Shown: positions 1-14,769 of the stretch, in pieces | How positions within the stretch are numbered: the first letter of the stretch is position 1 | Layout of the letters: every line of letters starts with the position of its first letter | Origin: Escherichia coli | GTDB taxonomy: Bacteria; Pseudomonadota; Gammaproteobacteria; Enterobacterales; Enterobacteriaceae | Reading direction: 5' to 3' (one strand) | Assembly: GCA_005397905.1 (NCBI GenBank) | Contig: GCA_005397905.1_4318.1 | DNA: 14,769 nt | Translations under genes and position numbers: made by a program | Notes under the pieces: model-generated | The model's input: the letters and a program-made list of their open reading frames with translations, nothing else | Databases searched by the model: none | Told to the model about the DNA's origin: nothing

Positions 1-193
1 TTACCTTTAATTGCTTTGCCATATTTGCCTTTTTGCCGAAGAAATCAAGGACAATTTCCAGCCTCGCGCGTAACCCTGCCCTTACCTCATCTTTTAAAAC
101 GTAGTAGCCTGATGGTCGTTTACGTTGCTTTTTGTCTTCGGTGCGGACTGTCCCGTTATTACCGTTAATGGTTCGCTTGTCTACTGCATTCAT
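1..193 (-). CDS. hypothetical protein, N-terminal fragment (gene continues beyond the left edge)
   Basis: Minus-strand ATG at 193-191 with GAGGTG Shine-Dalgarno 5 nt upstream (rc of 199-204); frame stays open to position 1 (64 codons, MNAVDKRTINGNNGTVRTEDKKQRKRPSGYY...). Not in the ORF track because it runs off the window. Confidence 0.45.
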   Translation of the reverse strand, partial: MNAVDKRTINGNNGTVRTEDKKQRKRPSGYYVLKDEVRAGLRARLEIVLDFFGKKANMAKQLKV

Positions 194-206
194 TTCATCA
201 CCTCAA

Positions 207-249
207 TAGCATTTTTTGTTAAAAGTCATTCCGATTTGATGGTAGTATT
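207..249 (+). promoter_or_regulatory. TAGCAC-type promoter-like element, variant TAGCAT-N3-TTGTTA, -10-like TAGTAT
   Basis: TAGCAT 207-212, TTGTTA 216-221, -10-like hexamer 243-248; upstream of the helicase ATG at 295. Its -10 overlaps the -10 of the divergent leftward promoter. Confidence 0.4.
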
Positions 250-275
250 GTACTCAATTAAACGCTACAAGACAA
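247..275 (-). promoter_or_regulatory. canonical sigma70-like promoter (TTGTCT-17-TACAAT) reading leftward
   Basis: On the minus strand: -35 TTGTCT (plus 275-270), 17-bp spacer, -10 TACAAT (plus 252-247); lies about 50 nt upstream of the leftward ATG at 193. Confidence 0.5.
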
Positions 276-294
276 TTTTTATAGGAATTTAGAT

Positions 295-2289
295 ATGTTG
301 CCTATCGAGAAGCTGGTTGCAAACTTCGATAAAGAAAGAATAAAACAGATTCAGAAAGATTATCAGTTTGGTGAGATAACTCCTTACGAATTCCAGTGCG
401 TAACATTTGATGCAATCGGAAAGGCTATTGGAAAGTACGAGGCACCATTTATCGCTGACCTTTCAGTATCTGCGGGTAAGACAATCATTCTCGCTATGAT
501 TGGAAAGCGTATGGAACAATTGGGATTGCCTTATATGGTTCTTTCTCGCCAGTCAGAAATTATCAGCCAGAACTCAGAGGAGCTTCGCAACTTCGGCATC
601 CGTAATAGCGTCTATTGCGCTGGCCTTAACGTTAAATCAGTTTACTACCCAACCATAGTTGCTAGCGAGGGTACGGCTGCTAATGGTTTGTTTAAGGGGC
701 TTGGTGACTATGTTCCGGCGGTTATCGCAATCGATGAATGTCACATGGTAGATCACATGGATATCGTGGAAGCTGAAGAGAACGAAGAAACATTTGAGCA
801 AATGAGCACAAAGAAAGGTGAGATGGTTTTCAAGGATGGAATTAACACTGGATTAATTGGCACTGGTCGCGCGCAGTACACACTAATCATTACCGAGATG
901 AAACGTCGCTGTCGTGAGAAGTATGGTCGTGAGCTAAGGATTTTTGGCCTTACTGGCAGCCCATATCGTAACAACGATCACATCGTAGTTAGTAACCCAA
1001 ACATCCGTGGATTCTGGCGGAAGACGGTAATTCAAGTACCAACCAATTACCTGGTTGACTTGGGGTTTGTTGTGCCTACTGTTTACGGCGAGGTAGGCGA
1101 TTTGGGTTACGATCTTAGTGAGTTTGTTCCCGATGGGAGCGATGGCGTGAAGGACTTTGGCAAGAAAGAAATGGATGCAATGGAAGAGAAAATCCACCAA
1201 AGCCAATCCATGACGCAAAAGATTATGCAATTTGCTGCAAAGTTCATGGATACTCGTAACGCGGCTCTTGTGACATGTTCTGGTAAGCGTCACTGCGAGG
1301 AAGCGGCAGCGGCGCTTCCTGATGGTGTGACATGGGCTATAGTAACTGACTCTACAGGTGAGAAAAAGCGCCGTGAGATTCTGGCTGATGCATATGAAGG
1401 TAAGTATAAATTCATATTTCAGATAGGTTGCCTTACAACCGGCGTGAACGTCCCGCCGTGGGACACATCAATCATTCTTCGCAAGGTTGGTAGCATCACG
1501 TTACTGATTCAGCTTTTGGGTCGAGGTATGCGAATTCTTAAGAAGAAGCATAAAGAAATGGGAATGATTAAGGAAGATCACGTGGTACTAGACTTCGCTG
1601 GCACCCTTGATGATATGGCGGAATTGTACTTTGACCCAATCATAGAGGAGGTGCAGGACCAGAAGTTTAAATCATCCCGCAAAGGCGGCGATGAGCCGAG
1701 GGTTTGTCCAGTATGCAGCTATGAGAACTCTCCGTTCGCCCGTCGATGCAATAACGTAATTGATGGAAAGCGTTGCGAACATTTTTTTACATTTCGCTTG
1801 TGTGAAGATATAGAGGACCCGCAGACAAAAGTTATTATTAAGAAAGGTTGTGGTGAGAAGAATGATATTGCTGCTAAAAACTGTCGATGCTGCGGCGAGA
1901 TGCTAATAGACCCGAACGCAAAGCTATCTGGGAAAATGTATCGTAAAGGCGACTGGTTGCGAGTCTATGACTTTAAGATTGGATTAACAAAGAATCAATC
2001 AGGGATTGTTGCCTCATACGAGGTCATGGCCCATAGTGGGGATAGGTTCCGAGCCTATGAGACGTTTTTTCCAGAGTCAGACCATCGCGTTTGCTCTGTA
2101 AAATGGAAATCATTTTGCTCTGCTCACATAGAGAACAGGACTGAGGCTTTTAGAATTGGCAGATTGCGTAATGCTAAGATGATTATGACTAATGCTCATC
2201 TTTTTCGAGCGCCATTAAGGATTACACACCGCAAGAACCAGAAGTCTCAAGATATTATCGCAAACAAATCATTTACTATGGAAGATTGA
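295..2289 (+). CDS. SF2 (DExH-box) DNA helicase with C-terminal Cys-rich zinc-ribbon-like region
   Basis: 664-aa ORF. Motif I SAGKT (DLSVSAGKTIILAMIG), motif II DECH (VIAIDECHMV), motif III-like LTGSP, motif VI QLLGRGMR; C-terminal Cys clusters CPVCSYEN...RRC and GCGEKNDIAAKNCRCCGE. Confidence 0.85.
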   Translation: MLPIEKLVANFDKERIKQIQKDYQFGEITPYEFQCVTFDAIGKAIGKYEAPFIADLSVSAGKTIILAMIGKRMEQLGLPYMVLSRQSEIISQNSEELRNFGIRNSVYCAGLNVKSVYYPTIVASEGTAANGLFKGLGDYVPAVIAIDECHMVDHMDIVEAEENEETFEQMSTKKGEMVFKDGINTGLIGTGRAQYTLIITEMKRRCREKYGRELRIFGLTGSPYRNNDHIVVSNPNIRGFWRKTVIQVPTNYLVDLGFVVPTVYGEVGDLGYDLSEFVPDGSDGVKDFGKKEMDAMEEKIHQSQSMTQKIMQFAAKFMDTRNAALVTCSGKRHCEEAAAALPDGVTWAIVTDSTGEKKRREILADAYEGKYKFIFQIGCLTTGVNVPPWDTSIILRKVGSITLLIQLLGRGMRILKKKHKEMGMIKEDHVVLDFAGTLDDMAELYFDPIIEEVQDQKFKSSRKGGDEPRVCPVCSYENSPFARRCNNVIDGKRCEHFFTFRLCEDIEDPQTKVIIKKGCGEKNDIAAKNCRCCGEMLIDPNAKLSGKMYRKGDWLRVYDFKIGLTKNQSGIVASYEVMAHSGDRFRAYETFFPESDHRVCSVKWKSFCSAHIENRTEAFRIGRLRNAKMIMTNAHLFRAPLRITHRKNQKSQDIIANKSFTMED

Positions 2290-2290
2290 C

Positions 2291-2710
2291 ATGCAAATTA
2301 CAGATAAAGAAGATTACATTGAGTTTTACCCAGGCCCGGTTAAGTCATGCCCTAAAGAGGATAACGAACAAATATTTTGCTCTGATTGGGTTAAGTATAA
2401 CTACCCGGAGATGGTGTTCTTCCACTGCGTGAATGAGGGCAAGAAGACCATTGGTCAAGCAAGAAAGGACCAGGCTAAGGGGCTTCTCAAAGGCGTATCA
2501 GACTGCATGTTTCTTATTCCTGAATCTATCCGAGGAAAATACCCTTTTGGGGCCATAGAGCTAAAGAGGGCTGGGAAGACTCAGGCAAGCACAGTCAGCG
2601 ATGAACAAAAGTCCTTCCTAAAAAGCGTAAGGGAATCAGGAGGATTCGCTGCTGTAGCTTACGGTCGCGAGGGTTTTCTGGCAGCATTCAAACAAATGAT
2701 TTCAAAATAG
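2291..2710 (+). CDS. VRR-NUC domain (PD-(D/E)xK) nuclease
   Basis: 139-aa ORF starting 2 nt after the helicase stop; ...SDCMFLIPE...GAIELKRAGKTQ... fits the D/E...ExK core of VRR-NUC. Helicase plus VRR-NUC adjacency is a common phage module. Confidence 0.7.
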   Translation: MQITDKEDYIEFYPGPVKSCPKEDNEQIFCSDWVKYNYPEMVFFHCVNEGKKTIGQARKDQAKGLLKGVSDCMFLIPESIRGKYPFGAIELKRAGKTQASTVSDEQKSFLKSVRESGGFAAVAYGREGFLAAFKQMISK

Positions 2711-2750
2711 CACGAATTGCTAAAGACGTATCGGTGAAGTGGTGTATTAT
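2708..2750 (+). promoter_or_regulatory. TAGCAC-type promoter-like element
   Basis: TAGCAC 2708-2713 (its TAG is the stop codon of the VRR-NUC gene), TTGCTA 2717-2722, 22-bp spacer, TATTAT 2745-2750. The -10 sits in the loop of a 7-bp dyad (2735-2741 / 2751-2757). Confidence 0.55.
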
Positions 2751-2783
2751 CACTTCATCGAAAACAAACTGGGAGATAAAAAA

Positions 2784-2984
2784 ATGAATACTATCTATAC
2801 TGCTAAATTCTACGAATCACGCAAAACTGGTTACAAATATGAATTAGGAATTACACCTGATTCTTATATTCTGGTTGATGTTGAAGATGAAAACTATGCA
2901 TTCGAAGTTAGTCCGACCTACAAAGATGATTTAGAGACTGTTAAAAACGCATTTGGCGAAAAATTTGATGAGGTATTAGAATAA
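2784..2984 (+). CDS. hypothetical protein (66 aa)
   Basis: ATG at 2784 preceded by GGGAGA; the track start at 2739 is GTG inside the promoter element, so the downstream ATG is preferred. Leader contains CATCGAAAAC. Confidence 0.55.
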   Translation: MNTIYTAKFYESRKTGYKYELGITPDSYILVDVEDENYAFEVSPTYKDDLETVKNAFGEKFDEVLE

Positions 2985-3202
2985 TGAAATTAACCTTTGA
3001 CAAGCAATGGGAAGTTTTTAAGCTAATGGCGGTTCATGAGCTAAAGAAATCTGGATATAACAAAAACCCGTTGGACTTAGCATTTTGCCTAGATATGAGT
3101 TTTGAGGAAGACTACTTGAACACTGATATTGAAACATGGCGCGACCGTATGATTGCTGATATCGAAGAAATGAAAAAAGATTGCCCGGAGGATTTCTTAT
3201 GA
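2984..3202 (+). CDS. hypothetical protein (72 aa)
   Basis: ATG overlaps the upstream stop (TAATG); GAGGT about 10 nt upstream. Confidence 0.5.
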   Translation: MKLTFDKQWEVFKLMAVHELKKSGYNKNPLDLAFCLDMSFEEDYLNTDIETWRDRMIADIEEMKKDCPEDFL

Positions 3203-3399
3203 TTACTGCTACATGTGTAAAAACGAACGGCTCGTTCACTTTATTTAATGAGTATGAATTCAAGATAGACCCGATAAATGACCAGGTTGAAATAGTTAGC
3301 GATGACGGATTTGCATGGAAGTTACATAATGAATTTGATGGTTACTACGGGTGTAATGATTCGAAAGGCAAGCATGTAAGTTTTCTTGTTTATGAGTAA
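3199..3399 (+). CDS. hypothetical protein (66 aa)
   Basis: ATG at 3199 overlaps the upstream stop (ATGA) with GGAGG 8 nt upstream; the track start at 3181 is TTG. Stop TAA directly precedes a TAGCAC element. Confidence 0.5.
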   Translation: MITATCVKTNGSFTLFNEYEFKIDPINDQVEIVSDDGFAWKLHNEFDGYYGCNDSKGKHVSFLVYE

Positions 3400-3400
3400 A

Positions 3401-3443
3401 TAGCACTTTTTGTTAAAACTCCAATCCATGGATTGATTATATT
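3401..3443 (+). promoter_or_regulatory. TAGCAC-type promoter-like element
   Basis: TAGCAC 3401-3406, TTGTTA 3410-3415, 22-bp spacer holding a perfect 12-bp palindrome AATCCATGGATT (3423-3434), TATATT 3438-3443. Confidence 0.55.
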
Positions 3444-3473
3444 AATCACACCAATAACGCAGAGGATTTAATA

Positions 3474-3599
3474 ATGAAGATTGTAGACAAAGAGATGTTT
3501 GAGATCGCGCAGGTTTATGCAAATGACGCAGTGAAAACTGGTTCTGATTATTGCTGGATGTGTGCTAAAGAATACCTGAAAATGGCTTACGGATTATGA
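3474..3599 (+). CDS. hypothetical small protein (41 aa)
   Basis: ATG 3474 with AGAGGA 7 nt upstream; MKIVDKEMFEIAQVYANDAVKTGSDYCWMCAKEYLKMAYGL; stop overlaps the next ATG (ATGA). Below the track length cutoff. Confidence 0.4.
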   Translation: MKIVDKEMFEIAQVYANDAVKTGSDYCWMCAKEYLKMAYGL

Positions 3600-3838
3600 T
3601 AGTTGAAACCGGACGTGACGCCGTATGGGCTCATTGTGGAGAGGCTGGTTTGCAGGATGATATTAAACAGATATCCCGCTTCTTTGACATAAAAGATATC
3701 AGCGTCGTGTTCAATGGTAAATTCTCTTACATGGATGAGAGACCAAGAAAATACGTAAGAGTTAAGCCTGGTGTAAGGATTGATGTTAACGAATTCCTTA
3801 AATCTCAGGGATGCAAATTTAAGATAACGAAGGCGTAA
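3596..3838 (+). CDS. hypothetical protein (80 aa)
   Basis: ATG-initiated ORF translationally coupled to the upstream small ORF. Confidence 0.5.
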   Translation: MIVETGRDAVWAHCGEAGLQDDIKQISRFFDIKDISVVFNGKFSYMDERPRKYVRVKPGVRIDVNEFLKSQGCKFKITKA

Positions 3839-3841
3839 ATT

Positions 3842-4093
3842 ATGTTGGGATTGGATTTTCAGCCAGAGCATTACGACTTAGTGCATGGACATGGTGGGAA
3901 GAAGTTTAGAGCGATACCTATTCCTGATTGGTTTCCTCCTGACTATGTTGATGTTAATGCGAAGACAAATGATGGCAGGTGGGTTCAGATTTACTACTCC
4001 CCAGCGTGTGGAAACCTTTGCATGACTGACCTTGATCAAAAATTAGCAATTAGTGCGGAATTGATAGACTACTGGTTGAAAGAAGTTGAATGA
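3842..4093 (+). CDS. hypothetical protein (83 aa)
   Basis: ATG 3842 with GAAGG upstream; same strand and operon context. Confidence 0.5.
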   Translation: MLGLDFQPEHYDLVHGHGGKKFRAIPIPDWFPPDYVDVNAKTNDGRWVQIYYSPACGNLCMTDLDQKLAISAELIDYWLKEVE

Positions 4094-4176
4094 CGAGCCT
4101 AATACTAGTAGCATCGTTACCACTGTTTAGCTTTACCATCTTATACTTTATCGTAATGAATTAAGGAACTTATATA

Positions 4177-5313
4177 ATGGCAACTGCAAAGATTACCAAC
4201 GAACAACTTCGTGAAGAACTGGCAAATGGCATGACAAACAAAGAAATCGCAGAGAAATACGGAATGAACATTCGCAATGTTGAATTGCGTCGTAGTAAAT
4301 TGGCAAAATCCGGCGAGCTTCATGGAAACCCTGGGATTAAGAAGCTAGTTCCTGACGGCTATTTGGTCAAAGGGACTTCAACGATGATTGATGCGGAAGG
4401 TAACGAGAAGATCCGGTGGGTTAAGACCTCAATTGATAATGAGCGCCTTGAGGTTCTTATGGAGCAGGCTCGAGAAGCATTTTGCTCTGAGTTGCCAAAG
4501 GCAGTTCCATCTGAATCACCTAATGTTAACTTTGACGATAACACGCTTGCGATGTATCCGGTTTTTGATTTACACATTGGAGCAATGGCACACAAACATG
4601 AGTGCGGCGAAAACTACGACACAGCGACAGCCGAGAAGGTAATGAATGGATTCTTTGATTACGCCGTAGATAAGGCCCCAAACTCAAAGAATGCTGTATT
4701 GGTATTGGGTGGCGATTTCCTACATTACGATTCCCTGGAGGCTAAAACCCCGGCCTCAGGCCATATCTTAGACTCTGACAGTCGTTACGCTAAGATTGTT
4801 TATGTTGCAATCCGTTCAGTACGACGTGCAATTTCTCGAATGATGGAAAAGCATCAAGTCATTGATATTAAAGTAATAAGCGGAAATCACGACGAGGCTG
4901 GAATGGTTTGGCTCCGCGCTGCACTTGCTGCATTTTATGAATATGAGCCTCGCGTAAATGTTGATGTTAGCCCAGCTGCAATGATGATGACCAGCTTTGG
5001 AACGACGCTTATTGGATACACTCACGGGCACCAAATGCGGAAAGCCGATACTCGACTAACTGTTATGGCAACTGATTTTCGTAAGTTATTTGGTCAAAGT
5101 GAGTATGTTTACACACATAGTGGCCACTGGCATTCGCAGAAGATTACAGAAACAAACTTGGGAATTGATGAGGTTCATGGGCAGCTGGGAAGTCCTGATG
5201 CGTACTCCGCAAATGGCGGCTGGCGCTCTCAACGTCAAGCGGCAGTTATTGTCTACCATAAAGAATTCGGTGAAGTTGGGCGATTCATTTGTCGCCCTAA
5301 AATGTTTAGCTAA
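4177..5313 (+). CDS. N-terminal helix-turn-helix domain fused to a calcineurin-like metallophosphoesterase (Mre11/SbcD-type fold)
   Basis: 378 aa. HTH-like MTNKEIAEKYGMNIRNVELRRSKL at the N-terminus; phosphoesterase motifs in order: DLH (VFDLHIGAMAH), GDxxxxD (VLGGDFLHYD), GNHDE, THGH, GHWH. AAGGA RBS upstream. Confidence 0.8.
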   Translation: MATAKITNEQLREELANGMTNKEIAEKYGMNIRNVELRRSKLAKSGELHGNPGIKKLVPDGYLVKGTSTMIDAEGNEKIRWVKTSIDNERLEVLMEQAREAFCSELPKAVPSESPNVNFDDNTLAMYPVFDLHIGAMAHKHECGENYDTATAEKVMNGFFDYAVDKAPNSKNAVLVLGGDFLHYDSLEAKTPASGHILDSDSRYAKIVYVAIRSVRRAISRMMEKHQVIDIKVISGNHDEAGMVWLRAALAAFYEYEPRVNVDVSPAAMMMTSFGTTLIGYTHGHQMRKADTRLTVMATDFRKLFGQSEYVYTHSGHWHSQKITETNLGIDEVHGQLGSPDAYSANGGWRSQRQAAVIVYHKEFGEVGRFICRPKMFS

Positions 5314-5356
5314 TAGCGCTTTTTGTTAAAAAACCCCCAGGTTACTGGGGTATAAT
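5314..5356 (+). promoter_or_regulatory. TAGCAC-type promoter-like element (variant TAGCGC)
   Basis: TAGCGC 5314-5319 directly after the stop TAA 5311-5313; TTGTTA 5323-5328; hairpin CCCCAG-GTTA-CTGGGG (5335-5350) in the spacer; TATAAT 5351-5356. Confidence 0.55.
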
Positions 5357-5425
5357 TATCTTGCTTTCAACGAGGAGAATAAATAATTAAAATTGTGGGT
5401 TATTAATAAGATGGAGAATTAGATA

Positions 5426-5980
5426 ATGACCAAATTGTTTATACTGAATGGGCCAGCTGGGGTCGGCAAAGATACAATTGCTGACGTCATGGTTAGTTCT
5501 GGCGCTTGCTGTGAGAAGGTTTCTTTTAAGTCACCCGTGTTTGATGTGGCTAAGGGTATGTTATCAAGCGATGAATTTGATTGGTTTATTGAAAACTACA
5601 ACAATAGAGACGAGAAAGATAAACCTCAGAAAATTCTCGGAGGTAAAACTATTCGAGAGTTTATGATATGGATTAGCGAATCAGTAATGAAACCTGTTTT
5701 TGGTAATGATGTCTTCGGCAGGAGATTGGCTAGTTCACTTGGTGATGGTTGCTATATTTGTGCTGACGGTGGATTTGCTAGCGAGATTGAGCCACTGATC
5801 GACGCTGGTGTTAAGGTCACGTTAATCAGGTTGCATAGGGCAGGGTACACATTTTATGGCGATAGTCGCTCATATATTCACGGGGTGTGTGAAAGAGAGA
5901 TTGATGTTCATGTTGTTGATGGTGATATTAATGGAACATCAGCATTGGTAAGGCACGTAATAAATAGCACGAATTGCTAA
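5426..5980 (+). CDS. deoxynucleoside monophosphate kinase-like P-loop kinase
   Basis: 184 aa; Walker A LNGPAGVGKDT; the N-terminal stretch KLFILNGPAGVGKDTIADVMVS resembles the N-terminus of the T4 gene 1 dNMP kinase as I recall it. GGAGA RBS. Protein ends ...NSTNC with the stop TAA supplied by a TTGCTAA element. Confidence 0.65.
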   Translation: MTKLFILNGPAGVGKDTIADVMVSSGACCEKVSFKSPVFDVAKGMLSSDEFDWFIENYNNRDEKDKPQKILGGKTIREFMIWISESVMKPVFGNDVFGRRLASSLGDGCYICADGGFASEIEPLIDAGVKVTLIRLHRAGYTFYGDSRSYIHGVCEREIDVHVVDGDINGTSALVRHVINSTNC

Positions 5981-6007
5981 AGATAATAGTAAAAACTGGG
6001 TTATCAT
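5965..6007 (+). promoter_or_regulatory. TAGCAC-type promoter-like element
   Basis: TAGCAC 5965-5970 inside the 3' end of the kinase gene; TTGCTA 5974-5979 (its TAA is the kinase stop); 22-bp spacer; TATCAT 6002-6007; leader CATCGAAACGAG...AACGAGGA. Confidence 0.55.
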
Positions 6008-6046
6008 TAACACATCGAAACGAGATGAACCAAACGAGGAAAAAAA

Positions 6047-6223
6047 ATGACTAAAATGACTTACTGCACCAAGAACAACTCCAAGACACTGCCATTTACG
6101 GTTAACCAGCCTTACAATGCCGAGTATCAGGGTGACGGATACTACAAAATTTACGGCGACGATATGACGTGGATTTTAGCGCCGATTGATGGTTCGCTTG
6201 TTGAATTTATTATCGCTGACTAG
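6047..6223 (+). CDS. hypothetical small protein (58 aa)
   Basis: ATG 6047 with ACGAGGA about 7 nt upstream; MTKMTYCTKNNSKTLPFTVNQPYNAEYQGDGYYKIYGDDMTWILAPIDGSLVEFIIAD; followed by an intrinsic terminator. Below the track length cutoff. Confidence 0.5.
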   Translation: MTKMTYCTKNNSKTLPFTVNQPYNAEYQGDGYYKIYGDDMTWILAPIDGSLVEFIIAD

Positions 6224-6249
6224 CGCAGAAAAAACATAGCTTTACAAGC

Positions 6250-6276
6250 GGGGGGCCTTTTGGCTCCCCTTTTTTG
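6250..6276 (+). terminator. rho-independent terminator
   Basis: 8-bp GC-rich stem (6250-6257 / 6262-6269, one G-U pair), TTTT loop, then a 6-T tract (6270-6275). Confidence 0.7.
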
Positions 6277-6354
6277 TGCTTCTTTTACGAACAGGGCTAC
6301 TGTATCATGTTTACACTAACTTAAATATTGACAAATAGACAAATGGAGGATCAC

Positions 6355-6570
6355 ATGAGGGAAGTCATCAACGCCGCTACGGCATCAACTGGCGGTGCTG
6401 CGGTAACTGGAGCGGCAACTGGTCAGATGACTATAGCAATAATCAGCCTTATCGCTCTAATCATTTTTGGTGCCTGGGGTGCTTACTGGAAGTTTAAGGA
6501 TAGCCAGGCGATTCGTCGAGCCCTTGAATCTGGCGACCTAAAAACAGCAATCAAGATAAGGAGCAAGTAA
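6355..6570 (+). CDS. holin, probable pinholin (two TMDs)
   Basis: 71 aa from ATG 6355 (GGAGG 5 nt upstream): a weakly hydrophobic Ala/Gly-rich TMD1, a strongly hydrophobic TMD2 (ISLIALIIFGAWGAYW) and a charged C-terminal tail. An in-frame ATG at 6343 gives a possible dual-start; the track start 6328 is TTG. Sits directly upstream of a SAR endolysin. Confidence 0.6.
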   Translation: MREVINAATASTGGAAVTGAATGQMTIAIISLIALIIFGAWGAYWKFKDSQAIRRALESGDLKTAIKIRSK

Positions 6571-7056
6571 ATGAAGCAGAAGCTGGCAATCAGTGCGGCC
6601 ACGGCTGCGGCAATATACATCGCAGCGCCGCTTATTGAGCTTGTCGAGGGAGTAGAGAACAAGCCATACATGGACATTGCCGGGATACCTACAGTCTGCG
6701 CGGGTATCACTGGTCCCGACGTAGTTTGGGGCAAGACTTACAGCAACAGGGAGTGCCGGAACTTACTGGAGAAACACATTCAGATTCATGCCAAGCATGT
6801 TCAGAATGCAGTTACCTACCCAATTGCACCGCAGACAAGGGCGGCGTTAATCAGCTTTAGCTATAATGTTGGCGGTCATGCAATGAGGAATTCTACCGCT
6901 GTAAGGCTAATTAACCAGGGTAAGGTGGAGCAGGGTTGCAATGCCCTCGGGATGTGGACAAAGGCCACCGTTAATGGCAAGAAGGTTGTCGTTAAGGGGT
7001 TAGTGAATCGCAGGAATGAGGAGATTAAGTTATGCTTAAGTGGATTGCAGCGTTAG
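6571..7056 (+). CDS. SAR endolysin, T4-lysozyme-type (GH24) muramidase
   Basis: 161 aa; N-terminal signal-anchor-release-like segment LAISAATAAAIYIAAPLIELV followed by the E-x8-D-x5-T catalytic pattern of T4 lysozyme (EGVENKPYMDIAGIPT). AAGGAG RBS; start abuts the holin stop. Confidence 0.88.
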   Translation: MKQKLAISAATAAAIYIAAPLIELVEGVENKPYMDIAGIPTVCAGITGPDVVWGKTYSNRECRNLLEKHIQIHAKHVQNAVTYPIAPQTRAALISFSYNVGGHAMRNSTAVRLINQGKVEQGCNALGMWTKATVNGKKVVVKGLVNRRNEEIKLCLSGLQR

Positions 7057-7421
7057 TGGTGTGCATGGCTTTATCCGGATGCTCAGCAACAGACGCACTG
7101 ACTGGTTTGATTGGAAGTAAGCCGGAAGTTACGGCTCAGGCCGGGTCGGAGAATAACAAGGTCGGAGTTGGGTTAACTAACAAGGTTGACTCCAGTAGCT
7201 CCAGTGAAGCCACGGTTAAGGATTCTAGAGTAGGGTCTCTTGATAGCTCAAGTGGCAAAAAGACTGCCGACAATTCCATCAAGGCATCTACAATAACCGC
7301 TGAAAAGATTGAGATTACCAATAACGACTCATCCGCGCTCCCGTGGATTGGAACCGGAGCTATGGGGTTGCTGGTTCTGATTCTCTTGGCTGTAATCTTA
7401 AGACGTAAAAAAGCCTCCTAA
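7032..7421 (+). CDS. unimolecular spanin (u-spanin), outer-membrane lipoprotein with C-terminal TMD
   Basis: 129 aa; signal peptide with lipobox LSGC (MLKWIAALVVCMALSGCSA), Ser/Thr/Gly-rich middle, C-terminal TMD LPWIGTGAMGLLVLILLAVIL then RRKKAS; start overlaps the endolysin 3' end out of frame. Same architecture as T1 gp11. Confidence 0.75.
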   Translation: MLKWIAALVVCMALSGCSATDALTGLIGSKPEVTAQAGSENNKVGVGLTNKVDSSSSSEATVKDSRVGSLDSSSGKKTADNSIKASTITAEKIEITNNDSSALPWIGTGAMGLLVLILLAVILRRKKAS

Positions 7422-7438
7422 TGGAGGCTATATTTTTA
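7412..7438. terminator. bidirectional intrinsic terminator at the convergence point
   Basis: 7-bp stem AGCCTCC / GGAGGCT (7412-7418 / 7423-7429) with loop TAAT (holding the spanin stop codon); T-rich run after it on the plus strand (ATATTTTT) and a 5-6 T tract after it on the minus strand (rc of 7407-7411). Confidence 0.65.
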
Positions 7439-7771
7439 ACTAAATAACTCGTCGTCCGTCATTGTTCCTATATTCATCATCTCTTTTATGTACTTGCTTT
7501 CATACCCGTTAAGCGCCTCGAAGTTAAAACCGAATGGCCTCTTCAAACTCCCCTTGCTAACAAATTCACCGCACTTACCATCAATGTATCCCATGCTAAG
7601 CATCTTCGCGCAGAACTCCTTTGAAGCGGCGCTGCAAAACTCTCTATGCGATAAACCCGCTGCTTTGCTGAATCGCTGAGAGTCCTTATGTTGGTAGATG
7701 AATCGCGCCAAATGCTGGCGCGTAAAATAGCTATAGGATTCGCAGAATCGGTACAAGTCTAAAATAAACAT
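7436..7771 (-). CDS. hypothetical protein (111 aa)
   Basis: ATG 3 nt after the stop of the 527-aa gene (translational coupling); ends at the bidirectional terminator. Confidence 0.5.
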   Translation of the reverse strand: MFILDLYRFCESYSYFTRQHLARFIYQHKDSQRFSKAAGLSHREFCSAASKEFCAKMLSMGYIDGKCGEFVSKGSLKRPFGFNFEALNGYESKYIKEMMNIGTMTDDELFS

Positions 7772-7774
7772 TAA

Positions 7775-9358
7775 TTACCCCAGCAGTCGCGGATTAATGT
7801 AAACCTTATCACCAATCAGGCAGGTGTAGTTTTTCTCATCAAGCATCGGAAGTAAATGGTCTTTAATCTTAGCCATTACGCCAGCCTGACCCTCAAACGG
7901 CCTAACCTTGCGTGCTGATTCATATAGTGAACGAAGTCCTACAACGCCCTTACTGTTCTTTCCTTGCTTAATCAATATGTCAATTAACTTGTTCATCTCT
8001 GCATTATCGCCAGCGTGACCAGCCGAACTAGCAGCAGAAAGGTAAGTTTTACTTTGTTCGTAAAACATGATAATTGCCTCTTGCATTGTCTCTAGGTCAA
8101 TTTGCCTTGACTTCAATGGCCGCTCATTATTCTTGCATGACCAGTTTCTTATTGTATGAAGAATTGCCGCCATTCGAATAACTTGCTTATCCATCTTGCC
8201 AAGAGCGCCACGCAGCATAGAGTGAGAGTATTTACCTCCATCCGCAAGGTGCGGCTCCATATCCTGGCGTGCTAGATTAAGATATCGCATAGCTGATTCT
8301 GAAATAGATAAATTAACTTGTGTTTCGTTCATAATGTTGTGAATCATTCTAAAGTAATCAGCTTTCAATTCGCCATCAACCGGTTCGTATGTCGACTCAC
8401 CTTTTTCATTAATAAAAACGCGATTTCCAATCATGGGGCGCTCCCTAACCAGCCAGAATCGCTCAGATACACCTATACCACGAGCACCAGCCTCCATAAT
8501 TGCATTGATTGTTTCATCCTGAGCTATTACAGCTATTGCGCCAAGCGCGGTAAACATCAAGTTGTTGTCAGCATTGGCGCGAGATATTGATATATTTCCA
8601 GAATCCCACGCCTTAAGAACTAACTCACTGTTTGTTTTCTTGCTGCCATCTCCGTAGGTCATCCCAAGCAATGAGTTAATTGCCGTTGCTTCGTCTGATA
8701 TTACCGCAAAGTTACCCTGTCGACTGTTTATTCGAGCCAGACCTTCAGGTGTTGTATCAGATACCGGAAAGACAATATCACACAGCTTTTCTAACTTCTC
8801 TTCTAAATCCTCTTTCTCCTCAAACAATGACGCCATTTCGGATGGCGACTTCTCCTGCTTCATCTCTTTCGCCAGCGCTGATAGCTTGGCCATAATCTTT
8901 TTTCTTTCACGCTTTCGCTGGTCATTGATTCGCTCAACCTCGGCTACCATTGGAGCTATTGCGAGTGAGTTAATGGCTGACTTACCAGTCGATGGTGGCT
9001 GGCTGGTTACTACGTACAGTGAGGTTGGTTGCTGCGTTCCGTGATACTCAACAGTAAAACGCCCTAGCATGGCAGCGGAAATACACCCCAGGAAATGCAT
9101 GTATGCGGAAGACTCTGGGAACTGAACAGATCGAGCGATATTGGATGAGAGTTTGCCAACAACATCAATATCATTTCCGAGTGAGATTACGGGATACTTG
9201 TCATTTGCAGCATCAATCTCCACTGGTGCTTTCCAGAATGATTGAGACTGGCGATAGCCATTTGCATTAATGGCGACTCGCAGTGGTGGGAGGTTGTCTG
9301 CGGCAGCAATTGCCATAACCTGTTCAACAGATAGTTTATCTTCGTTGAAATCAAACAT
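7775..9358 (-). CDS. P-loop NTPase of unknown function (527 aa), RecA/DnaB-like Walker A
   Basis: Walker A-like VVTSQPPSTGKSAI (about residues 115-128), Walker B-like FAVISDE (about 217-223), a highly charged predicted helix between them; GGAGAG RBS. N-terminal 43 aa and C-terminal 55 aa are homologous to the 181-aa ORF at 12482-13027. Confidence 0.8.
   Translation of the reverse strand: MFDFNEDKLSVEQVMAIAAADNLPPLRVAINANGYRQSQSFWKAPVEIDAANDKYPVISLGNDIDVVGKLSSNIARSVQFPESSAYMHFLGCISAAMLGRFTVEYHGTQQPTSLYVVTSQPPSTGKSAINSLAIAPMVAEVERINDQRKRERKKIMAKLSALAKEMKQEKSPSEMASLFEEKEDLEEKLEKLCDIVFPVSDTTPEGLARINSRQGNFAVISDEATAINSLLGMTYGDGSKKTNSELVLKAWDSGNISISRANADNNLMFTALGAIAVIAQDETINAIMEAGARGIGVSERFWLVRERPMIGNRVFINEKGESTYEPVDGELKADYFRMIHNIMNETQVNLSISESAMRYLNLARQDMEPHLADGGKYSHSMLRGALGKMDKQVIRMAAILHTIRNWSCKNNERPLKSRQIDLETMQEAIIMFYEQSKTYLSAASSAGHAGDNAEMNKLIDILIKQGKNSKGVVGLRSLYESARKVRPFEGQAGVMAKIKDHLLPMLDEKNYTCLIGDKVYINPRLLG
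9233..9262. repeat. 30-nt perfect inverted repeat, copy A (inside the NTPase gene)
   Basis: rc of 9233-9262 = AATGGCTATCGCCAGTCTCAATCATTCTGG, identical to 12584-12613, while flanking synonymous sites have diverged. Confidence 0.9.
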
Positions 9359-9388
9359 TACTTCTCTCCGTATTGTTTTTGAGAGGCC

Positions 9389-9431
9389 ATTATATCAACG
9401 GCCTCTTATAAAGCATTATCAATTTGTGCTA
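9389..9431 (-). promoter_or_regulatory. TAGCAC-type promoter-like element
   Basis: Minus strand reads TAGCAC-AAA-TTGATA, 22 bp, TATAAT (plus 9431-9389); the -10 lies in the loop of dyad AGAGGCC / GGCCTCT (9382-9388 / 9400-9406). Confidence 0.55.
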
Positions 9432-9544
9432 TTAATTACTCTTAATCCACTTTATGCACATCCATGCTCCGGAAACATAGAGCGCTAGCTTTGCTAACTC
9501 AGCCGCTAAGTGTATAAATAAAGCAAAATCAGAAATAAGCTCAG

Positions 9545-9784
9545 TCATTTTTTAATCTCCATCTCCATAATTTCATAACTTATGTAATTATTTATCATTC
9601 CAATAAGTGATTTTGGGTATGTTTGCATATGATTCTTGGCTGAATCTTCATCAAGATGCGCTGATATGTTGTGAAAATTGTATTCATAATCCATGCCCAT
9701 TAGTATGTATATCTTATCGTGCGCCTTAATGAGGTTATTTGATTTTATTTCCCCAAGCGACCATCCTTTTCCTTTTCTAATCAT
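9545..9784 (-). CDS. hypothetical protein (79 aa)
   Basis: ATG overlaps the stop of the upstream minus-strand gene (ATGA). Confidence 0.5.
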   Translation of the reverse strand: MIRKGKGWSLGEIKSNNLIKAHDKIYILMGMDYEYNFHNISAHLDEDSAKNHMQTYPKSLIGMINNYISYEIMEMEIKK

Positions 9785-10134
9785 TTGTATTGAGCCTCAA
9801 AGCGATAGTCTCCGCAAACTGTAACAAATCCAACATCTTCGTCACGATATAGCTGCCATGCGCTTCCCTCTTTATCGTAAATGTATCCAGCACGCTGCCC
9901 AAGTCCAGCATGGAGATCTACTTGATATCGCTTCCCTTCGGTGAAGTATTTACGAATGGATGAGCGATGATTAACCTTTGTGCAGTAAATTGTCTTGGTC
10001 TTAATATACTTGCCGCGCTCTTCAAGGTTAATCCATTTCCCATCTTTCTTGATTTGTTCTACACCATCTTTAACGCGAGCTTTGTATAGTACGTTTTCGT
10101 TGCTAATCCAGTTTTTGGTAATCGTAGTAGTCAT
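9781..10134 (-). CDS. hypothetical protein (117 aa)
   Basis: Start chosen at the ATG giving MTTTITKNW... (plus 10134) because the track start 10179 lies inside the promoter -10; conserved leader CATCGAAACGAAACAACGAAGGG precedes it. Confidence 0.55.
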   Translation of the reverse strand: MTTTITKNWISNENVLYKARVKDGVEQIKKDGKWINLEERGKYIKTKTIYCTKVNHRSSIRKYFTEGKRYQVDLHAGLGQRAGYIYDKEGSAWQLYRDEDVGFVTVCGDYRFEAQYK

Positions 10135-10170
10135 TTCTTTTACCCTTCGTTGTTTCGTTTCGATGAGTTT

Positions 10171-10213
10171 AATATACATGAAAAGCCACGAAGGGTTTTA
10201 GCAATTAGTGCTA
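10171..10213 (-). promoter_or_regulatory. TAGCAC-type promoter-like element
   Basis: Minus strand TAGCAC-TAA-TTGCTA (plus 10213-10199), 22 bp, TATATT (plus 10176-10171). Confidence 0.55.
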
Positions 10214-10362
10214 TTTCGTGCTTTTTCTATGGCCTTGAGCATAATCTCATGACTCTCAAGCAAGTCATCGCGGAACCAATCACCGCAAGGCCAGCCTTTT
10301 CCGCTGTAGGTGCTGATTACCTCAAGATCGAAATAATTTATCTCAGATGGTAGAAGCATCAT
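10198..10362 (-). CDS. hypothetical small protein (54 aa)
   Basis: Minus-strand ATG at 10362 overlapping the upstream stop (ATGA), GAGGTG RBS; MMLLPSEINYFDLEVISTYSGKGWPCGDWFRDDLLESHEIMLKAIEKARNSTNC; ends in the same ...NSTNC-stop inside the TAGCAC element as the kinase gene. Confidence 0.45.
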   Translation of the reverse strand: MMLLPSEINYFDLEVISTYSGKGWPCGDWFRDDLLESHEIMLKAIEKARNSTNC

Positions 10363-10598
10363 TTCACCTCGTCAAAAGTTGCAATCCCAGGGATAAACAT
10401 TCCAACCTTCCAGCCTGCAATGGCAATCCATCCAGAATCGTGCTTATGCGGTCGCTCAGCGCCATTAATCAACCATTCGTTCGGGATTGTCTTGCCGTTA
10501 ATGATTAGCGGCTCAGCGTCGTATACAGAGCCTTTTACGAATGGTGTTAAAACTTTCTTGTCGGTGCTCGCAATAACGTTGGTGCAGCGAATTTTCAT
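10359..10598 (-). CDS. hypothetical protein (79 aa)
   Basis: ATG with GAGGA RBS; same strand as the flanking small genes. Confidence 0.5.
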   Translation of the reverse strand: MKIRCTNVIASTDKKVLTPFVKGSVYDAEPLIINGKTIPNEWLINGAERPHKHDSGWIAIAGWKVGMFIPGIATFDEVK

Positions 10599-10608
10599 AT
10601 CTCAATCC

Positions 10609-10788
10609 TCAAATAAATGGTAAACATTCATTACAGCCAAGTCCATCACAGCACATGAATTCATCATCTGACTGGAATTGCTTAGCCAAATCAATGTCCA
10701 ACTTTCCGCGCACCACAAGGTCGGTGTAATCTTCGTTCAGCCCAATCAGTGAGCATTCGTGGAGTAACTCATCTTTATCAATCTTCAT
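10609..10788 (-). CDS. hypothetical small Cys-rich protein (59 aa)
   Basis: Second in-frame ATG (MKIDKD...) preferred over track start 10794 on AAGGGG spacing; C-terminal CCDGLGCNEC cluster suggests metal binding. Confidence 0.45.
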   Translation of the reverse strand: MKIDKDELLHECSLIGLNEDYTDLVVRGKLDIDLAKQFQSDDEFMCCDGLGCNECLPFI

Positions 10789-10816
10789 ATCCATCCCCTT
10801 GTTGTTAGTGAGTTAA

Positions 10817-10859
10817 CTGTAGCCTCGCCAGCAACAGATGTCTTTAGCAAAAAGTGCTA
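10817..10859 (-). promoter_or_regulatory. TAGCAC-type promoter-like element (weak -10)
   Basis: Minus strand TAGCAC-TTT-TTGCTA (plus 10859-10845); the -10 at the expected distance is only TACAGT/CTACAG-like. Confidence 0.4.
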
Positions 10860-10861
10860 CT

Positions 10862-11053
10862 TCAGAAATTGATGTTCTCGACAACATGAACCATCTGATA
10901 ACCAAGGCGATAACTGTCACCGAGGATTAATCGACCCATAAACTGATCGTTTGTGAAGCTCTCCTTACCCATAGTGCGAAGCGTTCCGTTATGGATGATG
11001 GTGTCACCAATCTTTACGTCATTCTTATGCGTCAAAACAATATTATTGCTCAT
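10862..11053 (-). CDS. hypothetical protein (63 aa)
   Basis: ATG (MSNNIV...) with GAGGTG 6 nt upstream; the track start 11062 is GTG. Stop TGA lies 2 nt before a TAGCAC element. Confidence 0.5.
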   Translation of the reverse strand: MSNNIVLTHKNDVKIGDTIIHNGTLRTMGKESFTNDQFMGRLILGDSYRLGYQMVHVVENINF

Positions 11054-11067
11054 TATCAACACCTCTA

Positions 11068-11250
11068 TTACATGTGTTTCAGGTAGAAAGCGATTTCTTT
11101 AATGTTGTCTTCTGGATGAGCCTTCACGACTACCGCTAACATCTTCTCAACCAGAGTCTTGCTGCTCTCAGGGTTATAACCTTCCTGAACCAGTAGGGCG
11201 ATAGTGTTTTCGACGGTGACTGGTGAGTTTTTGTTGATGCGCTTAGCCAT
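11068..11250 (-). CDS. hypothetical protein (60 aa)
   Basis: First gene of the leftward operon; AAGGA RBS; leader CATCGAAACGACACGCACTAAAGGAAACC. Confidence 0.5.
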   Translation of the reverse strand: MAKRINKNSPVTVENTIALLVQEGYNPESSKTLVEKMLAVVVKAHPEDNIKEIAFYLKHM

Positions 11251-11287
11251 GATGGTTTCCTTTAGTGCGTGTCGTTTCGATGAGGTA

Positions 11288-11331
11288 ATAATAGCAAATC
11301 ACAGTCTTTTGATTATTAGCAAAAAGTGCTA
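11288..11331 (-). promoter_or_regulatory. TAGCAC-type promoter-like element
   Basis: Minus strand TAGCAC-TTT-TTGCTA (plus 11331-11317), 23 bp, TATTAT (plus 11293-11288). Confidence 0.5.
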
Positions 11332-11357
11332 TTCGTTAGATTTATGTATTGTTGCAG

Positions 11358-11418
11358 ATATTGCAATGATTCACATGACTATTGCACATATAGCAATATT
11401 GCTTCCGATGCAATGATG
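11358..11418. promoter_or_regulatory. cluster of ATTGCAAT-type palindromic operator-like sites
   Basis: ATATTGCAATGAT (11358-11370), ATTGCACATATAGCAAT (11381-11397) and GATGCAATGATG (11407-11418) share TTGCA / TGCAAT half-sites. Confidence 0.35.
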
Positions 11419-11419
11419 T

Positions 11420-11502
11420 TTTTGATTGTTGCGAAAAGTGAAATGAAGTGGTGATTGAGTGAATGAAGGATTGATGGACTACCATACAAGTTGATTTTGA
11501 TT
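11420..11502. repeat. direct-repeat array with GATTG core (five copies) plus TGAA(A)TGAAG repeats
   Basis: TTGATT/GATTGA at 11422, 11453, 11469, 11491 and 11497; TGAAATGAAG (11439-11448) and TGAATGAAGG (11460-11469). Confidence 0.4.
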
Positions 11503-11645
11503 CTGGCTGAGCCATTTTGAGCATACGCGTTATAAAAGTTATGCCGTGTGGATGCGCCAGCTCCCCGCGGGAATCATGTACGCCTATCACGCTAAATTAC
11601 GCAATGGTTACATAATAATATCTATATATATCAACCATTTAGTAA

Positions 11646-11666
11646 TATTATTATTATTATTATTAT
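11646..11666. repeat. (TAT)7 trinucleotide microsatellite in an AT-rich tract
   Basis: Seven uninterrupted TAT units at 11646-11666, flanked by (TA)n and further AT-rich sequence. Confidence 0.8.
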
Positions 11667-11726
11667 ATACGTGTATATAATGTAGATAGTGGATATTGGA
11701 TATTGCGATAGTTTTCTATGATTTTT

Positions 11727-11762
11727 TCCTACACTTGTAGGAATGGTACTACACTGTAGGAA
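11727..11762. promoter_or_regulatory. two adjacent palindromic operator-like sites sharing a TGTAGGA half-site
   Basis: TCCTACA-CT-TGTAGGA (11727-11742) and CTACA-C-TGTAGG (11749-11760), centres about 21 bp apart. Confidence 0.4.
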
Positions 11763-11891
11763 TAAATAGGCATATATGGGCCAATCCACCATAAAAACTG
11801 ATGTACAAGCTGTACACGGTTTTACATTGAGCTATATCTGGGGTTGTGAGCTGAAAAGCGTAAATAAATTGAATTAAACCATGAATAACAC

Positions 11892-11920
11892 TTGATAACA
11901 TGTAACCGCGATGATATTAT
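11892..11920 (+). promoter_or_regulatory. canonical sigma70 promoter with extended -10 (TTGATA-17-TGaTATTAT)
   Basis: -35 TTGATA 11892-11897, 17-bp spacer, TG at 11912-11913, -10 TATTAT 11915-11920; about 40 nt upstream of the ATG at 11961 (CAGGAG RBS). Confidence 0.65.
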
Positions 11921-11960
11921 GCACCCATCTTAACGAAGGAAACCAATCAGGAGTATATCT

Positions 11961-12482
11961 ATGTCAAATCGCATTCAACCAGTAAGCCTTGGTGATGTTA
12001 TCCGCTACATGGCTAAGCAGGCGCTTAAGGCCGACAATCGGACTTTCCATGTTCCAATCCACCTGATAGCTCGCCAGGTTTACGGGCTAACGTCTGATGA
12101 TATTGGTCGAATCAGCGCTGAGGATCTCGAGAGTGGCGGCAAATACAGTTTGGCAAAGTTGAAGGCTTCATATGTCTCTAACACAGTTGCCAGGATGCCA
12201 GAGATTCAGGAGGCGAACGTTCGGGCTAAGCTGTCAATCAAGGACGGAGACTTTGGGGATGATGTTGATGTTCGATGCGCATACATCACCTTGGTCGATG
12301 GGGCAATACAGACAGGAAAGAGAGTGATGGCCAACAACCAGGTAGCCGATAAGGCTGTAAGCGACTTTAAGGCTAGAATCCTCAAGCTGATGCCATCAGT
12401 GACTGAGTTTGAAGGTGATGAGATTACCGGAGCCATCAAAGCAATTAAGATGTACCAGGAAATGATTAAGGAGGCAAAATAA
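11961..12482 (+). CDS. hypothetical protein (173 aa), first gene behind the canonical promoter
   Basis: ATG with CAGGAG RBS; no recognisable motif. Confidence 0.65.
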   Translation: MSNRIQPVSLGDVIRYMAKQALKADNRTFHVPIHLIARQVYGLTSDDIGRISAEDLESGGKYSLAKLKASYVSNTVARMPEIQEANVRAKLSIKDGDFGDDVDVRCAYITLVDGAIQTGKRVMANNQVADKAVSDFKARILKLMPSVTEFEGDEITGAIKAIKMYQEMIKEAK

Positions 12483-13027
12483 TGGGGATGTTTGATTTTA
12501 ACGAAGATAAGCTAACTAATGATGAGATTATGAAGATTGCCATGCGGGATGGACTTCCTCCGCTACGGGTTGCAATCAACGCTAATGGCTATCGCCAGTC
12601 TCAATCATTCTGGTGTAGTGTTGAGGAGTTGCTCAGCGCAAAGCTCAACAGCAAGTCTGGCGTAGTTATGTGTAAGATTCACGGACAGAGCAGGAATGGC
12701 AAGGGGGTTGTCGGAATTCGATCAACATATGAAGCGCTGAGAAAGGTCAAGCCATTCGCCGGACTCAACGGAGTCATGCATGACCTGAAAAATAACATCC
12801 TGCCATCGTTACAGGACGCAGGAATCATCTGCTTAATCGGGGATAAGATTTACGTGCATCCATACATCGTTGGCATGCATGCGATAGAAGTTGAAGAGTG
12901 GTGCGACACCTGGGCTGTTGATGAGCATGCTAGTAGACTACCATACCACTTACGGTACGACGAAGATGAGGTAGAGAAGGCGATTGAGTTCTACCGGAAA
13001 GCTAAATCACTCCTGACCGGTAAATAG
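12482..13027 (+). CDS. hypothetical protein (181 aa), truncated paralog of the 527-aa NTPase lacking the P-loop core
   Basis: MFDFNEDKL...LPPLRVAINANGYRQSQSFW matches the NTPase N-terminus (20 consecutive residues identical); KGVVGIRSTYEALRKVKPF...CLIGDKIYVHP is about 55% identical to the NTPase C-terminus; no Walker motifs. AAGGAGG RBS; stop TAG is part of a TAGCAC element. Confidence 0.75.
   Translation: MGMFDFNEDKLTNDEIMKIAMRDGLPPLRVAINANGYRQSQSFWCSVEELLSAKLNSKSGVVMCKIHGQSRNGKGVVGIRSTYEALRKVKPFAGLNGVMHDLKNNILPSLQDAGIICLIGDKIYVHPYIVGMHAIEVEEWCDTWAVDEHASRLPYHLRYDEDEVEKAIEFYRKAKSLLTGK
12584..12613. repeat. 30-nt perfect inverted repeat, copy B (inside the paralog gene)
   Basis: AATGGCTATCGCCAGTCTCAATCATTCTGG at 12584-12613, in inverted orientation relative to 9233-9262. 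Confidence 0.9.
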
Positions 13028-13067
13028 CACTAATTGCTAAACAATAAATCGGGTAGTCAGCTATGAT
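13025..13067 (+). promoter_or_regulatory. TAGCAC-type promoter-like element
   Basis: TAGCAC 13025-13030 (TAG is the stop of the paralog gene), TTGCTA 13034-13039, 22 bp, TATGAT 13062-13067. Confidence 0.5.
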
Positions 13068-13098
13068 TACCATATCAACCAAACGAGAGGGAAGAAAG

Positions 13099-13203
13099 AT
13101 GATTATTATTAAAGATTTTCATGGCGGCGAGCTGATGATTCAGAAATCATTCCATTTAAAGACAGGTATCAGCCTTATTGAGATTGAGTTCGACTGGGAC
13201 TGA
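13099..13203 (+). CDS. hypothetical small ORF (34 aa), possibly the 5' part of an interrupted gene
   Basis: ATG 13099 with GAGGG RBS and conserved leader; the same frame stays open for 31 more codons after its TGA (to 13299). Confidence 0.3.
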   Translation: MIIIKDFHGGELMIQKSFHLKTGISLIEIEFDWD

Positions 13204-13295
13204 TGTCAGGATGGTCATAGCTACAAGCACCTGAGTTTAGAAAATGCAGTAAAGCTTCGTGACGAGATGTCGAAACTTATTGAGGAATTATCAAA

Positions 13296-13523
13296 ATGAT
13301 TACCATCAACCTGTCAGACAAGCAGGCGGCAGAACTCAAGTCCATGATGAACTCTTTCATGCCAACGCGCTGCGACGGTCAGCGTAATGTGGTAGATGAA
13401 GTTAGAGACCAAATCAACAATCAGCAATTCGACGTTAGTGACTTCGAGTCATCACGTCAATATGAGGCGATGAGTGTCAACGCTGCATACCTGGCTAATT
13501 GGGATAAGGAAACGAAGAAATGA
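13296..13523 (+). CDS. hypothetical protein (75 aa)
   Basis: ATG with GAGGA RBS. Confidence 0.55.
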   Translation: MITINLSDKQAAELKSMMNSFMPTRCDGQRNVVDEVRDQINNQQFDVSDFESSRQYEAMSVNAAYLANWDKETKK

Positions 13524-13657
13524 TTTACATCCACACTTACTACACTGGCAAGTTCAATAGCGTTAAGCACGTTCGGGTTCACGATACCTACGATAGCGCA
13601 AAGGCTCAGTGGTTGGTTCTTGGCGGCGATATTAATTCATATAGAATCGCTGAGTAG
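13520..13657 (+). CDS. hypothetical small protein (45 aa)
   Basis: ATG overlapping the upstream stop (ATGA); MIYIHTYYTGKFNSVKHVRVHDTYDSAKAQWLVLGGDINSYRIAE; stop TAG is the TAG of a TAGCAC element. Confidence 0.4.
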   Translation: MIYIHTYYTGKFNSVKHVRVHDTYDSAKAQWLVLGGDINSYRIAE

Positions 13658-13697
13658 CACGAATTGTTAAAACAGCATTGGGGTAATTTGTTATAAT
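13655..13697 (+). promoter_or_regulatory. TAGCAC-type promoter-like element
   Basis: TAGCAC 13655-13660, TTGTTA 13664-13669, 22 bp, TATAAT 13692-13697 within dyad TGGGGTAAT/ATTGCCCCA; leader CATCGAAACTAACGAGGAAG. Confidence 0.55.
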
Positions 13698-13727
13698 TGC
13701 CCCATCGAAACTAACGAGGAAGCAGAA

Positions 13728-13940
13728 ATGAAGATTGAAATTATCGACGTTGACTACAAGACAGATGTTGAATTACTTACGCTACGTGAATGTGGTTTTC
13801 AGGTTGGTGATGTGCTTGAGGTTGCTGGCGAGTATCCATCCGGAAGAATTTACGTTAAAGCGATCCGCACAACAGGCGTAGTATCTATCGGCGATGCCGT
13901 TGGTGTGCAAGCAAGTGAATACAAGGTGGCTGAAGAATGA
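13728..13940 (+). CDS. hypothetical protein (70 aa)
   Basis: ATG with GAGGA RBS downstream of a TAGCAC element. Confidence 0.6.
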   Translation: MKIEIIDVDYKTDVELLTLRECGFQVGDVLEVAGEYPSGRIYVKAIRTTGVVSIGDAVGVQASEYKVAEE

Positions 13941-14182
13941 GCAACGATCCAATATTTGACATGATGATGGCTCGATGTGAAGCAGTTGGTAAAGAAATGG
14001 CTATGCGGTTCCACCAATCAGAACCCAAGCTGCAGGCCAACCACTTCGACGGCTACGCAACATTCATCATTGCCCAGGCTTGTGGAATGCGTGACGAGCC
14101 ACAGGTTCACACTATCCACTTAACCGAAGAGCAAGCTCGAGAGTTGGCCTACGAGATTCTTGAGCAGCTTAAAAAAATCTGA
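13937..14182 (+). CDS. hypothetical protein (81 aa)
   Basis: ATG overlapping the upstream stop (ATGA). Confidence 0.55.
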   Translation: MSNDPIFDMMMARCEAVGKEMAMRFHQSEPKLQANHFDGYATFIIAQACGMRDEPQVHTIHLTEEQARELAYEILEQLKKI

Positions 14183-14192
14183 GGTTAGAGAT

Positions 14193-14327
14193 ATGCACGT
14201 AGAGTTAATGATGGACGATGTTTTTGTTGAGGCCCTACCGTGGTTACTTTGGTCTATAGGCTTTGCCATTATTTACATAATTTCGGCAGCCGTAGACGAC
14301 GACAAAACGCATTCTAACGAACAATAA
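14193..14327 (+). CDS. hypothetical small membrane protein (44 aa)
   Basis: ATG 14193 with GAGG 8 nt upstream; MHVELMMDDVFVEALPWLLWSIGFAIIYIISAAVDDDKTHSNEQ has one hydrophobic TM-like segment. Below the track cutoff. Confidence 0.4.
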   Translation: MHVELMMDDVFVEALPWLLWSIGFAIIYIISAAVDDDKTHSNEQ

Positions 14328-14345
14328 TTTAAGTGAGGTGATTCT

Positions 14346-14507
14346 ATGATTAAGATTGTTTATGTGGGTGAGAGTGATTATGTGGCGCTCATTCAGAGTG
14401 GTGATGTGTTCTTCGCAGGGCTGAGTGAGGATGGAAAATATTACATCGTAAAGAACAAGAATGGCGAAGATATCTACCTTTCAAAAGATGAGGTCATCAT
14501 TTACTAA
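14346..14507 (+). CDS. hypothetical small protein (53 aa)
   Basis: ATG 14346 with GAGGTG 6 nt upstream; MIKIVYVGESDYVALIQSGDVFFAGLSEDGKYYIVKNKNGEDIYLSKDEVIIY. Confidence 0.45.
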   Translation: MIKIVYVGESDYVALIQSGDVFFAGLSEDGKYYIVKNKNGEDIYLSKDEVIIY

Positions 14508-14638
14508 TGGATAACTACGAATCACCAAGCCAGTGGTGCAAGCGAATGCAGGACGAAGCAAAGACGGGCGAAGAGGCTATGGCTTACTACGAGCTAGCGC
14601 AAATGTGGATGGAGCGGGAGGGCAAGAGCAATGGTTAA
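14507..14638 (+). CDS. hypothetical small protein (43 aa)
   Basis: ATG overlapping the upstream stop (TAATG); MDNYESPSQWCKRMQDEAKTGEEAMAYYELAQMWMEREGKSNG. Confidence 0.35.
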   Translation: MDNYESPSQWCKRMQDEAKTGEEAMAYYELAQMWMEREGKSNG

Positions 14639-14769
14639 CACTTGTATTTATTCTTATGATAATGAATTTATTGATGACTTAATCTACTTTCATGAAAAGT
14701 ATGGCGATAAATTTGAATGCGACGGCGACAACCTTGAGGTGCTATCAACATTCAATAGAGGTGAAAAGA
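14631..14769 (+). CDS. hypothetical protein, N-terminal fragment (continues beyond the right edge)
   Basis: ATG 14631 overlapping the upstream stop (ATGGTTAA), GAGGG about 10 nt upstream; open to the end of the window (MVNTCIYSYDNEFIDDLIYFHEKYGDKFECDGDNLEVLSTFNRGEK...). Confidence 0.4.
   Translation, partial: MVNTCIYSYDNEFIDDLIYFHEKYGDKFECDGDNLEVLSTFNRGEK

What the first reader, a model, noticed from the sequence alone, without database searches (positions are those of the whole stretch)
194..294. Back-to-back promoters of two different classes with overlapping -10 hexamers
The leftward canonical promoter (minus-strand -35 at 275-270, -10 at 252-247) and the rightward TAGCAT-type element (-10-like 243-248) place their -10 hexamers on the same 10 bp. 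RNA polymerase should not be able to occupy both at once, which would make a compact switch between leftward and rightward transcription.
Basis: seen in the sequence. Interest (0 to 1): 0.45.

Follow-up and report, generated by a model that had tools for sequence, protein, structure and literature searches.

The report
Two-way promoter in a T1-like phage
The 101-bp gap between a T1/Rtp-like phage's regulator gene and its helicase gene holds two opposite promoters whose -10 boxes overlap, an ordinary host-type one for the regulator and one of the phage's own motif-dependent class for the helicase, so it probably works as a self-limiting early-to-later switch of a kind already known in bacteria.

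Summary
On the minus strand TTGTCT(275-270)-17 bp-TACAAT(252-247) is the best sigma-70 match in the gap. On the plus strand 243-248 reads TAGTAT (not TAGCAT), preceded by TG. The two hexamers share 247-248.

Alone this is not beyond chance; comparison makes it real. The window is an Rtp-like Drexlerviridae phage. In 61 distinct versions of this gap the two opposed -10 hexamers are always present, and their 7-bp core is 97% conserved against 47% for the neighbouring spacer.

"Two classes" is also right. The rightward promoter belongs to a phage-wide class: an 18-nt dyad motif, ATAGCA-N5-TGYTAAA (here 206-223), then 19-21 nt, then a -10 box, with no -35. It occurs 11 times in the window and roughly 20-25 times each in Rtp and T1.

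The dyad centre lies about -41.5 from the predicted rightward start, a class II activator position, and about +27 in the regulator's own leader. The leftward gene encodes a Cro-like HTH protein.

Best reading (inferred): host polymerase first makes the regulator. The regulator then recruits polymerase rightward and so excludes leftward initiation.

This is a new member of the known bidirectional-promoter kind. No transcription data were found, so activity and switching remain untested.

The parts
1..193 (-). 5' part of the leftward gene for the putative transcriptional regulator (Rtp52 / T1 gp23 homologue). The start codon is ATG at 193-191, and the gene runs off the window's left end.
   Evidence: It is annotated 'transcriptional regulator' in SU57, EC3a, Rtp and T1. 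Four orthologues give sub-threshold Pfam P22_Cro HTH hits. The AlphaFold core (residues 35-105, pLDDT 84-92) best matches all-alpha Cro proteins.
201..204 (-). Shine-Dalgarno of the regulator gene (GAGG on the minus strand), 7 nt before the ATG.
   Evidence: Read directly from the sequence. The CCTC/CTCC block is kept in all relatives.
206..223 (+). 18-nt dyad motif ATAGCATTTTTTGTTAAA. The arms are TAGCA at 207-211 and TGTTA at 217-221, with the centre at 214. This is the upstream element of the rightward promoter and the probable binding site of the regulator.
   Evidence: There are 5 copies in the window at 3 mismatches or fewer against 0.05 expected, and 11 with the pattern ATAGCA-N5-TGYTAAA. 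It is present in all 61 versions of this intergenic region. The predicted position is -50 to -33 of the rightward start and +18 to +35 of the leftward start.
240..248 (+). Rightward -10 region: TG (240-241), G, then TAGTAT (243-248), 19 nt after the motif. The predicted start is at 255/256.
   Evidence: Spacing of 19-20 nt at this locus holds in every lineage, and 38 of 47 class sites have exactly 20 nt. Natural variants (G245T gives TATTAT; G242T) never touch T243, A244, T248 or the TG.
246..251 (+). Alternative rightward -10, TATTGT. It is positionally homologous to the TATTAT of other genera if no 3-bp insertion is assumed, but it lies 22 nt from the motif.
   Evidence: It is less likely because it falls outside the 19-21 nt window of the class.
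247..252 (-). Leftward -10 hexamer TACAAT. It shares 247-248 with the rightward hexamer. The predicted start is at 240 (an A on the minus strand).
   Evidence: It is invariant in the Rtp-like clade. In most other lineages sampled the equivalent is a perfect TATAAT overlapping the rightward hexamer by 5 bp; three lineage groups have 5-of-6 variants (TATACT, TATCAT, CATAAT).
270..275 (-). Leftward -35 hexamer TTGTCT (4 of 6), 17 bp from the -10. It lies inside the helicase leader.
   Evidence: It is invariant in the clade. The EC3a record annotates a minus-strand promoter over the equivalent of 237-285.
283..297 (+). Helicase Shine-Dalgarno AGGA (283-286) and start codon ATG (295-297). The gene spans 295-2289.
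2707..2724 (+). Another member of the dyad-motif promoter class (context for the class assignment). The other members start at 3400, 5313, 5964, 13024 and 13654 on the plus strand, and at 9415, 10197, 10843 and 11315 on the minus strand.
   Evidence: All 11 point the same way as the local genes, and each has a -10-like hexamer 19-21 nt downstream.

Best explanation
Region 194-294 is the divergent control region between the regulator (and primase) unit and the helicase unit of an Rtp/T1-like lytic phage. It holds two interdigitated promoters on opposite strands around a shared -10 core.

The leftward promoter (TTGTCT-17-TACAAT, start near 240) is an ordinary sigma-70 promoter. Host polymerase can use it unaided, and it expresses a Cro-like HTH regulator.

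The rightward promoter (start near 255/256) belongs to the phage's main promoter class. That class has an 18-nt dyad motif, 19-21 nt of spacer and a -10 box, with no usable -35. The dyad centre sits about -41.5 from the start, so the class most likely needs a dimeric activator bound there, and the regulator is the best candidate.

The two polymerase footprints overlap by about 55 bp, so only one orientation can be occupied at a time. Once the regulator accumulates it recruits polymerase rightward. By competition, perhaps helped by its position at +18 to +35 of its own leader, it lowers its own synthesis. The result is a compact early-to-later switch with negative feedback.

Shown here: the sequence elements, their family-wide conservation, the existence and geometry of the class, and the HTH fold.

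Inferred: the start sites, activation rather than repression, the identity of the binding protein, and competition.
For: - Elements and coordinates.
- The window is an Rtp-like Drexlerviridae phage, with the regulator and helicase genes divergent in every relative.
- Each unit has no other place for a promoter than this 101-bp gap.
- All 61 distinct versions keep motif, 19/20 nt, then two opposed -10 hexamers. Outside the Rtp-like clade the core is TANNATA, that is TATTAT rightward and TATAAT leftward with a 5-bp overlap, which is the common 18-bp class of bidirectional promoters. Variation falls only on the weakly constrained middle positions (PMC12825309).
- Core 97% conserved against 47% for the spacer. 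Gap 96-99% identical against 85-92% for flanking coding DNA.
- Class properties: 11 sites in the window and roughly 20-25 each in Rtp and T1, against 0-7 in shuffles. The window's 11 are all co-oriented with genes. 38 of 47 have exactly 20 nt to the -10. The best -35 score is only 1-3 of 6 in 38 of 44.
- Regulator is a Cro-like HTH.
- Experimental precedent: an activator site at -40.5 on one arm of a bidirectional promoter activates that arm and blocks the other through polymerase competition. Opposing polymerases cannot bind together.
- From memory, not checked here because the paper is not held: the Rtp genome paper (Wietzorrek et al. 2006) proposed Rtp52 as a regulator with about 10 conserved inverted repeats upstream of genes.
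Against: - No start-site, expression or binding data exist for either promoter.
- The leftward promoter is only a 9-of-12 match, and such matches are not enriched in the window.
- In this clade the rightward hexamer is weak (4 of 6) and sits 19 nt, not the modal 20 nt, from the motif. A second hexamer (TATTGT) is equally good by score.
- The predicted starts are 15-16 bp apart, which is not one of the common 10, 18 or 23 bp spacings.
- The HTH assignment is below Pfam's threshold and the Foldseek E-values are weak.
- Class promoters also precede genes in the small-ORF regions at the genome ends. If those are the early genes, a strict order of 'regulator first, then everything else' is unproven.
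Confidence: 0.55

Rival explanations
1. The regulator is a repressor, not an activator. The dyad-motif promoters are used by host polymerase alone, helped by A/T-rich DNA or TGn. The Cro-like protein binds over -50 to -33 to shut them down. At this locus it would silence the helicase arm and thereby free its own divergent promoter.
For: The closest folds and profiles are Cro proteins, which are classic repressors. The site overlaps the place where a -35 would be contacted. About a third of the Rtp class sites listed have TGn before the hexamer by my reading, and this locus has TGn plus a 4-of-6 TTAAAA at 18 bp.
Against: The spacing between motif and -10 is rigid: 38 of 47 sites have exactly 20 nt. 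That is expected for stereospecific contact with polymerase and is not needed for occlusion. The class lacks a -35. The class drives replication, structural and lysis genes all over the genome, and a lytic phage has no evident reason to repress them all with one protein.
Confidence: 0.15
2. The dyad motif is read by a host protein, most plausibly Lrp, and not by the phage regulator. The phage would then tie nearly all its promoters, including this two-way one, to a host nutritional sensor.
For: The arms and spacing fit the E. coli Lrp consensus yAGhAwATTwTdCTr. TAGCA-N5-TGCTA matches both arms exactly, and whole sites match 11-13 of 15 positions (consensus as quoted in PMC5554404). The motif is invariant across phages of Escherichia, Klebsiella, Shigella and others, as expected for a conserved host factor.
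Against: The conserved block is 18 nt and much more specific than the Lrp consensus: an invariant C after TAGCA where Lrp prefers A or T, and fixed flanks A...AAA. The phage regulator is just as universally conserved in the family (825 phage records), so host range cannot separate the two ideas. I know of no report that T1-like phages need lrp (own knowledge).
Confidence: 0.1
3. The promoters overlap but there is no switch. The two genes simply need promoters in a 101-bp gap, the near-palindromic -10 core is an economical solution, and both arms fire at rates too low to interfere with each other.
For: All five natural bidirectional promoters tested in E. coli had basal activity too low for polymerase competition (abstract of PMC12825309). 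Both hexamers in this clade are imperfect (4 of 6 and 5 of 6).
Against: The same paper shows that competition appears once one arm is substantially activated. Phage promoters are typically strongly used. In most lineages the leftward hexamer is a perfect TATAAT. The dyad site sits exactly where activation would be expected.
Confidence: 0.15

Closest known systems
Prokaryotic bidirectional promoters with a shared pseudo-symmetrical -10 element (Warman, Grainger and colleagues; PacrA/acrR, PsoxS/soxR)
   Same: The -10 hexamers on opposite strands overlap. The divergent starts lie either side of the shared element. Opposing polymerases exclude each other. An activator placed at -40.5 of one arm activates that arm and represses the other. 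Outside the Rtp-like clade the phage core TATTATA gives the commonest 18-bp geometry.
   Different: In this window the hexamers overlap by 2 bp, not 5, giving predicted starts 15-16 bp apart, which is not one of the common spacings. The activated arm has no -35 and belongs to a phage-specific class. The presumed activator is encoded by the other arm. Nothing has been measured.
Divergently transcribed, self-limiting activators (LysR-type regulators and their targets; MerR/SoxR-type divergent promoters); own knowledge
   Same: The regulator gene and its target are transcribed divergently from overlapping promoters. One bound protein turns the target on and its own gene down.
   Different: The protein here is a small Cro-like HTH, not a LysR or MerR fold. 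The site lies upstream of the target -10 at about -41.5, not between -35 and -10 as for MerR. There is a single 18-nt site rather than LysR's two sites.
Phage-encoded activators of -35-less promoters: Mu Mor and C (dyad centred near -43.5), lambda cII, T4 MotA (own knowledge, not tested here)
   Same: Host polymerase is redirected to a set of phage promoters that have a -10 but no -35. A phage DNA-binding protein does this from a fixed position overlapping the -35 region.
   Different: The protein family and motif are different. Here one motif class covers roughly 20-25 promoters of apparently all functional classes rather than one temporal class. The activator's own promoter is fused back-to-back with one of its targets.
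Putative Rtp52 regulon of phage Rtp (Wietzorrek et al. 2006, J Bacteriol 188:1419; recalled from the abstract, paper not held)
   Same: The motif family is the same: conserved inverted repeats upstream of genes, attributed to the HTH protein Rtp52. The window's leftward gene is its homologue.
   Different: As far as I recall, that work listed about 10 repeats. It did not describe the fixed 20-nt spacing to a -10, the absence of a -35, or the overlap with the regulator's own promoter. This could not be verified.

Membership tests
Bidirectional promoter (shared or overlapping -10 element, Warman/Grainger sense) | The -10 hexamers on opposite strands overlap or share bases. | tested here: met
   TAGTAT at 243-248 (+) and TACAAT at 252-247 (-) share 247-248. 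In all 61 versions there is a 5-bp overlap (TANNATA) or, in the Rtp-like clade, a 2-bp overlap.
Bidirectional promoter (shared or overlapping -10 element, Warman/Grainger sense) | Divergent transcription start sites lie close together either side of the element (commonly 18, also 10 or 23 bp apart). | not testable with these tools
   Only predicted starts are available: 240 and 255/256, which is 15-16 bp apart here and 18 bp in most relatives. No start-site data were found.
Bidirectional promoter (shared or overlapping -10 element, Warman/Grainger sense) | RNA is made in both directions from the element. | not testable with these tools
   Indirect only. Each divergent gene unit has no other upstream space for a promoter.
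Sigma-70 -35/-10 promoter (leftward arm) | A -10 hexamer with A at -11 and T at -7, plus a -35 hexamer at 16-18 bp. | tested here: met
   TTGTCT-17-TACAAT, 9 of 12. In relatives the hexamers are TATAAT with TTGTCA, TTGACT or TTGAGT at 16-17 bp in many lineages, and weaker -35 hexamers in others.
Sigma-70 -35/-10 promoter (leftward arm) | The match exceeds chance. | tested here: inconclusive
   As a single-sequence match it does not: 24 sites found against 34.4 expected. By conservation it does: core 97% against spacer 47%, and the hexamer is invariant in the clade.
Drexlerviridae dyad-motif promoter class (putative Rtp52/gp23-dependent) | The 18-nt motif ATAGCA-N5-TGYTAAA is present upstream and co-oriented with the gene. 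| tested here: met
   206-223 has 0 mismatches to the pattern and is conserved in all 61 versions.
Drexlerviridae dyad-motif promoter class (putative Rtp52/gp23-dependent) | A -10-like hexamer lies 19-21 nt after the motif (mode 20). | tested here: met
   TAGTAT starts 19 nt after the motif. The spacing at this locus is 19 or 20 nt in all lineages, and 38 of 47 class sites have 20 nt.
Drexlerviridae dyad-motif promoter class (putative Rtp52/gp23-dependent) | No functional -35 hexamer at 16-18 bp. | tested here: inconclusive
   Across the class the best score is 1-3 of 6 in 38 of 44 sites. At this locus TTAAAA (4 of 6) lies at 18 bp and TGn is present, so some unaided activity cannot be excluded.
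Drexlerviridae dyad-motif promoter class (putative Rtp52/gp23-dependent) | The motif is bound by the phage HTH regulator. | not testable with these tools
   Support is circumstantial only: a dyad site, a Cro-like HTH protein, and a gene adjacent to a site.
Class II activator-dependent promoter (activator centred near -41.5) | The activator site is centred about 41.5 bp upstream of the start and overlaps the -35 region. | tested here: met
   The dyad centre at 214 against a predicted start at 255/256 gives -41/-42. The start is predicted, not measured.
Class II activator-dependent promoter (activator centred near -41.5) | Transcription depends on the activator contacting polymerase. | not testable with these tools
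   This needs in vitro transcription or reporter assays.
Lrp binding site | Match to yAGhAwATTwTdCTr. | tested here: inconclusive
   13 of 15 at this site and 11-13 of 15 for other class sites. The arms match exactly in TGCTA sites, while the centre and the invariant C do not. Binding was not tested.

The most novel reading that the evidence does not exclude
Almost every promoter of T1-family phages, including this two-way regulator/helicase promoter, is wired to the host feast/famine sensor Lrp. The dyad TAGCA-N5-TGCTA fits both arms and the spacing of the Lrp consensus. A strictly lytic phage would then set its whole transcription programme, and the direction of this switch, by host nutritional state, with the phage HTH protein modulating or competing at the same sites.
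Probability: 0.08. Interest if true: 0.75.

Novelty: new member of a known kind. Interest (0 to 1): 0.4.

Why it matters
T1-like phages (Drexlerviridae) are common, are used in therapy collections and are notorious laboratory contaminants, yet how they programme host RNA polymerase is essentially unknown.

This locus offers a compact and testable entry point. It holds one unaided promoter for a small regulator, fused to a member of the promoter class that heads most transcription units.

If the model holds, it would be a natural, family-wide conserved example of what was recently shown with engineered E. coli promoters: an activator represses a divergent gene purely through polymerase orientation competition. 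Here the repressed gene would be the activator's own.

The model also predicts that a 100-bp fragment plus one small protein is a portable two-output switch.

Tried and rejected
- **TAGCAT as a repeated -10 type.** Rejected: the hexamer is not enriched (9 against 10.7 expected) and 243-248 reads TAGTAT. The recurring element is the 18-nt upstream motif.
- **An operator-like repeat inside 194-294.** Only 6-nt chance pairs were found, apart from the dyad within the motif.
- **TTGTTA/TTGCTA of the motif as a -35.** Rejected: it lies 21-22 bp from the -10 in all lineages.
- **RNA structure in either leader.** None found: z +0.3 and +1.4. There were no Rfam matches in the window.
- **Published start-site or expression data, or any description of the motif.** Nothing relevant turned up. 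The SU57 and T1-like taxonomy papers only ran generic promoter predictors. The Rtp genome paper is not held.
- **Separating 'phage regulator' from 'host factor' by host range.** Uninformative: every homologue is in phages of Enterobacteriaceae.
- **The SU57 record's BPROM minus-strand promoter (equivalent to 216-248).** Judged unconvincing beside the conserved TACAAT/TATAAT core.
- **Solved-structure and fold searches on the regulator.** They gave only weak Cro/cI-type matches. These are enough to call an HTH domain but not to tell activator from repressor.

Full report
**What the window is**

BLAST against phage genomes shows the window is an Rtp-like coliphage of the family Drexlerviridae. 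It is about 89% identical to vB_EcoD_SU57 and 87.5% to Rtp over the first 3 kb.

The finding's coordinates, 194-294, are exactly the gap between two divergent genes. The leftward gene is annotated 'transcriptional regulator' (Rtp52 / T1 gp23 homologue; ATG at 193-191 on the minus strand) and is followed by the primase. The rightward gene is the helicase (ATG at 295). The same regulator-helicase arrangement with an 84-102 bp gap is present in every Drexlerviridae genus sampled.

**Checking the observation**

The minus strand reads TTGTCT (275-270), 17 bp, TACAAT (252-247). The consensus scan reports it as a 9-of-12 match.

The plus strand at 243-248 reads TAGTAT, not TAGCAT. It is preceded by TG at 240-241, the extended -10 form. 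The literal TAGCAT is at 207-212.

The two hexamers share 247-248 and together span 243-252. Listing every hexamer with A at position 2 and T at position 6 in the gap shows these are the best on each strand. A second rightward candidate, TATTGT at 246-251, ties on score.

On one sequence alone this proves nothing. Promoter-like matches are fewer in the window than in shuffles (24 against 34.4), and TAGCAT is not enriched.

**What 'TAGCAT-type' really is**

Aligning the gap from distant relatives showed a block, ATAGCAYTTTTTGYTAAA, conserved right next to the regulator's ribosome-binding site in all of them.

The same 18-mer occurs 5 times in the window at 3 mismatches or fewer (0.05 expected). 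With the degenerate pattern ATAGCA-N5-TGYTAAA it occurs 11 times in the window and roughly 20-25 times each in the complete Rtp and T1 genomes (23 and 25 raw hits at 2 mismatches or fewer), against 0-7 in shuffles.

- All 11 window copies point the same way as the local genes.
- Each is followed by a -10-like hexamer (TATAGT, TATAAT, TATATT and similar). The spacing is exactly 20 nt in 38 of 47 sites and 19-21 nt in nearly all the rest.
- There is no usable -35: the best score is 1-3 of 6 in 38 of 44 sites.
- The motif contains the dyad TAGCA-N5-TGCTA. With the start 7 nt after the hexamer, the dyad centre falls at about -41.5, the classic position of a class II activator.

The defining element of the second class, however, is this upstream dyad, not a TAGCAT -10.

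At our locus the motif is 206-223, and TAGTAT begins 19 nt later. TATTGT would be 22 nt away, outside the class range.

**Are the two overlapping promoters real?**

Using an alignment of 12 regulator proteins, I fetched 80 loci from viral contigs. With the window these gave 61 distinct versions of the gap.

Every version has the motif, then 19 or 20 nt, then a rightward -10-like hexamer, and a leftward -10 hexamer overlapping it.

Outside the Rtp-like clade the shared core is TANNATA, usually TATTATA. That reads TATTAT rightward and a perfect TATAAT leftward, with a 5-bp overlap. This is the geometry that gives the commonest 18-bp start-to-start spacing of bacterial bidirectional promoters (PMC12825309).

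- The rare variants (TAGTATA, TATGATA, TATTATG) change only weakly constrained positions.
- In 17 diverse lineages the 7-bp core is 97% conserved, against 47% for the preceding spacer and 57% downstream.
- Leftward -35 hexamers at 16-17 bp range from good (TTGTCA, TTGACT) to poor.

The Rtp-like clade, including the window, carries 3 extra base pairs (TAKTAT-TGTA). This shifts the leftward hexamer so that the overlap is 2 bp and the predicted starts (240 and 255/256) are 15-16 bp apart.

Within this clade the gap is 96-99% identical while the flanking coding DNA is 85-92%. The few variable positions (230, 232, 238, 242, 245, 269) avoid every key promoter base, and G245T turns TAGTAT into the better TATTAT.

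The EC3a GenBank record independently annotates a minus-strand promoter over the equivalent of 237-285.

Neither gene unit has any other upstream space for a promoter.

**The regulator**

Four divergent orthologues give consistent but sub-threshold Pfam hits to the P22 Cro HTH family. A profile search of solved structures finds P22 Cro and Xfaso-1 Cro weakly.

An AlphaFold model has a confident helical core (residues 35-105). Its best structural matches are all-alpha Cro proteins (Xfaso-1, N15, P22), with target TM-scores of 0.64-0.71 but weak E-values.

A small dimeric HTH protein fits a 5-N5-5 dyad site. From memory, the Rtp genome paper proposed Rtp52 as a regulator acting on about 10 conserved inverted repeats upstream of genes. 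I could not read that paper here.

**How it most likely works**

Host polymerase alone can use the leftward -35/-10 promoter, making the regulator.

The regulator then binds 206-223. That is -50 to -33 of the rightward promoter and +18 to +35 of its own transcript. From there it recruits polymerase in the rightward orientation.

An open complex covers roughly -55 to +20 (established knowledge). The two footprints would therefore share about 220-275, and only one orientation can be occupied at a time.

Recent experiments with E. coli bidirectional promoters show this behaviour directly. Opposing polymerases cannot bind together. A CRP site placed at -40.5 of one arm activates that arm and blocks the other. 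The block is due to polymerase competition rather than to the bound factor.

Applied here, this gives an early-to-later switch with built-in negative feedback on the regulator (and primase) unit.

The sequence anatomy, conservation, class geometry and HTH fold are shown. The start sites, activation, the identity of the binding protein and competition are inferred.

**Rivals**

- *The regulator represses the class.* Its Cro-like fold would suit this. The rigid 20-nt spacing, the missing -35 and the fact that the class heads genes of all functions argue against it.
- *A host protein reads the dyad.* The arms and spacing fit the E. coli Lrp consensus yAGhAwATTwTdCTr at 11-13 of 15 positions. However, the motif is far more specific than that consensus. 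Host range cannot discriminate, because all 825 phage records with the regulator infect Enterobacteriaceae.
- *The overlap is only economy of space and there is no interference.* Natural bidirectional promoters were found to have basal activity too low for competition. Strong activation, which is what the dyad implies, changes that.

**What led nowhere**

Neither leader folds better than shuffles. There are no Rfam matches. No extra repeats lie in the gap. No published start-site data or motif description were found in the held library.

**Verdict**

This is a new, family-wide conserved member of the known bidirectional-promoter kind, joined to a phage promoter class that is only sketchily described. 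Interest is moderate.

Noticed in passing
window 2707-2724, 3400-3417, 5313-5330, 5964-5981, 13024-13041, 13654-13671 (+); 9415-9432, 10197-10214, 10843-10860, 11315-11332 (-): Ten further copies of the dyad motif ATAGCA-N5-TGYTAAA. Each is co-oriented with the genes and followed 19-21 nt later by a -10-like hexamer. This is apparently the phage's main promoter class, and it is also abundant in Rtp and T1.
   Followed up: partly
window 2725-2770, 13042-13075, 13672-13705 (+); 9370-9414 (-); 5331-5356 (+): In about half of the class promoters a strong hairpin with site-specific stem sequence encloses or directly precedes the -10 hexamer (-10 to -18 kcal/mol, z -2.6 to -5.1). The regulator/helicase locus has none. 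The T1 record annotates some equivalents as rho-independent terminators, so these may be fused terminator-promoter units. The purpose is unexplained.
   Followed up: partly
downstream of class -10 hexamers, e.g. window 2751-2775, 13698-13715; minus-strand sites 10197 and 11315: Many class promoters share a conserved start and leader segment (TTACCYCATCGAAACGAAAC). Conservation therefore extends into the transcribed region. The helicase leader (TACTCAATTAAACGCTAC) is a diverged version.
   Followed up: no
window 11892-11920 (+), in the gap 11902-11960: This is the best sigma-70 match in the window (TTGATA-17-TATTAT with TG, 10 of 12). It has no dyad motif and lies just upstream of the ORF at 11961, in a second divergent region. 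It is a likely unaided early promoter near the position equivalent to the Rtp genome ends.
   Followed up: no
L020 (Rtp) 33762-33779; L021 (T1) 103-120(-), 8362-8379, 15069-15086(-), 18833-18850(-), 34902-34919: Some motif copies lack a -10 at the class spacing or point against the local genes. One example lies between the primase and tail-fibre genes, next to a terminator. The motif may therefore have a second role, or these copies may be decayed or antisense promoters.
   Followed up: no
L007/L024 (phage IME542) gap compared with window 224-294: IME542 has a regulator 99% identical to Rtp's. Immediately after the dyad motif, however, its gap switches to the sequence type of phage TR2. This suggests a recombination junction at the conserved motif.
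   Followed up: no
L001 (SU57) 3216-3248, equivalent to window 216-248, minus strand: The SU57 record's BPROM-predicted promoter for the regulator gene does not coincide with the conserved TACAAT/TATAAT core. The EC3a record's prediction (equivalent to 237-285) does coincide. Public annotations of this locus disagree.
   Followed up: yes
L021 (T1) 35930-35995: In T1 the regulator gene is followed by an annotated terminator and a further class promoter in front of the primase gene. There the regulator looks monocistronic and the primase activator-dependent. No such site was seen between the two genes in Rtp.
   Followed up: no

What the first reader, a model, noticed from the sequence alone, without database searches (positions are those of the whole stretch)
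207..13697. Eleven copies of a composite element TAGCAC-N3-TTG(C/T)TA, 22 bp, TATAAT-like hexamer, doubling as stop codon and promoter
Instances on the plus strand start at 207, 2708, 3401, 5314, 5965, 13025 and 13655; on the minus strand at 9431, 10213, 10859 and 11331. In nearly all, a TATAAT-like hexamer (TATTAT, TATATT, TATAAT, TATCAT, TATGAT) follows TTG(C/T)TA after exactly 22 bp, which is too long for TTGCTA to be a normal sigma70 -35. The upstream part is an imperfect dyad (TAGCA-N5-TGCTA), like a dimer binding site. Its TAG or TAA serves as the stop codon of the upstream gene in at least seven cases, and two unrelated proteins end in the same NSTNC because they read through it. This looks like a phage-specific promoter class, possibly activator-dependent or sigma-remodelled, and distinct from the two canonical sigma70 promoters at 247-275 and 11892-11920. 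An intercistronic RNA processing signal is the alternative.
Basis: seen in the sequence. Interest (0 to 1): 0.8.

Follow-up and report, generated by a model that had tools for sequence, protein, structure and literature searches.

The report
Repeated promoter–terminator cassettes of T1-like phage
Eleven copies of an ~80-base intergenic cassette, whose core was already published as an unexplained 21-base repeat of T1-like phages, most likely act as this phage's main early promoters, with the repeat standing in for the usual -35 box; the same cassette also ends the upstream gene and marks where genes have been swapped.

Summary
Exactly the 11 listed sites match TAGCAC-N3-TTGYTA (0.15 expected). 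Eight are followed by a -10-like hexamer at exactly 22 bp, two at 23 and one at 21.

The window comes from an Rtp-like Drexlerviridae phage. The repeat is already published for TLS as aaATAGCACnnnTTGnTAAAA, with a note that it also occurs in T1, Rtp and Rogue1. Its function was left open.

In 285 unique copies from relatives, 77% have the hexamer at exactly 22 bp. G at -14 and CA at -1/+1 are also conserved, and nothing resembling a -35 box sits at 17 bp. The dyad is therefore centred at about -42, the position of a class II activator.

About half the copies carry a variable-sequence hairpin pairing -24..-19 with -6..-1. It is strong mainly where an upstream gene ends at the repeat, so it looks like an attenuator.

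Indels between relatives are bounded by the repeats, as with T4-type PeSL cassettes.

Best reading: a composite stop / attenuator / sigma70 promoter cassette in which the repeat replaces -35. The repeat is probably bound by the phage's Cro-like regulator, which is made from one of only two canonical promoters in the window. That binding is inferred. No 5'-end mapping for this family was found.

The parts
205..262 (+). Cassette 1. Repeat AATAGCATTTTTTGTTAAAA at 205-224, TGG-TAGTAT -10 at 243-248 (21-bp spacer), predicted start about 255. Drives the helicase gene (ATG 295). No hairpin. The repeat lies in the 5' UTR of the divergent regulator gene.
2706..2764 (+). Cassette 2. Repeat at 2706-2725; its TAG at 2708 is the stop of the VRR-NUC gene. 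Hairpin 2731-2761 (-17.8 kcal/mol, z -5.3) encloses the -10 TATTAT at 2745-2750. CATCGAAAAC start about 2757; ATG 2784.
3399..3457 (+). Cassette 3. Repeat at 3399-3418, with the upstream stop TAA at 3397-3399 abutting it. Weak palindrome CAATCCATGGATTG. -10 TATATT at 3438-3443; start about 3450; ATG 3474.
5312..5370 (+). Cassette 4. Repeat at 5312-5331, after the TAA stop of the exonuclease gene. GC hairpin 5335-5350, followed by TATAAT 5351-5356 as a U-rich tail (terminator-like). Start about 5363; ATG 5426 (dNMP kinase).
5963..6021 (+). Cassette 5. Repeat at 5963-5982, read through by the kinase ORF (ends NSTNC, stop is the TAA of TTGCTAA). -10 TATCAT at 6002-6007; CATCGAAACG start about 6014; ATG 6047.
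9375..9433 (-). Cassette 6. Repeat at 9433-9414. Hairpin 9406-9382 (-15.6 kcal/mol, z -4.7) encloses TGA-TATAAT at 9394-9389. Start about 9382; ATG 9358 (DUF3987 helicase).
10157..10215 (-). Cassette 7. Repeat at 10215-10196, read through by ORF 10362-10198 (ends NSTNC). -10 TATATT at 10176-10171; CATCGAAACG start about 10164; ATG 10134.
10802..10861 (-). Cassette 8. Repeat at 10861-10842, with the upstream TGA stop 2 nt before it. -10 TACAGT at 10821-10816 (23-bp spacer); start about 10809; ATG 10794.
11274..11333 (-). Cassette 9. Repeat at 11333-11314. First element of the leftward early operon, with no upstream gene and no hairpin. TGC-TATTAT at 11293-11288 (23-bp spacer); CATCGAAACG start about 11281; ATG 11250.
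13023..13081 (+). Cassette 10. Repeat at 13023-13042; its TAG at 13025 is the stop of the 181-aa gene. Hairpin 13052-13071 (-10.3 kcal/mol, z -3.8) overlaps TATGAT at 13062-13067. Start about 13074; ATG 13099.
13653..13711 (+). Cassette 11. Repeat at 13653-13672; its TAG at 13655 is a stop. Hairpin 13679-13704 (-14.2 kcal/mol, z -3.2) encloses TGT-TATAAT at 13692-13697. CATCGAAACT start about 13704; ATG 13728.
247..275 (-). Canonical sigma70 promoter (TTGTCT-17-TACAAT) for the Cro-like regulator gene. Its -10 (252-247) overlaps the -10 of cassette 1 (243-248) on the other strand.
1..193 (-). 5' part of the regulator gene, a homologue of Rtp52 / T1 gp23 / TLS gp57. It has a Cro-like helix-turn-helix and is the candidate protein for binding the repeat.
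11892..11920 (+). Canonical sigma70 promoter (TTGATA-17-TATTAT with TG) for the first rightward operon (173-aa DUF7174 protein and 181-aa protein). The first rightward repeat follows directly after these two genes.
10860..11316 (-). Two-gene module bounded by repeats 8 and 9. It is absent from phage JulesPiccard, whose single repeat aligns to both window repeats.
5329..5979 (+). dNMP-kinase module bounded by repeats 4 and 5. It is absent at this position in Rtp and JulesPiccard.

Best explanation
Each of the 11 sites is one copy of a family-wide Drexlerviridae intergenic cassette of about 80 bp.

Anatomy, in order:
1. The stop codon of the upstream gene, often the repeat's own TAG or TAA.
2. 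A 19-bp repeat, AATAGCAC-WWW-TTGYTAAA.
3. A spacer of fixed length but free sequence.
4. A sigma70-type -10 hexamer exactly 22 bp after TTGYTA, often with G or TG upstream.
5. A conserved C(-1)A(+1)TCGAAAC start region.
6. A short A/C-rich leader, then the ribosome-binding site and ATG.

Proposed mechanism:
- Host sigma70 RNA polymerase initiates at the CA, using the -10.
- No -35 box lies at 17 bp. The repeat occupies -50 to -32, and its dyad TAGCA-N5-TGCTA is centred at -42.
- The repeat therefore supplies the missing upstream contact, most likely as the site of a dimeric helix-turn-helix activator touching polymerase from the class II position.
- The best candidate is the phage's own Cro-like regulator (Rtp52 / T1 gp23). 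It is transcribed from one of the window's two canonical sigma70 promoters. That promoter overlaps, back to back, the repeat-type promoter of the helicase gene.
- This would give a cascade: canonical immediate-early promoters first, then the repeat-class promoters.

Two further functions:
- In roughly half of the copies a hairpin of variable sequence pairs -24..-19 with -6..-1, or lies wholly in the spacer with the T-rich -10 as its tail. It forms in read-through RNA from the upstream gene and attenuates or ends that transcript.
- The identical repeats also act as recombination points at which gene modules are gained and lost.

Shown here: the anatomy, its conservation, the spacing, the hairpin covariation, and the repeat-bounded indels. 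Inferred: initiation at the CA, a positive role for the repeat, and the identity of the binding protein.
For: Enrichment and spacing.
- 11 copies against 0.15 expected.
- In 84 copies from five genomes, 67 have a -10-like hexamer at exactly 22 bp, against a 2.2% background.
- In 285 unique copies, 77% are at 22 bp and 89% at 21-23 bp. The conservation profile is that of sigma70: A-11 84%, T-7 84%, T-12 69%, G-14 77%, C-1 66%, A+1 78%.
- The spacer from -31 to -18 carries almost no information, yet its length is fixed. That argues for a stereospecific link between the repeat and the -10.
- Positions -35 to -30 read AAAA(C)N, so there is no -35 box.
- Only 4 of the 11 window copies have a full TGn extended -10.

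Taxonomic breadth.
- The same composite is found in T1, TLS, Rtp, JulesPiccard and Klebsiella phage GH-K3.

Contrast with canonical promoters.
- Canonical sigma70 sites are under-represented in the window, 24 against 34.4 +/- 5.7 expected. The two good intergenic ones drive the regulator gene and the first rightward operon.
- TLS likewise has only three canonical promoters, one of which (P57) drives the regulator.
- The regulator's -10 overlaps the repeat-promoter -10, and the repeat sits in the regulator's leader. This holds in the window and in TLS.

The candidate regulator.
- Pfam P22_Cro, E 4e-6 but below the curated cut-off; PHROG 2856 'transcriptional regulator'.
- Its predicted helix-turn-helix domain superposes on the all-alpha Cro proteins of Xfaso 1, N15 and P22, with TM 0.64-0.70.
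- It is 51-67% conserved between subfamilies. The first immediate-early protein, DUF7174, is only 19-28% conserved.

The hairpin.
- Mean MFE is -10.8 kcal/mol, against -7.0 for chimeras joining the 5' half of one copy to the 3' half of another (p 3e-35) and -6.2 for random genomic 43-mers.
- Covariation in the fixed register i+j = -25 has z up to 6.
- The sense strand folds better than the antisense strand, p 2e-11.
- Copies with an upstream co-directional ORF have a median of -13.2 kcal/mol, against -7.8 for copies without one, p 2e-6.
- In the window, hairpins are significant at 5 copies and absent at the two copies that have no upstream gene.

Recombination.
- Indels are bounded by the repeats.
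- Homology breakpoints fall in the repeat core 8 times against 1.8 expected, p 5e-4.
Against: - No transcript 5' ends, in vitro transcription or binding data exist for any member; everything rests on sequence.
- Residues at the start of the regulator's putative recognition helix vary between subfamilies (TPQA / SNQT / NLKT), although the repeat is invariant.
- Because the regulator is a core gene of the whole family, its co-occurrence with the repeat does not discriminate between candidates.
- Cro-fold proteins are usually repressors.
- The repeat abuts the regulator gene partly because that intergenic region is only about 100 bp long.
- Some copies in relatives lack a -10, lie inside genes, or are antisense to the neighbouring genes.
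- The leftward early operon has only a repeat-type promoter, which is awkward if a phage protein must be made first.
- Homogenisation of the repeat by recombination could exaggerate its apparent information content.
Confidence: 0.6

Rival explanations
1. Factor-independent promoter. Host sigma70 polymerase recognises the cassette on its own, and the repeat acts as an UP-like or displaced -35 contact for alpha-CTD or sigma region 4. These would then simply be the phage's strong early promoters.
For: - G-14 is present in 77% and T-15 in 45% of copies, so many are extended -10 promoters that need no -35.
- The 3' half of the repeat is A/T-rich (TTTTTGTTAAAA).
- The leftward early operon starts with a repeat-type promoter and has no canonical one upstream.
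- The TLS authors noted a resemblance to UP elements.
Against: - The invariant positions include G and C bases (TAGCAC, TTGC) and do not fit the A/T-tract UP consensus (established knowledge).
- A 22-bp spacer is outside the range in which sigma region 4 can reach a -35 hexamer (established knowledge: about 15-21 bp, optimum 17).
- Seven of the 11 window copies lack a full TGn.
- The dyad symmetry is left unexplained.
Confidence: 0.2
2. Operator or 'stoperator'. The repeat is the binding site of the Cro-like protein acting as a repressor. That protein would shut off early promoters, or block elongation, later in infection.
For: - The regulator has a Cro fold, and some database records call it a repressor.
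- The copies are many, intergenic and aligned with transcription, like the stoperators of mycobacteriophage L5. The TLS authors drew this analogy.
- The repeat lies in the regulator's own leader, which suggests autorepression.
Against: - A repressor site needs no exact phasing, yet the spacing is fixed at 22 bp across a spacer of free sequence.
- Without the repeat most of these promoters have neither a -35 box nor TGn, so there would be little activity to repress.
- The phage is virulent.
- The two roles are not exclusive: lambda cI at OR2 both activates and represses (established knowledge).
Confidence: 0.15
3. A host DNA-binding protein, for example Lrp, binds the repeat and activates these promoters.
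For: - The E. coli Lrp consensus yAGhAwATTwTdCTr (quoted in PMC5554404) has the same 15-bp TAG...CTA geometry as the repeat.
- The TTT/GCTA variants differ from it at only 2 positions.
- Such a mechanism would work immediately on infection.
Against: - Most copies have 3 mismatches to the Lrp consensus (182 of 285), and the nearly invariant C6 violates it.
- The conserved flanks (AA on the 5' side, AAA on the 3' side) lie outside the Lrp site.
- The repeat's information content is far higher than is usual for host regulator sites.
- No other host consensus known to me fits.
Confidence: 0.05
4. Purely RNA-level signal. On this view the cassette is an intercistronic processing or stability signal, and the hexamer is not a promoter element.
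For: - The hairpin covaries and is more stable on the sense strand.
- It is linked to the presence of an upstream gene.
- The repeat itself could form a 5-bp RNA stem.
Against: - Copies with no upstream transcript (207, 11331) keep the repeat, the spacing, the hexamer and the CATCGAAAC start, but have no hairpin.
- The per-position conservation of the hexamer is that of sigma70 recognition, including G-14.
- There is no Rfam match in the window.
- The hairpin is absent from about a third of copies, whereas the -10 is present in about 90%.
Confidence: 0.05

Closest known systems
The 21-nt direct repeat of T1-like phages, aaATAGCACnnnTTGnTAAAA (TLS re-annotation, PMC11447400; said there to occur also in T1, Rtp and Rogue1)
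   Same: Same consensus, same alignment with the direction of transcription, same intergenic position about 76 nt before start codons, and a similar copy number of roughly 17-21 per complete genome (the window is a 14.8-kb fragment with 11). The window's phage is about 85% identical to Rtp.
   Different: Nothing differs in the element itself. That paper left the function open (stoperator, enhancer site or UP element). It did not describe the -10 at 22 bp, the conserved start, the hairpin register or the repeat-bounded indels.
PeSL (promoter-early stem-loop) cassettes of T4-type phages (PMC2839356, PMC4122927)
   Same: Both are composite intergenic cassettes containing the upstream stop codon, an early promoter, a stem-loop (often GGGG...CCCC, with G-T pairs) lying between -35 and -10 or overlapping the -10, and then the SD and ATG. 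Both flank small genes of unknown function and mediate indels by recombination between copies.
   Different: PeSLs carry a canonical sigma70 -35 box at normal spacing plus an AT-rich upstream region. Here the -35 is missing and a GC-containing dyad lies 5 bp further upstream. There is no sequence homology. Promoter and terminator activity of PeSLs was shown experimentally; here it has not been.
Class II activator-dependent sigma70 promoters (CRP or FNR at -41.5, lambda cI at OR2/PRM at -42; phage Mu Mor- and C-dependent promoters). From established knowledge.
   Same: A good -10, a poor or absent -35, and a dyad site for a dimeric helix-turn-helix protein overlapping the -35 region. The dyad is centred at -42 as computed from the conserved hexamer and CA start.
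   Different: The activator is not identified and binding is untested. About 20 near-identical sites per genome, fused to stop codons and attenuator hairpins, is unlike any of these systems.
T4 middle promoters (MotA box plus AsiA-remodelled sigma70). From established knowledge.
   Same: A phage-specific class in which a TGCT-containing box replaces -35 while the sigma70 -10 is kept.
   Different: The MotA box is centred at -30, 11-13 bp from the -10. Here the box is at -40 to -35, 22 bp away. No MotA or AsiA domain was found among the window's proteins.
Stoperators of mycobacteriophage L5 (analogy drawn in PMC11447400)
   Same: Many short, oriented intergenic sites bound, in L5, by one phage helix-turn-helix protein.
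   Different: L5 stoperators have no fixed relation to a -10 hexamer and act in a temperate phage's immunity. Here the spacing to the -10 is fixed and the phage is virulent.

Membership tests
T1-like 21-nt direct repeat (PMC11447400) | Consensus aaATAGCACnnnTTGnTAAAA | tested here: met
   All 11 window copies fit with 0-1 mismatch in the core. The logo from 285 copies matches the published consensus.
T1-like 21-nt direct repeat (PMC11447400) | Intergenic, aligned with transcription, about 76 nt upstream of a start codon, many copies per genome | tested here: met
   All 11 are co-oriented with the downstream gene. The distance from repeat to ATG is 65-112 nt, mostly 74-82. Relatives carry 17-21 copies per genome.
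sigma70 -35/-10 promoter | -10 hexamer with A-11 and T-7, and a start 6-8 nt downstream | tested here: met
   Present at a fixed position in 89% of 285 copies, with CA conserved 7 nt after the hexamer. This is sequence evidence only.
sigma70 -35/-10 promoter | -35 hexamer 16-18 bp upstream of the -10 | tested here: not met
   Positions -35 to -30 read AAAA(C)N, and the TTGYTA hexamer is 22 bp away. None of the 11 is called by the canonical scan through its TTGYTA hexamer; the only nearby call, 13038-13067, pairs a different hexamer (TAAACA) with cassette 10's -10.
sigma70 -35/-10 promoter | Initiation by E. coli holoenzyme in vivo or in vitro | not testable with these tools
   No 5'-end data for Drexlerviridae were found.
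Class II activator-dependent promoter | Dyad-symmetric site centred near -41.5 and overlapping the -35 region | tested here: met
   TAGCA-N5-TGCTA spans -49 to -35, centred at -42, given the conserved hexamer and CA start.
Class II activator-dependent promoter | An identified activator that binds the site and contacts polymerase | not testable with these tools
   There is only a candidate: the Cro-fold regulator made from a canonical promoter.
PeSL-type composite promoter/terminator cassette | Stem-loop between -35 and -10 or overlapping the -10, acting on upstream transcription | tested here: inconclusive
   The structure and its covariation are shown, as is its link to upstream ORFs. Terminator activity was not measured.
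PeSL-type composite promoter/terminator cassette | Indels and replacements between relatives bounded by the cassettes | tested here: met
   Window 10860-11316 and 5329-5979 are modules bounded by repeats. Breakpoints are enriched in the repeat core, p 5e-4.
PeSL-type composite promoter/terminator cassette | Canonical sigma70 consensus promoter within the cassette | tested here: not met
   No -35 box at 17 bp.
sigma54 -24/-12 promoter (TGGCAC-N5-TTGCW) | GG and GC doublets exactly 10 bp apart | tested here: not met
   The repeat has AG, not GG (A2 in 99%). The spacing is 2 bp shorter (N3, not N5). The C of the GC doublet is T in 37% of copies.
T4 middle (MotA/AsiA) promoter | MotA box centred at -30, with MotA and AsiA encoded by the phage | tested here: not met
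   The box is centred near -38. There are no MotA or AsiA Pfam hits in the window's proteins. The whole genome of this phage was not available.
Lrp-binding site | Match to yAGhAwATTwTdCTr | tested here: inconclusive
   Typically 3 mismatches (range 1-5). The chance of a random 15-mer having 3 or fewer mismatches is 1.1e-3.

The most novel reading that the evidence does not exclude
The repeat-class promoters are a previously uncharacterised way of redirecting host sigma70 polymerase. A small Cro-fold phage protein, with an invariant N-terminal INGNNG/basic arm, would replace -35 recognition at about 20 promoters from a site centred at -42. Each promoter would be physically fused to the upstream gene's stop codon and attenuator hairpin. 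A single 80-bp cassette would then punctuate termination, re-initiation and modular gene exchange for the whole early genome of the T1 family.
Probability: 0.3. Interest if true: 0.7.

Novelty: new member of a known kind. Interest (0 to 1): 0.45.

Why it matters
T1 is one of the classical coliphages and a notorious laboratory contaminant, yet how it orders its transcription is essentially unknown. Annotators find only three to ten canonical promoters per genome. If the repeat cassettes are the real early/middle promoters, they explain how about 20 transcription units are driven. They also give a concrete regulon and a candidate regulator to test. They offer compact, portable promoter/attenuator parts. 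Finally, they explain why the early regions of these phages are mosaics of small genes exchanged at fixed points.

Tried and rejected
- sigma54 promoter. The TGGCAC/TTGC resemblance fails on the invariant GG and on spacing.
- T4 MotA box. The position is wrong, and there are no MotA or AsiA domains.
- UP element. The repeat contains invariant G and C bases and does not fit the A/T-tract consensus (knowledge).
- Host Lrp. Only a 3-mismatch fit for most copies.
- Known RNA family. No Rfam hit in the window.
- DUF7174, the first immediate-early protein, as the repeat binder. It is too poorly conserved (19-28%) for an invariant site.
- Covariation between the regulator's recognition helix and the repeat across subfamilies. 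This was not possible, because the repeat is identical in T1, TLS, Rtp-like phages and a Klebsiella Webervirus.
- Compensatory changes at orthologous sites. My ortholog sets were small. One clear compensatory pair was seen at the 9431 site (A:T to C:G). Elsewhere whole hairpins were replaced rather than repaired.
- Literature. No transcription-start or RNA-seq data for Drexlerviridae. The T1 (2004) and Rtp (2006) genome papers are not held, so I cannot say how far they described the element. One broad sequence-word search returned only noise.

Full report
**1. Checking the observation**

A search for TAGCACNNNTTGYTA with up to one mismatch returns 11 hits. Dinucleotide-preserving shuffles give 0.15 on average and never more than 2.

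- the repeat extends to AATAGCAC-WWW-TTGYTAAA;
- a TATAAT-like hexamer follows at 22 bp in eight copies, 23 bp in two and 21 bp in one;
- five nucleotides after the hexamer comes a conserved CATCGAAAC-type sequence;
- then an A/C-rich leader of 15-63 nt (mostly 24-40), a Shine-Dalgarno sequence and an ATG.

Stop codons behave as follows:
- the repeat's TAG is the stop of the upstream ORF three times;
- the TAA of TTGCTAA is the stop twice, and those two ORFs (5426-5980 and 10198-10362 on the minus strand) do both end in NSTNC;
- four more stops abut the repeat;
- two copies have no upstream gene.

**2. What the window is, and what is already known**

The window is about 85% identical to coliphage Rtp and to BASEL phage JulesPiccard, both Drexlerviridae.

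The 2024 re-annotation of phage TLS reports a 21-nt direct repeat, aaATAGCACnnnTTGnTAAAA:
- 21 copies;
- aligned with transcription;
- about 76 nt before start codons;
- 'also found in T1, Rtp and Rogue1 (unpublished observations)'.

The TLS authors found only three canonical sigma70 promoters. They left the repeat's role open, mentioning stoperators, enhancer-binding sites and UP elements. So the core of the finding is a published feature with an unresolved function. I found no transcription-start mapping for this family in the searchable library. I could not read the T1 (2004) or Rtp (2006) genome papers.

**3. Is it a promoter?**

I scanned the complete genomes of Rtp, T1, TLS, JulesPiccard and the Klebsiella Webervirus GH-K3, plus T1-like IMG/VR contigs.

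Spacing. In the first 84 copies, 67 have a hexamer with A at -11, T at -7 and at least 4 of 6 matches exactly 22 bp after TTGYTA. No other offset has more than 8, and the background rate is 2.2%. In 285 unique copies, 77% are at 22 bp and 89% at 21-23 bp.

Per-position conservation is what sigma70 recognition predicts:

| Position | Base | Frequency |
|---|---|---|
| -12 | T | 69% |
| -11 | A | 84% |
| -10 | T | 74% |
| -7 | T | 84% |
| -14 | G | 77% |
| -1 | C | 66% |
| +1 | A | 78% |

Between the repeat and -18 the sequence carries almost no information, yet the length is fixed. Positions -35 to -30 read AAAA(C)N, so there is no -35 box at the normal distance. TTGYTA lies at -40 to -35, too far for sigma region 4 (established knowledge of spacer limits). 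The dyad TAGCA-N5-TGCTA spans -49 to -35 and is centred at -42. That is the position of class II activators such as CRP, FNR or lambda cI at PRM (established knowledge).

In the window only four copies have a full TGn extended -10, so most would be weak without an upstream contact. A fixed distance across a free-sequence spacer is what a stereospecific promoter element needs. A simple operator does not need it.

**4. Two promoter classes and a candidate factor**

Canonical sigma70 sites are under-represented in the window, 24 against 34.4 +/- 5.7 expected. Only two good ones are intergenic.
- One, at 11892-11920 (+), precedes the first rightward operon: a 173-aa DUF7174 protein and a 181-aa protein. 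The first rightward repeat overlaps the stop codon of that operon.
- The other, at 275-247 (-), drives the homologue of Rtp52 / T1 gp23 / TLS gp57, whose 5' end occupies window 193-1.

What is known about that protein:
- It hits Pfam P22_Cro (E 4e-6, below the curated cut-off) and PHROG 2856 'transcriptional regulator'.
- Its AlphaFold model has a mean pLDDT of 76, with about 90 over the helical core.
- The helix-turn-helix domain superposes on the dimeric all-alpha Cro proteins of Xfaso 1, N15 and P22, with TM 0.64-0.70 normalised to the target, although Foldseek E-values are weak at 0.03-0.75.
- It is a core gene of about 825 Drexlerviridae records.
- It is 51-67% conserved between subfamilies, with an invariant N-terminal INGNNG/basic segment.
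- By contrast, DUF7174 is only 19-28% conserved, which fits poorly with an invariant DNA site.

The regulator's -10 (252-247, minus strand) overlaps the -10 of the helicase gene's repeat-type promoter (243-248, plus strand). The repeat at 207-221 lies in the regulator's leader. TLS shows the same arrangement, P57 against DR11.

This suggests a switch. The regulator is made early from a canonical promoter. It binds the repeats and turns on the repeat class. At its own locus it hands polymerase to the helicase promoter while shutting itself off. All of this is inference. The variable residues at the start of the putative recognition helix and the usual repressor role of Cro proteins count against it.

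**5. A second layer: the hairpin**

The segment from the end of the repeat to +8 folds much better than controls:

| Set | Mean MFE (kcal/mol) | Fraction at or below -12 |
|---|---|---|
| 285 real copies | -10.8 | 49% |
| Chimeras (5' half of one copy + 3' half of another) | -7.0 (p 3e-35) | 13% |
| Random genomic 43-mers | -6.2 | 6% |

Further properties of the hairpin:
- In the fixed register i+j = -25, positions -24..-19 covary with -6..-1 (z 3-6) using GC, AT, TA, CG and GU pairs. The stem therefore ends at -1, just before the predicted start, and the -10 sits in the loop and the 3' arm.
- A second type lies wholly in the spacer with the T-rich -10 as its tail. The T1 record annotates three of these as terminators.
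- The sense strand folds better than the antisense strand, p 2e-11, which points to RNA.
- Copies with an upstream co-directional ORF ending at the repeat have a median MFE of -13.2 kcal/mol. Copies without one have -7.8 (p 2e-6).
- In the window five hairpins are significant: 2708, 9431, 13025, 13655 and 5314. The two copies with no upstream gene have none.

So the hairpin belongs to the upstream transcript, as an attenuator or 3'-end structure. It is not part of the promoter proper.

**6. A third layer: gene exchange**

- The window carries a two-gene module (10860-11316) between two repeats. JulesPiccard has a single repeat there, which aligns to both window repeats. Its upstream flank matches the 11331 copy and its downstream flank matches the 10859 copy.
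- The dNMP-kinase module (5329-5979) is likewise bounded by repeats and is missing from Rtp and JulesPiccard at that position.
- Homology breakpoints against all fetched relatives fall in the repeat core 8 times against 1.8 expected (p 5e-4). They fall in the cassettes 21 times against 6.7 expected (p 2e-6).
- This is the behaviour described for T4-type PeSL cassettes. [quoted passage not shown]

**7. Rivals considered**

- Factor-independent recognition is possible for the copies with TGn, but it does not explain the GC-containing dyad.
- A repressor or stoperator role fits the Cro fold but not the fixed phasing. It may coexist with activation.
- Host Lrp fits only loosely, with 3 mismatches typical.
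- A purely RNA role is contradicted by the first-in-operon copies.
- sigma54 and MotA-type promoters fail on defining features.
- There is no Rfam match.

**8. Verdict**

It is best described as the T1-family counterpart of PeSL cassettes, with an unusual dyad at -42 in place of the -35 box. What binds that dyad is the open and testable question.

Noticed in passing
window 11348-11446 (also 11391-11404): Just upstream of the leftward repeat promoter there are three ~22-nt iterons: ATTGTTGCAGATATTGCAATGA, ACTATTGCACATATAGCAATAT and ATTGTTGCGAAAAGTGAAATGA. The first two contain dyads of TTGCA/TGCAA-type half-sites with the same 5-N5-5 geometry as the repeat; the third is degenerate. A near-palindrome AGCAATATTGCT is also present. 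This could be an operator, origin or packaging region.
   Followed up: partly
window 243-252: Back-to-back overlapping promoters. The -10 of the helicase repeat-type promoter (plus strand, 243-248) and the -10 of the regulator's canonical promoter (minus strand, 252-247) share 2 bp. TLS has the same overlap, P57 against DR11.
   Followed up: partly
window 12482-13027 vs 7775-9358: The 181-aa immediate-early protein begins with the same ~40 residues as the DUF3987 helicase (DNA similarity of 12488-12613 to the start of Rtp67). It also matches the C-terminal end of a helicase PHROG. It looks like a truncated paralogue of the replicative helicase.
   Followed up: no
window 4177-5313: The SbcD/Mre11-like 'DNA repair exonuclease' has a weak N-terminal helix-turn-helix (GerE / sigma70 region 4 / HTH_24, E about 0.01, below cut-offs). 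This would be a nuclease with a possible sequence-reading domain, in a genome that recombines at fixed repeats.
   Followed up: no
TLS L003 35224-35832(-); IMG/VR loci L080, L121: In relatives, other proteins also gain a repeat-encoded tail. The TLS regulator ends in DSTDC by reading through the repeat that precedes the primase gene. Other regulators end in STNS.
   Followed up: no
Rtp L001 33763+, T1 L002 34903+, JulesPiccard L004 27297+; T1 15085-, 18849-; TLS 15041-: Conserved 'orphan' repeats that are antisense to the neighbouring genes (next to the primase and tail-fibre genes, or within the late region). Those at Rtp 33763+, T1 34903+ and JulesPiccard 27297+ have no -10 at 22 bp; the late-region copies keep -10-like hexamers (TATACA, TAAGAT). 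Their role is unknown.
   Followed up: no
Rtp L001 6317+, 21394+; T1 41957+; TLS 48194-: HNH homing-endonuclease genes in relatives are each preceded by their own repeat cassette, as if the cassette travels with mobile genes.
   Followed up: no
window 5335-5350 (minus strand): The hairpin of cassette 4, followed by the complement of the repeat's A-tract (GTTTTTTAAC), scores as an intrinsic terminator on the opposite strand. Repeat plus hairpin may therefore also stop antisense transcription.
   Followed up: no
window 9432-9548 (-): An unlisted 38-codon ORF (MTELISDFALFIHLAAELAKLALYVSGAWMCIKWIKSN) with a good ribosome-binding site ends in TAA-TAG at the repeat of cassette 6. It is hydrophobic and has no Pfam hit.
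   Followed up: partly
window 11596-11770: A non-coding AT-rich stretch with an (ATT)n run at about 11645-11667, several inverted repeats, and a pair of CTACAC(T)TGTAGGAAT motifs. It corresponds to the start of the Rtp record.
   Followed up: no

What the first reader, a model, noticed from the sequence alone, without database searches (positions are those of the whole stretch)
295..2710. Helicase with a Cys-rich C-terminal module, coupled to a VRR-NUC nuclease
The SF2 helicase ends in two Cys clusters resembling zinc ribbons, and the VRR-NUC gene starts 2 nt after its stop. This is a helicase-nuclease pair of the kind used for fork or junction processing, likely central to this phage's replication and recombination.
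Basis: partly seen in the sequence, partly recalled or inferred. Interest (0 to 1): 0.3.

Follow-up and report, generated by a model that had tools for sequence, protein, structure and literature searches.

The report
Phage T1-type RadD-like helicase and resolvase pair
This is the standard, already annotated helicase-plus-nuclease gene pair of T1/Rtp-like coliphages; the motor protein is a relative of the bacterial repair protein RadD with its two zinc ribbons, and the small nuclease is of the type shown to cut four-way DNA junctions, so the finding is real but ordinary.

Summary
ORF 295-2289 (664 aa) is an SF2 ATPase. ORF 2291-2710 (139 aa) is a stand-alone VRR-Nuc nuclease. One base separates the stop codon from the start codon (TGAcATG).

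The window comes from an Rtp-like Drexlerviridae phage, and the two genes are orthologues of Rtp rtp53/rtp54 and T1 gp22/gp21.

The helicase is a distant homologue of E. coli RadD. RadD is the best hit in PDB by sequence (7e-31), in NCBIfam (7e-54, well below the equivalog cut-off) and by Foldseek (2e-33). Its eight invariant cysteines align one-to-one with the ligands of RadD's two zinc ribbons, ZF1 and ZF2. A RadD-like C-terminal domain of about 115 residues follows, so the protein does not end at the Cys clusters.

The nuclease keeps the catalytic residues E23, D71, E90 and K92. Its model superposes on 4QBL, a member of the dimeric junction-resolving VRR-Nuc group.

The pair is adjacent in 79 of 80 related viral contigs, usually overlapping or 1-2 nt apart. 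It persists in relatives whose helicase is only 24-43% identical.

The VRR-Nuc subfamily "T1p21" was named after the T1 orthologue and noted as helicase-linked in 2006. GenBank records already use "Holliday junction resolvase" and "RadD". Function is inferred, not shown. Novelty and interest are low.

The parts
194..294 (.). Divergent intergenic region between an rtp52-like HTH regulator gene (minus strand, ATG at 193-191, runs off the left end of the window) and the helicase gene. It contains an AGGA Shine-Dalgarno-like element upstream of the ATG at 295.
   Evidence: Minus-strand translation of 1-193 matches the Rtp rtp52 N-terminus. Sequence read. The consensus scan found no plus-strand promoter here.
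295..2289 (+). Gene for a 664-aa RadD-family SF2 ATPase/translocase, orthologue of Rtp rtp53 and T1 gp22.
466..483 (+). Motif I / Walker A (VSAGKT, aa 58-63).
   Evidence: G61 and K62 are invariant in the 54-sequence alignment and align with RadD GAGKS.
733..744 (+). Motif II / Walker B (DECH, aa 147-150).
   Evidence: D147 and E148 are invariant.
745..933 (+). Insertion in RecA-like domain 1 between motifs II and III (aa 151-213). It is specific to the phage clade, about 45 residues longer than in E. coli RadD, and of variable length among relatives.
   Evidence: Alignment A1. Modelled with pLDDT 93-97 as helices plus a beta-hairpin.
1510..1533 (+). Motif VI (QLLGRGMR, aa 406-413).
   Evidence: Q406, G409, R410 and R413 are invariant.
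1705..1776 (+). Zinc ribbon 1 (C471-x2-C474 ... C485 ... C494). It aligns with RadD ZF1 ligands C384, C387, C411 and C425, and is 13 residues shorter than in RadD.
   Evidence: Alignment A1. RadD zinc ligands from the crystal structure paper PMC9049331. Spacing statistics.
1801..1893 (+). Zinc ribbon 2 (C503-x15-C519 ... C530-x2-C533). It aligns with RadD ZF2 ligands C434, C437, C448 and C451. A 13-residue insertion sits inside the first knuckle. C532 is not conserved.
   Evidence: One viral locus and about ten more distant family members keep the RadD-like C-x2-C first knuckle.
1942..2286 (+). C-terminal domain (aa 550-664): a three-stranded sheet plus helices, RadD-CTD-like.
   Evidence: The NCBIfam RadD model is matched to position 569 of 573. 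BLASTP to RadD extends to residue 629 of the query and 560 of RadD. AF2 pLDDT is about 90 or higher over most of it. The ZF+CTD module occurs in only 96 clusters at 50% identity, nearly always at the C-terminus of helicases.
2280..2293 (+). Coupling junction: an SD-like GGAAGA (2280-2285) lies inside the helicase coding end, followed by TGA (2287-2289), C, then ATG (2291-2293).
   Evidence: Sequence. No promoter-like or terminator-like site lies between the genes. Relatives show -4, -1, +1 or +2 nt junctions. The function of the SD-like element is inferred.
2291..2710 (+). Gene for a 139-aa stand-alone VRR-Nuc nuclease of the T1p21 subfamily, orthologue of Rtp rtp54 and T1 gp21 (53% identical to T1 gp21).
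2357..2566 (+). Span holding the PD-(D/E)xK active-site residues: E23 (2357-2359), D71 (2501-2503), E90 (2558-2560) and K92 (2564-2566). The conserved Q106 lies at 2606-2608, just beyond this span.
   Evidence: All are invariant in the 28-sequence alignment A3. Codons were read.

Best explanation
The two genes form one co-transcribed, probably translationally coupled module of a T1/Rtp-like (Drexlerviridae) phage.

**Gene 1** encodes a RadD-family SF2 ATPase. Its layout is two RecA-like domains, then two tandem Zn(Cys)4 ribbons, then a RadD-like C-terminal domain. **Gene 2** encodes a small stand-alone VRR-Nuc (T1p21-type) PD-(D/E)xK nuclease that most likely acts as a homodimer.

**Most likely mechanism.** T1-like phages carry their own recombination set (RecE/exonuclease VIII-like, Erf-like annealase, SSB). 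They replicate into concatemers that contain branches such as D-loops, Holliday junctions and reversed forks. The RadD-like motor would bind such branch points, possibly through the zinc ribbons and C-terminal domain, and use ATP to move or remodel them. The VRR-Nuc dimer would then cut the junction symmetrically, leaving unbranched DNA for further replication and headful packaging.

**Shown here:** homology, motif and ligand conservation, predicted folds, and conserved tight gene adjacency.

**Inferred:** metal binding, branch migration, junction cleavage, and any physical or functional cooperation between the two proteins.
For: **Origin.** The finding region is 88-91% identical in nucleotides to Rtp-like phages. 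The genes correspond to rtp53/rtp54, which are described as similar to T1 gp22/gp21.

**RadD relationship.**
- PDB phmmer hit 6jde, E=7e-31.
- BLASTP to MG1655 RadD, E=4e-41, 22% identity over nearly the full length.
- NCBIfam heli_RadD_YejH is the best family, E=6.9e-54.
- The AF2 model has pLDDT 89.7. Its top eight Foldseek PDB hits are all RadD chains, E=2e-33 to 3e-28 over about 670 columns. The next fold scores 2e-13.

**Zinc ligands.** The eight Cys align one-to-one with the zinc ligands seen in the RadD-ADP crystal structure. They are conserved in all 82 related ORFs.

**VRR-Nuc.**
- Pfam score is above the gathering threshold.
- E23, D71, E90, K92 and Q106 are invariant.
- The model (pLDDT 84.5) superposes on 4QBL with TM 0.64/0.72 and rmsd 2.3-2.9 A.
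- Stand-alone bacterial and viral VRR-Nuc proteins are dimers that cleave four-way junctions (PMC4103454).

**Synteny.** VRR-Nuc follows the helicase directly in 79 of 80 IMG/VR loci. Junctions are -4 nt (29 loci), -1 (15), +2 (15) and +1 (6 of the 82 sequences scanned, which include the window and Rtp). The pair persists in Salmonella phage Lumpael, Vibrio phages and an uncultured contig; Brucella phage Tb has a 141-aa ORF overlapping the helicase stop by 4 nt that gave no Pfam hit. Helicase identity in these relatives is 24-43%.

**Context.** Recombination genes (exonuclease VIII, Erf, SSB) and replication genes (primase, DUF3987 helicase) lie nearby in Rtp and in relatives.

**Prior description.** The T1p21 VRR-Nuc subfamily was described as helicase-linked (Iyer 2006, as cited in PMC9635880).
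Against: - There are no experimental data for any phage member of either family. No paper was found in two literature searches.
- E. coli RadD shows no autonomous helicase or branch-migration activity and is strictly RecA-dependent (PMC8887467). The motor's substrate and partner in a phage with a RecA-independent Erf/RecE system are therefore unknown.
- The phage protein scores far below the RadD equivalog cut-off (183 bits against 720).
- Only one of the three Arg residues of RadD's SSB-binding pocket is retained (R145 = R215). R21 and R49 correspond to G46 and E74.
- In three relatives a 232-467 bp insert separates the two genes; in phage DTL it is an HNH endonuclease gene. Strict translational coupling is therefore dispensable.
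- Some relatives also carry a RusA-like resolvase (Lumpael). That questions a unique resolvase role for VRR-Nuc.
Confidence: 0.7

Rival explanations
1. The RadD-like protein is mainly a replication factor, such as an origin or fork unwinding helicase or a fork-restart remodeller, not a recombination branch-migration motor. The VRR-Nuc would then trim flaps or forks in a FAN1-like, monomeric way rather than resolve Holliday junctions.
For: The gene sits beside a primase and a regulator in Rtp. RadD binds synthetic forks and is genetically tied to stalled-fork processing (PMC8887467). Eukaryotic FAN1 uses the same domain to cut 5' flaps (PMC4103454).
Against: The phage already encodes a DUF3987 (D5/primase-associated type) helicase at 7775-9358 that better fits a replicative role. 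The nuclease is a minimal 139-aa stand-alone protein. Its best structural match is the dimeric 4QBL (TM 0.72), while FAN1 matches cover only 55-73 columns.
Confidence: 0.15
2. The two genes are neighbours only because phage genomes are tightly packed. They act independently, for example the nuclease in host-DNA breakdown or packaging and the ATPase elsewhere.
For: HNH or other inserts of 232-467 bp split the pair in three relatives without apparent harm. No fusion of the two domains was found among the long family members examined. E. coli radD has no nuclease neighbour.
Against: Adjacency in the same order, with overlapping or 1-2 nt junctions, survives down to about 24-37% helicase identity. 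It is seen across Escherichia, Klebsiella, Salmonella and Vibrio phages, and probably Brucella phage Tb, whose downstream ORF has no Pfam hit. The VRR-Nuc T1p21 subfamily as a whole is helicase-linked.
Confidence: 0.1
3. The module is an anti-defence or anti-host device. It could be an anti-restriction ATPase (DarB-like or HsdR-like) with a nuclease that attacks host DNA or defence elements.
For: Weak similarity to type I restriction HsdR motors. One distant relative is labelled 'DarB-like antirestriction' (phiHSIC) and others are labelled hsdR.
Against: Those similarities are generic to the SF2 core and are 20 orders of magnitude weaker than the RadD match. The family-specific ZF1-ZF2-CTD module is RadD's. 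The genomic context is replication and recombination genes.
Confidence: 0.05

Closest known systems
Phage T1 gp22 (ATP-dependent helicase) + gp21 (T1p21 VRR-Nuc), and Rtp rtp53 + rtp54
   Same: Direct orthologues with the same order and junction type. The finding region is 88% identical in nucleotides to Rtp. Identity to T1 is 50% for the helicase and 53% for the nuclease. The eight-Cys pattern is the same. GenBank AY216660.1 already labels the T1 pair 'DNA helicase | Holliday junction resolvase'.
   Different: Nothing of substance. There is sequence divergence, and a +1 nt spacer here compared with a 4-nt overlap in T1.
E. coli RadD (YejH), PDB 7R7J / 6JDE / 8H5Y
   Same: SF2 motifs, the domain order RD1-RD2-ZF1-ZF2-CTD, all eight zinc-ligand cysteines, and a best match by a wide margin in sequence and fold.
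   Different: - 22% identity, and 183 bits against the 720-bit equivalog cut-off.
- A 27-aa N-terminal extension.
- An insertion of about 45 aa between motifs II and III.
- ZF1 is 13 aa shorter, and ZF2's first knuckle is C-x15-C instead of C-x2-C.
- Two of the three SSB-pocket arginines are absent.
- E. coli radD has no nuclease neighbour.
- RadD's biochemical partner is RecA, whereas the phage brings Erf/RecE-type recombination genes.
Stand-alone prokaryotic/viral VRR-Nuc proteins psNUC, stNUC, saNUC (PDB 4QBL, 4QBN, 4QBO; Pennell et al. 2014)
   Same: Same Pfam family, same minimal size, same catalytic residues and same fold (TM 0.64-0.72 to 4QBL). That group is dimeric and cleaves four-way junctions.
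   Different: Only 23-24% identity to 4QBL. The window protein has an N-terminal beta-hairpin (residues 2-13). Neither dimerisation nor activity was tested.
RuvAB-RuvC resolvasome (E. coli), and T5 D10 helicase with D14 RusA-like resolvase
   Same: The same proposed logic: an ATP-driven branch-migration motor teamed with a junction-cutting dimer.
   Different: No homology. T5 D10 gives BLASTP E=0.69 against the window helicase. RuvB is an AAA+ hexamer, and RuvC and RusA have different folds. This is an analogy only.
FAN1 (eukaryotic and Pseudomonas)
   Same: Carries a VRR-Nuc catalytic domain.
   Different: FAN1 is a large multidomain monomer that cuts 5' flaps and not Holliday junctions. Structural matches to the window protein are partial, 55-73 columns with E>0.1.

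Membership tests
RadD family (NCBIfam NF053632 heli_RadD_YejH; E. coli RadD) | SF2 helicase core with Q motif and motifs I, II (DExH), III, V and VI | tested here: met
   Q34, GKT 61-63, DECH 147-150, TGS 220-222, LTTG 380-383 and QxxGRxxR 406-413 all align with RadD.
RadD family (NCBIfam NF053632 heli_RadD_YejH; E. coli RadD) | Two tandem zinc ribbons ZF1 and ZF2, each with four Cys ligands, after RecA-like domain 2 | tested here: met
   C471, C474, C485 and C494 align column-for-column with RadD C384, C387, C411 and C425. C503, C519, C530 and C533 align with C434, C437, C448 and C451. They are conserved in 82 of 82 related ORFs. Metal binding itself was not measured.
RadD family (NCBIfam NF053632 heli_RadD_YejH; E. 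coli RadD) | RadD-type C-terminal domain | tested here: met
   The NCBIfam RadD model is matched through position 569 of 573. Foldseek alignments to RadD chains span about 660-680 columns. Overall rmsd is high (about 19 A), so the relative domain placement differs or is not reliably predicted.
RadD family (NCBIfam NF053632 heli_RadD_YejH; E. coli RadD) | Score at or above the curated equivalog cut-off (720 bits), i.e. same function as E. coli RadD | tested here: not met
   183.1 bits. The protein is a homologue, not an equivalog, so it is filed as 'RadD-like'.
RadD family (NCBIfam NF053632 heli_RadD_YejH; E. coli RadD) | SSB C-terminal-tail pocket framed by R21, R49 and R145 | tested here: not met
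   The alignment gives G46 (K47 adjacent), E74 and R215. Only R145/R215 is conserved. A different SSB contact cannot be excluded.
RadD family (NCBIfam NF053632 heli_RadD_YejH; E. coli RadD) | RecA-dependent acceleration of strand exchange, with DNA-independent ATPase | not testable with these tools
   Biochemical property (PMC8887467).
VRR-Nuc (Pfam PF08774), T1p21 subfamily | Pfam model matched above the gathering score | tested here: met
   33.9 bits against 23.8, E=3.7e-8.
VRR-Nuc (Pfam PF08774), T1p21 subfamily | PD-(D/E)xK catalytic set (Glu on helix 1, Asp, Glu-x-Lys) | tested here: met
   E23, D71, E90 and K92, plus Q106, are invariant in 28 homologues.
VRR-Nuc (Pfam PF08774), T1p21 subfamily | Restriction-endonuclease-like alpha-beta-beta-beta-alpha-beta core fold | tested here: met
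   The AF2 model has H23-37, E42-45, E72-75, E86-92, H104-115 and E119-124. Foldseek to 4QBL gives TM 0.64/0.72 and rmsd 2.3-2.9 A.
VRR-Nuc (Pfam PF08774), T1p21 subfamily | Orthology to T1 gp21 and linkage to a helicase gene | tested here: met
   53% identity to T1 gp21, E=2e-50. Adjacent to the helicase in 79 of 80 loci. Subfamily definition from PMC9635880 citing Iyer 2006.
VRR-Nuc (Pfam PF08774), T1p21 subfamily | Homodimer that cleaves four-way junctions | not testable with these tools
   Shown for psNUC, stNUC and saNUC only.

The most novel reading that the evidence does not exclude
The phage RadD-like motor and the VRR-Nuc dimer form a physical, RecA-independent 'resolvasome'. The elements specific to the phage clade would dock the nuclease or replace RecA dependence. 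These elements are the roughly 45-aa insertion in RecA-like domain 1, the 13-aa loop inside ZF2, and the N-terminal extension. If so, the phage protein would be an autonomous branch-migration enzyme. It would also be the first tractable system for finding out what RadD-family motors actually do on DNA.
Probability: 0.15. Interest if true: 0.45.

Novelty: already known. Interest (0 to 1): 0.12.

Why it matters
It matters little as a discovery. The pair is a core module in a large phage clade: the helicase matches 1,797 phage records in tblastn, 1,511 of them at 80% or more coverage. Public records already annotate it as helicase, RadD, VRR-NUC or Holliday junction resolvase.

The one useful refinement is the explicit residue-level mapping of the T1-type phage helicase onto the RadD structure. 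That covers both zinc ribbons and the C-terminal domain, plus a list of the features specific to the phage clade.

The molecular role of E. coli RadD is still debated, because it shows no unwinding alone. The abundant phage homologues that come with a dedicated junction nuclease could therefore be a convenient experimental route into RadD-family mechanism and into how T1-like phages debranch their concatemers.

Tried and rejected
- **T5 D10 branch-migration helicase as a relative: rejected.** BLASTP E=0.69. T5 pairs D10 with a RusA-like D14, so this is only an analogy.
- **Rosetta-stone fusions of the helicase with VRR-Nuc: none found.** The 927-928-aa family members are long because of inteins, and the other long members examined show only helicase-core and zinc-ribbon domains.
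- **Conservation of RadD's SSB-binding pocket: not supported.** Only one of three Arg residues is kept.
- **Promoter and terminator scan of 1-3300.** Counts were not above shuffled controls. Nothing lies between the two genes, and no plus-strand promoter was called upstream of 295.
- **The search for related loci with the 54-sequence alignment failed.** There was no conserved stretch to search with. The run was repeated with the 21-sequence alignment.
- **Literature searches found nothing.** 'RadD-like' with phage, and T1 gp22, returned no functional study. One paper lists 'putative DNA repair helicase RadD' as a Tunavirinae marker gene.
- **Pfam missed several divergent downstream ORFs in distant relatives**. 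For the two compared by profile-profile alignment, VRR-Nuc homology was recovered at 95% probability, E about 1e-8.
- **Minus-strand ORFs inside the helicase gene** (753-974 and 934-1293) were treated as spurious. They have no support, and the plus-strand frame is conserved.
Full report
**What is in the sequence.** Two plus-strand ORFs fill the reported interval. The first is 295-2289 (ATG, 664 aa) and the second is 2291-2710 (ATG, 139 aa). The first ends with TGA at 2287-2289. A single C follows, and the second begins with ATG at 2291. An SD-like GGAAGA lies five bases upstream, inside the end of the first gene. No promoter-like or terminator-like site lies between them. Upstream, the minus strand of 1-193 encodes the N-terminus of an rtp52-like HTH regulator. 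Positions 194-294 are therefore a divergent intergenic region.

**Where the window comes from.** Megablast places the interval in Rtp-like Drexlerviridae coliphages. It is 90.6% identical to SU57 and 88.1% identical to Rtp at 100% coverage. The whole window is about 85% identical to Rtp-like phages over roughly 65-76% of its length. In Rtp the two genes are rtp53, 'ATP-dependent helicase, similar to gp22 of T1', and rtp54, 'VRR-NUC domain-containing protein, similar to gp21 of T1'. Their neighbours include a primase, exonuclease VIII, an Erf-like annealase, SSB, an SbcD-like exonuclease and a DUF3987 helicase.

**The helicase is a RadD homologue.**
- Pfam sees only Helicase_C, and PHROG 16 'DNA helicase' scores 4e-78.
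- A sequence search of PDB gives E. coli RadD as the only strong hit (6jde, E=7e-31). The next hits are above 9e-4.
- BLASTP against MG1655 RadD gives E=4e-41 and 22% identity from residue 28 to 629.
- NCBIfam's best model is heli_RadD_YejH (E=6.9e-54), matched to model position 569 of 573. The score is 183 bits against an equivalog cut-off of 720. The protein is therefore RadD-like, not a RadD orthologue.
- An AlphaFold2 model built on a 54-sequence alignment has mean pLDDT 89.7.
- The top eight Foldseek hits in PDB are all RadD chains (E=2e-33 to 3e-28, about 660-680 aligned columns). The next fold, HsdR, scores 2e-13. The high global rmsd (about 19 A) shows that the domains match but their relative placement does not.

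**The Cys clusters are RadD's two zinc ribbons.** The RadD-ADP crystal structure shows two ribbons. ZF1 uses C384, C387, C411 and C425, and ZF2 uses C434, C437, C448 and C451. A C437A mutant is non-functional in vivo (PMC9049331).

In the MAFFT alignment these eight positions align column-for-column with C471, C474, C485, C494 and C503, C519, C530, C533 of the window protein. All eight are invariant across 20 phage relatives plus RadD. They are invariant or at least 90% conserved in the 54-sequence set. The ninth local cysteine, C532, is not conserved.

The Cys density is 9 in 63 residues, far above the rest of the protein (P=4e-7). All 82 related ORFs carry the eight-Cys pattern. In 81 of them it reads C-x2-C-x10-C-x8/9-C-x8-C-x15-C-x10-C-x2-C, and RadD reads 2, 23, 13, 8, 2, 10, 2.

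Relative to RadD, the phage clade has a shorter ZF1 and a 13-residue loop inside the first knuckle of ZF2. It also has a 27-residue N-terminal extension and an insertion of about 45 residues between motifs II and III, which is modelled confidently.

Residues about 550-664 form a further folded domain that aligns with RadD's C-terminal domain.

A full-library search with residues 456-664 found this ZF+CTD module in only 96 clusters at 50% identity. In the full-length hits it sits at the C-terminus of proteins of roughly 500-930 aa.

**The nuclease.**
- Pfam VRR_NUC is matched above threshold (33.9 bits against 23.8).
- In 28 homologues E23, D71, E90, K92 and Q106 are invariant. These are the PD-(D/E)xK set in the VRR-Nuc arrangement.
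- The AlphaFold2 model (pLDDT 84.5) has the expected alpha-beta-beta-beta-alpha-beta core.
- Its best PDB matches are the six chains of 4QBL (TM 0.62-0.64 by query length and 0.70-0.72 by target length, rmsd 2.3-2.9 A), followed by 4QBN. FAN1, Hjc and RecU are weak or partial matches.
- Pennell et al. showed that such stand-alone bacterial and viral VRR-Nuc proteins resemble Holliday-junction resolvases, are dimers in solution and cleave four-way junctions. FAN1 is monomeric and cuts flaps (PMC4103454).

**The pairing is conserved.** A scan of viral contigs with helicase patterns found 486 relatives, of which 80 were kept. In 79 of those 80, a VRR-Nuc ORF identified by a family HMM follows the helicase directly on the same strand. 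The one exception is a contig that ends inside the helicase gene.

Junctions are typical of coupled genes. Counted over the 82 sequences scanned (80 loci plus the window and Rtp), they are -4 nt (29), -1 (15), +2 (15) and +1 (6). Larger apparent overlaps come from the mechanical choice of start codon.

Three loci have a 232-467 bp insert between the genes. In phage DTL it is an annotated HNH endonuclease.

tblastn finds the helicase in 1,797 phage records, 1,511 of them at 80% or more coverage. Hosts include Klebsiella, Vibrio, Escherichia, Salmonella and Brucella. Four distant relatives were checked:
- Salmonella phage Lumpael: 43% helicase identity, annotated VRR-NUC one base after the stop.
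- Vibrio phage 82E33.2: annotated 'putative DNA repair helicase RadD' followed by 'putative VRR-NUC domain-containing protein'.
- Vibrio phage 1.113.A and an uncultured contig: the downstream overlapping ORF is VRR-Nuc-like by profile-profile comparison, at 95% probability.
- Brucella phage Tb: a 141-aa ORF overlaps the helicase stop by 4 nt; Pfam gave no hit for it.

E. coli radD has no such neighbour; it lies between rsuA and rplY.

**Mechanism.** The best-supported reading is a branched-DNA processing module. An ATP-driven RadD-like motor would act on junctions, D-loops or forks generated by the phage's own RecE/Erf/SSB recombination-dependent replication. A dimeric VRR-Nuc would resolve them before packaging. 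Only homology, conserved ligands and catalytic residues, predicted folds and synteny are shown here; the activities are inferred.

Three points temper the reading. E. coli RadD has never shown independent unwinding and works only with RecA (PMC8887467). Two of the three arginines of its SSB pocket are absent in the phage protein. Some relatives also encode a RusA-like resolvase.

**Comparison with what is known, and novelty.**
- Locus L043 is phage T1 itself (100% identity to NC_005833/AY216660). Its record labels the pair 'DNA helicase | Holliday junction resolvase'. The window nuclease is 53% identical to T1 gp21.
- One of the VRR-Nuc subfamilies defined by Iyer et al. in 2006 is called T1p21, and it is characterised by being encoded next to helicases (PMC9635880).
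- Other records already use 'Holliday junction branch migration helicase' and 'RadD'. A 2026 typing paper lists 'putative DNA repair helicase RadD' as a Tunavirinae marker gene.
- T5's characterised D10 helicase is unrelated (BLASTP E=0.69).

The finding is therefore real and correctly interpreted, but it describes an already known module. The modest addition here is the residue-level mapping onto the RadD structure and the list of differences specific to the phage clade.

Noticed in passing
window 12482-13027 (+) versus 7775-9358 (-): The 181-aa ORF looks like a 'mini' paralogue of the DUF3987 helicase. Its first 50 residues are 68% identical to that protein's N-terminus. Its residues 37-131 are 40% identical to the helicase's C-terminal residues 432-526. 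It lacks the ATPase core in between. PHROG 7327 and PHROG 2373 overlap in the same way.
   Followed up: partly
L006 (phage DTL) 6996-7441; L007 (IME542) 4538-4769; L055 6924-7390: In three relatives the otherwise contiguous helicase/VRR-Nuc junction is split by a 232-467 bp insert. In DTL it is annotated as an HNH (homing) endonuclease. This suggests the junction is a target for mobile endonuclease genes.
   Followed up: partly
proteins P0167 (928 aa) and P0187 (927 aa), metagenomic members of the same helicase family: These long family members carry an intein (Pfam Intein_splicing and PT-HINT) inserted in RecA-like domain 1 of the helicase.
   Followed up: partly
window 5426-5980 (+): A 184-aa gene resembling a P-loop or dNMP kinase (PHROG 139, 1e-39; no Pfam hit) lies between the SbcD-like exonuclease and the lysis cassette. 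Rtp's annotation table shows only a 57-aa ORF in that interval. SU57 and JulesPiccard list an 'ATPase' or 'P-loop NTPase'.
   Followed up: no
window 4177-5313 (+): An SbcD/Mre11-like 'DNA repair exonuclease' (PHROG 704, 1e-154; Pfam Metallophos only 19 bits, below cut-off) has no SbcC/Rad50-like partner gene anywhere in the window.
   Followed up: no
window 1-294: The minus strand of 1-193 encodes the N-terminus of an rtp52-like HTH regulator that diverges from the helicase gene. The 101-bp region between them should hold divergent promoters, but the sigma-70 consensus scan called only one weak minus-strand site (275-247).
   Followed up: partly
window 2739-4093 (+): A run of five small ORFs (72-83 aa) downstream of the VRR-Nuc gene has no Pfam match. 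The corresponding Rtp genes rtp55-rtp60 are all annotated as hypothetical.
   Followed up: no

What the first reader, a model, noticed from the sequence alone, without database searches (positions are those of the whole stretch)
2735..13704. Dyad symmetry of variable sequence but fixed position around the -10 of the TAGCAC elements
Several elements carry a hairpin-capable dyad in the 22-bp spacer or around the -10: TGAAGTG/CACTTCA (2735-2757), the perfect 12-bp palindrome AATCCATGGATT (3423-3434), CCCCAG-GTTA-CTGGGG (5335-5350), AGAGGCC/GGCCTCT (9382-9406) and TGGGGTAAT/ATTGCCCCA (13679-13704). Sequences differ but placement is the same, which favours a structural role (cruciform or RNA hairpin) over a shared protein site. 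If read-through transcripts exist, these would be intercistronic RNA hairpins.
Basis: seen in the sequence. Interest (0 to 1): 0.45.

Follow-up and report, generated by a model that had tools for sequence, protein, structure and literature searches.

The report
RNA hairpins nested inside phage promoters
In this T1/Rtp-like coliphage, most copies of a repeated promoter-like cassette carry a small hairpin of variable, co-evolving sequence packed between the conserved TAGCAC box and the likely transcription start; the evidence points to an RNA hairpin at the end of the upstream gene's message, not a DNA cruciform or protein site.

Summary
All five dyads sit at the stated coordinates. Four fold significantly better than shuffles; the fifth, the 12-bp palindrome at 3423-3434, is not significant alone.

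The window is an Rtp-like Drexlerviridae phage. Its 11 elements share one layout: TAGCACnnnTTGyTAAA, a 22-bp spacer, a TATAAT-like hexamer, 6 bases, then ATCGAAAC.

Across 108 non-redundant elements from relatives, the 35-nt variable segment folds at -7.97 kcal/mol against -3.86 for a column-permutation null (z = -21.5). Stems lie between box positions +18 and +48, ending at the inferred +1. Related copies show compensatory changes with G·U intermediates.

Three asymmetries favour a sense-strand RNA structure over a cruciform:
- Internal G·T outnumber A·C mispairs 36 to 14.
- The sense strand folds better than the antisense.
- GNRA/UNCG tetraloops occur 8 times on the sense strand and never on the antisense.

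Seven operon-first elements lack hairpins. Only 13 of 85 stems have a U tract, and stems are far too short for RNase III.

Best reading: these are intercistronic hairpins at the 3' end of the upstream cistron, a minority being true terminators. The 21-nt box was published in 2024. The nested, covarying hairpin was not described in the literature I could search.

The parts
2708..2757 (+). TAGCAC element with a bracketing hairpin. Box 2708-2722; the TAG at 2708-2710 is the stop codon of ORF 2291..2710. Hexamer TATTAT 2745-2750. Inferred +1 is A2757. Arms TGAAGTG 2735-2741 and CACTTCA 2751-2757.
   Evidence: Fold -9.5 kcal/mol, z -2.5. Relatives show TGAAGTG/CACTTCA, TGAGGTG/CACCTCA and TGAGTTG/CAACTCA, plus G·U intermediates; 98% of cells pair.
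3401..3450 (+). TAGCAC element with box 3401-3415 and hexamer TATATT 3438-3443. The palindrome AATCCATGGATT 3423-3434 is a decayed form of the hairpin ATCCA-tgga-TGGAT found in Rtp and T145P1. A small second stem is TGATTA 3434-3439 / TAATCA 3443-3448.
   Evidence: Fold -4.8 kcal/mol, z -1.2. 12-bp palindromes are no more frequent than chance. Orthologue comparison.
5314..5363 (+). Variant element (TAGCGC) with box 5314-5328. Hairpin CCCCAG-gtta-CTGGGG 5335-5350 lies inside the spacer and abuts hexamer TATAAT 5351-5356.
   Evidence: Fold -12.0 kcal/mol, z -1.9. The scan calls it terminator-like only on the minus strand, where the box's A run supplies the T run. The orthologous site in Rtp (40396) carries a different hairpin, TGCCG-taaaaat-GCGGCA.
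13025..13074 (+). TAGCAC element with box 13025-13039; its TAG is the stop codon of ORF 12482..13027. Hexamer TATGAT 13062-13067. Hairpin GGTAGTCA 13052-13059 / TGATTACC 13064-13071 has one G·U pair and overlaps the hexamer.
   Evidence: Fold -10.3 kcal/mol, z -4.6, 0 of 200 shuffles as good. Conserved in six relatives.
13655..13704 (+). TAGCAC element with box 13655-13669; its TAG is the stop codon of ORF 13520..13657. Hexamer TATAAT 13692-13697. Inferred +1 is A13704. Arms TGGGGTAAT 13679-13687 and ATTGCCCCA 13696-13704 bracket and overlap the hexamer.
   Evidence: Fold -13.6 kcal/mol, z -2.8. Its 44-member family shows 5 of 8 pairs with double changes and abundant G·U.
9382..9431 (-). TAGCAC element on the minus strand with box 9431-9417 and hexamer TATAAT 9394-9389. 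Arms AGAGGCC / GGCCTCT occupy 9406-9400 and 9388-9382 and bracket the hexamer. It lies upstream of the 527-aa gene 9358..7775.
   Evidence: Fold -15.2 kcal/mol, z -4.6. Relatives carry AGCGGTC/GGCCGCT and AGCGGTC/GACCGCT; 100% of cells pair.
5965..6014 (+). TAGCAC element with box 5965-5979 and hexamer TATCAT 6002-6007. It has only a weak dyad, GATAA 5982-5986 / TTATC 6001-6005.
   Evidence: Fold -4.0 kcal/mol, z -1.6.
207..256 (+). First element of its operon (TAGCAT variant), upstream of the helicase gene 295..2289. The upstream neighbour is the divergent HTH regulator gene. No hairpin.
   Evidence: Fold -3.0 kcal/mol, z +0.3. Context from the Rtp annotation. All 7 operon-first elements examined are weak.
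10164..10213 (-). TAGCAC element with box 10213-10199 and hexamer TATATT 10176-10171. Relatives carry the UUCG-tetraloop hairpin GCCC-ttcg-GGGC plus a T run; here it has decayed to ACCCTTCGTGGC.
   Evidence: Fold -1.7 kcal/mol, z -0.1. Orthologues.
10810..10859 (-). TAGCAC element with box 10859-10845 and hexamer TACAGT at a 23-bp spacer. No significant hairpin.
   Evidence: Fold -6.6 kcal/mol, z -0.2.
11282..11331 (-). First TAGCAC element of the leftward gene block. It borders the roughly 600-bp non-coding region. Box 11331-11317, hexamer TATTAT at a 23-bp spacer. Only an A/T dyad; no hairpin.
   Evidence: Fold -1.8 kcal/mol, z -0.2.

Best explanation
The dyads are hairpins of the sense-strand RNA. 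They form in transcripts that start at an upstream promoter and read through the cassette.

Each cassette is extremely compact. The stop codon of the upstream gene lies in or next to the TAGCAC box. The box is itself the inverted repeat TAGCA-N5-TGCTA, centred about -42. Then come a 22-bp free spacer, a sigma-70-type -10 hexamer, a 6-nt discriminator, and the conserved start region ATCGAAAC followed by the ribosome-binding site.

The only unconstrained bases are the spacer and the discriminator. The end-of-cistron hairpin has been packed into them, with the hexamer tolerated in the loop or in an arm.

A minority, those with an A-run/stem/T-run layout, are ordinary intrinsic terminators. Most lack a U tract. 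I infer that these act as 3' barriers against exonucleolytic decay of the upstream cistron, as weak pause or attenuation signals, or as local-fold insulators of the downstream 5' UTR.

Shown here: the excess of structure, its boundaries, the covariation, and the strand asymmetry. Inferred: the transcription start site, the existence of read-through RNA, and the biochemical role.
For: **Excess structure.**
- In 108 non-redundant elements the mean MFE is -7.97 kcal/mol, against -3.86 +/- 0.19 for the column-permutation null (z -21.5).
- 56 of 108 elements have at least 6 Watson-Crick pairs, against 11.8 expected.

**Boundaries.** 5' arms are enriched at +18 to +31. 3' arms are enriched at +32 to +36 and +42 to +48. 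The profile returns to the null from +49, the A of cATCGAAAC, which is 7 nt after the hexamer.

**Covariation.**

**Sense-strand RNA signature.**
- G·T 36 against A·C 14, where the null gives 12.4 against 12.6.
- Sense-minus-antisense MFE is -1.10 against a null of -0.40 (z -4.1).
- GNRA/UNCG loops occur 8 times on the sense strand and 0 on the antisense.

**Link to an upstream cistron.**
- In 83 of the 104 elements that could be assessed, an open frame of at least 40 codons ends at the box. In 43 of these the stop is the box's own TAG.
- Those 83 fold at -8.95 kcal/mol, against -5.12 for the 21 without such a frame (p = 3e-4).
- All 7 elements with no co-directional upstream gene in the annotations fold weakly, mean -2.5 kcal/mol.

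**Read-through is expected.** On the + strand no canonical terminator lies between 207 and 6250, or between 11892 and the window end. On the - strand none lies between 11331 and 7429.

**Annotators already treat some as terminators.** The T1 record annotates the hairpin inside the element at 41957 as a rho-independent terminator (41978-42000). TLS lists T62 and T57 directly after repeats DR12 and DR10.
Against: - No transcript data exist for this phage family in the library I searched. The start site and the read-through are therefore inferences.
- The upstream-cistron association loses significance under a stricter element filter (-8.02 against -6.26, n = 8, p = 0.15).
- Only 13 of 85 stems are followed by at least 5 T in 8 nt, so termination cannot be the general role. 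The stabiliser and insulator roles are untested.
- Four of the 11 window elements have no significant hairpin, and two more (3401, 5965) have only weak ones, so it is not obligatory.
- The tight 3' boundary at -1 could also reflect a promoter-level function.
Confidence: 0.55

Rival explanations
1. The dyad has a promoter-intrinsic role at the DNA level. It extrudes as a cruciform, or otherwise alters melting or geometry around the -10, and so tunes promoter strength or compensates for the odd 22-bp distance to TTGCTA.
For: The arms sit precisely around the hexamer and end at -1. The discriminator, which affects open-complex stability (own knowledge), is one of the arms.
Against: - A cruciform needs both strands to pair, yet mispairs are strongly biased to G·T on the sense strand (36 against 14).
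- Loops are of the RNA-stable GNRA/UNCG types on the sense strand only (8 against 0).
- Loops of 5-21 nt with stems of 5-8 bp are poor cruciform formers (own knowledge).
- Operon-first promoters with the same box and hexamer lack the dyad.
- The three layouts leave very different spacer geometries.
Confidence: 0.1
2. The hairpin is the 5'-terminal structure of the cassette's own transcript. Transcription would start upstream of the hairpin, directed by the TAGCAC box through a redirected polymerase, and the hairpin would protect the 5' end.
For: The box resembles the sigma-54 -24/-12 motif TGGCAC-N5-TTGC. A start about 12 nt after TTGC would fall just before the hairpins (sequence; own knowledge of the sigma-54 consensus).
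Against: - The spacing is N3, not N5, and the motif has AG, not GG.
- A sigma-70-type hexamer is conserved at a fixed 22 bp (312 of 377). TATAGT, TATAAT, TATTAT, TATATT and TATGAT account for most copies in the first seven-source sample. The conserved ATCGAAAC follows 6 nt later, which fits a normal -10 and start.
- Operon-first elements lack hairpins.
- The TLS reannotation reports no polymerase or sigma gene in these phages (PMC11447400).
Confidence: 0.1
3. The hairpins are RNase III processing sites between cistrons, as in T7. This is the check the first reader proposed.
For: They are intercistronic and lie next to promoters, as several T7 RNase III sites do (own knowledge).
Against: Stems have 5-11 Watson-Crick pairs, with none longer in 108 elements. 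E. coli RNase III substrates need about 20 bp of mostly continuous duplex (own knowledge). No Rfam family matches.
Confidence: 0.05
4. All the hairpins are intrinsic terminators that make each cassette an independent transcription unit, the 'transcripton' idea proposed for T1.
For: Some are canonical A-run/GC-stem/T-run terminators, for example L003 32675, L044 1575 and T1 41957. Others are annotated as terminators in T1 and TLS.
Against: Only 13 of 85 stems are followed by at least 5 T in 8 nt. The bracketing class averages 1.4 T and is followed by the conserved ATCGAAAC. None of the window's cited dyads is called terminator-like on its sense strand.
Confidence: 0.15
5. The dyads are chance dyads in A/T-rich promoter DNA.
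For: Individually weak cases exist. These include 3401 (z -1.2), 5965 (z -1.6), and the 12-bp palindrome count, which is at expectation.
Against: The family-level z is -21.5. Self against non-self complementarity is reached by 0 of 2000 permutations. Covariation is documented.
Confidence: 0.02

Closest known systems
21-nt direct repeats aaATAGCACnnnTTGnTAAAA of phage TLS (German, Misra and Kropinski reannotation, PMC11447400, 2024)
   Same: The box sequence, its orientation with transcription, its position about 76 nt upstream of start codons, and its many copies per genome all match. The authors say the repeats also occur in T1, Rtp and Rogue1.
   Different: That paper treats only the 21-nt repeat and leaves its function open (stoperator, enhancer site or UP element). 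It does not report the -10 hexamer at 22 bp, the conserved ATCGAAAC, or the hairpin between them. Its Table S1 lists two terminators directly after repeats without comment.
Intrinsic (rho-independent) terminators between phage genes, as annotated in T1 and TLS
   Same: A GC-rich stem with a short, often UNCG or GNRA, loop lies just after a stop codon. A subset here has the full A-run/stem/T-run form.
   Different: Most stems here lack the U tract. They instead run into, or straddle, the -10 hexamer of the next promoter, and their 3' arm is the promoter's discriminator.
Intercistronic stabiliser hairpins: REP elements in E. coli operons and CUUCGG hairpins in T4 intercistronic regions (own knowledge: Newbury et al. 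1987; Tuerk et al. 1988)
   Same: These are stable hairpins of variable stem sequence, without a U tract, placed downstream of a cistron in polycistronic RNA. UUCG-type loops are present in both.
   Different: REPs share a conserved sequence, whereas these do not. The role in decay is untested here. Nesting inside a promoter core is not a feature of REP or T4 hairpins as far as I know.
Class II activator-dependent or extended -10 promoters, such as lambda PRM with cI centred at -42 (own knowledge)
   Same: An inverted-repeat site is centred about -42 and replaces a -35 hexamer. A sigma-70 -10 hexamer is present, often with G at -14. A Cro/C2-like HTH gene is encoded nearby.
   Different: Binding of the regulator to the box and activation are untested. 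This concerns the cassette, not the dyads themselves.

Membership tests
Drexlerviridae 21-nt TAGCAC direct repeat (TLS 'DR' elements) | Consensus aaATAGCACnnnTTGnTAAAA in many copies per genome. | tested here: met
   The window has 11 copies with at most 1 mismatch, where 0.83 are expected for up to 2 mismatches. The consensus rebuilt from 108 non-redundant elements is aaATAGCACtaaTTGcTAAAac.
Drexlerviridae 21-nt TAGCAC direct repeat (TLS 'DR' elements) | Oriented with transcription, intergenic, about 76 nt upstream of the next start codon. | tested here: met
   All 11 point toward the next ORF. Examples: box 2708 to ATG 2785 (77 nt) and box 13655 to ATG 13728 (73 nt).
Intrinsic (rho-independent) terminator | GC-rich stem of at least 5 bp with a short loop. 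| tested here: met
   85 of 108 elements have at least 5 Watson-Crick pairs. 4-nt loops dominate the class lying upstream of the hexamer.
Intrinsic (rho-independent) terminator | A U tract immediately after the stem. | tested here: not met
   Only 13 of 85 stems have at least 5 T in the next 8 nt, and bracketing stems average 1.4 T. None of the window's dyads is called on its sense strand. A minority do qualify.
RNase III processing site | About 20 bp (two turns) of largely continuous double-stranded RNA. | tested here: not met
   The longest ungapped stem has 11 Watson-Crick pairs, and the mode is 5-8.
Sigma-70 (extended) -10 promoter | A TAnnnT hexamer at a fixed position, with a start about 7 nt downstream. 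| tested here: met
   377 of 451 box hits have a hexamer at 21-23 bp, 312 of them at exactly 22. In the first seven-source sample TATAGT, TATAAT, TATTAT, TATATT and TATGAT dominate. The conserved cATCGAAAC begins 6-7 nt after the hexamer.
Sigma-70 (extended) -10 promoter | TG at -15/-14, or a -35 hexamer at 16-18 bp. | tested here: inconclusive
   G at -14 is the majority base, but T at -15 is not (consensus). The standard -35/-10 scan calls only one element (13025, a weak 9-of-12 match using TAAACA as its -35) and none through TTGyTA.
Sigma-70 (extended) -10 promoter | Experimentally mapped transcription start. | not testable with these tools
   No transcriptome or start-site data for Drexlerviridae were found.
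Sigma-54 promoter | TGGCAC-N5-TTGC, that is GG and GC exactly 10 bp apart. | tested here: not met
   The box is TAGCAC-N3-TTGC in all copies, 2 bp too short and with AG in place of GG.
DNA cruciform / symmetric palindrome | Pairing equally good on both strands. | tested here: not met
   G·T 36 against A·C 14. Sense beats antisense beyond the null (z -4.1). Tetraloop families occur on the sense strand only.
N4-type hairpin promoter | A 5-7 bp stem with a 3-nt loop, read by a phage-encoded virion RNA polymerase. | tested here: not met
   Loops range from 3 to 21 nt. The TLS reannotation reports no polymerase gene in this family.
3' stabiliser hairpin (REP-like function) | Protects the upstream mRNA segment from 3'-to-5' decay. 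| not testable with these tools
   Only the anatomy fits: a stable stem 18-48 nt after the stop codon, with no U tract.

The most novel reading that the evidence does not exclude
The cassette may be a portable, self-contained gene-boundary module. It would combine three-frame stop codons, an operator-like box, an RNA hairpin, an activator-dependent -10 promoter and a standard 5' UTR. In this reading the hairpin is not just a leftover terminator. It would be an evolved insulator that makes the downstream 5' UTR identical in context whether the message starts at this promoter or reads through from upstream. Alternatively, it could couple passage of a read-through polymerase to firing of the embedded promoter. 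Such a module could also be the unit of recombination behind the mosaic small-gene arrays of Drexlerviridae.
Probability: 0.15. Interest if true: 0.65.

Novelty: new variant of a known kind. Interest (0 to 1): 0.45.

Why it matters
T1-like phages are common, are used in phage therapy collections, and contaminate industrial cultures. Even so, how they programme transcription is essentially unknown. The TAGCAC repeat was described only in 2024, and its function was left open.

This analysis adds three things. First, the repeat is the upstream part of a fixed-geometry cassette with a -10 hexamer and a conserved start region. Second, a covarying sense-RNA hairpin is packed into the promoter core in most copies. 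Third, together these give a concrete, testable model of gene boundaries in this family.

It is also a clean natural example of two overlapping codes. The same 30 bp must serve as promoter DNA and as an RNA stem, so the promoter's discriminator co-evolves with its spacer. That matters for promoter prediction, for terminator prediction, and for engineering these phages.

Tried and rejected
- **Sigma-54 look-alike.** Rejected on spacing (N3, not N5) and on AG in place of GG.
- **TTGyTA as a normal -35.** Rejected. No conserved hexamer lies 16-18 bp downstream, and the standard scan uses TTGyTA as the -35 for none of the elements; its one hit in an element (13025) relies on a different, weak hexamer.
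- **The 12-bp palindrome as special.** Rejected. The window has 3 such palindromes against 4.1 expected.
- **Rfam.** There was only one chance-level hit.
- **Literature.**
  - The Rtp genome paper is not held.
  - The T1-like genome papers only ran generic promoter finders.
  - No Drexlerviridae start-site or RNA-seq data turned up; the one candidate paper studied a T5-like phage.
  - A full-text search for ATAGCAC found only the TLS paper.
- **Extra orthologues.** IMG/VR scans for the 9431 and 2708 elements returned few loci. Those two covariation tables therefore rest on 7 and 9 sequences and are only modestly significant alone (18-27 of 500 shuffles).
- **Upstream-ORF association.** It was not robust to a stricter definition of bona fide elements (p = 0.15). 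I rely instead on the 7 annotated operon-first cases and flag this line as suggestive only.
- **Offset error.** My first hexamer scan used a wrong offset and was redone.

Full report
**What the window is.** Megablast places the 14.8-kb window in the Rtp-like T1-type coliphages (Drexlerviridae, Braunvirinae). It is about 85% identical to Rtp, JulesPiccard, ZL19 and SU57 over 60-76% of its length. By homology to the Rtp annotation it runs from the 5' end of the HTH regulator gene (rtp52 homologue, window 194..1 on the minus strand) through the helicase, many small genes and the lysis cassette. It then covers a leftward block of small genes, a roughly 600-bp non-coding region, and the first rightward small genes.

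**The elements.** TAGCACNNNTTGYTAA with up to 2 mismatches occurs 12 times, against 0.83 expected.
- Eleven copies are intergenic and point at the next gene: 207, 2708, 3401, 5314, 5965, 13025 and 13655 on the + strand, and 9431, 10213, 10859 and 11331 on the - strand.
- The twelfth (4043-4058, minus strand) is intragenic and lacks the downstream parts.
- Aligned on the box, the elements share one layout: aaTAGCACnnnTTGyTAAA, 22 bp from TTGyTA to a TATAAT-like hexamer, 6 nt, then ATCGAAAC, then the ribosome-binding site.
- In the window plus six complete relatives (Rtp, Msk, T145P1, A110b, 12397V, T1) and 120 IMG/VR stretches, 451 boxes were found. Of these, 377 have a hexamer at 21-23 bp, and 312 at exactly 22.
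- In the first seven-source sample (window plus the six genomes) the hexamers are mostly TATAGT, TATAAT, TATTAT, TATATT and TATGAT. G at -14 is the majority base.
- This is the anatomy of a sigma-70 promoter with no -35. The A of cATCGAAAC sits 7 nt after the hexamer, so it is the likely start. That start is inferred, not mapped.

**The box is already published.** The 2024 reannotation of phage TLS describes a 21-nt direct repeat aaATAGCACnnnTTGnTAAAA, about 76 nt upstream of start codons. It says the repeat also occurs in T1, Rtp and Rogue1, and leaves its function open as stoperator, enhancer site or UP element (PMC11447400). That paper mentions neither the hexamer nor any hairpin. Its Table S1 lists terminators T62 and T57 immediately after repeats DR12 and DR10 without comment. 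A full-text search for the motif found no other paper.

**Checking the observation.** Folding each 35-nt variable segment (spacer, hexamer and 7 nt) as RNA against 200 dinucleotide shuffles gave:

| Element | MFE (kcal/mol) | z |
|---|---|---|
| 2708 | -9.5 | -2.5 |
| 5314 | -12.0 | -1.9 |
| 9431(-) | -15.2 | -4.6 |
| 13655 | -13.6 | -2.8 |
| 3401 | -4.8 | -1.2 |
| 5965 | -4.0 | -1.6 |

- Elements 207, 10213, 10859 and 11331 are at chance.
- The 'perfect 12-bp palindrome' is not notable alone: the window has three such palindromes and 4.1 +/- 2.0 are expected.
- At the same site Rtp has ATCCA-tgga-TGGAT and T145P1 has ATCCA-cgta-TGGAT. The window's palindrome is that hairpin with one arm base changed.
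- Element 10213 has likewise lost a UUCG-loop hairpin (GCCC-ttcg-GGGC) that its relatives keep.

**Is it more than chance?** I reduced the 286 unique 22-bp-spacer elements to 108 that share less than 70% identity in the variable segment.
- Their mean MFE is -7.97 kcal/mol. A null that permutes bases within alignment columns keeps the hexamer and all position-specific composition; it gives -3.86 +/- 0.19 (z = -21.5).
- A first pass on seven sources gave the same picture: -8.19 against -3.57, z -14.8.
- Ungapped stems of at least 6 Watson-Crick pairs occur in 56 of 108 elements, against 11.8 expected.
- A position-resolved profile shows that the excess is confined. 5' arms are enriched at box positions +18 to +31. 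3' arms are enriched at +32 to +36 and +42 to +48. Everything returns to the null from +49, the inferred +1.
Within it there are three layouts:
  - stem wholly upstream of the hexamer: 24 elements;
  - stem overlapping the hexamer: 37;
  - arms bracketing the hexamer: 24;
  - no stem of at least 5 pairs: 23.

**Covariation.**
- The 6-nt discriminator between hexamer and start is highly variable. The commonest sequence occurs 3 times in 108.
- Its exact complement is present in the element's own spacer in 14.8% of cases. For spacers of elements with a different discriminator the figure is 0.3%. With G·U allowed the figures are 24.1% and 3.9%. None of 2000 permutations reached the observed mean.
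- In the 44-member family of the 13655 element, the 8-pair helix is paired in 81% of cells, against 43-61% when the partner is slid. Five pairs show double changes, and 18 cells have double changes against 3.4 +/- 3.1 in shuffles (0 of 500). G·U pairs are abundant.
- The 2708 family has three perfectly paired versions: TGAAGTG/CACTTCA, TGAGGTG/CACCTCA and TGAGTTG/CAACTCA. G·U intermediates connect them, and 98% of cells pair.
- The 9431 family goes from AGAGGCC/GGCCTCT to AGCGGTC/GGCCGCT to AGCGGTC/GACCGCT, with 100% of cells paired.
- These two small families are only modestly significant on their own (18-27 of 500 shuffles).
- At the site of the 5314 hairpin, Rtp has an unrelated hairpin. 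The structure is kept while the sequence is replaced.

**RNA or DNA?** Three independent asymmetries point to a single strand, the sense one.
- Internal transition mispairs inside stems are G·T 36 times and A·C 14 times (binomial p = 0.0026). The column-permutation null gives 12.4 against 12.6.
- The sense strand folds better than its complement by 1.10 kcal/mol, where composition alone gives 0.40 (z = -4.1).
- Among 4-nt loops lying upstream of the hexamer, 8 are GNRA or UNCG on the sense strand and none on the antisense (p = 0.008).

A cruciform, or a palindromic protein site, needs both strands equally, so those readings are disfavoured. The bias follows the direction of the genes for elements on either strand of the genome. 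RNA therefore fits better than some replication-related single strand.

**Whose RNA?**
- The stems end at -1, so a transcript started at the cassette's own promoter would not contain them. They must act in RNA started upstream.
- Such RNA is expected. The terminator scan finds no canonical sense-strand terminator between 207 and 6250, between 11892 and the window end, or between 11331 and 7429 on the minus strand.
- The hairpin begins about 18 nt after the upstream gene's stop codon, and that stop is usually inside the box. In 83 of the 104 elements that could be assessed, an open frame of at least 40 codons ends there. The stop is the box's TAG in 43, the TAA of TTGCTAA in 15, and a TAA 3-4 nt upstream in 18.
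- Elements with such a frame fold at -8.95 kcal/mol, against -5.12 without (p = 3e-4).
- That contrast weakened to -8.02 against -6.26 (n = 8, p = 0.15) when I kept only elements with a strict start motif. I treat it as suggestive.
- A cleaner, smaller test uses the GenBank annotations. All seven elements with no co-directional gene upstream fold weakly, from -0.3 to -4.2, mean -2.5. They are the helicase promoters of this phage and of T1, window 11331, Rtp 46159, 45918 and 28000, and T1 48750. By comparison, 62% of all elements are at or below -6.
- This argues against a promoter-intrinsic role. It also argues against the idea that the hairpin is the 5' end of the cassette's own message.

**What the hairpin does.** Here the evidence thins.
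- A minority are textbook intrinsic terminators with an A run (supplied by the box), a GC stem and a T run. Annotators of T1 and TLS have called such cases terminators.
- Only 13 of 85 stems are followed by at least 5 T in 8 nt. The bracketing class averages 1.4 T and runs into the conserved ATCGAAAC. Termination cannot be the general role.
- My best inference is the ordinary one for U-less intercistronic hairpins. They would act as a barrier to 3' exonucleases that stabilises the upstream cistron after cleavage in the A/U-rich leader. They may also act as a weak pause signal or as a fold insulator for the downstream leader.
- The hairpin sits in the promoter core because, in a roughly 76-nt gap that also holds stop codons, the box, a -10 hexamer, a conserved leader and a ribosome-binding site, the spacer and discriminator are the only free bases. 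I give this reading 0.55.

**Novelty and interest.** The box is known, and intercistronic hairpins and terminators are known. What I could not find described is the cassette geometry and the systematic packing of a covarying sense-RNA hairpin into the -31 to -1 region, which makes a promoter's discriminator co-evolve with its spacer. That is a new variant of a known kind. It would be moderately surprising to a specialist and is directly testable. It does not overturn anything, hence an interest score of 0.45.

**Limits.**
- No transcript data were available.
- The start site is inferred.
- The shuffles do not model phylogeny, although column permutation among related sequences is conservative for the structure test.
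- The Rtp and T1 genome papers could not be read.

Noticed in passing
window 207-221, 2708-2722 and the other boxes; regulator gene at 194..1 (-): The box is itself an inverted repeat, TAGCA-N5-TGCTA, centred about -42 from the inferred start. That is the classic position of a class II activator. A Cro/C2-like HTH regulator (Rtp52 / T1 gp23 homologue) is encoded divergently from the helicase promoter. Pfam gives a sub-threshold P22_Cro hit (26.9 bits against a cut-off of 30.2). The T1 record cites HHpred similarity to the P22 C2 repressor. The box may be this protein's operator.
   Followed up: partly
all boxes, for example 2708-2710, 13025-13027, 13655-13657, 5977-5979: The box region supplies stop codons in all three frames: TAG at position 0, TAA at +13 within TTGCTAA, and TAA at -3 or -4. 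It is the actual stop of the upstream ORF in most elements (43, 15 and 18 of 83). This looks like a universal gene-end and gene-start cassette.
   Followed up: partly
positions +48 to +58 of each element, for example 2756-2766 and 13703-13713: The inferred initial transcribed sequence cATCGAAAC(G)A is conserved across elements and phages. Its role is unknown. It could be a leader or translation signal, a processing site or a pause signal.
   Followed up: no
window 4043-4058 (-): A box-like CCGCACTAATTGCTAA lies antisense inside the 3842..4093 gene. It lacks the hexamer and leader, yet it is conserved at the same place in Rtp, Msk, T145P1, A110b and 12397V.
   Followed up: no
window 4109-4160: The intergenic region upstream of gene 4177..5313 carries a degenerate box (TAGCATcgtTACCAC), a TATACT hexamer at a shorter distance and a TATCG start-like motif. 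It may be a decayed cassette.
   Followed up: no
window 11340-11950: This roughly 600-bp non-coding, A/T-rich region lies between the divergent gene blocks. It holds repeated ATTGCA/TGCAAT motifs, including the palindrome AGCAATATTGCT at 11392. It also holds an (ATT)n run at about 11646-11666. The only near-consensus sigma-70 promoter in the window is here (TTGATA-17-TATTAT with TG, 11892-11920). It could be an early promoter, origin or genome-end region.
   Followed up: no
related loci, for example Rtp L002 4028, 8426, 44965; L003 16796; L010 2570: A recurrent small hairpin with an AGGA or CGGA loop (GCCA-agga-TGGC, CGCA-agga-TGCG, GCCA-cgga-TGGC) lies immediately upstream of the hexamer. AGGA is the commonest 4-nt loop (5 of 23) and is not a known stable tetraloop family.
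   Followed up: no
Rtp L002 33763 (+), with equivalents in L003 23040, L004 26460, L005 22267, L006 27886, T1 34903: A perfect box points against the local genes, between the tail-fibre and primase genes. It has no -10 hexamer and is followed about 35 nt later by a strong bidirectional terminator. It is conserved in all six relatives and lies outside this window.
   Followed up: no
window 5335-5350: On the minus strand this hairpin plus the complement of the box's A run reads as a canonical terminator (CCCCAGTAACCTGGGG GTTTTTTAAC). Hairpins that abut the box can therefore also stop antisense transcription.
   Followed up: partly
alignment A1 columns 33 and 42 (window 13687 / 13696): The fifth base of the -10 hexamer (A or G, giving TATAAT or TATAGT) covaries with a spacer base: UA 16, CG 11, UG 9. 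The RNA stem therefore constrains the choice of promoter hexamer.
   Followed up: partly

What the first reader, a model, noticed from the sequence alone, without database searches (positions are those of the whole stretch)
2752..13727. Conserved 5' leader CATCGAAAC ... AACGAGGA downstream of the TAGCAC elements
At least six leaders (2752-2783, 6010-6046, 13063-13098, 13700-13727, and on the minus strand upstream of the starts at 10134 and 11250) begin with (C)ATCGAAAC just after the -10 and end in AACGAGGA or AAGG before the ATG. Conservation beyond the Shine-Dalgarno core suggests a shared initial transcribed sequence, a translational enhancer or a protein or RNase site.
Basis: seen in the sequence. 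Interest (0 to 1): 0.4.

Follow-up and report, generated by a model that had tools for sequence, protein, structure and literature searches.

The report
Shared start region of phage promoters
The repeated CATCGAAAC…GAGG stretch is most likely the transcription start and short, unstructured leader of a promoter cassette that T1-family phages place before many genes, and its upstream half looks like a binding site for the host's MarA/SoxS/Rob stress regulators.

Summary
The window is an Rtp/T1-like coliphage segment with 11 promoter-like cassettes.

In 1.2 Mb of T1-like phage DNA, 143 of 154 copies of the 9-mer lie 47-50 nt after a TAGCAC element. The 9 with neither a -10 nor a TAGCAC element match chance. 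CATC sits exactly 5 nt after the -10 in 200 of 213 units and moves with the -10, not with the start codon. This predicts a start at the A, with C at -1.

Leaders are short (median 26 nt), 48% A and 12% T, nearly structure-free, and end in a GAGG Shine-Dalgarno, often as AACGAGGA. I found no Rfam match and no unusual 16S complementarity. No 5'-end data exist, so the start site is inferred.

The TAGCAC repeat was published in 2004 and 2015 with its role called unknown. It matches the mar/sox/rob box gcannwwntgnnaaa at 15 of 15 positions, in forward orientation, with the same spacing to the -10 as E. coli micF. There is no usable -35.

The leader itself is an ordinary, though previously undescribed, promoter and leader module. 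The marbox reading is the novel and testable part.

The parts
205..297 (+). Cassette upstream of the helicase gene. Element AATAGCATTTTTTGTTAAA 205-225, -10 TAGTAT 243-248, predicted +1 at 255, ATG at 295. The leader has no CATCGAAAC (TCAATTAAA) and is longer than usual (40 nt).
2706..2786 (+). Cassette. Marbox-like element 2706-2726 (the stop codon TAG of the upstream ORF is the TAG of TAGCAC), -10 TATTAT 2745-2750, CATCGAAAA 2756-2764 (one mismatch), predicted +1 A at 2757, SD GGGAG, ATG at 2784.
   Evidence: hairpin TGAAGTG...CACTTCA around the -10
3399..3476 (+). Cassette. Element 3399-3419, -10 TATATT 3438-3443, predicted +1 at 3450 (CACCAATAAC, an A/C-rich variant of the motif), SD AGAGG, ATG at 3474.
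5312..5428 (+). Cassette. Element TAGCGC... 5312-5332, terminator-type hairpin CCCCAGgttaCTGGGG 5335-5350, -10 TATAAT 5351-5356, predicted +1 at 5363. An orphan AACGAGGA at 5369-5376 has no start codon after it. The next gene starts at 5426. In Rtp this cassette directly precedes the homologue of the gene at 6047.
5963..6049 (+). Cassette. Element 5963-5983 (the upstream ORF stops at the TAA of TTGCTAA), -10 TATCAT 6002-6007, CATCGAAAC 6013-6021, predicted +1 A at 6014, AACGAGGA 6033-6040, ATG at 6047.
13023..13101 (+). Cassette. Element 13023-13043, -10 TATGAT 13062-13067, TATCAACCAAAC (weak variant), predicted +1 at 13074, ACGAGAGGG, ATG at 13099.
13653..13730 (+). Cassette. Element 13653-13673, -10 TATAAT 13692-13697 with TGT in front (extended -10), CATCGAAAC 13703-13711, predicted +1 A at 13704, AACGAGGA 13713-13720, ATG at 13728. 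A 10-bp hairpin TGGGGTAATT/AATTGCCCCA encloses the -10.
11248..11333 (-). Cassette. Element 11333-11313, -10 TATTAT 11293-11288 (TGC in front), CATCGAAAC 11282-11274, predicted +1 A at 11281, AAAGGA, ATG at 11250.
10786..10861 (-). Cassette. Element 10861-10841, -10 TACAGT 10821-10816, CACTAACAAC (A/C-rich variant), predicted +1 at 10809, SD AGGGG, ATG at 10794 or 10788.
10132..10215 (-). Cassette. Element 10215-10195 (the upstream ORF stops at the TAA of TTGCTAA), -10 TATATT 10176-10171, CATCGAAAC 10165-10157 followed by a second GAAAC, predicted +1 A at 10164, ACGAAGGG, ATG at 10134.
9356..9433 (-). Cassette upstream of the 527-aa helicase gene. Element TAGCACAAATTGATAAT 9433-9413, -10 TATAAT 9394-9389 (TGA in front) inside the hairpin AGAGGCC.../...GGCCTCT, CTCAAAAAC (variant), predicted +1 at 9382, SD GGAGAG, ATG at 9358.
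11892..11963 (+). The one canonical sigma-70 promoter in the window: TTGATA, 17 nt, TATTAT, with TG in front and no TAGCAC element. It is followed by gcacc-CATCTTAACGAAGG and the ATG at 11961. It shows that the CATC start and A/C-rich leader accompany the -10 even without the upstream repeat.

Best explanation
CATCGAAAC...GAGG is the downstream half of a compact expression cassette that T1-family phages (Drexlerviridae) repeat about 15-20 times per genome.

Layout of the cassette, 5' to 3':
- A 20-bp asymmetric element, AATAGCAC-KWW-TTGYTAAAAC, at about -50 to -31.
- A 20-nt spacer of free sequence that often forms a hairpin.
- An extended -10, (T)G-n-TATAGT.
- A C-rich discriminator, TACCY.
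- C(-1) A(+1).

Host sigma-70 RNA polymerase is inferred to start at the A. CATCGAAAC would then be positions -1 to +8: the start-site context plus the initial transcribed sequence.

The RNA continues as an A/C-rich, U/G-poor 5' UTR, often with a second GAAAC. The UTR is about 26 nt long, is predicted to have almost no secondary structure, and ends in a GAGG Shine-Dalgarno, frequently as AACGAGGA.

The module most likely does two linked jobs. It fixes the start point and favours efficient initiation and promoter escape. It also presents an open ribosome-binding region that lies almost entirely within the 30S footprint.

Shown here: the anatomy, the fixed geometry, family-wide conservation, restriction to promoters, and lack of structure. 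Inferred: the start site itself, and which step (initiation or escape, translation, RNA stability) selects for the sequence.
For: Identity of the window: an Rtp/T1-like phage, about 85% identical to JulesPiccard, ZL19 and Rtp.

Cassettes: there are 11 in the window, each oriented with its downstream gene.

Family-wide logo from 304 non-redundant units:
- G at -14 in 81%.
- -10 consensus TATAGT.
- C(-1) 67%, A(+1) 80% (1.06 bit), then T C G A A A C G A A A C at 0.4-0.85 bit.
- The spacer carries about 0 bits, so the conservation is not simply recent duplication.

Geometry:
- CATC lies exactly 5 nt after the -10 in 200 of 213 units and follows the -10 when the spacer lengthens.
- The (-1,+1) dinucleotide is CA in 62% and TA in 15%.
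- 143 of 154 exact 9-mers lie in the promoter position. Nine have neither a -10 nor a TAGCAC element; about 9 copies in total would be expected by chance.

Leader properties:
- Median length 26 nt (IQR 24-31). Anchoring on the ATG recovers only GAGG and A/C-richness.
- Composition is A 48%, T 12%. Mean MFE of +1 to start+15 is -1.8 kcal/mol, against -6.0 for random genomic segments and -2.8 for shuffles.
- AACGAGGA is about 50-fold enriched in these leaders.

Independence from the repeat: a canonical promoter without the upstream repeat (11892-11920) still has CATC at the start position.

Precedent: the annotated host-polymerase promoters of T7 start in similar contexts. A1 is GATACT-TACAGC-C|ATCGAGAGGG and A3 is TACGAT-GTACCA-C|ATGAAACGACAG.
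Against: - No 5'-end mapping for any T1-like phage was found in the searchable literature, so +1 is a prediction.
- Only about 40% of units carry CATC[GA]A. The rest keep YA plus A/C-richness, so the specific 9-mer is a preference, not a requirement.
- Per-position information is modest (0.4-1.1 bit).
- C(-1) and the discriminator also form the 3' arm of a conserved hairpin. Part of the conservation just upstream of +1 may therefore serve that structure instead.
- Cassettes sit at mosaic junctions, so recombination between them could help keep them alike.
- Sequence alone cannot separate a transcriptional role from a translational one.
Confidence: 0.7

Rival explanations
1. RNA-processing or 3'-end site. 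In read-through transcripts from the upstream gene, the hairpin that ends at -1, followed by C|AUCGAAAC, would be cut or would stall a ribonuclease. This would leave a hairpin-protected upstream mRNA and a downstream mRNA with the same 5' end as the primary transcript.
For: - The region from -32 to +2 has strong hairpin potential: mean MFE -9.2 against -4.1 for shuffles, z -2.6.
- One dominant register pairs -24 to -16 with -9 to -1, so the stem ends exactly at -1.
- Other annotators called these hairpins terminators in T1 and SA30RD.
- Cleavage before the A would place a U at +2, which from general knowledge is the main RNase E determinant.
Against: - The stems are 5-10 bp, too short for RNase III.
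- AUCGAAAC lacks the U-rich tract of RNase E sites and of intrinsic terminators.
- The fixed-register hairpin is present in only about a third of units, and the motif also occurs without it (for example 6013 and 11282).
- The motif tracks the -10.
Confidence: 0.1
2. Binding site for a regulatory protein. Candidates are the phage Cro-like HTH protein (rtp52 / T1 gp23) acting on DNA at +1 to +13 as an operator, or an RNA-binding factor acting on the 5' end of the mRNA to control translation or anti-termination.
For: - The motif is conserved beyond what start-site selection strictly needs.
- GAAAC is often repeated in tandem.
- A conserved HTH regulator gene sits at the left edge of the window.
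Against: - The motif is not palindromic and has no second half-site.
- Information per position is low.
- About 60% of units lack the specific sequence.
- There is no predicted RNA structure and no Rfam family.
- There is no experimental lead.
Confidence: 0.1
3. Passive conservation. The leaders resemble each other because cassettes spread and homogenise by recombination, serving as homology for modular gene shuffling, with no selection on the transcribed box itself.
For: - Homology breakpoints between the window and Rtp or JulesPiccard mostly fall in or within 20 bp of cassettes: 5325/6065, 9433, 10135/10153, 10776/10859, 11315 and 13101.
- A gene plus a cassette is inserted at 5326-6064, leaving an orphan SD.
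- The T4-type PeSL cassettes are a precedent.
Against: - The 20-nt spacer inside each cassette is fully diverged (about 0 bits) while the flanking blocks are conserved from Klebsiella phages to E. coli phages. That pattern indicates position-specific selection rather than copying.
- Breakpoints are expected in intergenic DNA anyway.
Confidence: 0.1

Closest known systems
Class II mar/sox/rob-box promoters of enterobacteria (archetype micF; activators MarA, SoxS, Rob, RamA)
   Same: - The upstream element GCAC-KWW-TTGYTAAA matches the published marbox gcannwwntgnnaaa at 15 of 15 positions, and it is degenerate exactly where the marbox is n or w.
- It is asymmetric and in forward orientation.
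- Its centre is at about -40, and there is no usable -35.
- The -10 begins 37 nt after xAGCAC in both micF and the phage units.
- A PWM built from the phage elements picks out the E. coli mar and micF marboxes as unique top hits.
- Sites bound in vivo in Salmonella include GCATTTTTTGCTAAA, GCACTATTTGCTAAA and GCACTGATTGTTAAA.
   Different: - The setting is a virulent phage, with 15-20 near-consensus copies per 45-50 kb.
- The phage element is much closer to consensus than most chromosomal marboxes.
- Binding by MarA, SoxS or Rob is untested.
- micF has no CATCGAAAC start region.
22-bp repeat of T1-like phages (Roberts et al. 2004 for T1, cited in Shaw et al. 2015 for Citrobacter phage Stevie, PMC4319613)
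   Same: It is the same element. The Stevie consensus VWATAGCAYKWWTTGYTAAAAV occurs 16 times in Stevie and a comparable repeat 20 times in T1. It was described as asymmetric, intergenic and co-oriented with transcription, and it is annotated as repeat_region in KM236241.
   Different: That paper calls the role unknown and compares the repeat with the L5 stoperator. It does not describe the fixed -10, the CATCGAAAC start region, the leader or the marbox match.
Early host-polymerase promoters of coliphages with conserved transcribed regions (T7 A1 and A3; T5 N25-type downstream sequence region)
   Same: - These are phage promoters read by E. coli RNA polymerase in which sequence after +1 is conserved or functional.
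- T7 A1 starts C|ATCGAGAGGG and A3 starts C|ATGAAACGACAG, sharing CATCGA and GAAACGA with the T1-family consensus.
   Different: - The T7 and T5 promoters have good -35 hexamers and no marbox.
- Their start is 8 nt after the -10, not 7.
- PWM similarity is only modest (scores 2.3 and 4.8).
- A1 has a long leader.
- The role of the T5 and T7 transcribed regions in promoter escape is recalled from the literature, not tested here.
PeSL (promoter-early stem-loop) cassettes of T4-type phages (Arbiol et al. 2010, PMC2839356)
   Same: Both are small repeated cassettes that combine a host-type promoter with a stem-loop. They lie between small non-essential genes and at the boundaries of insertions and replacements.
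   Different: - In PeSLs the stem-loop is a functional terminator separate from the promoter. Here the hairpin overlaps the -10 and discriminator.
- An activator-type upstream element is present here.
- Mini-circle formation is untested.
Translational enhancers in phage leaders (T7 gene 10 epsilon; A/U-rich S1 sites; CA-rich leaders)
   Same: The position is immediately upstream of the SD, and the sequence is A/C-rich and unstructured.
   Different: - There is no 16S complementarity above chance.
- The sequence is U-poor rather than A/U-rich.
- The motif is positioned relative to the -10, not to the SD.

Membership tests
Sigma-70 (extended -10) promoter with defined start region | -10 hexamer close to TATAAT | tested here: met
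   TANNNT is present at offset 36-38 in 11 of 12 window elements and in 17 of 20-21 and 18 of 23 elements in the three complete genomes. The free positions read T 87%, A 74%, G/A 55/35%.
Sigma-70 (extended -10) promoter with defined start region | TG at -15/-14 | tested here: met
   G at -14 in 81% and T at -15 in 44% of 304 units.
Sigma-70 (extended -10) promoter with defined start region | -35 hexamer 16-18 bp upstream of the -10 | tested here: not met
   TTGCTA lies 22 bp from the -10. The true -35 position reads TAAAAC. The consensus scan does not pick up the units.
Sigma-70 (extended -10) promoter with defined start region | Transcription starts at a purine about 7 nt after the -10, preceded by a pyrimidine | not testable with these tools
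   The sequence fits (A at the 7th nt in 80%, YA in 78%), but no 5'-end data were found.
Class II mar/sox/rob-box promoter | Match to the marbox consensus (gcannwwntgnnaaa / AYnGCACnnWnnRYYAAAY) | tested here: met
   The match is 15 of 15 for the consensus and for 8 of 11 window elements. The PWM recovers the E. coli mar and micF marboxes uniquely. ChIP-bound Salmonella sites are identical or 1 nt different.
Class II mar/sox/rob-box promoter | Forward orientation, overlapping the -35 position (centre between -36 and -55) | tested here: met
   GCAC...AAA reads toward the gene. The centre is about -40 relative to the predicted +1. The offset to the -10 is identical to micF, at 37 nt.
Class II mar/sox/rob-box promoter | Weak or absent -35 hexamer | tested here: met
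   Poor -35 conservation at class II promoters is described.
Class II mar/sox/rob-box promoter | Bound and activated by MarA, SoxS or Rob | not testable with these tools
   No AraC-family homologue is encoded in 1.2 Mb of T1-like DNA (tblastn E>=3), so any such factor would be the host's. No experiment is available.
L5-type stoperator (suggested in the Stevie paper) | Repressor sites inside transcription units of a temperate phage that block elongation | tested here: not met
   The element sits at a fixed 37 nt upstream of a -10, that is, in promoters rather than inside transcripts. These phages are described as virulent. The only HTH protein is a weak Cro-like match.
16S-pairing translational enhancer (epsilon type) | Extended complementarity of the leader to 16S rRNA outside the anti-SD | tested here: not met
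   The longest complement of AUCGAAACGAAAC in rrsH is 6 nt, equal to the median of 500 shuffles.
Structured cis-regulatory leader RNA (riboswitch, attenuator, Rfam family) | Conserved secondary structure or covariance-model match | tested here: not met
   No relevant Rfam hit at E<=1; the single match is a yeast snoRNA model (snR3) at E 0.73, a chance hit. Leaders fold at -1.8 kcal/mol on average, weaker than shuffles.
PeSL-like mobile regulatory cassette | Promoter plus stem-loop repeated between small genes and located at mosaic junctions | tested here: inconclusive
   Hairpin potential has z -2.6. About 12 of 20 homology breakpoints lie within 20 bp of a cassette. However, breakpoints are expected in intergenic DNA anyway, and mini-circles cannot be tested.

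The most novel reading that the evidence does not exclude
The 22-bp TAGCAC repeat of T1-family phages has been described in print as having an unknown role. On this reading it is a near-consensus class II mar/sox/rob box, placed exactly as in micF. These virulent phages would then wire most of their transcription units (about 15-20 per genome, early and late) to the host stress activators Rob, MarA and SoxS (RamA in Klebsiella). They would use promoters with no -35 hexamer, and the conserved TGnTATAGT-TACCC-CATCGAAAC region would be the matched core promoter and start site. Phage gene expression would then respond to bile salts, oxidative stress or antibiotic stress in the gut.
Probability: 0.5. 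Interest if true: 0.75.

Novelty: new variant of a known kind. Interest (0 to 1): 0.5.

Why it matters
Taken alone, the leader motif is an ordinary feature: the start site and short open leader of a repeated phage promoter. It is useful for annotating transcription units in hundreds of T1-like genomes, where pipelines currently call sigma-70 promoters by -35/-10 consensus and label the embedded hairpins as terminators.

Its context matters more. The cassette explains a repeat whose role has been described as unknown since the T1 genome paper. It also yields a simple hypothesis that can be tested directly. T1-like phages include therapy candidates against Klebsiella and E. coli and a notorious fermentation contaminant. 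If they depend on, or are boosted by, the host MarA/SoxS/Rob regulon, then host antibiotic-stress physiology would be linked to phage productivity.

The compact cassette is about 85 bp: activator site, extended -10, defined start and a 26-nt unstructured leader. That also makes it a candidate expression part.

Tried and rejected
- **Canonical promoter reading (TTGCTA as the -35).** Rejected. The spacing to the -10 is 22 bp in nearly all units, and the consensus scan does not find the units.
- **Symmetric operator TAGCA-N5-TGCTA for a dimeric HTH protein.** Considered unlikely. The conserved flanks are asymmetric (AA..C on the left, T..AAAAC on the right). The phage regulator is only a weak Cro-like match. 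This is not excluded.
- **Phage-encoded MarA-like activator.** tblastn with MarA and SoxS against 1.2 Mb of T1-like DNA found nothing.
- **Known RNA family.** No relevant Rfam hit; the only match at E<=1 is a chance snoRNA hit, snR3, E 0.73.
- **16S-pairing enhancer.** At chance level.
- **Motif elsewhere in the genome.** A low-threshold PWM scan gives mostly chance hits, and the excess equals the in-unit hits. The exact 9-mer analysis is cleaner.
- **Similarity to T7 A1 and A3 start regions.** Real at the level of shared 6-7-mers, but the PWM scores are modest and the comparison was chosen after the fact. I treat it as a lead only.
- **fumC and nfo marbox geometry.** The candidates have a -10-like hexamer at the same offset, but their identity as the documented marboxes rests on my memory. 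I do not rely on them.
- **Literature.** I found no TSS or RNA-seq data for T1-like phages and no paper linking marboxes to phage promoters in the held library. The Rtp genome paper could not be opened, and I did not try to open the T1 genome paper. Prior description of the -10 and leader part therefore cannot be excluded.

Full report
**What the window is.** Megablast places the 14.8-kb window in the T1 family (Drexlerviridae, Braunvirinae). The best matches are Escherichia phages JulesPiccard, ZL19 and Rtp, at about 85% identity over 66-76% of the window. By synteny with Rtp it runs from the 5' end of the HTH regulator gene (rtp52 homologue, minus strand, 1-192) through:
- the helicase and VRR-NUC genes,
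- small early genes,
- the lysis cassette,
- a second helicase on the minus strand,
- and, after a long non-coding stretch, the left-end small genes.

**Checking the observation.**
- Exact CATCGAAAC occurs at 6013, 13703 (+) and 10165, 11282 (-). CATCGAAAA occurs at 2756. About 0.1 exact copies would be expected by chance.
- The window holds 11 units of the form AATAGCAC-NNN-TTGCTAAA, about 20 nt, then TANNNT.
- The five boxes all begin 5 nt after the -10 hexamer and 48-49 nt after the T of TAGCAC.
- The sixth leader cited (13063-13098) has only TATCAACCAAAC.
- AACGAGGA occurs three times in the window, always in a unit leader.
- The description is therefore accurate, with one weak and one imperfect member.

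**Is the motif conserved elsewhere?** I read three complete genomes (Rtp, T1, JulesPiccard) and 120 further stretches from more than 60 IMG/VR T1-like contigs. The contigs were retrieved with a pattern that specified only the upstream element and TATAGT.
- A looser scan found 528 units, which reduce to 304 after removing near-duplicates.
- Anchored on the -10, information is about 0 bits across the 20-nt spacer, then rises.
- The conserved positions are G(-14) 81%, TATAGT, TACCY, C(-1) 67%, A(+1) 80% (1.06 bit), T 61%, C 49%, G 46%, A 71%, A 72%, A 66%, C 51%, followed by a second (G)AAAC.
- blastn with one 91-nt unit finds the cassette in 432 phage records from Klebsiella, Escherichia, Shigella, Citrobacter and Salmonella phages.

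**What the box is tied to.**
- CATC[GA]A lies exactly 5 nt after the hexamer in 200 of 213 units.
- Where the -10 sits 1 nt further from TAGCAC, the box moves with it: 20 units at offset 49 and none at 48.
- The distance to the start codon varies, with a median leader of 26 nt, an IQR of 24-31 and a second mode at 30-35. Aligning on the ATG leaves only GAGG at -12 to -9 and an A/C-rich run.
- Of 154 exact CATCGAAAC copies in 1.2 Mb, 143 are in the promoter position. Nine have neither a -10 nor a TAGCAC element; about 9 copies in total would be expected by chance.
- The box therefore belongs to the promoter, not to the Shine-Dalgarno region.
- Its A is the 7th nt after the -10 and is preceded by a pyrimidine (CA 62%, TA 15%). 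From established knowledge of E. coli start-site selection, this is the preferred context, the classic CAT.
- I found no 5'-end mapping for any T1-like phage. Published genome papers used only BPROM or consensus predictions. The start site is therefore inferred.

**The leader as RNA.**
- From the predicted +1 to the start codon, composition is A 48%, C 19%, G 21%, T 12%. The genomes have 29% A and 26% T.
- The segment from +1 to start+15 folds at a mean of -1.8 kcal/mol. Random genomic segments of the same length fold at -6.0 and mononucleotide shuffles at -2.8.
- No relevant Rfam family matches; the only hit at E<=1 is a chance snoRNA match, snR3, E 0.73.
- The consensus AUCGAAACGAAAC has no complementarity to 16S rRNA beyond chance: 6 nt, equal to the median of shuffles.
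- AACGAGGA is about 50-fold enriched in these leaders, whereas GGAGG is not. Promoter-proximal genes therefore use a characteristic AAC-GAGG context.
- With a 26-nt UTR, almost the whole leader lies within the 30S footprint. Roles in transcription initiation and in translation initiation cannot be separated from sequence alone.

**The upstream half of the cassette.**
- TTGCTA cannot be the -35. It lies 22 bp from the -10, and the real -35 position reads TAAAAC.
- The element is strongly conserved and asymmetric: A A T A G C A C K W W T T G Y T A A A A C.
- This matches the marbox used by the Grainger laboratory, 5'-gcannwwntgnnaaa-3', at every specified position. It is degenerate exactly where the marbox is n or w.
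- The reverse complement of the E. coli mar marbox, read from the K-12 genome, is GATGCCACGTTTTGCTAAATC. That is 16 of 21 identical to the phage consensus.
- A PWM built from the phage elements picks the mar marbox as the single positive hit in the mar locus (12.3 against -8.0 for the next). It also picks GACAGCACTGAATGTCAAAAC as the single positive hit upstream of micF (8.1 against -12.3).
- In micF the -10 (TAGAAT) begins 37 nt after xAGCAC, the same as the phage mode. The annotated micF +1 puts the element at -50, against -49 predicted for the phage.
- Class II marbox promoters are defined as forward-oriented, overlapping the -35, and poor in -35 sequence.
- Sites bound in vivo by SoxS, MarA or RamA in Salmonella include GCATTTTTTGCTAAA, GCACTATTTGCTAAA and GCACTGATTGTTAAA. 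These are identical to, or 1 nt from, phage elements.
- No MarA/SoxS homologue is encoded in the phage DNA I hold. The phage HTH regulator is a weak Cro-like match.
- The cassettes therefore have the anatomy of micF-type class II promoters. Binding by host Rob, MarA or SoxS is an inference that I could not test.

**Prior art.** The Stevie genome announcement reports 16 copies of VWATAGCAYKWWTTGYTAAAAV and a comparable 20-copy repeat in T1 (Roberts et al. 2004). It calls the repeat asymmetric, intergenic and co-oriented with transcription, and states that its role is unknown. GenBank KM236241 annotates the copies as repeat_region. The repeat itself is therefore known. In the literature I could read, I found no description of the fixed -10, the start box, the leader or the marbox match. 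I could not open the Rtp genome paper and did not try to open the T1 genome paper.

**Other features of the cassette.**
- The stretch from -32 to +2 has strong hairpin potential: mean MFE -9.2 against -4.1 for shuffles, z -2.6.
- The dominant register, in about one third of units, pairs -24 to -16 with -9 to -1 and leaves TGnTAT in the loop.
- In other units the hairpin lies wholly upstream of the -10, and the T-rich -10 follows it like a terminator tail.
- T1 and SA30RD annotators called several of these hairpins rho-independent terminators.
- The 3' arm ends at -1, so the hairpin is not part of the transcript made from its own promoter. Its function is unexplained.
- Homology breakpoints between the window and Rtp or JulesPiccard fall mostly in or next to cassettes. 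The segment 5326-6064 (a 184-aa gene plus a cassette) is an insertion between two cassettes and leaves an orphan AACGAGGA at 5369-5376. This resembles the PeSL cassettes of T4-type phages, although intergenic breakpoints are expected anyway.

**Comparison with known start regions.** The RefSeq-annotated E. coli promoters of T7 start at C|ATCGAGAGGG (A1) and C|ATGAAACGACAG (A3). They share CATCGA and GAAACGA with the T1-family consensus. PWM scores are modest and the comparison was made after the fact. I take it only as a hint that this start context suits strong phage promoters read by the host polymerase.

**Verdict.** The finding is real. It is best explained as the start site, initial transcribed sequence and short unstructured leader of a family-wide promoter cassette (confidence 0.7). 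Rival readings each get about 0.1: an RNA-processing site, a protein-binding site, or passive homogenisation. The leader alone is of modest interest. The cassette as a whole gives a testable function, a class II marbox promoter, to a repeat whose role had been described as unknown. That raises the overall interest to about 0.5.

Noticed in passing
window 205-225, 2706-2726, 3399-3419, 5312-5332, 5963-5983, 13023-13043, 13653-13673 (+); 11333-11313, 10861-10841, 10215-10195, 9433-9413 (-): The TAGCAC repeat matches the enterobacterial mar/sox/rob box (gcannwwntgnnaaa) at all specified positions. It is in forward orientation and has the same 37-nt offset to the -10 as E. coli micF. Published notes on this repeat call its role unknown.
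   Followed up: yes
window 2715-2760, 5335-5350, 9401-9425, 13033-13052, 13661-13686; family-wide in L001-L123: Inverted repeats flank or precede the -10 in most cassettes (mean MFE -9.2 against -4.1 for shuffles). The dominant register pairs -24 to -16 with -9 to -1 and leaves TGnTAT in the loop. Other annotators labelled some of these hairpins rho-independent terminators. Their function is unexplained.
   Followed up: partly
window 5326-6064 and breakpoints near 9433, 10135-10156, 10776-10859, 11315, 13101: Homology with Rtp and JulesPiccard breaks in or next to the cassettes. A 184-aa P-loop-like gene plus a cassette is inserted between two cassettes, leaving an orphan AACGAGGA (5369-5376) with no start codon. 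This suggests cassette-mediated modular shuffling, as with the PeSL cassettes of T4-type phages.
   Followed up: partly
window 2708-2710, 5978-5980, 13025-13027, 13655-13657, 10200-10198: Stop codons of upstream genes are built into the repeat, either as the TAG of TAGCAC or the TAA of TTGCTAA. Gene ends and the next promoter's activator site therefore overlap.
   Followed up: no
window 11892-11963: This is the only good canonical sigma-70 promoter in the window: TTGATA, 17 nt, TATTAT, with TG in front. It has no TAGCAC element but still has CATC at the start position and AACGAAGG before the ATG at 11961.
   Followed up: partly
window 11340-11890: A non-coding stretch of about 550 bp aligns to the first 295 bp of the Rtp record. 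It contains an (ATT)n run near 11651-11668 and repeated CCTACA..TGTAGGAAT motifs near 11729-11765. It may be a genome-end, packaging or origin region.
   Followed up: no
window 6250-6269 and 7412-7429: Two strong terminator-like hairpins flank the lysis cassette: GGGGGGCC...GGCTCCCC followed by TTTTTT, and a bidirectional AGCCTCC...GGAGGCT. No TAGCAC cassette precedes the holin gene.
   Followed up: no
window 1-192 (-): This is the 5' part of the homologue of rtp52 / T1 gp23. It is annotated as a transcriptional regulator and gives only a weak P22 Cro-like HTH match in Pfam. It diverges from the first cassette at 205-297.
   Followed up: partly

What the first reader, a model, noticed from the sequence alone, without database searches (positions are those of the whole stretch)
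4177..5313. Helix-turn-helix domain fused to a metallophosphoesterase
All five calcineurin-like phosphoesterase motifs are present in the canonical order, but they are preceded by about 110 residues with a clear HTH (TNKEIAEKYGMNIRNVELRRSKL), and there is no adjacent SbcC/Rad50-like partner. A DNA-binding domain tethered to an Mre11/SbcD-fold enzyme suggests a DNA-targeted nuclease or phosphatase, for example host DNA degradation, repair-pathway interference or a transcription factor with enzymatic activity.
Basis: partly seen in the sequence, partly recalled or inferred. Interest (0 to 1): 0.55.

Follow-up and report, generated by a model that had tools for sequence, protein, structure and literature searches.

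The report
Phage T1-type HTH-tethered phosphoesterase nuclease
This gene is the Rtp61/T1 gp16 "DNA repair exonuclease" of T1-like coliphages: a DNA-binding helix-turn-helix joined to an Mre11/PolD-DP1-like metal-dependent phosphodiesterase that has no Rad50/SbcC partner. It is common and already catalogued in phages but has never been characterised, and it is a plausible candidate for the unidentified enzyme that degrades host DNA in T1.

Summary
ORF 4177-5313(+) encodes 378 aa with a tri-helical HTH (res 8-44), a linker, a family-specific beta-hairpin+helix (61-105) and a complete metallophosphoesterase (MPE) domain (120-378). The metal ligands of all five motifs are invariant in 145 diverse homologues.

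There is no SbcC/Rad50 gene in the window, in the complete Rtp genome, or in 88 related loci.

The gene is not new. It is 97.6% identical to Rtp61, 88% to T1 gp16, and belongs to PHROG 704. It is a core gene of Drexlerviridae and occurs in about 4% of sequenced phages. I found no experimental study.

The best reading is a stand-alone, HTH-tethered DNA exo/endonuclease at the end of the early DNA-metabolism operon. A role in host-DNA breakdown and nucleotide salvage is plausible, because a dNMP kinase lies immediately downstream and the T1 host-degrading enzyme is still unidentified. That role is unproven. The TAGCA-N5-TGCTA dyad is probably not its target.

The parts
4163..4167 (+). Shine-Dalgarno-like AAGGA, 9 nt before the ATG
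   Evidence: Read directly from the sequence.
4177..5313 (+). CDS, 378 aa: the HTH-MPE protein, orthologue of Rtp61 / T1 gp16, member of PHROG 704
   Evidence: PHROG 704 at E 1.3e-154, full length; 97.6% aa identity to Rtp61; 88% to T1 gp16.
4177..4311 (+). N-terminal tri-helical HTH domain (res 1-45). Helices are 8-16, 21-28 and 32-44. The recognition helix is IRNVELRRSKLAK, nt 4270-4308.
4312..4356 (+). Linker (res 46-60) with lower model confidence
   Evidence: pLDDT about 73-76 in the full model and below 50 for res 51-54 in the N-terminal model.
4357..4491 (+). Family-specific beta-hairpin (62-86, consensus KGxSTLYDxDGxxxxQWVKT, with G75 and W81 at least 90% conserved) plus helix 88-104
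   Evidence: Alignments A1/A2; AF2 pLDDT about 90; no separate structural match; retained in the HTH-less Campylobacter CP81 homologue.
4534..5310 (+). Binuclear metallophosphoesterase domain (res 120-378). There is no capping domain and no C-terminal helix-loop-helix.
4567..4575 (+). MPE motif I, D131-L-H133
   Evidence: invariant in A2.
4711..4731 (+). MPE motif II, G179-D180-F-L-H183-Y-D185 (His at D+3)
   Evidence: D180 invariant, and G179, H183 and D185 at least 90% conserved.
4747..4785 (+). Family-specific conserved loop TPxSGHxLDxDxR (T191 invariant; L198, D199, D201 and R203 at least 90% conserved)
   Evidence: Its role is not known; I infer it shapes the substrate site.
4882..4893 (+). 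MPE motif III, G236-N237-H238-D239
5023..5031 (+). MPE motif IV, H283-G284-H285
5122..5133 (+). MPE motif V, G316-H317-W-H319
5314..5356 (+). Boundary element right after the stop codon: dyad TAGCG-N5-TGTTA (5314-5328), GC hairpin CCCCAG-gtta-CTGGGG (5335-5350), then TATAAT (5351-5356). It is probably a terminator for the MPE operon plus a promoter for the next unit.
   Evidence: T1 has the same arrangement, with an annotated rho-independent terminator after gp16.
5426..5980 (+). Context: deoxynucleoside monophosphate kinase gene immediately downstream
   Evidence: PHROG 139 at E 1.2e-39. The same neighbour occurs in Yersinia phage vB_YenM_126 and Thermus phage Lalka27b.
295..2710 (+). Context: helicase (295-2289) and VRR-NUC nuclease (2291-2710) on the same strand upstream, in the same apparent early DNA-metabolism unit
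   Evidence: Rtp and T1 annotation.

Best explanation
The gene encodes a stand-alone, metal-dependent DNA phosphodiesterase with three modules.

1. An N-terminal tri-helical HTH on a flexible linker, which I infer holds the enzyme on DNA.
2. A family-specific beta-hairpin+helix that always accompanies the catalytic domain. I infer it stands in for the capping or OB modules of Mre11 and DP1.
3. A binuclear metallophosphoesterase domain of the nuclease structural class (PolD-DP1 / Mre11 / SbcD).

I infer that it cuts DNA as a 3'-5' exonuclease and/or single-strand endonuclease, releasing 5'-dNMPs, and that it works without any Rad50/SbcC-type ATPase.

It is the last gene of the early helicase/VRR-NUC DNA-metabolism unit of a polymerase-less T1-like phage. 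My preferred specific role is exonucleolytic breakdown of host DNA to feed nucleotide salvage through the dNMP kinase encoded immediately downstream. This role is less certain, about 0.3 on its own.

Shown: the ORF, the motifs, the fold, the HTH, the absence of a partner, the synteny and the family distribution. Inferred: nuclease activity, DNA as substrate, the HTH function and the biological role.
For: The catalytic site is complete and invariant.

The HTH fold and profile match DNA-binding domains.

The T1 orthologue is annotated from HHpred as 99% SbcD-like. The protein matches PHROG 704 'DNA repair exonuclease' at E 1e-154.

No SbcC/Rad50 gene and no DNA polymerase gene are present in Rtp. 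No partner family is conserved across 88 loci; the largest neighbour family occurs in 12.

Nucleotide-salvage or house-cleaning genes recur as neighbours:
- dNMP kinase here, in Yersinia phage vB_YenM_126 and in Thermus phage Lalka27b.
- PNKP-type HAD phosphatase, dATP/dGTP diphosphohydrolase-like, DUF6378 or dNMP kinase within 2.5 kb in 19 of 88 loci, 8 of 35 lineages.
- The same tendency is noted across Drexlerviridae in PMC13164509.

T1 and TLS degrade the host genome and reuse its nucleotides, and the responsible gene is unidentified (PMC11447400).

Against: No activity has been measured for any member of this family.

Sequence-profile similarity to SbcD and to Bxb1 gp47 is negligible.

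The salvage-gene neighbourhood is present in only about a fifth of loci. In Jersey the gene sits among tail genes.

Some relatives lie in contigs with integrases. Wholesale host-DNA destruction is less expected in temperate phages.

The HTH is missing in the Campylobacter CP81 homologue, so it is not needed for the core activity.

How the phage would spare its own DNA is unexplained.
Confidence: 0.5

Rival explanations
1. It is a replication-associated processing or editing exonuclease. Like mycobacteriophage Bxb1 gp47, it would be needed for phage DNA replication itself, for example by trimming 3' ends, flaps or hairpins at forks or recombination-dependent replication intermediates alongside the phage helicase, primase and VRR-NUC. 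It would not be for host DNA breakdown.
Against: T1-like phages encode no polymerase for it to proofread. It lacks the DP1 OB fold, and no DP2-like partner exists. It belongs to a different PHROG from gp47. The phage already has a RecE-like exonuclease/Erf/SSB recombination set.
Confidence: 0.25
2. It is a small-molecule phosphodiesterase or phosphatase, for example one that destroys cyclic or linear nucleotide immune signals or other nucleotides as a counter-defence. The HTH would serve regulation or protein-protein contacts.
Against: The best matches are nucleases. The DNA-binding-type HTH is conserved across most of the family. There are no PADLOC hits, although that library does not hold anti-defence genes. 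No evidence links it to any defence system. Core-gene status in a whole phage family is unusual for an anti-defence accessory gene.
Confidence: 0.1
3. It is a sequence-specific transcription factor with an enzymatic domain. The LuxR-like HTH would bind the TAGCA-N5-TGCTA dyads centred near -42 of the phage promoters, which is the first reader's EMSA idea.
For: Eleven dyad sites lie in the window at a fixed distance (about 22 nt) upstream of -10-like hexamers, against a shuffle mean of 2.1 strand-hits where 22 are observed. One copy lies directly after this gene. LuxR-type activators bind dyads near -42 (general knowledge, not tested here).
Against: Jersey's HTH-MPE has a near-identical recognition helix, but its whole genome lacks the dyad. 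T1 and Rtp share the dyad while their HTHs are only about 55-66% identical. The HTH lacks the fourth (dimerisation) helix of GerE/LuxR domains. A dedicated HTH regulator (Rtp52/T1 gp23) is encoded next to the helicase. All catalytic residues are invariant, so the enzyme is the selected function.
Confidence: 0.05
4. It is a protein Ser/Thr phosphatase of the lambda-PP (PPP) type with a regulatory N-terminal domain. This is the refutation case named by the first reader.
For: It shares the superfamily motifs.
Confidence: 0.02

Closest known systems
Rtp61 / T1 gp16 (CPTT1_064) / TLS gp66, PHROG 704 'DNA repair exonuclease'
   Same: This is the same gene: 97.6% aa identity to Rtp61, 88% to T1 gp16, and a full-length PHROG 704 match. 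It occupies the same position between the helicase/VRR-NUC block and the lysis cassette.
   Different: Nothing essential differs. The N-terminal 55 residues are a different allele from T1's, about 55% identical against about 95% for the rest. All names for these genes are computational; I found no experiments.
Mre11 / SbcD nuclease subunits (with Rad50 / SbcC)
   Different: It has no capping domain, no C-terminal helix-loop-helix for Rad50/SbcC binding, and no SbcC/Rad50 gene in the genome. It carries an N-terminal HTH and a beta-hairpin module instead. Profile similarity to E. coli SbcD is nil.
Archaeal PolD small subunit DP1 (3'-5' proofreading exonuclease, PDB 5IHE)
   Different: There is no OB fold, only a two-stranded hairpin plus a helix. 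There is no DP2 partner and no phage polymerase at all. Sequence identity is 12%.
Mycobacteriophage stand-alone MPEs: Bxb1 gp47 (RDF, required for replication, weak 3'-5' exonuclease) and A10ZJ24 Gp48 (host-genome disruption)
   Same: These are phage-encoded, partner-less MPEs whose predicted structures also hit Mre11, DP1 and LpxH first (PMC11795197). They sit in DNA-replication gene blocks. Motifs III-V are collinear with similar spacing.
   Different: They belong to a different family (PHROG 221 against 704/284). They are about 255 aa with motif I at the N-terminus, so they have no HTH and no hairpin module. Pairwise E is 0.11.
LuxR/FixJ/GerE, sigma-70 region 4 and resolvase-type HTH domains
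   Same: The fold is tri-helical HTH and there is family-level sequence similarity.
   Different: The fourth helix of GerE-type domains is missing. The domain is fused to an enzyme rather than to a receiver or ligand-binding domain. This individual sequence scores below the Pfam thresholds.

Membership tests
Calcineurin-like metallophosphoesterase superfamily | Five motifs in order: DxH / GD / GNH[DE] / H / GHxH | tested here: met
   D131xH133, G179D180, G236N237H238D239, H283, G316H317xH319. These are invariant or nearly invariant in 145 homologues.
Calcineurin-like metallophosphoesterase superfamily | MPE beta-sandwich fold | tested here: met
Calcineurin-like metallophosphoesterase superfamily | Pfam PF00149 at or above the gathering score | tested here: not met
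   It scores 19.2 bits against a cut-off of 21.5. All relatives tested are also sub-threshold. The family is invisible to Pfam-based annotation, although its structure and motifs are unambiguous.
PHROG 704 (phage 'DNA repair exonuclease') | Full-length match to the family profile | tested here: met
   E 1.3e-154, residues 4-377 on profile positions 2-389 of 390.
Mre11 / SbcD | Capping domain following the nuclease domain | tested here: not met
Mre11 / SbcD | C-terminal helix-loop-helix that binds the Rad50/SbcC coiled coil | tested here: not met
   The protein ends at residue 378 with beta-strands and a 4-residue helix.
Mre11 / SbcD | A Rad50/SbcC ATPase gene in the same operon or genome | tested here: not met
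   None is present in the window, in the complete Rtp genome, or in 88 related loci.
Mre11 / SbcD | Sequence-profile similarity to SbcD | tested here: inconclusive
   hhalign of the family profile against the single E. coli SbcD sequence aligns only motif III, with probability 2%. The T1 GenBank note reports HHpred 99% to SbcD 4LTY. That result is consistent with superfamily-level homology only.
PolD DP1 / eukaryotic B-subunits | OB-fold domain preceding the PDE domain | tested here: not met
   Only a two-stranded hairpin (62-86) and one helix precede the MPE. The N-terminal model gives no OB-fold match.
PolD DP1 / eukaryotic B-subunits | A cognate polymerase catalytic subunit | tested here: not met
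   No DNA polymerase gene is annotated in Rtp, or in the part of T1 that I read. PMC11447400 states that T1 and TLS lack polymerase genes.
Bxb1 gp47-type phage MPE (PHROG 221) | Match to the family profile / significant pairwise similarity | tested here: not met
   gp47 hits PHROG 221 and 20266, not 704 or 284. BLASTP E is 0.11 and hhalign probability is 8.7%.
LuxR/GerE-type (tetra-helical) HTH | HTH fold with DNA-binding-domain similarity | tested here: met
LuxR/GerE-type (tetra-helical) HTH | Fourth (dimerisation) helix; Pfam GerE at or above threshold | tested here: not met
   Only three helices precede the linker. GerE scores 16 bits against a cut-off of 23.5 for this protein.
LuxR/GerE-type (tetra-helical) HTH | Actual DNA binding | not testable with these tools
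   This needs EMSA or footprinting.
PPP Ser/Thr protein phosphatases (lambda-PP) | GDxHG, GDxVDRG and GNHE signatures, and closest fold | tested here: not met

The most novel reading that the evidence does not exclude
This HTH-MPE (T1 gp16 / Rtp61) is the long-sought nuclease that turns the host chromosome into mononucleotides in T1-type infections. The function was described genetically in 1981, but according to PMC11447400 it has never been assigned to a gene. In this reading the HTH and hairpin modules replace the Rad50 partner that Mre11-class nucleases normally need, and the family performs this salvage role in the roughly 4% of sequenced phages that carry it.
Probability: 0.2. Interest if true: 0.55.

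Novelty: new member of a known kind. Interest (0 to 1): 0.33.

Why it matters
The gene is a core component of Drexlerviridae (508 of 522 genomes, PMC13164509). Relatives occur in 2,049 of 50,697 phage records and in about 4,700 protein clusters at 50% identity. Yet no member has been studied, and annotations range from 'oxidoreductase' to 'DNA polymerase II'.

If it is a Rad50-independent Mre11-class nuclease, it would show how a minimal DNA-binding module can substitute for the ATPase partner. If it is the T1 host-DNA-degrading enzyme, it would close an old gap in T1 biology. That would also bear on transduction by T1-like phages and on defence systems that sense host-DNA breakdown products.

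For this window specifically, however, it is an ordinary, already catalogued orthologue.

Tried and rejected
- **Direct sequence search of the PDB.** The single protein and the full family profile gave no MPE hits, only HTH hits. The enzyme domain is too divergent for sequence methods.
- **hhalign against single sequences.** The family profile against E. coli SbcD and Bxb1 gp47 aligned only single motifs, which is uninformative.
- **The search for related loci.** A 12-sequence alignment, A4, worked.
- **afdb50 fold library.** It was not available.
- **Promoter scan.** It found fewer sigma-70-like sites than shuffles did and none near the gene, so operon structure rests on gene order, the hairpin after the stop codon and the T1 annotation.
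- **Literature.** Ten searches found no functional study of this family. The CRISPRi-ART phage screens, the Metis paper and the PUA-Cal-HAD paper contain nothing on T1-like nucleases. Savinov 2012 (PMC3273658) is not held.
- **Integrase search in the 80 IMG/VR loci.** It found none. Integrases were seen only in two metagenomic contigs.
- **Protein phosphatase.** Rejected on motif and fold evidence.
- **Membership of Mre11/SbcD or of DP1.** Rejected because the defining accessory domains and partners are absent.
- **Binding of the TAGCA dyad.** Considered unlikely on the Jersey and T1 comparison.

Full report
**What the window is.** The 1,137-nt region matches T1-like coliphages at 86-92% nucleotide identity (DTL, IME253, Rtp, ACG-M12). 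The gene order in the window is helicase, VRR-NUC, small ORFs, this gene, dNMP kinase, SH3-like DUF7244, holin/endolysin/spanin, then a leftward DUF3987 helicase. That is the order in Rtp and T1. The ORF is the orthologue of Rtp61 (97.6% aa identity) and of T1 gp16 (88%).

**Observation check.** ORF 4177-5313(+) has a plausible RBS (AAGGA, 9 nt upstream) and encodes 378 aa.
- All five metallophosphoesterase motifs are present in order.
- In an alignment of 145 homologues taken from 1.84 billion cluster representatives, D131, H133, D180, N237, H238, H283 and H319 are invariant. H317, G179, H183, D185 and D239 are at least 90% conserved.
- The quoted HTH string forms helices 2 and 3 of a three-helix bundle in the AlphaFold model (helices 8-16, 21-28, 32-44).

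For this one sequence every Pfam hit (Metallophos, GerE, Sigma70_r4_2, HTH_24) is below its curated threshold. The family context settles the matter:
- Homologues reach Sigma70_r4_2 at 1.5e-9 and GerE at 2.4e-8.
- The N-terminal family profile hits RhlR (1.2e-4), GerE (8e-4), NarL and VraR in the PDB.
- NCBIfam gives weak hits to the HTHs of TtrR, FixJ and UhpA.

**Anatomy.** The roughly 119 residues before the enzyme are four segments, not one domain.
- The HTH is residues 1-45.
- A lower-confidence linker is 46-60.
- A strongly conserved beta-hairpin is 62-86 (consensus KGxSTLYDxDGxxxxQWVKT, with G75 and W81 at least 90% conserved), followed by a helix at 88-104.
- A variable spacer is 106-119.

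The hairpin+helix has no separate structural match. It stays with the enzyme even in the 317-aa Campylobacter CP81 homologue, which has no HTH. The conserved core is therefore hairpin+helix plus MPE, and the HTH is a common accessory. Of 145 homologues, 143 have at least 66 residues before the W81 column.

The MPE domain (120-378) carries a family-specific conserved loop TPxSGHxLDxDxR (191-203) between motifs II and III. It ends only 59 residues after motif V.

This favours a nuclease-type MPE and excludes a lambda-PP-like phosphatase. The margin over small-molecule phosphodiesterases is modest. At sequence level the domain is an outlier: there is no MPE hit in the PDB by phmmer or profile, and Pfam Metallophos is sub-threshold in all relatives tested.

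**Partner question.** No SbcC/Rad50-like gene exists in the window or anywhere in the Rtp genome. Rtp also lacks a DNA polymerase but has a separate RecE-like exonuclease/Erf/SSB set.

I clustered all ORFs from 88 loci that carry a family member: 80 IMG/VR contigs plus annotated phages. No neighbour family occurs in more than 12 loci. The protein also lacks the Mre11/SbcD capping domain and the C-terminal helix-loop-helix that binds Rad50/SbcC. It is therefore a stand-alone enzyme. It is not a member of the Mre11/SbcD family or of the DP1 family, even though it probably works like their catalytic cores.

**Distribution and prior knowledge.**
- The family has about 4,700 clusters at 50% identity with E < 1e-3.
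- tblastn finds it in 2,049 of 50,697 phage records. These include Drexlerviridae, Jersey-like phages, Vibrio, Rhodobacter, Campylobacter, Thermus and Flavobacterium phages and cyanophage Pam1.
- Deposited names include DNA repair exonuclease, phosphoesterase, oxidoreductase, phosphatase, winged-HTH protein and DNA polymerase II.
- T1 gp16 is annotated 'exonuclease' from an HHpred match to SbcD. TLS gp66 is called 'proof-reading exonuclease'.
- PMC13164509 reports the gene as persistent in 508 of 522 Drexlerviridae genomes, just upstream of the lysis cassette.
- Ten literature searches found no experimental work on any member.

The finding is therefore an already catalogued but uncharacterised gene.

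**Clues to function.**

(a) *Operon position.* The gene is last in the rightward block that starts with the helicase and VRR-NUC nuclease. A GC hairpin follows the stop codon (5335-5350). T1 has an annotated terminator at the same place.

(b) *Synteny.*
- A dNMP kinase lies immediately downstream here.
- The same holds in the unrelated Yersinia phage vB_YenM_126, which also has a PNK/3'-phosphatase there.
- It also holds in Thermus phage Lalka27b, which has a nucleotidase there.
- In the environmental loci, PNKP-type HAD phosphatase, dATP/dGTP-diphosphohydrolase-like, DUF6378 or dNMP kinase genes lie within 2.5 kb in 19 of 88 loci, 8 of 35 lineages, often directly adjacent.
- PMC13164509 notes the same tendency in Drexlerviridae.

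(c) *An open question in T1 biology.* PMC11447400 states that T1 and TLS degrade the host genome and reuse its nucleotides, and that the responsible early gene has not been identified.

(d) *Precedents.*
- Bxb1 gp47, another partner-less phage MPE, has Mre11, DP1 and LpxH as its top structural matches. [quoted passage not shown]
- The related A10ZJ24 Gp48 disrupts host genome integrity (PMC12287305).
- Those proteins belong to a different family, PHROG 221, and lack the HTH.

Together these support a DNA nuclease acting in phage DNA metabolism. Host-DNA breakdown for salvage is the most attractive specific role, and replication-intermediate processing is the main alternative.

Three points count against the salvage role:
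- The synteny holds in only about a fifth of loci.
- In Jersey the gene sits in a small island among tail genes.
- Two relatives lie near integrases.

**The HTH and the TAGCAC dyad.** The window holds 11 sites of TAGCA-N5-TG(C/T)TA. That gives 22 strand-hits against a shuffle mean of 2.1 and a maximum of 7. Each site is oriented with transcription and followed after about 22 nt by a -10-like hexamer. One copy begins one base after this gene's stop codon. The element is conserved in Rtp and T1. It looks like a phage promoter or operator with the dyad centred near -42.

Two comparisons argue that it is not this protein's target:
- Jersey's orthologue has almost the same recognition helix (RRNVQLRSARLAKKG against IRNVELRRSKLAKSG), but its 43-kb genome has the dyad only at chance level.
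- T1 and Rtp share the dyad although their HTH modules have diverged.

A dedicated regulator (Rtp52/T1 gp23) is the likelier binder. I infer that the HTH gives general DNA tethering or contacts a conserved host component.

**Mosaicism.** Per-domain identities show recombination at the domain boundaries (see also the partial matches).
- Against the T1 group, the HTH+linker is 63-66% identical while the hairpin and MPE are 93-95% identical.
- Against a second group of 70 clusters, which includes Bas03 JulesPiccard, residues 1-105 are 93-95% identical while the MPE is only 64% identical.

The modules are therefore exchangeable between lineages. That fits a generic tether better than a co-evolved, sequence-specific partnership.

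**Verdict.** The protein is a member of a known, widespread and uncharacterised phage family (PHROG 704; T1 gp16). It works most probably like the catalytic core of Mre11/SbcD/DP1, but it is not a member of those families. Interest is moderate to low for this window, with a testable lead on the unidentified T1 host-DNA-degrading activity.

Noticed in passing
window 207, 2708, 3401, 5314, 5965, 13025, 13655 (+) and 9417, 10199, 10845, 11317 (-): There are eleven copies of the dyad TAGCA-N5-TG(C/T)TA (full form ATAGCACnnnTTGYTAAA). Each is oriented with the local genes and followed about 22 nt later by a -10-like hexamer. I counted 22 strand-hits against a shuffle mean of 2.1. The element is conserved in Rtp and T1 and absent from Jersey. 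It looks like a phage-specific promoter/operator with the dyad centred near -42. The binding factor is unknown; Rtp52/gp23 is a candidate.
   Followed up: partly
window 4177-5313, breakpoints near nt 4340 and 4510: The gene is a mosaic. The HTH+linker, the hairpin+helix and the MPE domain have different closest relatives among Drexlerviridae. Against the T1 group the HTH is 66% and the MPE 95% identical. Against the Bas03-like group residues 1-105 are 93-95% and the MPE 64% identical. This implies recombination at the domain boundaries.
   Followed up: partly
window 12482-13027(+) versus 7775-9358(-): The 181-aa ORF is an internally deleted paralogue of the 527-aa DUF3987 helicase-like protein. 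Its N-terminal 51 aa are 69% identical and a 95-aa stretch is 40% identical to the C-terminus of the larger protein, with the central ATPase missing. This also shows up as inverted DNA repeats 9233-9358 / 12488-12613.
   Followed up: partly
L005 (RcAqua), L006 (Vibrio 49E25-1), L009 (Pam1), L010 (Thermus Lalka27b), L011 (Yersinia vB_YenM_126), L004, and the window: In very distant phages the MPE gene repeatedly lies within 1-2 kb of lysis genes (holin, endolysin, Amidase_2, M23 peptidase, lysozyme). The reason is unknown; it may only reflect a module boundary.
   Followed up: partly
window 5426-5980 and 6047-6223: Both a dNMP kinase and the stand-alone SH3-like DUF7244 protein sit between the MPE gene and the holin. 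PMC13164509 reports only seven instances in which such kinases (dNMP kinase or polynucleotide kinase) occur together with the SH3 gene.
   Followed up: no
phage records MG065688.1 ('Campylobacter phage A110b') and OR786094.1 ('Streptococcus phage MBBL140'): Two records labelled as Campylobacter and Streptococcus phages carry T1-like versions of this gene. The first is 91% nt identical over nt 1-331, and the second is 57% aa identical over the full length, in genomes of 44-49 kb. They are probably T1-like contaminants or mislabelled hosts.
   Followed up: no
whole family: No member tested reaches the Pfam Metallophos gathering score, and the precomputed Pfam column is empty for all 120 close homologues. 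The family is invisible to Pfam-based annotation, which probably explains the scatter of product names in GenBank.
   Followed up: partly
L004 10638-11276 (metagenomic contig with an HTH-MPE relative): A QueC-like gene lies near the MPE relative, which hints at 7-deazaguanine DNA modification in that phage. This could bear on how some carriers protect their own DNA from nucleases.
   Followed up: no

What the first reader, a model, noticed from the sequence alone, without database searches (positions are those of the whole stretch)
6355..7421. Complete T1-type lysis cassette: pinholin, SAR endolysin, unimolecular spanin
Three adjacent or overlapping genes: a 71-aa two-TMD holin with a possible dual start (ATG 6343 and 6355), a lysozyme with a SAR domain and the E-x8-D-x5-T catalytic pattern, and a protein with both a lipobox (LSGC) and a C-terminal TMD. 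The last is the rare u-spanin architecture known from T1 gp11, used instead of the usual two-component spanin. No TAGCAC element or obvious sigma70 promoter lies in 6277-6354 after the terminator, so lysis is probably under separate late control.
Basis: partly seen in the sequence, partly recalled or inferred. Interest (0 to 1): 0.5.

Follow-up and report, generated by a model that had tools for sequence, protein, structure and literature searches.

The report
Ordinary T1-type phage lysis cassette
This is the standard three-gene cell-bursting module (holin, membrane-tethered lysozyme, single-protein spanin) of a T1/Rtp-like coliphage, and it is already annotated and described in close relatives, so it is real but ordinary.

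Summary
The three genes are there as described: holin 6355-6570 (71 aa), lysozyme 6571-7056 (161 aa) and lipoprotein with a C-terminal membrane anchor 7032-7421 (129 aa). The window comes from a Drexlerviridae/Braunvirinae coliphage. This region is 86-89% identical in DNA to Rtp, SU57 and Veterinaerplatzvirus, where the same genes are annotated holin / endolysin / u-spanin.

- **Holin:** 100% identical in protein to SU57 and 58% to T1 gp13.
- **Lysozyme:** its E26-D35-T41 triad aligns with the phage 21 SAR endolysin (PDB 3HDE), and its N-terminal segment matches that enzyme's SAR domain in hydrophobicity.
- **Spanin:** 91% identical to Rtp's, which the published spanin database lists in the T1 gp11 family.

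The core reading is supported, but three details are overstated.

- **Dual start:** not supported. ATG 6343 lies inside the ribosome-binding site and is absent from most relatives.
- **Two-TMD holin:** unproven. There is one strong membrane segment plus a weakly hydrophobic N-terminal stretch and no loop between them.
- **Rarity:** this u-spanin family occurs in about 1,150 phage records.

A conserved weak promoter-like site (TTCTTT-17-TATCAT, 6280-6308) follows the terminator. A DUF7244/SH3 gene lies just upstream and was recently proposed as a lysis accessory.

Verdict: already known, low interest.

The parts
6250..6275 (+). Intrinsic terminator that closes the upstream transcription unit: GGGGGGCC-TTTT-GGCTCCCC followed by a T-run
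   Evidence: One search reports 8 pairs, 7 of them G-C. A hairpin plus T-run sits at the same place in all 9 aligned genomes. T1 and IsaakIselin have different stem sequences there.
6280..6308 (+). Candidate weak sigma-70-type promoter for the lysis genes (TTCTTT, 17 nt, TATCAT). This is inferred, not shown.
   Evidence: It is below the 9-of-12 threshold. A TAnnAT hexamer 16-17 nt after a TTC-type hexamer recurs just after the terminator in Braunvirinae, IsaakIselin, T1, Skenny and pSf-1. The SU57 record annotates a BPROM promoter at the homologous place.
6345..6349 (+). Ribosome-binding site GGAGG, 5 nt before ATG 6355. It overlaps the non-conserved ATG 6343.
   Evidence: Relatives carry GGTGG or GGAGG here with or without the upstream ATG.
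6355..6570 (+). Holin, 71 aa, T1 gp13 family. It is a putative pinholin with an uncharged Ala/Gly/Thr-rich N-segment (4-23), a strong TMD (25-45) and a basic cytoplasmic tail.
   Evidence: PHROG 2877 at 3e-37. 100% identical to the SU57, AugustePiccard, PH1062 and T145P1 holins and 58% to T1 gp13. Hydrophobicity.
6571..7056 (+). SAR endolysin, 161 aa, GH24 / T4-lysozyme-like muramidase of the phage 21 R type. It has K2 and K4, a SAR-like segment L5-I22, and the triad E26/D35/T41.
   Evidence: PF00959 at 3e-35. PDB 3hde/3hdf (R21) and 4zpu (RrrD) at E = 1e-28. Its SAR segment has hydrophobicity equal to R21's.
7032..7421 (+). Unimolecular spanin, 129 aa, T1 gp11 family. It has the lipobox LSGC (Cys17, Ser18), a Cys-free Ser/Thr-rich periplasmic domain and a C-terminal TMD at about 103-123.
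   Evidence: PHROG 1804 at 2e-48. 95% identical to the SU57 'unimolecular spanin', 91% to Rtp and 39-42% to T1 gp11. RTP is listed in the T1 family at 129 aa in SpaninDB.
7412..7429 (.). Bidirectional intrinsic terminator between the convergent spanin gene and the minus-strand gene 7436-7771. The spanin stop codon lies in its loop.
   Evidence: One search finds it on both strands. It is invariant in 6 Braunvirinae genomes, including AugustePiccard, whose spanin C-terminus differs.
6047..6223 (+). 58-aa DUF7244 (SH3-clan) protein, a neighbour recently proposed as an accessory of the lysis module. It is not shown to belong to it.
   Evidence: PF23896 at 6e-29. The proposal is in PMC13164509. The gene lies upstream of the terminator and the protein has no signal sequence.

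Best explanation
This is the lysis module of a T1/Rtp-like (Drexlerviridae, Braunvirinae) coliphage, and it works in three steps.

1. The 71-aa holin accumulates in the inner membrane with its basic C-terminus in the cytoplasm. At a set time it triggers, makes small holes and collapses the membrane potential.
2. The lysozyme has meanwhile been exported by Sec. It is held inactive on the periplasmic face by its weakly hydrophobic N-terminal signal-anchor-release (SAR) segment. When the membrane is depolarised the segment leaves the bilayer. The enzyme then refolds, so that Glu26, Asp35 and Thr41 form the active site, and it degrades the murein.
3. The 129-aa spanin is lipid-anchored in the outer membrane through Cys17 and anchored in the inner membrane by its C-terminal helix. 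The cell wall restrains it. Once the wall is gone it brings the two membranes together and destroys the outer membrane.

What is shown here: the gene order, the sequence motifs, and homology to the tested proteins T1 gp11 and phage 21 R. What is inferred by analogy: pinhole formation, SAR release, lipoylation and membrane fusion.
For: - **Genes and motifs.** ORFs and motifs were read directly from the sequence.
- **Family matches.** Pfam and PHROG hits are.
- **Close relatives.** The region is 86-89% identical in DNA to Braunvirinae phages annotated holin / endolysin / u-spanin.
- **Protein identities.** To SU57: 100%, 94% and 95%. To T1 gp13, gp12 and gp11: 58%, 44% and 39%.
- **Lysozyme.** It aligns with R21 (PDB 3hde) with the catalytic triad in register. 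Its SAR segment has a Kyte-Doolittle mean of 1.98 and 56% small residues. R21's values are 1.98 and 65%.
- **Holin.** The N-segment is at least as hydrophobic as the proven SAR-type TMD1 of the phage 21 pinholin (0.84 against 0.33). It stays uncharged in 13 of 14 family members.
- **Spanin.** RTP is listed in the T1 gp11 family. Members of that family sit in pinholin plus SAR-endolysin cassettes, and gp11 complements lambda RzRz1 (PMC6139136). There is no periplasmic Cys, as in all 58 published u-spanins.
Against: - No experiment exists for this phage, and nothing I found tests the T1-type holin directly.
- The holin shows no sequence similarity to the phage 21 pinholin (BLASTP E = 3.1).
- Only one holin segment is strongly hydrophobic, and there is no loop between the two putative TMDs. 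TMHMM finds one TMD in this family according to the Skenny record. AlphaFold2 gives no hairpin and is of low confidence at the N-terminus.
- AlphaFold2 did not recover the beta-rich periplasmic domain expected for the spanin. pLDDT was below 50 with a shallow alignment.
Confidence: 0.88

Rival explanations
1. The holin is a single-pass protein (N-terminus out, C-terminus in) from the start. In this reading its conserved Ala/Gly/Thr-rich N-segment is a periplasmic or interfacial regulatory tail, not a first transmembrane helix. It would then be a holin topology class of its own, whatever the size of its holes.
For: - Only residues 25-45 are strongly hydrophobic. The simple Hessa sum is -0.6 for that segment against +7.5 for residues 4-23.
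- The stretch 4-45 has no charge and no loop, and only Q24 (E in two family members) separates the two parts.
- The Center for Phage Technology annotation of the Skenny homologue says 'one transmembrane domain by TMHMM'.
- AlphaFold2 shows one long helix (15-58) running through the junction.
- The short N-tail has net charge zero while the C-tail is strongly basic, which fits N-out by the positive-inside rule.
Against: - The proven TMD1 of the phage 21 pinholin is even less hydrophobic on the same scales.
- The N-segment is kept uncharged in 13 of 14 members, as expected for a segment that sits in or crosses the bilayer.
- The TLS paper predicts two TMDs.
- The end state of a phage 21-type pinholin is the same N-out form, so the two models differ only in the starting state.
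Confidence: 0.3
2. The lysis module has four parts. In this reading the 58-aa DUF7244/SH3 protein encoded at 6047-6223 is a cell-wall-binding accessory of the endolysin, so the cassette called 'complete' is missing a member.
For: - DUF7244 matches at 6e-29.
- PMC13164509 reports that the gene, when present (188 of 522 Drexlerviridae), always lies next to the lysis genes, and proposes an auxiliary role.
- The gene is conserved in T1, Rtp and all Braunvirinae examined.
Against: - A strong, conserved terminator separates it from the holin gene.
- The protein has no signal sequence or TMD, so with a pinholin it could not reach the murein before the cell bursts.
- It is absent from about two thirds of the family, which lyse without it.
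- There is no experimental support.
Confidence: 0.12
3. The holin gene has a dual-start motif. ATG 6343 would give a 75-aa antiholin and ATG 6355 the 71-aa holin, as in lambda S or phage 21 S.
For: Two in-frame ATGs lie 12 nt apart. The TLS paper suggests a dual start for a relative, though at a different, internal position.
Against: - ATG 6343 is part of AAATGGAGG and so overlaps the ribosome-binding site of ATG 6355. It has no ribosome-binding site of its own.
- It is present only in the window, SU57 and T145P1. It is absent from Rtp, AugustePiccard, JeanPiccard (a 1-nt deletion that also breaks the frame), PH1062, IsaakIselin and T1.
- Upstream extensions called in database homologues are unrelated to each other.
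- The extension MEDH adds two acidic residues. Known antiholins carry an extra basic residue: phage 21's begins MKSM, and lambda S107 has Lys2 (my own knowledge).
- No conserved RNA structure is present in the leader.
Confidence: 0.04
4. The N-terminus of the lysozyme is an ordinary cleavable Sec signal peptide. The enzyme would then be a soluble periplasmic enzyme controlled in some other way.
For: The N-terminus has the n-region (K2, K4) and Ala-rich h-region typical of signal peptides.
Against: - The only Ala-X-Ala-like position at the end of the h-region (I17-A18-A19) is followed by Pro20. By established knowledge, Pro at +1 blocks signal peptidase I.
- The catalytic Glu26 lies 4 residues after the segment, as in R21.
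- The protein aligns from residue 10 with full-length R21, whose SAR domain is retained and refolds into the enzyme.
- A freely soluble active muramidase in the periplasm would lyse the host prematurely.
Confidence: 0.04

Closest known systems
Lysis genes of Braunvirinae phages: Rtp rtp63-65, vB_EcoD_SU57 genes 67-69, BASEL phages JeanPiccard and AugustePiccard
   Same: The gene order, lengths (71/161/129 aa), the 25-nt endolysin-spanin overlap and the flanking terminators are all the same. The holin is 99-100% identical, the endolysin 89-94%, and the spanin 77-95%.
   Different: DNA identity is only 86-89%, and the whole 14.8-kb window is about 85% identical over 65-76% of its length, so this is another species. 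The window has a dNMP kinase but lacks the polynucleotide kinase that SU57 carries upstream.
Coliphage T1 gp13 / gp12 / gp11, the prototype cassette. gp11 is the tested prototype u-spanin.
   Same: All three proteins are homologous, in the same order, with the same LSGC lipobox and the same E-x8-D-x5-T triad. The DUF7244 gene and a terminator lie upstream.
   Different: Identity is 58%, 44% and 39%. In T1 the endolysin and spanin genes overlap by 1 nt rather than 25. The C-terminal TMD sequence is unrelated. T1 carries a homing endonuclease upstream.
Phage 21 S21-68 / R21 / Rz-Rz1, the experimentally defined pinholin plus SAR-endolysin paradigm
   Same: The endolysin is a true homologue (E = 5e-28 to PDB 3hde) with the triad in register and an equally weak SAR segment. 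The holin has similar size, a similar small-residue-rich N-segment and a similar basic tail.
   Different: The holin is unrelated in sequence, has no inter-TMD loop and has no conserved dual start. The spanin is one protein instead of the nested Rz/Rz1 pair. There is no Q-dependent late promoter or tRNA genes upstream.
T1 gp11-family u-spanins of Autographiviridae (Klebsiella Drulisvirus such as K15PH90, Pectobacterium Phimunavirus such as Gaspode)
   Same: The u-spanin family is the same at 34-52% identity. The conserved motifs are G-C-S at the lipobox, K-P-[DE]-x-[ST]-A-Q-x-G-[AS]-E-N, and a C-terminal TMD. They are also paired with a SAR-type endolysin.
   Different: The gene order is spanin-holin-endolysin, and the holin is unrelated and longer.

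Membership tests
u-spanin, T1 gp11 family (Kongari et al. 2018) | N-terminal lipoprotein signal with a lipobox and an invariant Cys | tested here: met
   The sequence is MLKWIAALVVCMALSGC, with LSGC at 14-17, the same lipobox as gp11. G16, C17 and S18 are invariant in 11 homologues.
u-spanin, T1 gp11 family (Kongari et al. 2018) | Outer-membrane sorting (no Asp at +2 after the lipid-modified Cys) | tested here: met
   Ser18 and Ala19 follow Cys17. The sorting rule itself is established knowledge.
u-spanin, T1 gp11 family (Kongari et al. 2018) | C-terminal transmembrane domain followed by basic residues | tested here: met
   Residues 103-123 have a Kyte-Doolittle mean of 2.36 and are followed by RRKK. 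AlphaFold2 gives helix 104-128, the only confident part of the model.
u-spanin, T1 gp11 family (Kongari et al. 2018) | At least 40% identity over at least 40% of the length to a family member | tested here: met
   91% to RTP, a listed member at 129 aa. tblastn gives 41.8% over 74% of the length to T1 gp11, and a global alignment gives 39%.
u-spanin, T1 gp11 family (Kongari et al. 2018) | No cysteine in the periplasmic domain | tested here: met
   No Cys occurs between residues 18 and 129. This is stated for all 58 u-spanins.
u-spanin, T1 gp11 family (Kongari et al. 2018) | Periplasmic domain mainly beta-strand, not coiled-coil | tested here: inconclusive
   The AlphaFold2 monomer model with 11 sequences shows no secondary structure in residues 15-103, with pLDDT below 50. 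No helices or coiled coil are predicted. The SpaninDB table gives RTP 30% beta and 6% alpha.
u-spanin, T1 gp11 family (Kongari et al. 2018) | Complements a lambda RzRz1 lysis defect; lipoylated and present in both membranes | not testable with these tools
   This is shown only for T1 gp11 (the J Virol 2018 paper is not held).
SAR endolysin, phage 21 R type | GH24 / T4-lysozyme-like catalytic domain with the E-x8-D/C-x5-T triad | tested here: met
   PF00959 at 3e-35. E26, D35 and T41 align with R21 E35, D44 and T50.
SAR endolysin, phage 21 R type | N-terminal weakly hydrophobic segment rich in Ala/Gly/Ser/Thr, after a basic n-region, and uncleaved | tested here: met
   After K2 and K4, L5-I22 has 56% small residues, a Kyte-Doolittle mean of 1.98 and a Hessa sum of +1.65. 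R21's values are 65%, 1.98 and +1.52. Pro20 sits at the only plausible cleavage site.
SAR endolysin, phage 21 R type | No Cys in the SAR segment (this separates the R21 type from the P1 Lyz disulfide-caged type) | tested here: met
   The first Cys is C43, after the triad, and aligns with the VC of R21. The classification itself is from my knowledge of Kuty et al. 2010.
SAR endolysin, phage 21 R type | Sec-dependent export, membrane tethering and release on loss of membrane potential | not testable with these tools
   This needs fractionation and energy-poison experiments.
Pinholin (functional class; prototype phage 21 S21-68) | Encoded next to, and working with, a SAR endolysin | tested here: met
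   The holin stop codon abuts the endolysin ATG.
Pinholin (functional class; prototype phage 21 S21-68) | Two TMDs (N-in, C-in), the first being SAR-like and able to leave the membrane | tested here: inconclusive
   The N-segment 4-23 is uncharged, 80% small residues, and more hydrophobic than S21 TMD1. It is conserved as uncharged. Against this, there is no loop, TMHMM finds one TMD in a homologue, and AlphaFold2 gives no hairpin.
Pinholin (functional class; prototype phage 21 S21-68) | Sequence homology to S21 | tested here: not met
   BLASTP gives E = 3.1. It is a separate, narrow family: PHROG 2877, with about 8 clusters at 50% identity among 1.84 billion proteins. So it is a pinholin by function at most, not a member of the S21 family.
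Pinholin (functional class; prototype phage 21 S21-68) | Dual-start antiholin | tested here: not met
   ATG 6343 is not conserved and lies within the ribosome-binding site.
Pinholin (functional class; prototype phage 21 S21-68) | Forms small (about 2 nm) holes that depolarise the membrane but do not pass proteins | not testable with these tools
   This needs a test of whether it can release a cytoplasmic endolysin.

The most novel reading that the evidence does not exclude
The T1-type holin may not be a phage 21-like two-helix pinholin. It could be a distinct single-pass (N-out, C-in) class. In that reading the strictly uncharged, highly conserved Gly/Ala/Thr N-segment (AATxSTGGAxxxGAATGQ) would act from the periplasmic side or the interface to time triggering. 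The adjacent cytoplasmic DUF7244/SH3 protein could be a fourth, so far untested, player. The evidence here cannot distinguish this from the standard model.
Probability: 0.2. Interest if true: 0.35.

Novelty: already known. Interest (0 to 1): 0.12.

Why it matters
It matters little beyond correct annotation. The cassette confirms that the window comes from a Braunvirinae (Rtp-like) coliphage and gives secure names and start sites for three genes.

- **Annotation:** the spanin must start at 7032. The internal Met used in the RefSeq Rtp record loses the lipoprotein signal.
- **Open question:** nothing I found tests the membrane topology or hole size of the T1-type holin, and published predictions disagree.
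- **Minor leads:** the conserved terminator plus weak-promoter arrangement, and the neighbouring SH3-like gene, bear on how T1-like phages time lysis.

Tried and rejected
- **Dual-start holin.** Rejected after aligning nine genomes and looking at over-extended database calls.
- **Regulatory RNA structure in the holin leader, like the lambda sdi.** No conserved fold was found. The single-sequence z-score is -0.13, and the alignment gives only a 4-pair helix inside the coding region.
- **TAGCAC as a promoter element.** It occurs 12 times against 6.2 expected in the window (5 of 200 shuffles reach 12), with none near the cassette. It was not pursued.
- **Conserved leader motifs as a repeated phage promoter.** ACTNACTT occurs 3 times against 1.5 expected. 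The longer TGTATCAT-N6-ACTAACTT occurs only here. It is therefore not a repeated element within this window.
- **TTGACA at 6328-6333 as a -35 box.** It is conserved, but the hexamer 17 nt downstream (TCACAT, overlapping the start codon) lacks the essential A at position 2. A transcript from it would also miss the ribosome-binding site.
- **AlphaFold2 for holin topology and the spanin fold.** Both models were of low confidence (mean pLDDT 70 and 54) and settle nothing.
- **Word-indexed protein search for distant holin homologues.** It returned only 9 near relatives. The full profile search added a few clusters and showed that the family is narrow.
- **Embedded o-spanin-like ORF inside the lysozyme or spanin genes.** None has a lipobox.
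- **The J Virol 2018 paper on gp11 localisation.** It is not held.
- **Search for T1-like transcriptomes.** Nothing relevant was found.
Full report
**What is in the sequence.** Three plus-strand ORFs lie at the stated place.
- 6355-6570 encodes 71 aa. GGAGG lies 5 nt before its ATG.
- 6571-7056 encodes 161 aa. Its ATG directly follows the TAA of the first gene.
- 7032-7421 encodes 129 aa, overlaps the second gene by 25 nt, and has GAGGAG upstream.

A strong intrinsic terminator (6250-6275) lies upstream. A bidirectional terminator (7412-7429) contains the last stop codon in its loop and separates the cassette from convergent minus-strand genes. The downstream terminator is invariant in six related genomes.

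**Where the window comes from.** The 1.3-kb region matches 99 phage records, and 87 of them cover at least 80% of it. The best matches are Braunvirinae (Drexlerviridae) coliphages: Veterinaerplatzvirus T145P1 at 89%, SU57 at 88% and Rtp at 86.5%. The whole window is about 85% identical over 65-76% of its length to the same phages. It is therefore another species of a known group. In SU57, JeanPiccard and AugustePiccard the three genes are annotated holin, endolysin and u-spanin.

**Family assignments.**
- PHROGs: holin 3e-37, endolysin 1e-48, Rz-like spanin 2e-48.
- Pfam: Phage_lysozyme 3e-35. The local copy has no family for the other two.
- Identity to SU57: 100%, 94% and 95%.
- Identity to T1 gp13, gp12 and gp11: 58%, 44% and 39%.

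**Endolysin.** The best solved relatives are E. coli RrrD (4zpu) and the phage 21 lysozyme (3hde full length, 3hdf active form), at E about 1e-28.
- In that alignment E26, D35 and T41 fall on R21 E35, D44 and T50, so the E-x8-D-x5-T reading is correct.
- The N-terminus has K2 and K4 followed by L5-I22, which is 56% Ala/Gly/Ser/Thr.
- I retrieved phage 21 itself to calibrate the scales. The window's segment has a Kyte-Doolittle mean of 1.98 and a simple Hessa sum of +1.65. The proven R21 SAR domain gives 1.98 and +1.52.
- There is no Cys before C43, so it is the R21 type rather than the disulfide-caged P1 Lyz type. That classification is from my own knowledge.
- Pro20 follows the only plausible signal-peptidase site.
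- SAR behaviour itself is inferred.

**Spanin.**
- The lipobox LSGC (Cys17) is followed by Ser18.
- The periplasmic domain is Cys-free and rich in Ser and Thr.
- A strong C-terminal TMD at 103-123 is followed by RRKK.
- Kongari et al. 2018 (PMC6139136) list RTP in the T1 gp11 family at 129 aa. They report that gp11 complements lambda RzRz1, that no u-spanin has a periplasmic Cys, and that members of this family sit in pinholin plus SAR-endolysin cassettes.
- tblastn finds this family in 1,149 phage records. These include Klebsiella and Pectobacterium podophages, where the order is spanin-holin-endolysin with an unrelated holin. The architecture is a minority type, 58 of 677 genomes in 2018, but this family is not rare.
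- AlphaFold2 gave confident helices only for the signal peptide and the TMD, and nothing for the periplasmic part. The expected beta-rich fold is untested here.

**Holin.**
- Residues 25-45 form the only strongly hydrophobic segment.
- Residues 4-23 (VINAATASTGGAAVTGAATG) are uncharged and 80% small residues, with a Kyte-Doolittle mean of 0.84.
- That is more hydrophobic than the experimentally established SAR-type TMD1 of the phage 21 pinholin (0.33). The segment stays uncharged in 13 of 14 family members. A two-helix, phage 21-like topology is therefore plausible.
- However, there is no loop. Only Q24 (Glu in two members) separates the two parts.
- The Skenny record notes one TMD by TMHMM, while the TLS paper states two. 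AlphaFold2 shows no hairpin.
- The protein has no similarity to S21.
- The family is narrow: about eight clusters at 50% identity among 1.84 billion proteins.
- "Pinholin" is thus a reasonable functional label that rests on the SAR partner and on composition, not on a test.

**Dual start.** ATG 6343 is real and in frame, but the case for it is weak.
- It lies within AAATGGAGG, the ribosome-binding site of ATG 6355, and has no site of its own.
- It occurs only in the window, SU57 and T145P1. Rtp, AugustePiccard and JeanPiccard have AAA-GGTGG, a deletion that also breaks the frame. PH1062, IsaakIselin and T1 lack it.
- Over-extended database calls have unrelated N-terminal extensions.
- The added MEDH is acidic, unlike the basic extension of the phage 21 antiholin (MKSM).
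- I consider the dual start not supported.

**Transcription.**
- However, a hairpin plus T-run occupies the same place in nine genomes, and T1 and IsaakIselin have different stem sequences there.
- Immediately after it comes a weak pair of hexamers. The window and most Braunvirinae have TTCTTT-17-TATCAT, AugustePiccard has TATGAT, and Skenny has TTCTTA-17-TATCAT. T1 has TTGTGT-17-TAAAAT, IsaakIselin TTCGCT-16-TAACAT and pSf-1 TTCCTT-17-TAGGAT.
- The A at position 2 and the T at position 6 of the second hexamer are always kept.
- SU57's authors annotated a BPROM promoter at the same position.
- I infer a weak host-type promoter at 6280-6308 with a start near 6315. Whether it is late, activator-dependent or supplemented by terminator readthrough cannot be told from sequence.
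- The leader has no conserved fold.

**Neighbour.** The 58-aa gene at 6047-6223 is DUF7244 (6e-29). A 2026 paper (PMC13164509) identifies this SH3-clan protein next to the lysis genes in 188 of 522 Drexlerviridae and proposes an accessory lysis role. Here the conserved terminator cuts it off from the holin gene, and it lacks any export signal. With a pinholin it could not reach the wall before lysis. I therefore treat it as a neighbour, not a proven part.

**Verdict.** The cassette is already known and annotated in close relatives, and it is of low interest.

Noticed in passing
window 6047-6223 (+): 58-aa DUF7244 / SH3-clan protein directly upstream of the lysis genes. A 2026 paper proposes it as an accessory of the Drexlerviridae lysis module. 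Here it has no signal sequence and is separated from the holin by a strong conserved terminator.
   Followed up: partly
window 5426-5980 (+) together with 6047-6223: A dNMP-kinase-like gene (PHROG 139) and the DUF7244 gene occur together between the preceding 378-aa ORF (4177-5313; no Pfam match) and the holin. The KanT1 paper reports kinase plus SH3 together in only seven instances among the 522 Drexlerviridae it analysed. The polynucleotide kinase present in SU57 is absent here.
   Followed up: partly
L004 (Rtp, NC_007603) 1332-1721 against annotated 1359-1721: The RefSeq start of rtp65 is an internal Met (MCVALSGC..., 121 aa), which removes most of the lipoprotein signal peptide. The upstream ATG gives the 129-aa protein listed in SpaninDB and matches window 7032.
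   Followed up: yes
window 6328-6333 and 6315-6322 (holin leader): A perfect TTGACA and the octamer ACTAACTT are conserved in the leader across Braunvirinae. TTGACA is also in IsaakIselin, TTGACT in pSf-1, and ACTCACTT in T1. No matching -10 box follows, the motifs do not recur in the window and no RNA fold is conserved. Their function is unexplained.
   Followed up: partly
window 6235-6244, just 5' of the terminator hairpin: CAT-N4-TTA is invariant in all nine aligned genomes, including T1, although the terminator stems themselves differ. In Klebsiella phage Skenny an exact 13-nt repeat TATCATCACCTTA flanks the equivalent terminator (L010 356-368 and 426-438).
   Followed up: no
L009 (Klebsiella phage K15PH90) 1201-2442; L012 (Pectobacterium phage Gaspode) 1102-2339: T1 gp11-family u-spanins occur in Autographiviridae in the order spanin-holin-endolysin. 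Their holin is unrelated and their SAR-type endolysin is longer, so the spanin moves independently of the T1-type holin.
   Followed up: partly
window 7412-7429: The spanin's last codons and stop codon are built into a bidirectional terminator (AGCCTCC-TAAT-GGAGGCT). It is invariant even in AugustePiccard, whose spanin C-terminal TMD has a different sequence. SU57 has TGA instead of TAA in the loop.
   Followed up: yes
window 7775-9358 (-) and 7436-7771 (-): The convergent minus-strand genes are a 527-aa DUF3987 protein (Pfam 4.5e-41, annotated helicase in relatives) and a 111-aa protein of unknown function (PHROG 2794, the T1 gp10 homologue).
   Followed up: no

What the first reader, a model, noticed from the sequence alone, without database searches (positions are those of the whole stretch)
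7775..13027. A P-loop NTPase and a short paralog that keeps only its two terminal modules, encoded on opposite strands
The 527-aa minus-strand protein (7775-9358) has a RecA/DnaB-like Walker A (SQPPSTGKS), a charged helical insert and a Walker B (FAVISDE). The 181-aa plus-strand protein (12482-13027) shares its first 43 residues (MFDFNEDKL..., with LPPLRVAINANGYRQSQSFW identical over 20 residues) and its last 55 residues (about 55% identity), but has no NTPase core and carries an unrelated 50-aa tail. The two genes also sit in different transcription units: the short one is behind the canonical sigma70 promoter, the long one behind a TAGCAC-type element. A core-less paralog that keeps the interaction ends of an NTPase could act as an inhibitor, decoy or adaptor for the same partner. 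I could not assign either protein to a named family.
Basis: partly seen in the sequence, partly recalled or inferred. Interest (0 to 1): 0.85.

Follow-up and report, generated by a model that had tools for sequence, protein, structure and literature searches.

The report
Motor-less paralog of phage replicative helicase
A T1/Rtp-like coliphage encodes an MCM-like replicative helicase and, in a separate early operon, an old conserved mini-copy that keeps only the helicase's N-terminal arm and C-terminal winged-helix domain; the mini-copy probably tunes helicase docking or loading, but it is dispensable and its function is untested.

Summary
The 181-aa protein matches the 527-aa protein at both ends (BLASTP E 2e-21 and 4e-23; profile comparison E 3.9e-6 and 1.4e-16).

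The short protein (phrog_7327) is in effect the helicase with residues ~49-451 deleted, plus a family-specific 50-aa tail. It is not an artefact. About 108 phage records carry the locus, and more than 120 protein clusters of 174-190 aa exist. Synonymous sites between the two genes are saturated, while both modules are under purifying selection. AlphaFold2 models the N-arm and wH confidently.

It is nevertheless accessory: it is interrupted or replaced in 7 of 17 genomes examined, including Rtp.

It is translationally coupled to a DUF7174 gene behind a canonical sigma70 promoter. The helicase sits behind a repeated ATAGCAC-type promoter element.

Best reading, inferred rather than shown: a non-catalytic mimic of the helicase's docking module that modulates helicase loading. 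This is a new variant of a known theme, of moderate interest.

The parts
7775..9358 (-). 527-aa DUF3987-family, MCM-like AAA+ (superfamily 6) helicase
9215..9358 (-). Helicase N-terminal arm (aa 1-48), shared with the short protein
   Evidence: BLASTP 69% identity, E 2e-21. hhalign E 3.9e-6. Helices 11-21 and 25-31, pLDDT about 94.
8024..9163 (-). AAA+ core (aa 66-445): Walker A K126, Walker B D222/E223, invariant R260, R300 and K388
8786..8983 (-). Charged helical hairpin inserted after Walker A (aa 126-191)
   Evidence: Helices 126-168 and 172-191 in the model. 15 K+R and 14 D+E.
7778..8008 (-). Helicase C-terminal winged-helix domain (aa 451-527), shared with the short protein
7436..7771 (-). 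111-aa gene directly downstream of the helicase (phrog_2794, function unknown)
   Evidence: phrog_2794 E 1.6e-56. Conserved next to the helicase in all relatives. No significant similarity to the short protein.
9389..9432 (-). ATAGCAC-type promoter-like element upstream of the helicase: ATAGCACaaaTTGATAA, then TGATATAAT in the loop of a hairpin
   Evidence: Sequence. 7 oriented copies of ATAGCAC-N3-TTGNTAA in the window against 0 expected. TGATATAAT at 9389-9397. Conserved before the helicase in relatives.
11892..11920 (+). Canonical sigma70-type promoter (TTGATA-17-TATTAT, TG-extended) of the DUF7174/short operon
   Evidence: Best-scoring site of the scan, 10/12. In the 90 nt before the DUF7174 gene, the strict -35/-10 pattern I searched for matched the window, L001 and L022; -35-like hexamers (TTGACT, TTGACC) are visible in other relatives but their spacing was not measured.
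11961..12482 (+). 173-aa DUF7174 gene, translationally coupled to the short gene (TAATG overlap)
   Evidence: Pfam DUF7174 E 2.3e-50. Directly precedes the short gene in all 15 loci where both are present. AAGGAGG lies 8 nt before the ATG at 12482.
12482..13027 (+). 181-aa motor-less helicase paralog (phrog_7327)
   Evidence: phrog_7327 E 3.4e-74. More than 120 homologous clusters of 174-190 aa. 108 phage records with a full-length locus. AF2 pLDDT 85.5, pTM 0.70.
12488..12631 (+). Short protein N-arm module (aa 3-50)
   Evidence: 79% identical to helicase aa 1-42. pLDDT 93-95. pN/pS 0.27 among orthologues.
12647..12874 (+). Short protein winged-helix module (aa 56-131)
12875..13024 (+). Family-specific 50-aa tail, with a conserved terminal helix ...EVEKAIEFYRKAKSLLTGK
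   Evidence: Conserved in alignments A3 and A5. Helix 161-179 at pLDDT 85-88, residues 141-160 at low confidence. Weak match to helicase 403-434. Removed by nonsense codons at codon 141 in two lineages.
13024..13040 (+). Next ATAGCAC-type element, overlapping the short gene's stop codon; marks the end of the two-gene early unit

Best explanation
Shown:
- The long gene encodes the phage's DUF3987-family, MCM-like AAA+ helicase. It has an N-terminal arm, a motor core carrying a coiled-coil hairpin, and a C-terminal winged-helix (wH) domain.
- The short gene is an ancient internal-deletion paralog, roughly the helicase lacking residues 49-451. It keeps only the arm and the wH domain and adds a 50-aa tail.
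- It is the second gene of a two-gene unit, coupled to DUF7174, behind a canonical sigma70 promoter. The helicase and most other genes sit behind ATAGCAC-type elements.

Inferred:
- The arm and wH fold together as one small module.
- By analogy with MCM winged-helix domains, this module is the helicase's docking or regulatory handle.
- The motor-less copy is probably made first. It would occupy the same partner as the helicase handle: a loader, a primase, origin DNA, or helicase subunits.
- It would thereby modulate when or how efficiently the helicase is loaded.
- The role is conditional and non-essential.
For: - Homology at both ends is significant.
- The helicase fold is MCM-like and its C-terminus is a wH domain. 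PMC4889955 classifies DUF3987 as superfamily 6 with a C-terminal wHTH. PMC11724360 shows a PriCT-DUF3987 protein is an oligomeric 5'-3' helicase that binds its primase-polymerase.
- MCM winged-helix domains dock loaders and auto-inhibit (review PMC5538431).
- Within each genome, synonymous sites between helicase and short gene are saturated (pS 0.5-1.0), while pN is 0.12-0.27 in the arm and 0.19-0.52 in the wH.
- Among short orthologues, pN/pS is 0.27 (arm) and 0.40 (wH) against 0.69 (linker) and 0.64 (tail). Both shared modules are therefore kept by selection.
- The family is large and length-stable.
- Two independent nonsense codons remove only the tail and leave arm plus wH.
- The promoter classes differ.
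Against: - There is no functional or interaction data.
- I could not inspect model coordinates, so arm-wH packing is inferred only from confidence values.
- The gene is interrupted in DTL, CEB_EC3a, IME542, Phleasolo and the vB_EcoS-12397 group, and is replaced in Rtp and L024. Whatever it does is dispensable in those phages.
- Expression timing is inferred from promoter sequence alone.
- The direction of the effect (inhibitor or adaptor) is unknown.
Confidence: 0.45

Rival explanations
1. The short protein is a stand-alone winged-helix DNA-binding protein. It would act as an early transcription regulator or as an origin or operator binder, using a domain borrowed from the helicase, without acting on the helicase or its partners.
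For: - The wH module is basic (pI 9.7).
- It is encoded next to a 620-nt non-coding region with clustered palindromes: TTGCA-N5-TGCAA x3 at 11352-11413 and CCTACAcTTGTAGG at 11727-11742.
- It is an early-operon gene in a genome whose other promoters carry a conserved upstream ATAGCAC box.
Against: - Rtp has lost the gene, and L024 has another gene in its place. Rtp (L019) still has the ATAGCAC element before its helicase, and L024 has a one-base variant (ATAGCAT). The short protein therefore cannot be the required activator of that promoter class.
- The CCTACA palindrome is found only in the closest relatives.
- This reading does not explain why the acidic N-arm is the most strongly conserved part (pN/pS 0.27) and stays about 70-80% identical to the helicase arm.
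Confidence: 0.2
2. The short protein is an anti-defence decoy, or a superinfection-exclusion factor. It would present the helicase's exposed arm and wH surfaces to titrate a host immune sensor, or it would poison the helicase of a competing related phage.
For: - Early expression from a host-type promoter.
- It lies in a variable, high-turnover locus where other phages carry different small genes.
- Its linker and tail evolve fast, and it diverges much faster than the helicase: 45-90% against about 85% identity.
- Frequent loss in individual lineages.
Against: - No match to any PADLOC model or to any named anti-defence family.
- No known defence system is reported to sense DUF3987 helicases in the papers searched.
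- The gene is absent from the 5,426 complete E. coli genomes searched, so it is not a prophage-borne exclusion gene.
- The idea is purely circumstantial.
Confidence: 0.13
3. The short gene is a decaying remnant of a helicase duplication with no present function.
For: It is interrupted or replaced in 7 of 17 genomes inspected. It has no catalytic core.
Against: - Synonymous sites are saturated, yet both modules stay conserved.
- More than 120 clusters have a stable length of 174-190 aa.
- A strong Shine-Dalgarno sequence and translational coupling are retained.
- AF2 gives a confident fold.
- A neutral remnant this old would not remain an open frame in most lineages.
Confidence: 0.08
4. The resemblance is a chance match or an assembly artefact of this contig.
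For: The window comes from a 14.8-kb contig filed as E. coli.
Against: E-values are 1e-16 to 1e-23. The same long/short pair at the same relative positions occurs in independently sequenced complete phage genomes, including JulesPiccard, Msk, Jk06 and AHP24.
Confidence: 0.01

Closest known systems
DUF3987 / superfamily 6 phage and mobile-element helicases (e.g. AgaPH, PriCT-DUF3987; PMC11724360, PMC4889955)
   Same: The long protein matches Pfam DUF3987 far above threshold. It has Walker A and B motifs, an MCM-like AAA+ fold and a small C-terminal wH domain, as described for the family.
   Different: It has no fused PriCT or primase domain and no primase gene next to it in the window. Instead it has a short N-terminal arm. 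A separate motor-less paralog is not mentioned in the DUF3987 passages I read in these two papers.
Archaeal/eukaryotic MCM with C-terminal winged-helix domain (review PMC5538431)
   Different: There is no OB-fold or zinc N-terminal domain. A coiled-coil hairpin follows Walker A. Sequence identity is 11-18%. A family member was reported to unwind 5'-3'. I know of no free-standing arm-plus-wH paralog in MCM systems.
Truncated, catalytically dead derivatives that regulate their full-length relative (Tn5 Inh, phiX174 A*, T7 gp4B; phage P4 alpha origin-binding wH with Cnr). From my own knowledge, not tested here.
   Same: The short form shares interaction or DNA-binding modules with the enzyme and lacks catalytic parts, which is a classic route to competitive regulation.
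   Different: Those are mostly made from the same gene by internal starts and lack only one end. Here it is a separate, anciently diverged gene on the opposite strand. It keeps both ends, lacks the middle, has its own tail and promoter class, and is coupled to another gene.
PHROG 7327 (function unknown)
   Same: The short protein is a full-length member (E 3.4e-74, profile 1-179 of 179).
   Different: The PHROG carries no annotation. The link to the helicase shows only as HMM cross-hits.

Membership tests
DUF3987 / SF6 MCM-like helicase (long protein) | Match to the Pfam DUF3987 model above the gathering score | tested here: met
   141.7 bits against a cut-off of 27, residues 81-429 on profile 3-348 of 364. 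phrog_2373 E 1e-247.
DUF3987 / SF6 MCM-like helicase (long protein) | Walker A GK[ST] and Walker B hhhhDE | tested here: met
   PPSTGKS with K126 invariant and FAVISDE with E223 invariant in 92 homologues.
DUF3987 / SF6 MCM-like helicase (long protein) | AAA+ fold closest to MCM | tested here: met
DUF3987 / SF6 MCM-like helicase (long protein) | [quoted passage not shown] | tested here: met
DUF3987 / SF6 MCM-like helicase (long protein) | Arginine finger and sensor residues of the MCM clade | tested here: inconclusive
   R260, R300 and K388 are invariant, but I did not map them onto MCM motifs residue by residue.
DUF3987 / SF6 MCM-like helicase (long protein) | Oligomeric ATP-dependent DNA unwinding | not testable with these tools
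   Shown only for the relative AgaPH (PMC11724360).
DUF3987 / SF6 MCM-like helicase (long protein) | Primase fused or encoded immediately upstream (frequent in the family, not defining) | tested here: not met
   The genes upstream of the helicase are small proteins of unknown function (phrog_2684 and others). The only other replication-type genes in the window are a phrog_16 helicase and an exonuclease.
PHROG 7327 (short protein) | Full-length match to the family profile | tested here: met
   E 3.4e-74, residues 3-181 on profile 1-179 of 179.
Winged-helix domain (short protein, aa 56-131) | H1-S1-H2-H3-S2-S3 fold | tested here: met
Competitive or dominant-negative truncated paralog | Lacks the catalytic core but keeps modules shared with the enzyme | tested here: met
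   No Walker motifs, and nothing matches helicase 49-451 except a weak match of the tail to 403-434.
Competitive or dominant-negative truncated paralog | Binds the enzyme or its partner and alters its activity in trans | not testable with these tools
   No multimer prediction or experiment was available.

The most novel reading that the evidence does not exclude
The phage uses a motor-less mimic of its MCM-like helicase's docking handle (N-arm plus winged helix). The mimic is made from an immediate-early host-type promoter, before the helicase itself. It would gate or license helicase loading at the origin, a bacterial-virus counterpart of winged-helix-based control of MCM loading. Alternatively, the same mimic serves as a decoy that shields the replicative helicase from a host immune sensor.
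Probability: 0.2. Interest if true: 0.75.

Novelty: new variant of a known kind. Interest (0 to 1): 0.5.

Why it matters
How DUF3987/superfamily 6 helicases of T1-like phages and many mobile elements are recruited and loaded is essentially unknown.

A natural, conserved 'arm plus winged helix only' protein marks which parts of the helicase act as an autonomous module. It also gives a ready-made probe for finding their partner, by pull-downs or dominant-negative tests.

Natural knock-outs already exist (Rtp, DTL, CEB_EC3a, IME542), as do tractable BASEL phages that carry the gene (Bas01-03). The question is therefore directly testable.

If the protein only adds a minor, conditional modulation, it is an interesting case of domain-level gene birth by internal deletion, but not a major finding.

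Tried and rejected
1. Tail derived from the gene downstream of the helicase. The helicase stop is followed in frame by the ATG of the 111-aa gene, the short protein has '...VGM...' at the same point, and tblastn runs through the stop. BLASTP found nothing. hhalign gave E 0.15 for the tail and E 0.021 and 0.13 for whole profiles. Not supported.

2. Tail as a permuted copy of the helicase lid segment 403-434. hhalign E 0.0015. 3 of 200 column shuffles reach the score. The type-C tails do not reproduce the mapping. Left as suggestive only.

3. A nucleotide-level element or ongoing gene conversion as the reason for the N-module identity. The 30-nt perfect run exists only in the window. Its two closest relatives carry the same stretch with 2-3 mismatches, and other genomes have ordinary synonymous differences. 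It is a local conversion patch, not the cause of conservation.

4. Sequence searches of the PDB with both proteins and both profiles, and of NCBIfam and PADLOC. No informative hit.

6. Host-encoded copies. None in the 5,426 complete E. coli genomes searched.

7. Literature on DUF7174, on Drexlerviridae helicase escape mutants, and on early transcription. Nothing relevant.

8. P0122 and P0173, odd multi-stretch helicase hits. They look like scrambled assemblies and were ignored.


Full report
**Observation.** The 181-aa protein aligns to the 527-aa protein at both ends and nowhere else.
- Short 3-53 matches helicase 1-51 at 69% identity, E 2e-21. Short 37-131 matches helicase 433-527 at 40% identity without gaps, E 4e-23.
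- With profiles, short 3-50 ~ helicase 1-48 (E 3.9e-6) and short 56-131 ~ helicase 452-527 (E 1.4e-16).
- The 20-residue identical stretch, the Walker A and B motifs and the charged helical insert are all present.

**What the window is.** The DNA is 77-85% identical to Rtp-like coliphages, with JulesPiccard (Drexlerviridae, Braunvirinae) as the best match. The window also carries a phrog_16 helicase, an exonuclease, a dNMP-kinase-like gene, holin, endolysin and u-spanin. An identical short protein is filed in NCBI as an E. coli hypothetical protein on a 14,769-bp contig. The gene is absent from the 5,426 complete E. coli genomes searched, so this is a lytic-phage contig.

**The long protein.** It can be assigned to a family: Pfam DUF3987 (141.7 bits, cut-off 27) and phrog_2373 'DNA helicase'.
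- An AF2 model built on 92 diverse homologues is very confident (pLDDT 93.8, pTM 0.91).
- This agrees with Kazlauskas et al. (PMC4889955), who place DUF3987 in helicase superfamily 6, distantly related to MCM, with a C-terminal wHTH domain.
- It also agrees with PMC11724360, which shows a PriCT-DUF3987 protein to be an oligomeric 5'-3' helicase that binds its primase-polymerase.
- The 'RecA/DnaB-like' label is therefore wrong.
- Architecture: N-terminal arm (aa 1-48, two short helices, pLDDT about 94); AAA+ core (66-445) with a helical hairpin at 126-191 after Walker A; winged helix (451-527).
- PDB sequence searches found nothing.

**The short protein.** It is a full-length member of phrog_7327, function unknown.
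- AF2 with 87 family sequences gives pLDDT 85.5 and pTM 0.70. The arm scores 93-95 and the wH 87-95. Residues 141-160 are poorly defined, and a terminal helix at 161-179 scores 85-88.
- The arm is acidic (pI 4.5) and the wH basic (pI 9.7), as in the helicase.
- In a 181-residue chain the arm has little to pack against except the wH and the tail. I therefore infer that arm and wH form one unit. I could not inspect coordinates.

**Is it a real, maintained gene?** Yes, but it is accessory.
- More than 120 protein clusters of 174-190 aa exist, down to 53% identity. 108 phage records carry a full-length locus, almost all Escherichia phages; the ones I checked are Braunvirinae or Rogunavirinae.
- In 12 genomes holding both genes, synonymous sites between helicase and short gene are saturated (pS 0.5-1.0). 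pN is 0.12-0.27 in the arm and 0.19-0.52 in the wH.
- Among short orthologues, pN/pS is 0.27 (arm) and 0.40 (wH), against 0.69 (linker) and 0.64 (tail).
- The duplication is therefore old, and the resemblance is held by selection on the protein.
- The 30-nt perfect DNA identity is confined to the window; its two closest relatives carry the stretch with 2-3 mismatches. It is a local conversion patch.
- All three sequence types of the short protein share the same arm-wH junction and the ...LTGK or ...LNGE end, which favours a single origin.
- Against this, the gene is broken or replaced in 7 of 17 genomes examined:
  - amber at codon 141 in DTL;
  - TGA at codon 141 in the vB_EcoS-12397 group (43 near-identical records);
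  - TAA at codon 37 in CEB_EC3a;
  - a frameshift in IME542;
  - a 135-nt insertion in Phleasolo;
  - replacement after codon 19 by a lipoprotein-like gene in Rtp;
  - another small gene in its place in L024.
- Two of these lesions remove only the tail, which points to arm plus wH as the functional core.

**Origin of the tail.** The idea that it comes from the gene downstream of the helicase is not supported. It aligns weakly to helicase 403-434, the lid segment just before the wH (E 0.0015; 3 of 200 shuffles reach the score). Type-C tails do not reproduce this. The question is unresolved.

**Context and regulation.**
- The short gene overlaps the stop of a DUF7174 gene (TAATG) and has a strong Shine-Dalgarno sequence. 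DUF7174 precedes it in every locus where both are present.
- The pair sits behind the best sigma70-type site in the region: TTGATA-17-TATTAT with TG, at 11892-11920. A strict -35/-10 pattern search matched the same position in two relatives, and -35-like hexamers are visible in others.
- The helicase and six other gene blocks sit behind ATAGCAC-N3-TTGNTAA. There are 7 oriented copies against none in 200 shuffles. The TATnAT box lies 22-23 nt after the TTGNTA hexamer, not 17.
- One copy overlaps the short gene's stop codon, so DUF7174 and the short gene form a two-gene unit.
- The element is conserved before the helicase across Drexlerviridae.
- Different expression timing is thus plausible but inferred from sequence only.

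**Mechanism.** In MCM, the C-terminal winged-helix domains dock Cdt1 and ORC/Cdc6 and auto-inhibit loading (PMC5538431). By analogy I propose that the arm-plus-wH module is the helicase's docking or regulatory handle. The motor-less copy, probably made first, would occupy the same partner and modulate loading (confidence 0.45).

Rivals:
- An independent wH DNA-binding regulator (0.2). Rtp has lost the gene and L024 has another gene in its place, yet Rtp keeps the ATAGCAC element before its helicase and L024 a one-base variant of it, so the short protein is not the required activator.
- An anti-defence decoy or exclusion factor (0.13). This rests on circumstantial locus features only.
- A decaying relic (0.08). 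The selection signal contradicts it.
- An artefact (0.01). Independent genomes refute it.

**Novelty.** The helicase family is known. In the papers I could search, the conserved motor-less paralog that keeps both ends of an SF6 helicase is not described. It is a new variant of the familiar theme of truncated derivatives that share interaction modules with their enzyme. Interest is moderate (0.5). It gives a concrete handle on how DUF3987 helicases are recruited, but there is no functional evidence and the gene is dispensable.

Noticed in passing
window 2707-2723, 3400-3416, 5964-5980, 13024-13040 (+); 9416-9432, 10198-10214, 11316-11332 (-): A repeated promoter-like element, ATAGCAC-N3-TTG(C/A/T)TAA, is followed 21-22 nt later by TATnAT and often by CATCGAAA. 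There are 7 copies, all pointing in the direction of local transcription, against 0 expected. The TATnAT box lies 22-23 nt after the TTGNTA hexamer, which is not canonical sigma70 spacing and suggests a factor-dependent promoter class. The element is conserved before the helicase gene in other Drexlerviridae, including Tempevirinae.
   Followed up: partly
window 11340-11960: A stretch of about 620 nt between the two divergent transcription units contains only short ORFs, which I did not test and take to be non-coding. It holds three clustered palindromes TTGCA-N5-(T/A)GCAA (11352-11413), an AT-rich (ATT)n tract (about 11600-11680) and the palindromes TTCCTACAcTTGTAGGAA / CTACAcTGTAG (11721-11767). 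It is a candidate origin or operator region. The CCTACA palindrome occurs only in the closest relatives.
   Followed up: partly
window 9233-9262 (-) and 12581-12610 (+): A 30-nt perfectly identical stretch (AATGGCTATCGCCAGTCTCAATCATTCTGG) is shared in inverted orientation by the two genes, next to codons whose third positions all differ. The perfect run is specific to the window; its two closest relatives carry the stretch with 2-3 mismatches. It is probably a short gene-conversion patch. In principle it could also mediate in-frame inversion of the 3.2-kb segment between the genes; no such inversion was seen in the relatives.
   Followed up: yes
L029 (Rtp NC_007603) 1064-1383; L030 (Phleasolo) 1501-2172; L008, L012, L013, L022: The short-gene locus is a hot spot of decay and replacement. 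In Rtp a 19-codon stub (rtp2) is followed by a lipoprotein-like gene (rtp3). Phleasolo has a 135-nt insertion. Two lineages have independent nonsense codons at codon 141. One genome has an early TAA and one a frameshift.
   Followed up: yes
window 9381-9405 (-): The helicase -10 box (TGATATAAT) lies in the loop of a hairpin (AGAGGCC...GGCCTCT). Relatives have an equivalent hairpin at the same place with different stem sequences (GCGGTC/GGCCGC, CCCGC/GCGGG), so the structure rather than the sequence seems conserved.
   Followed up: no
window 11961-12482 (+): The DUF7174 protein is always encoded directly upstream of the short paralog and also occurs without it (Rtp rtp1, L024). It evolves even faster than the short protein (32-95% identity). 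It has no hit in PDB sequence, NCBIfam or PADLOC searches, and no paper mentions it. It is a candidate partner of the short protein, or a candidate factor for the ATAGCAC promoters.
   Followed up: partly
window 7771-7777 (-): The helicase stop codon (TAA) is followed, one codon later and in the same frame, by the ATG of the 111-aa phrog_2794 gene. The same in-frame layout occurs in SCS31 and Samwise. This is why tblastn alignments run through the stop.
   Followed up: yes
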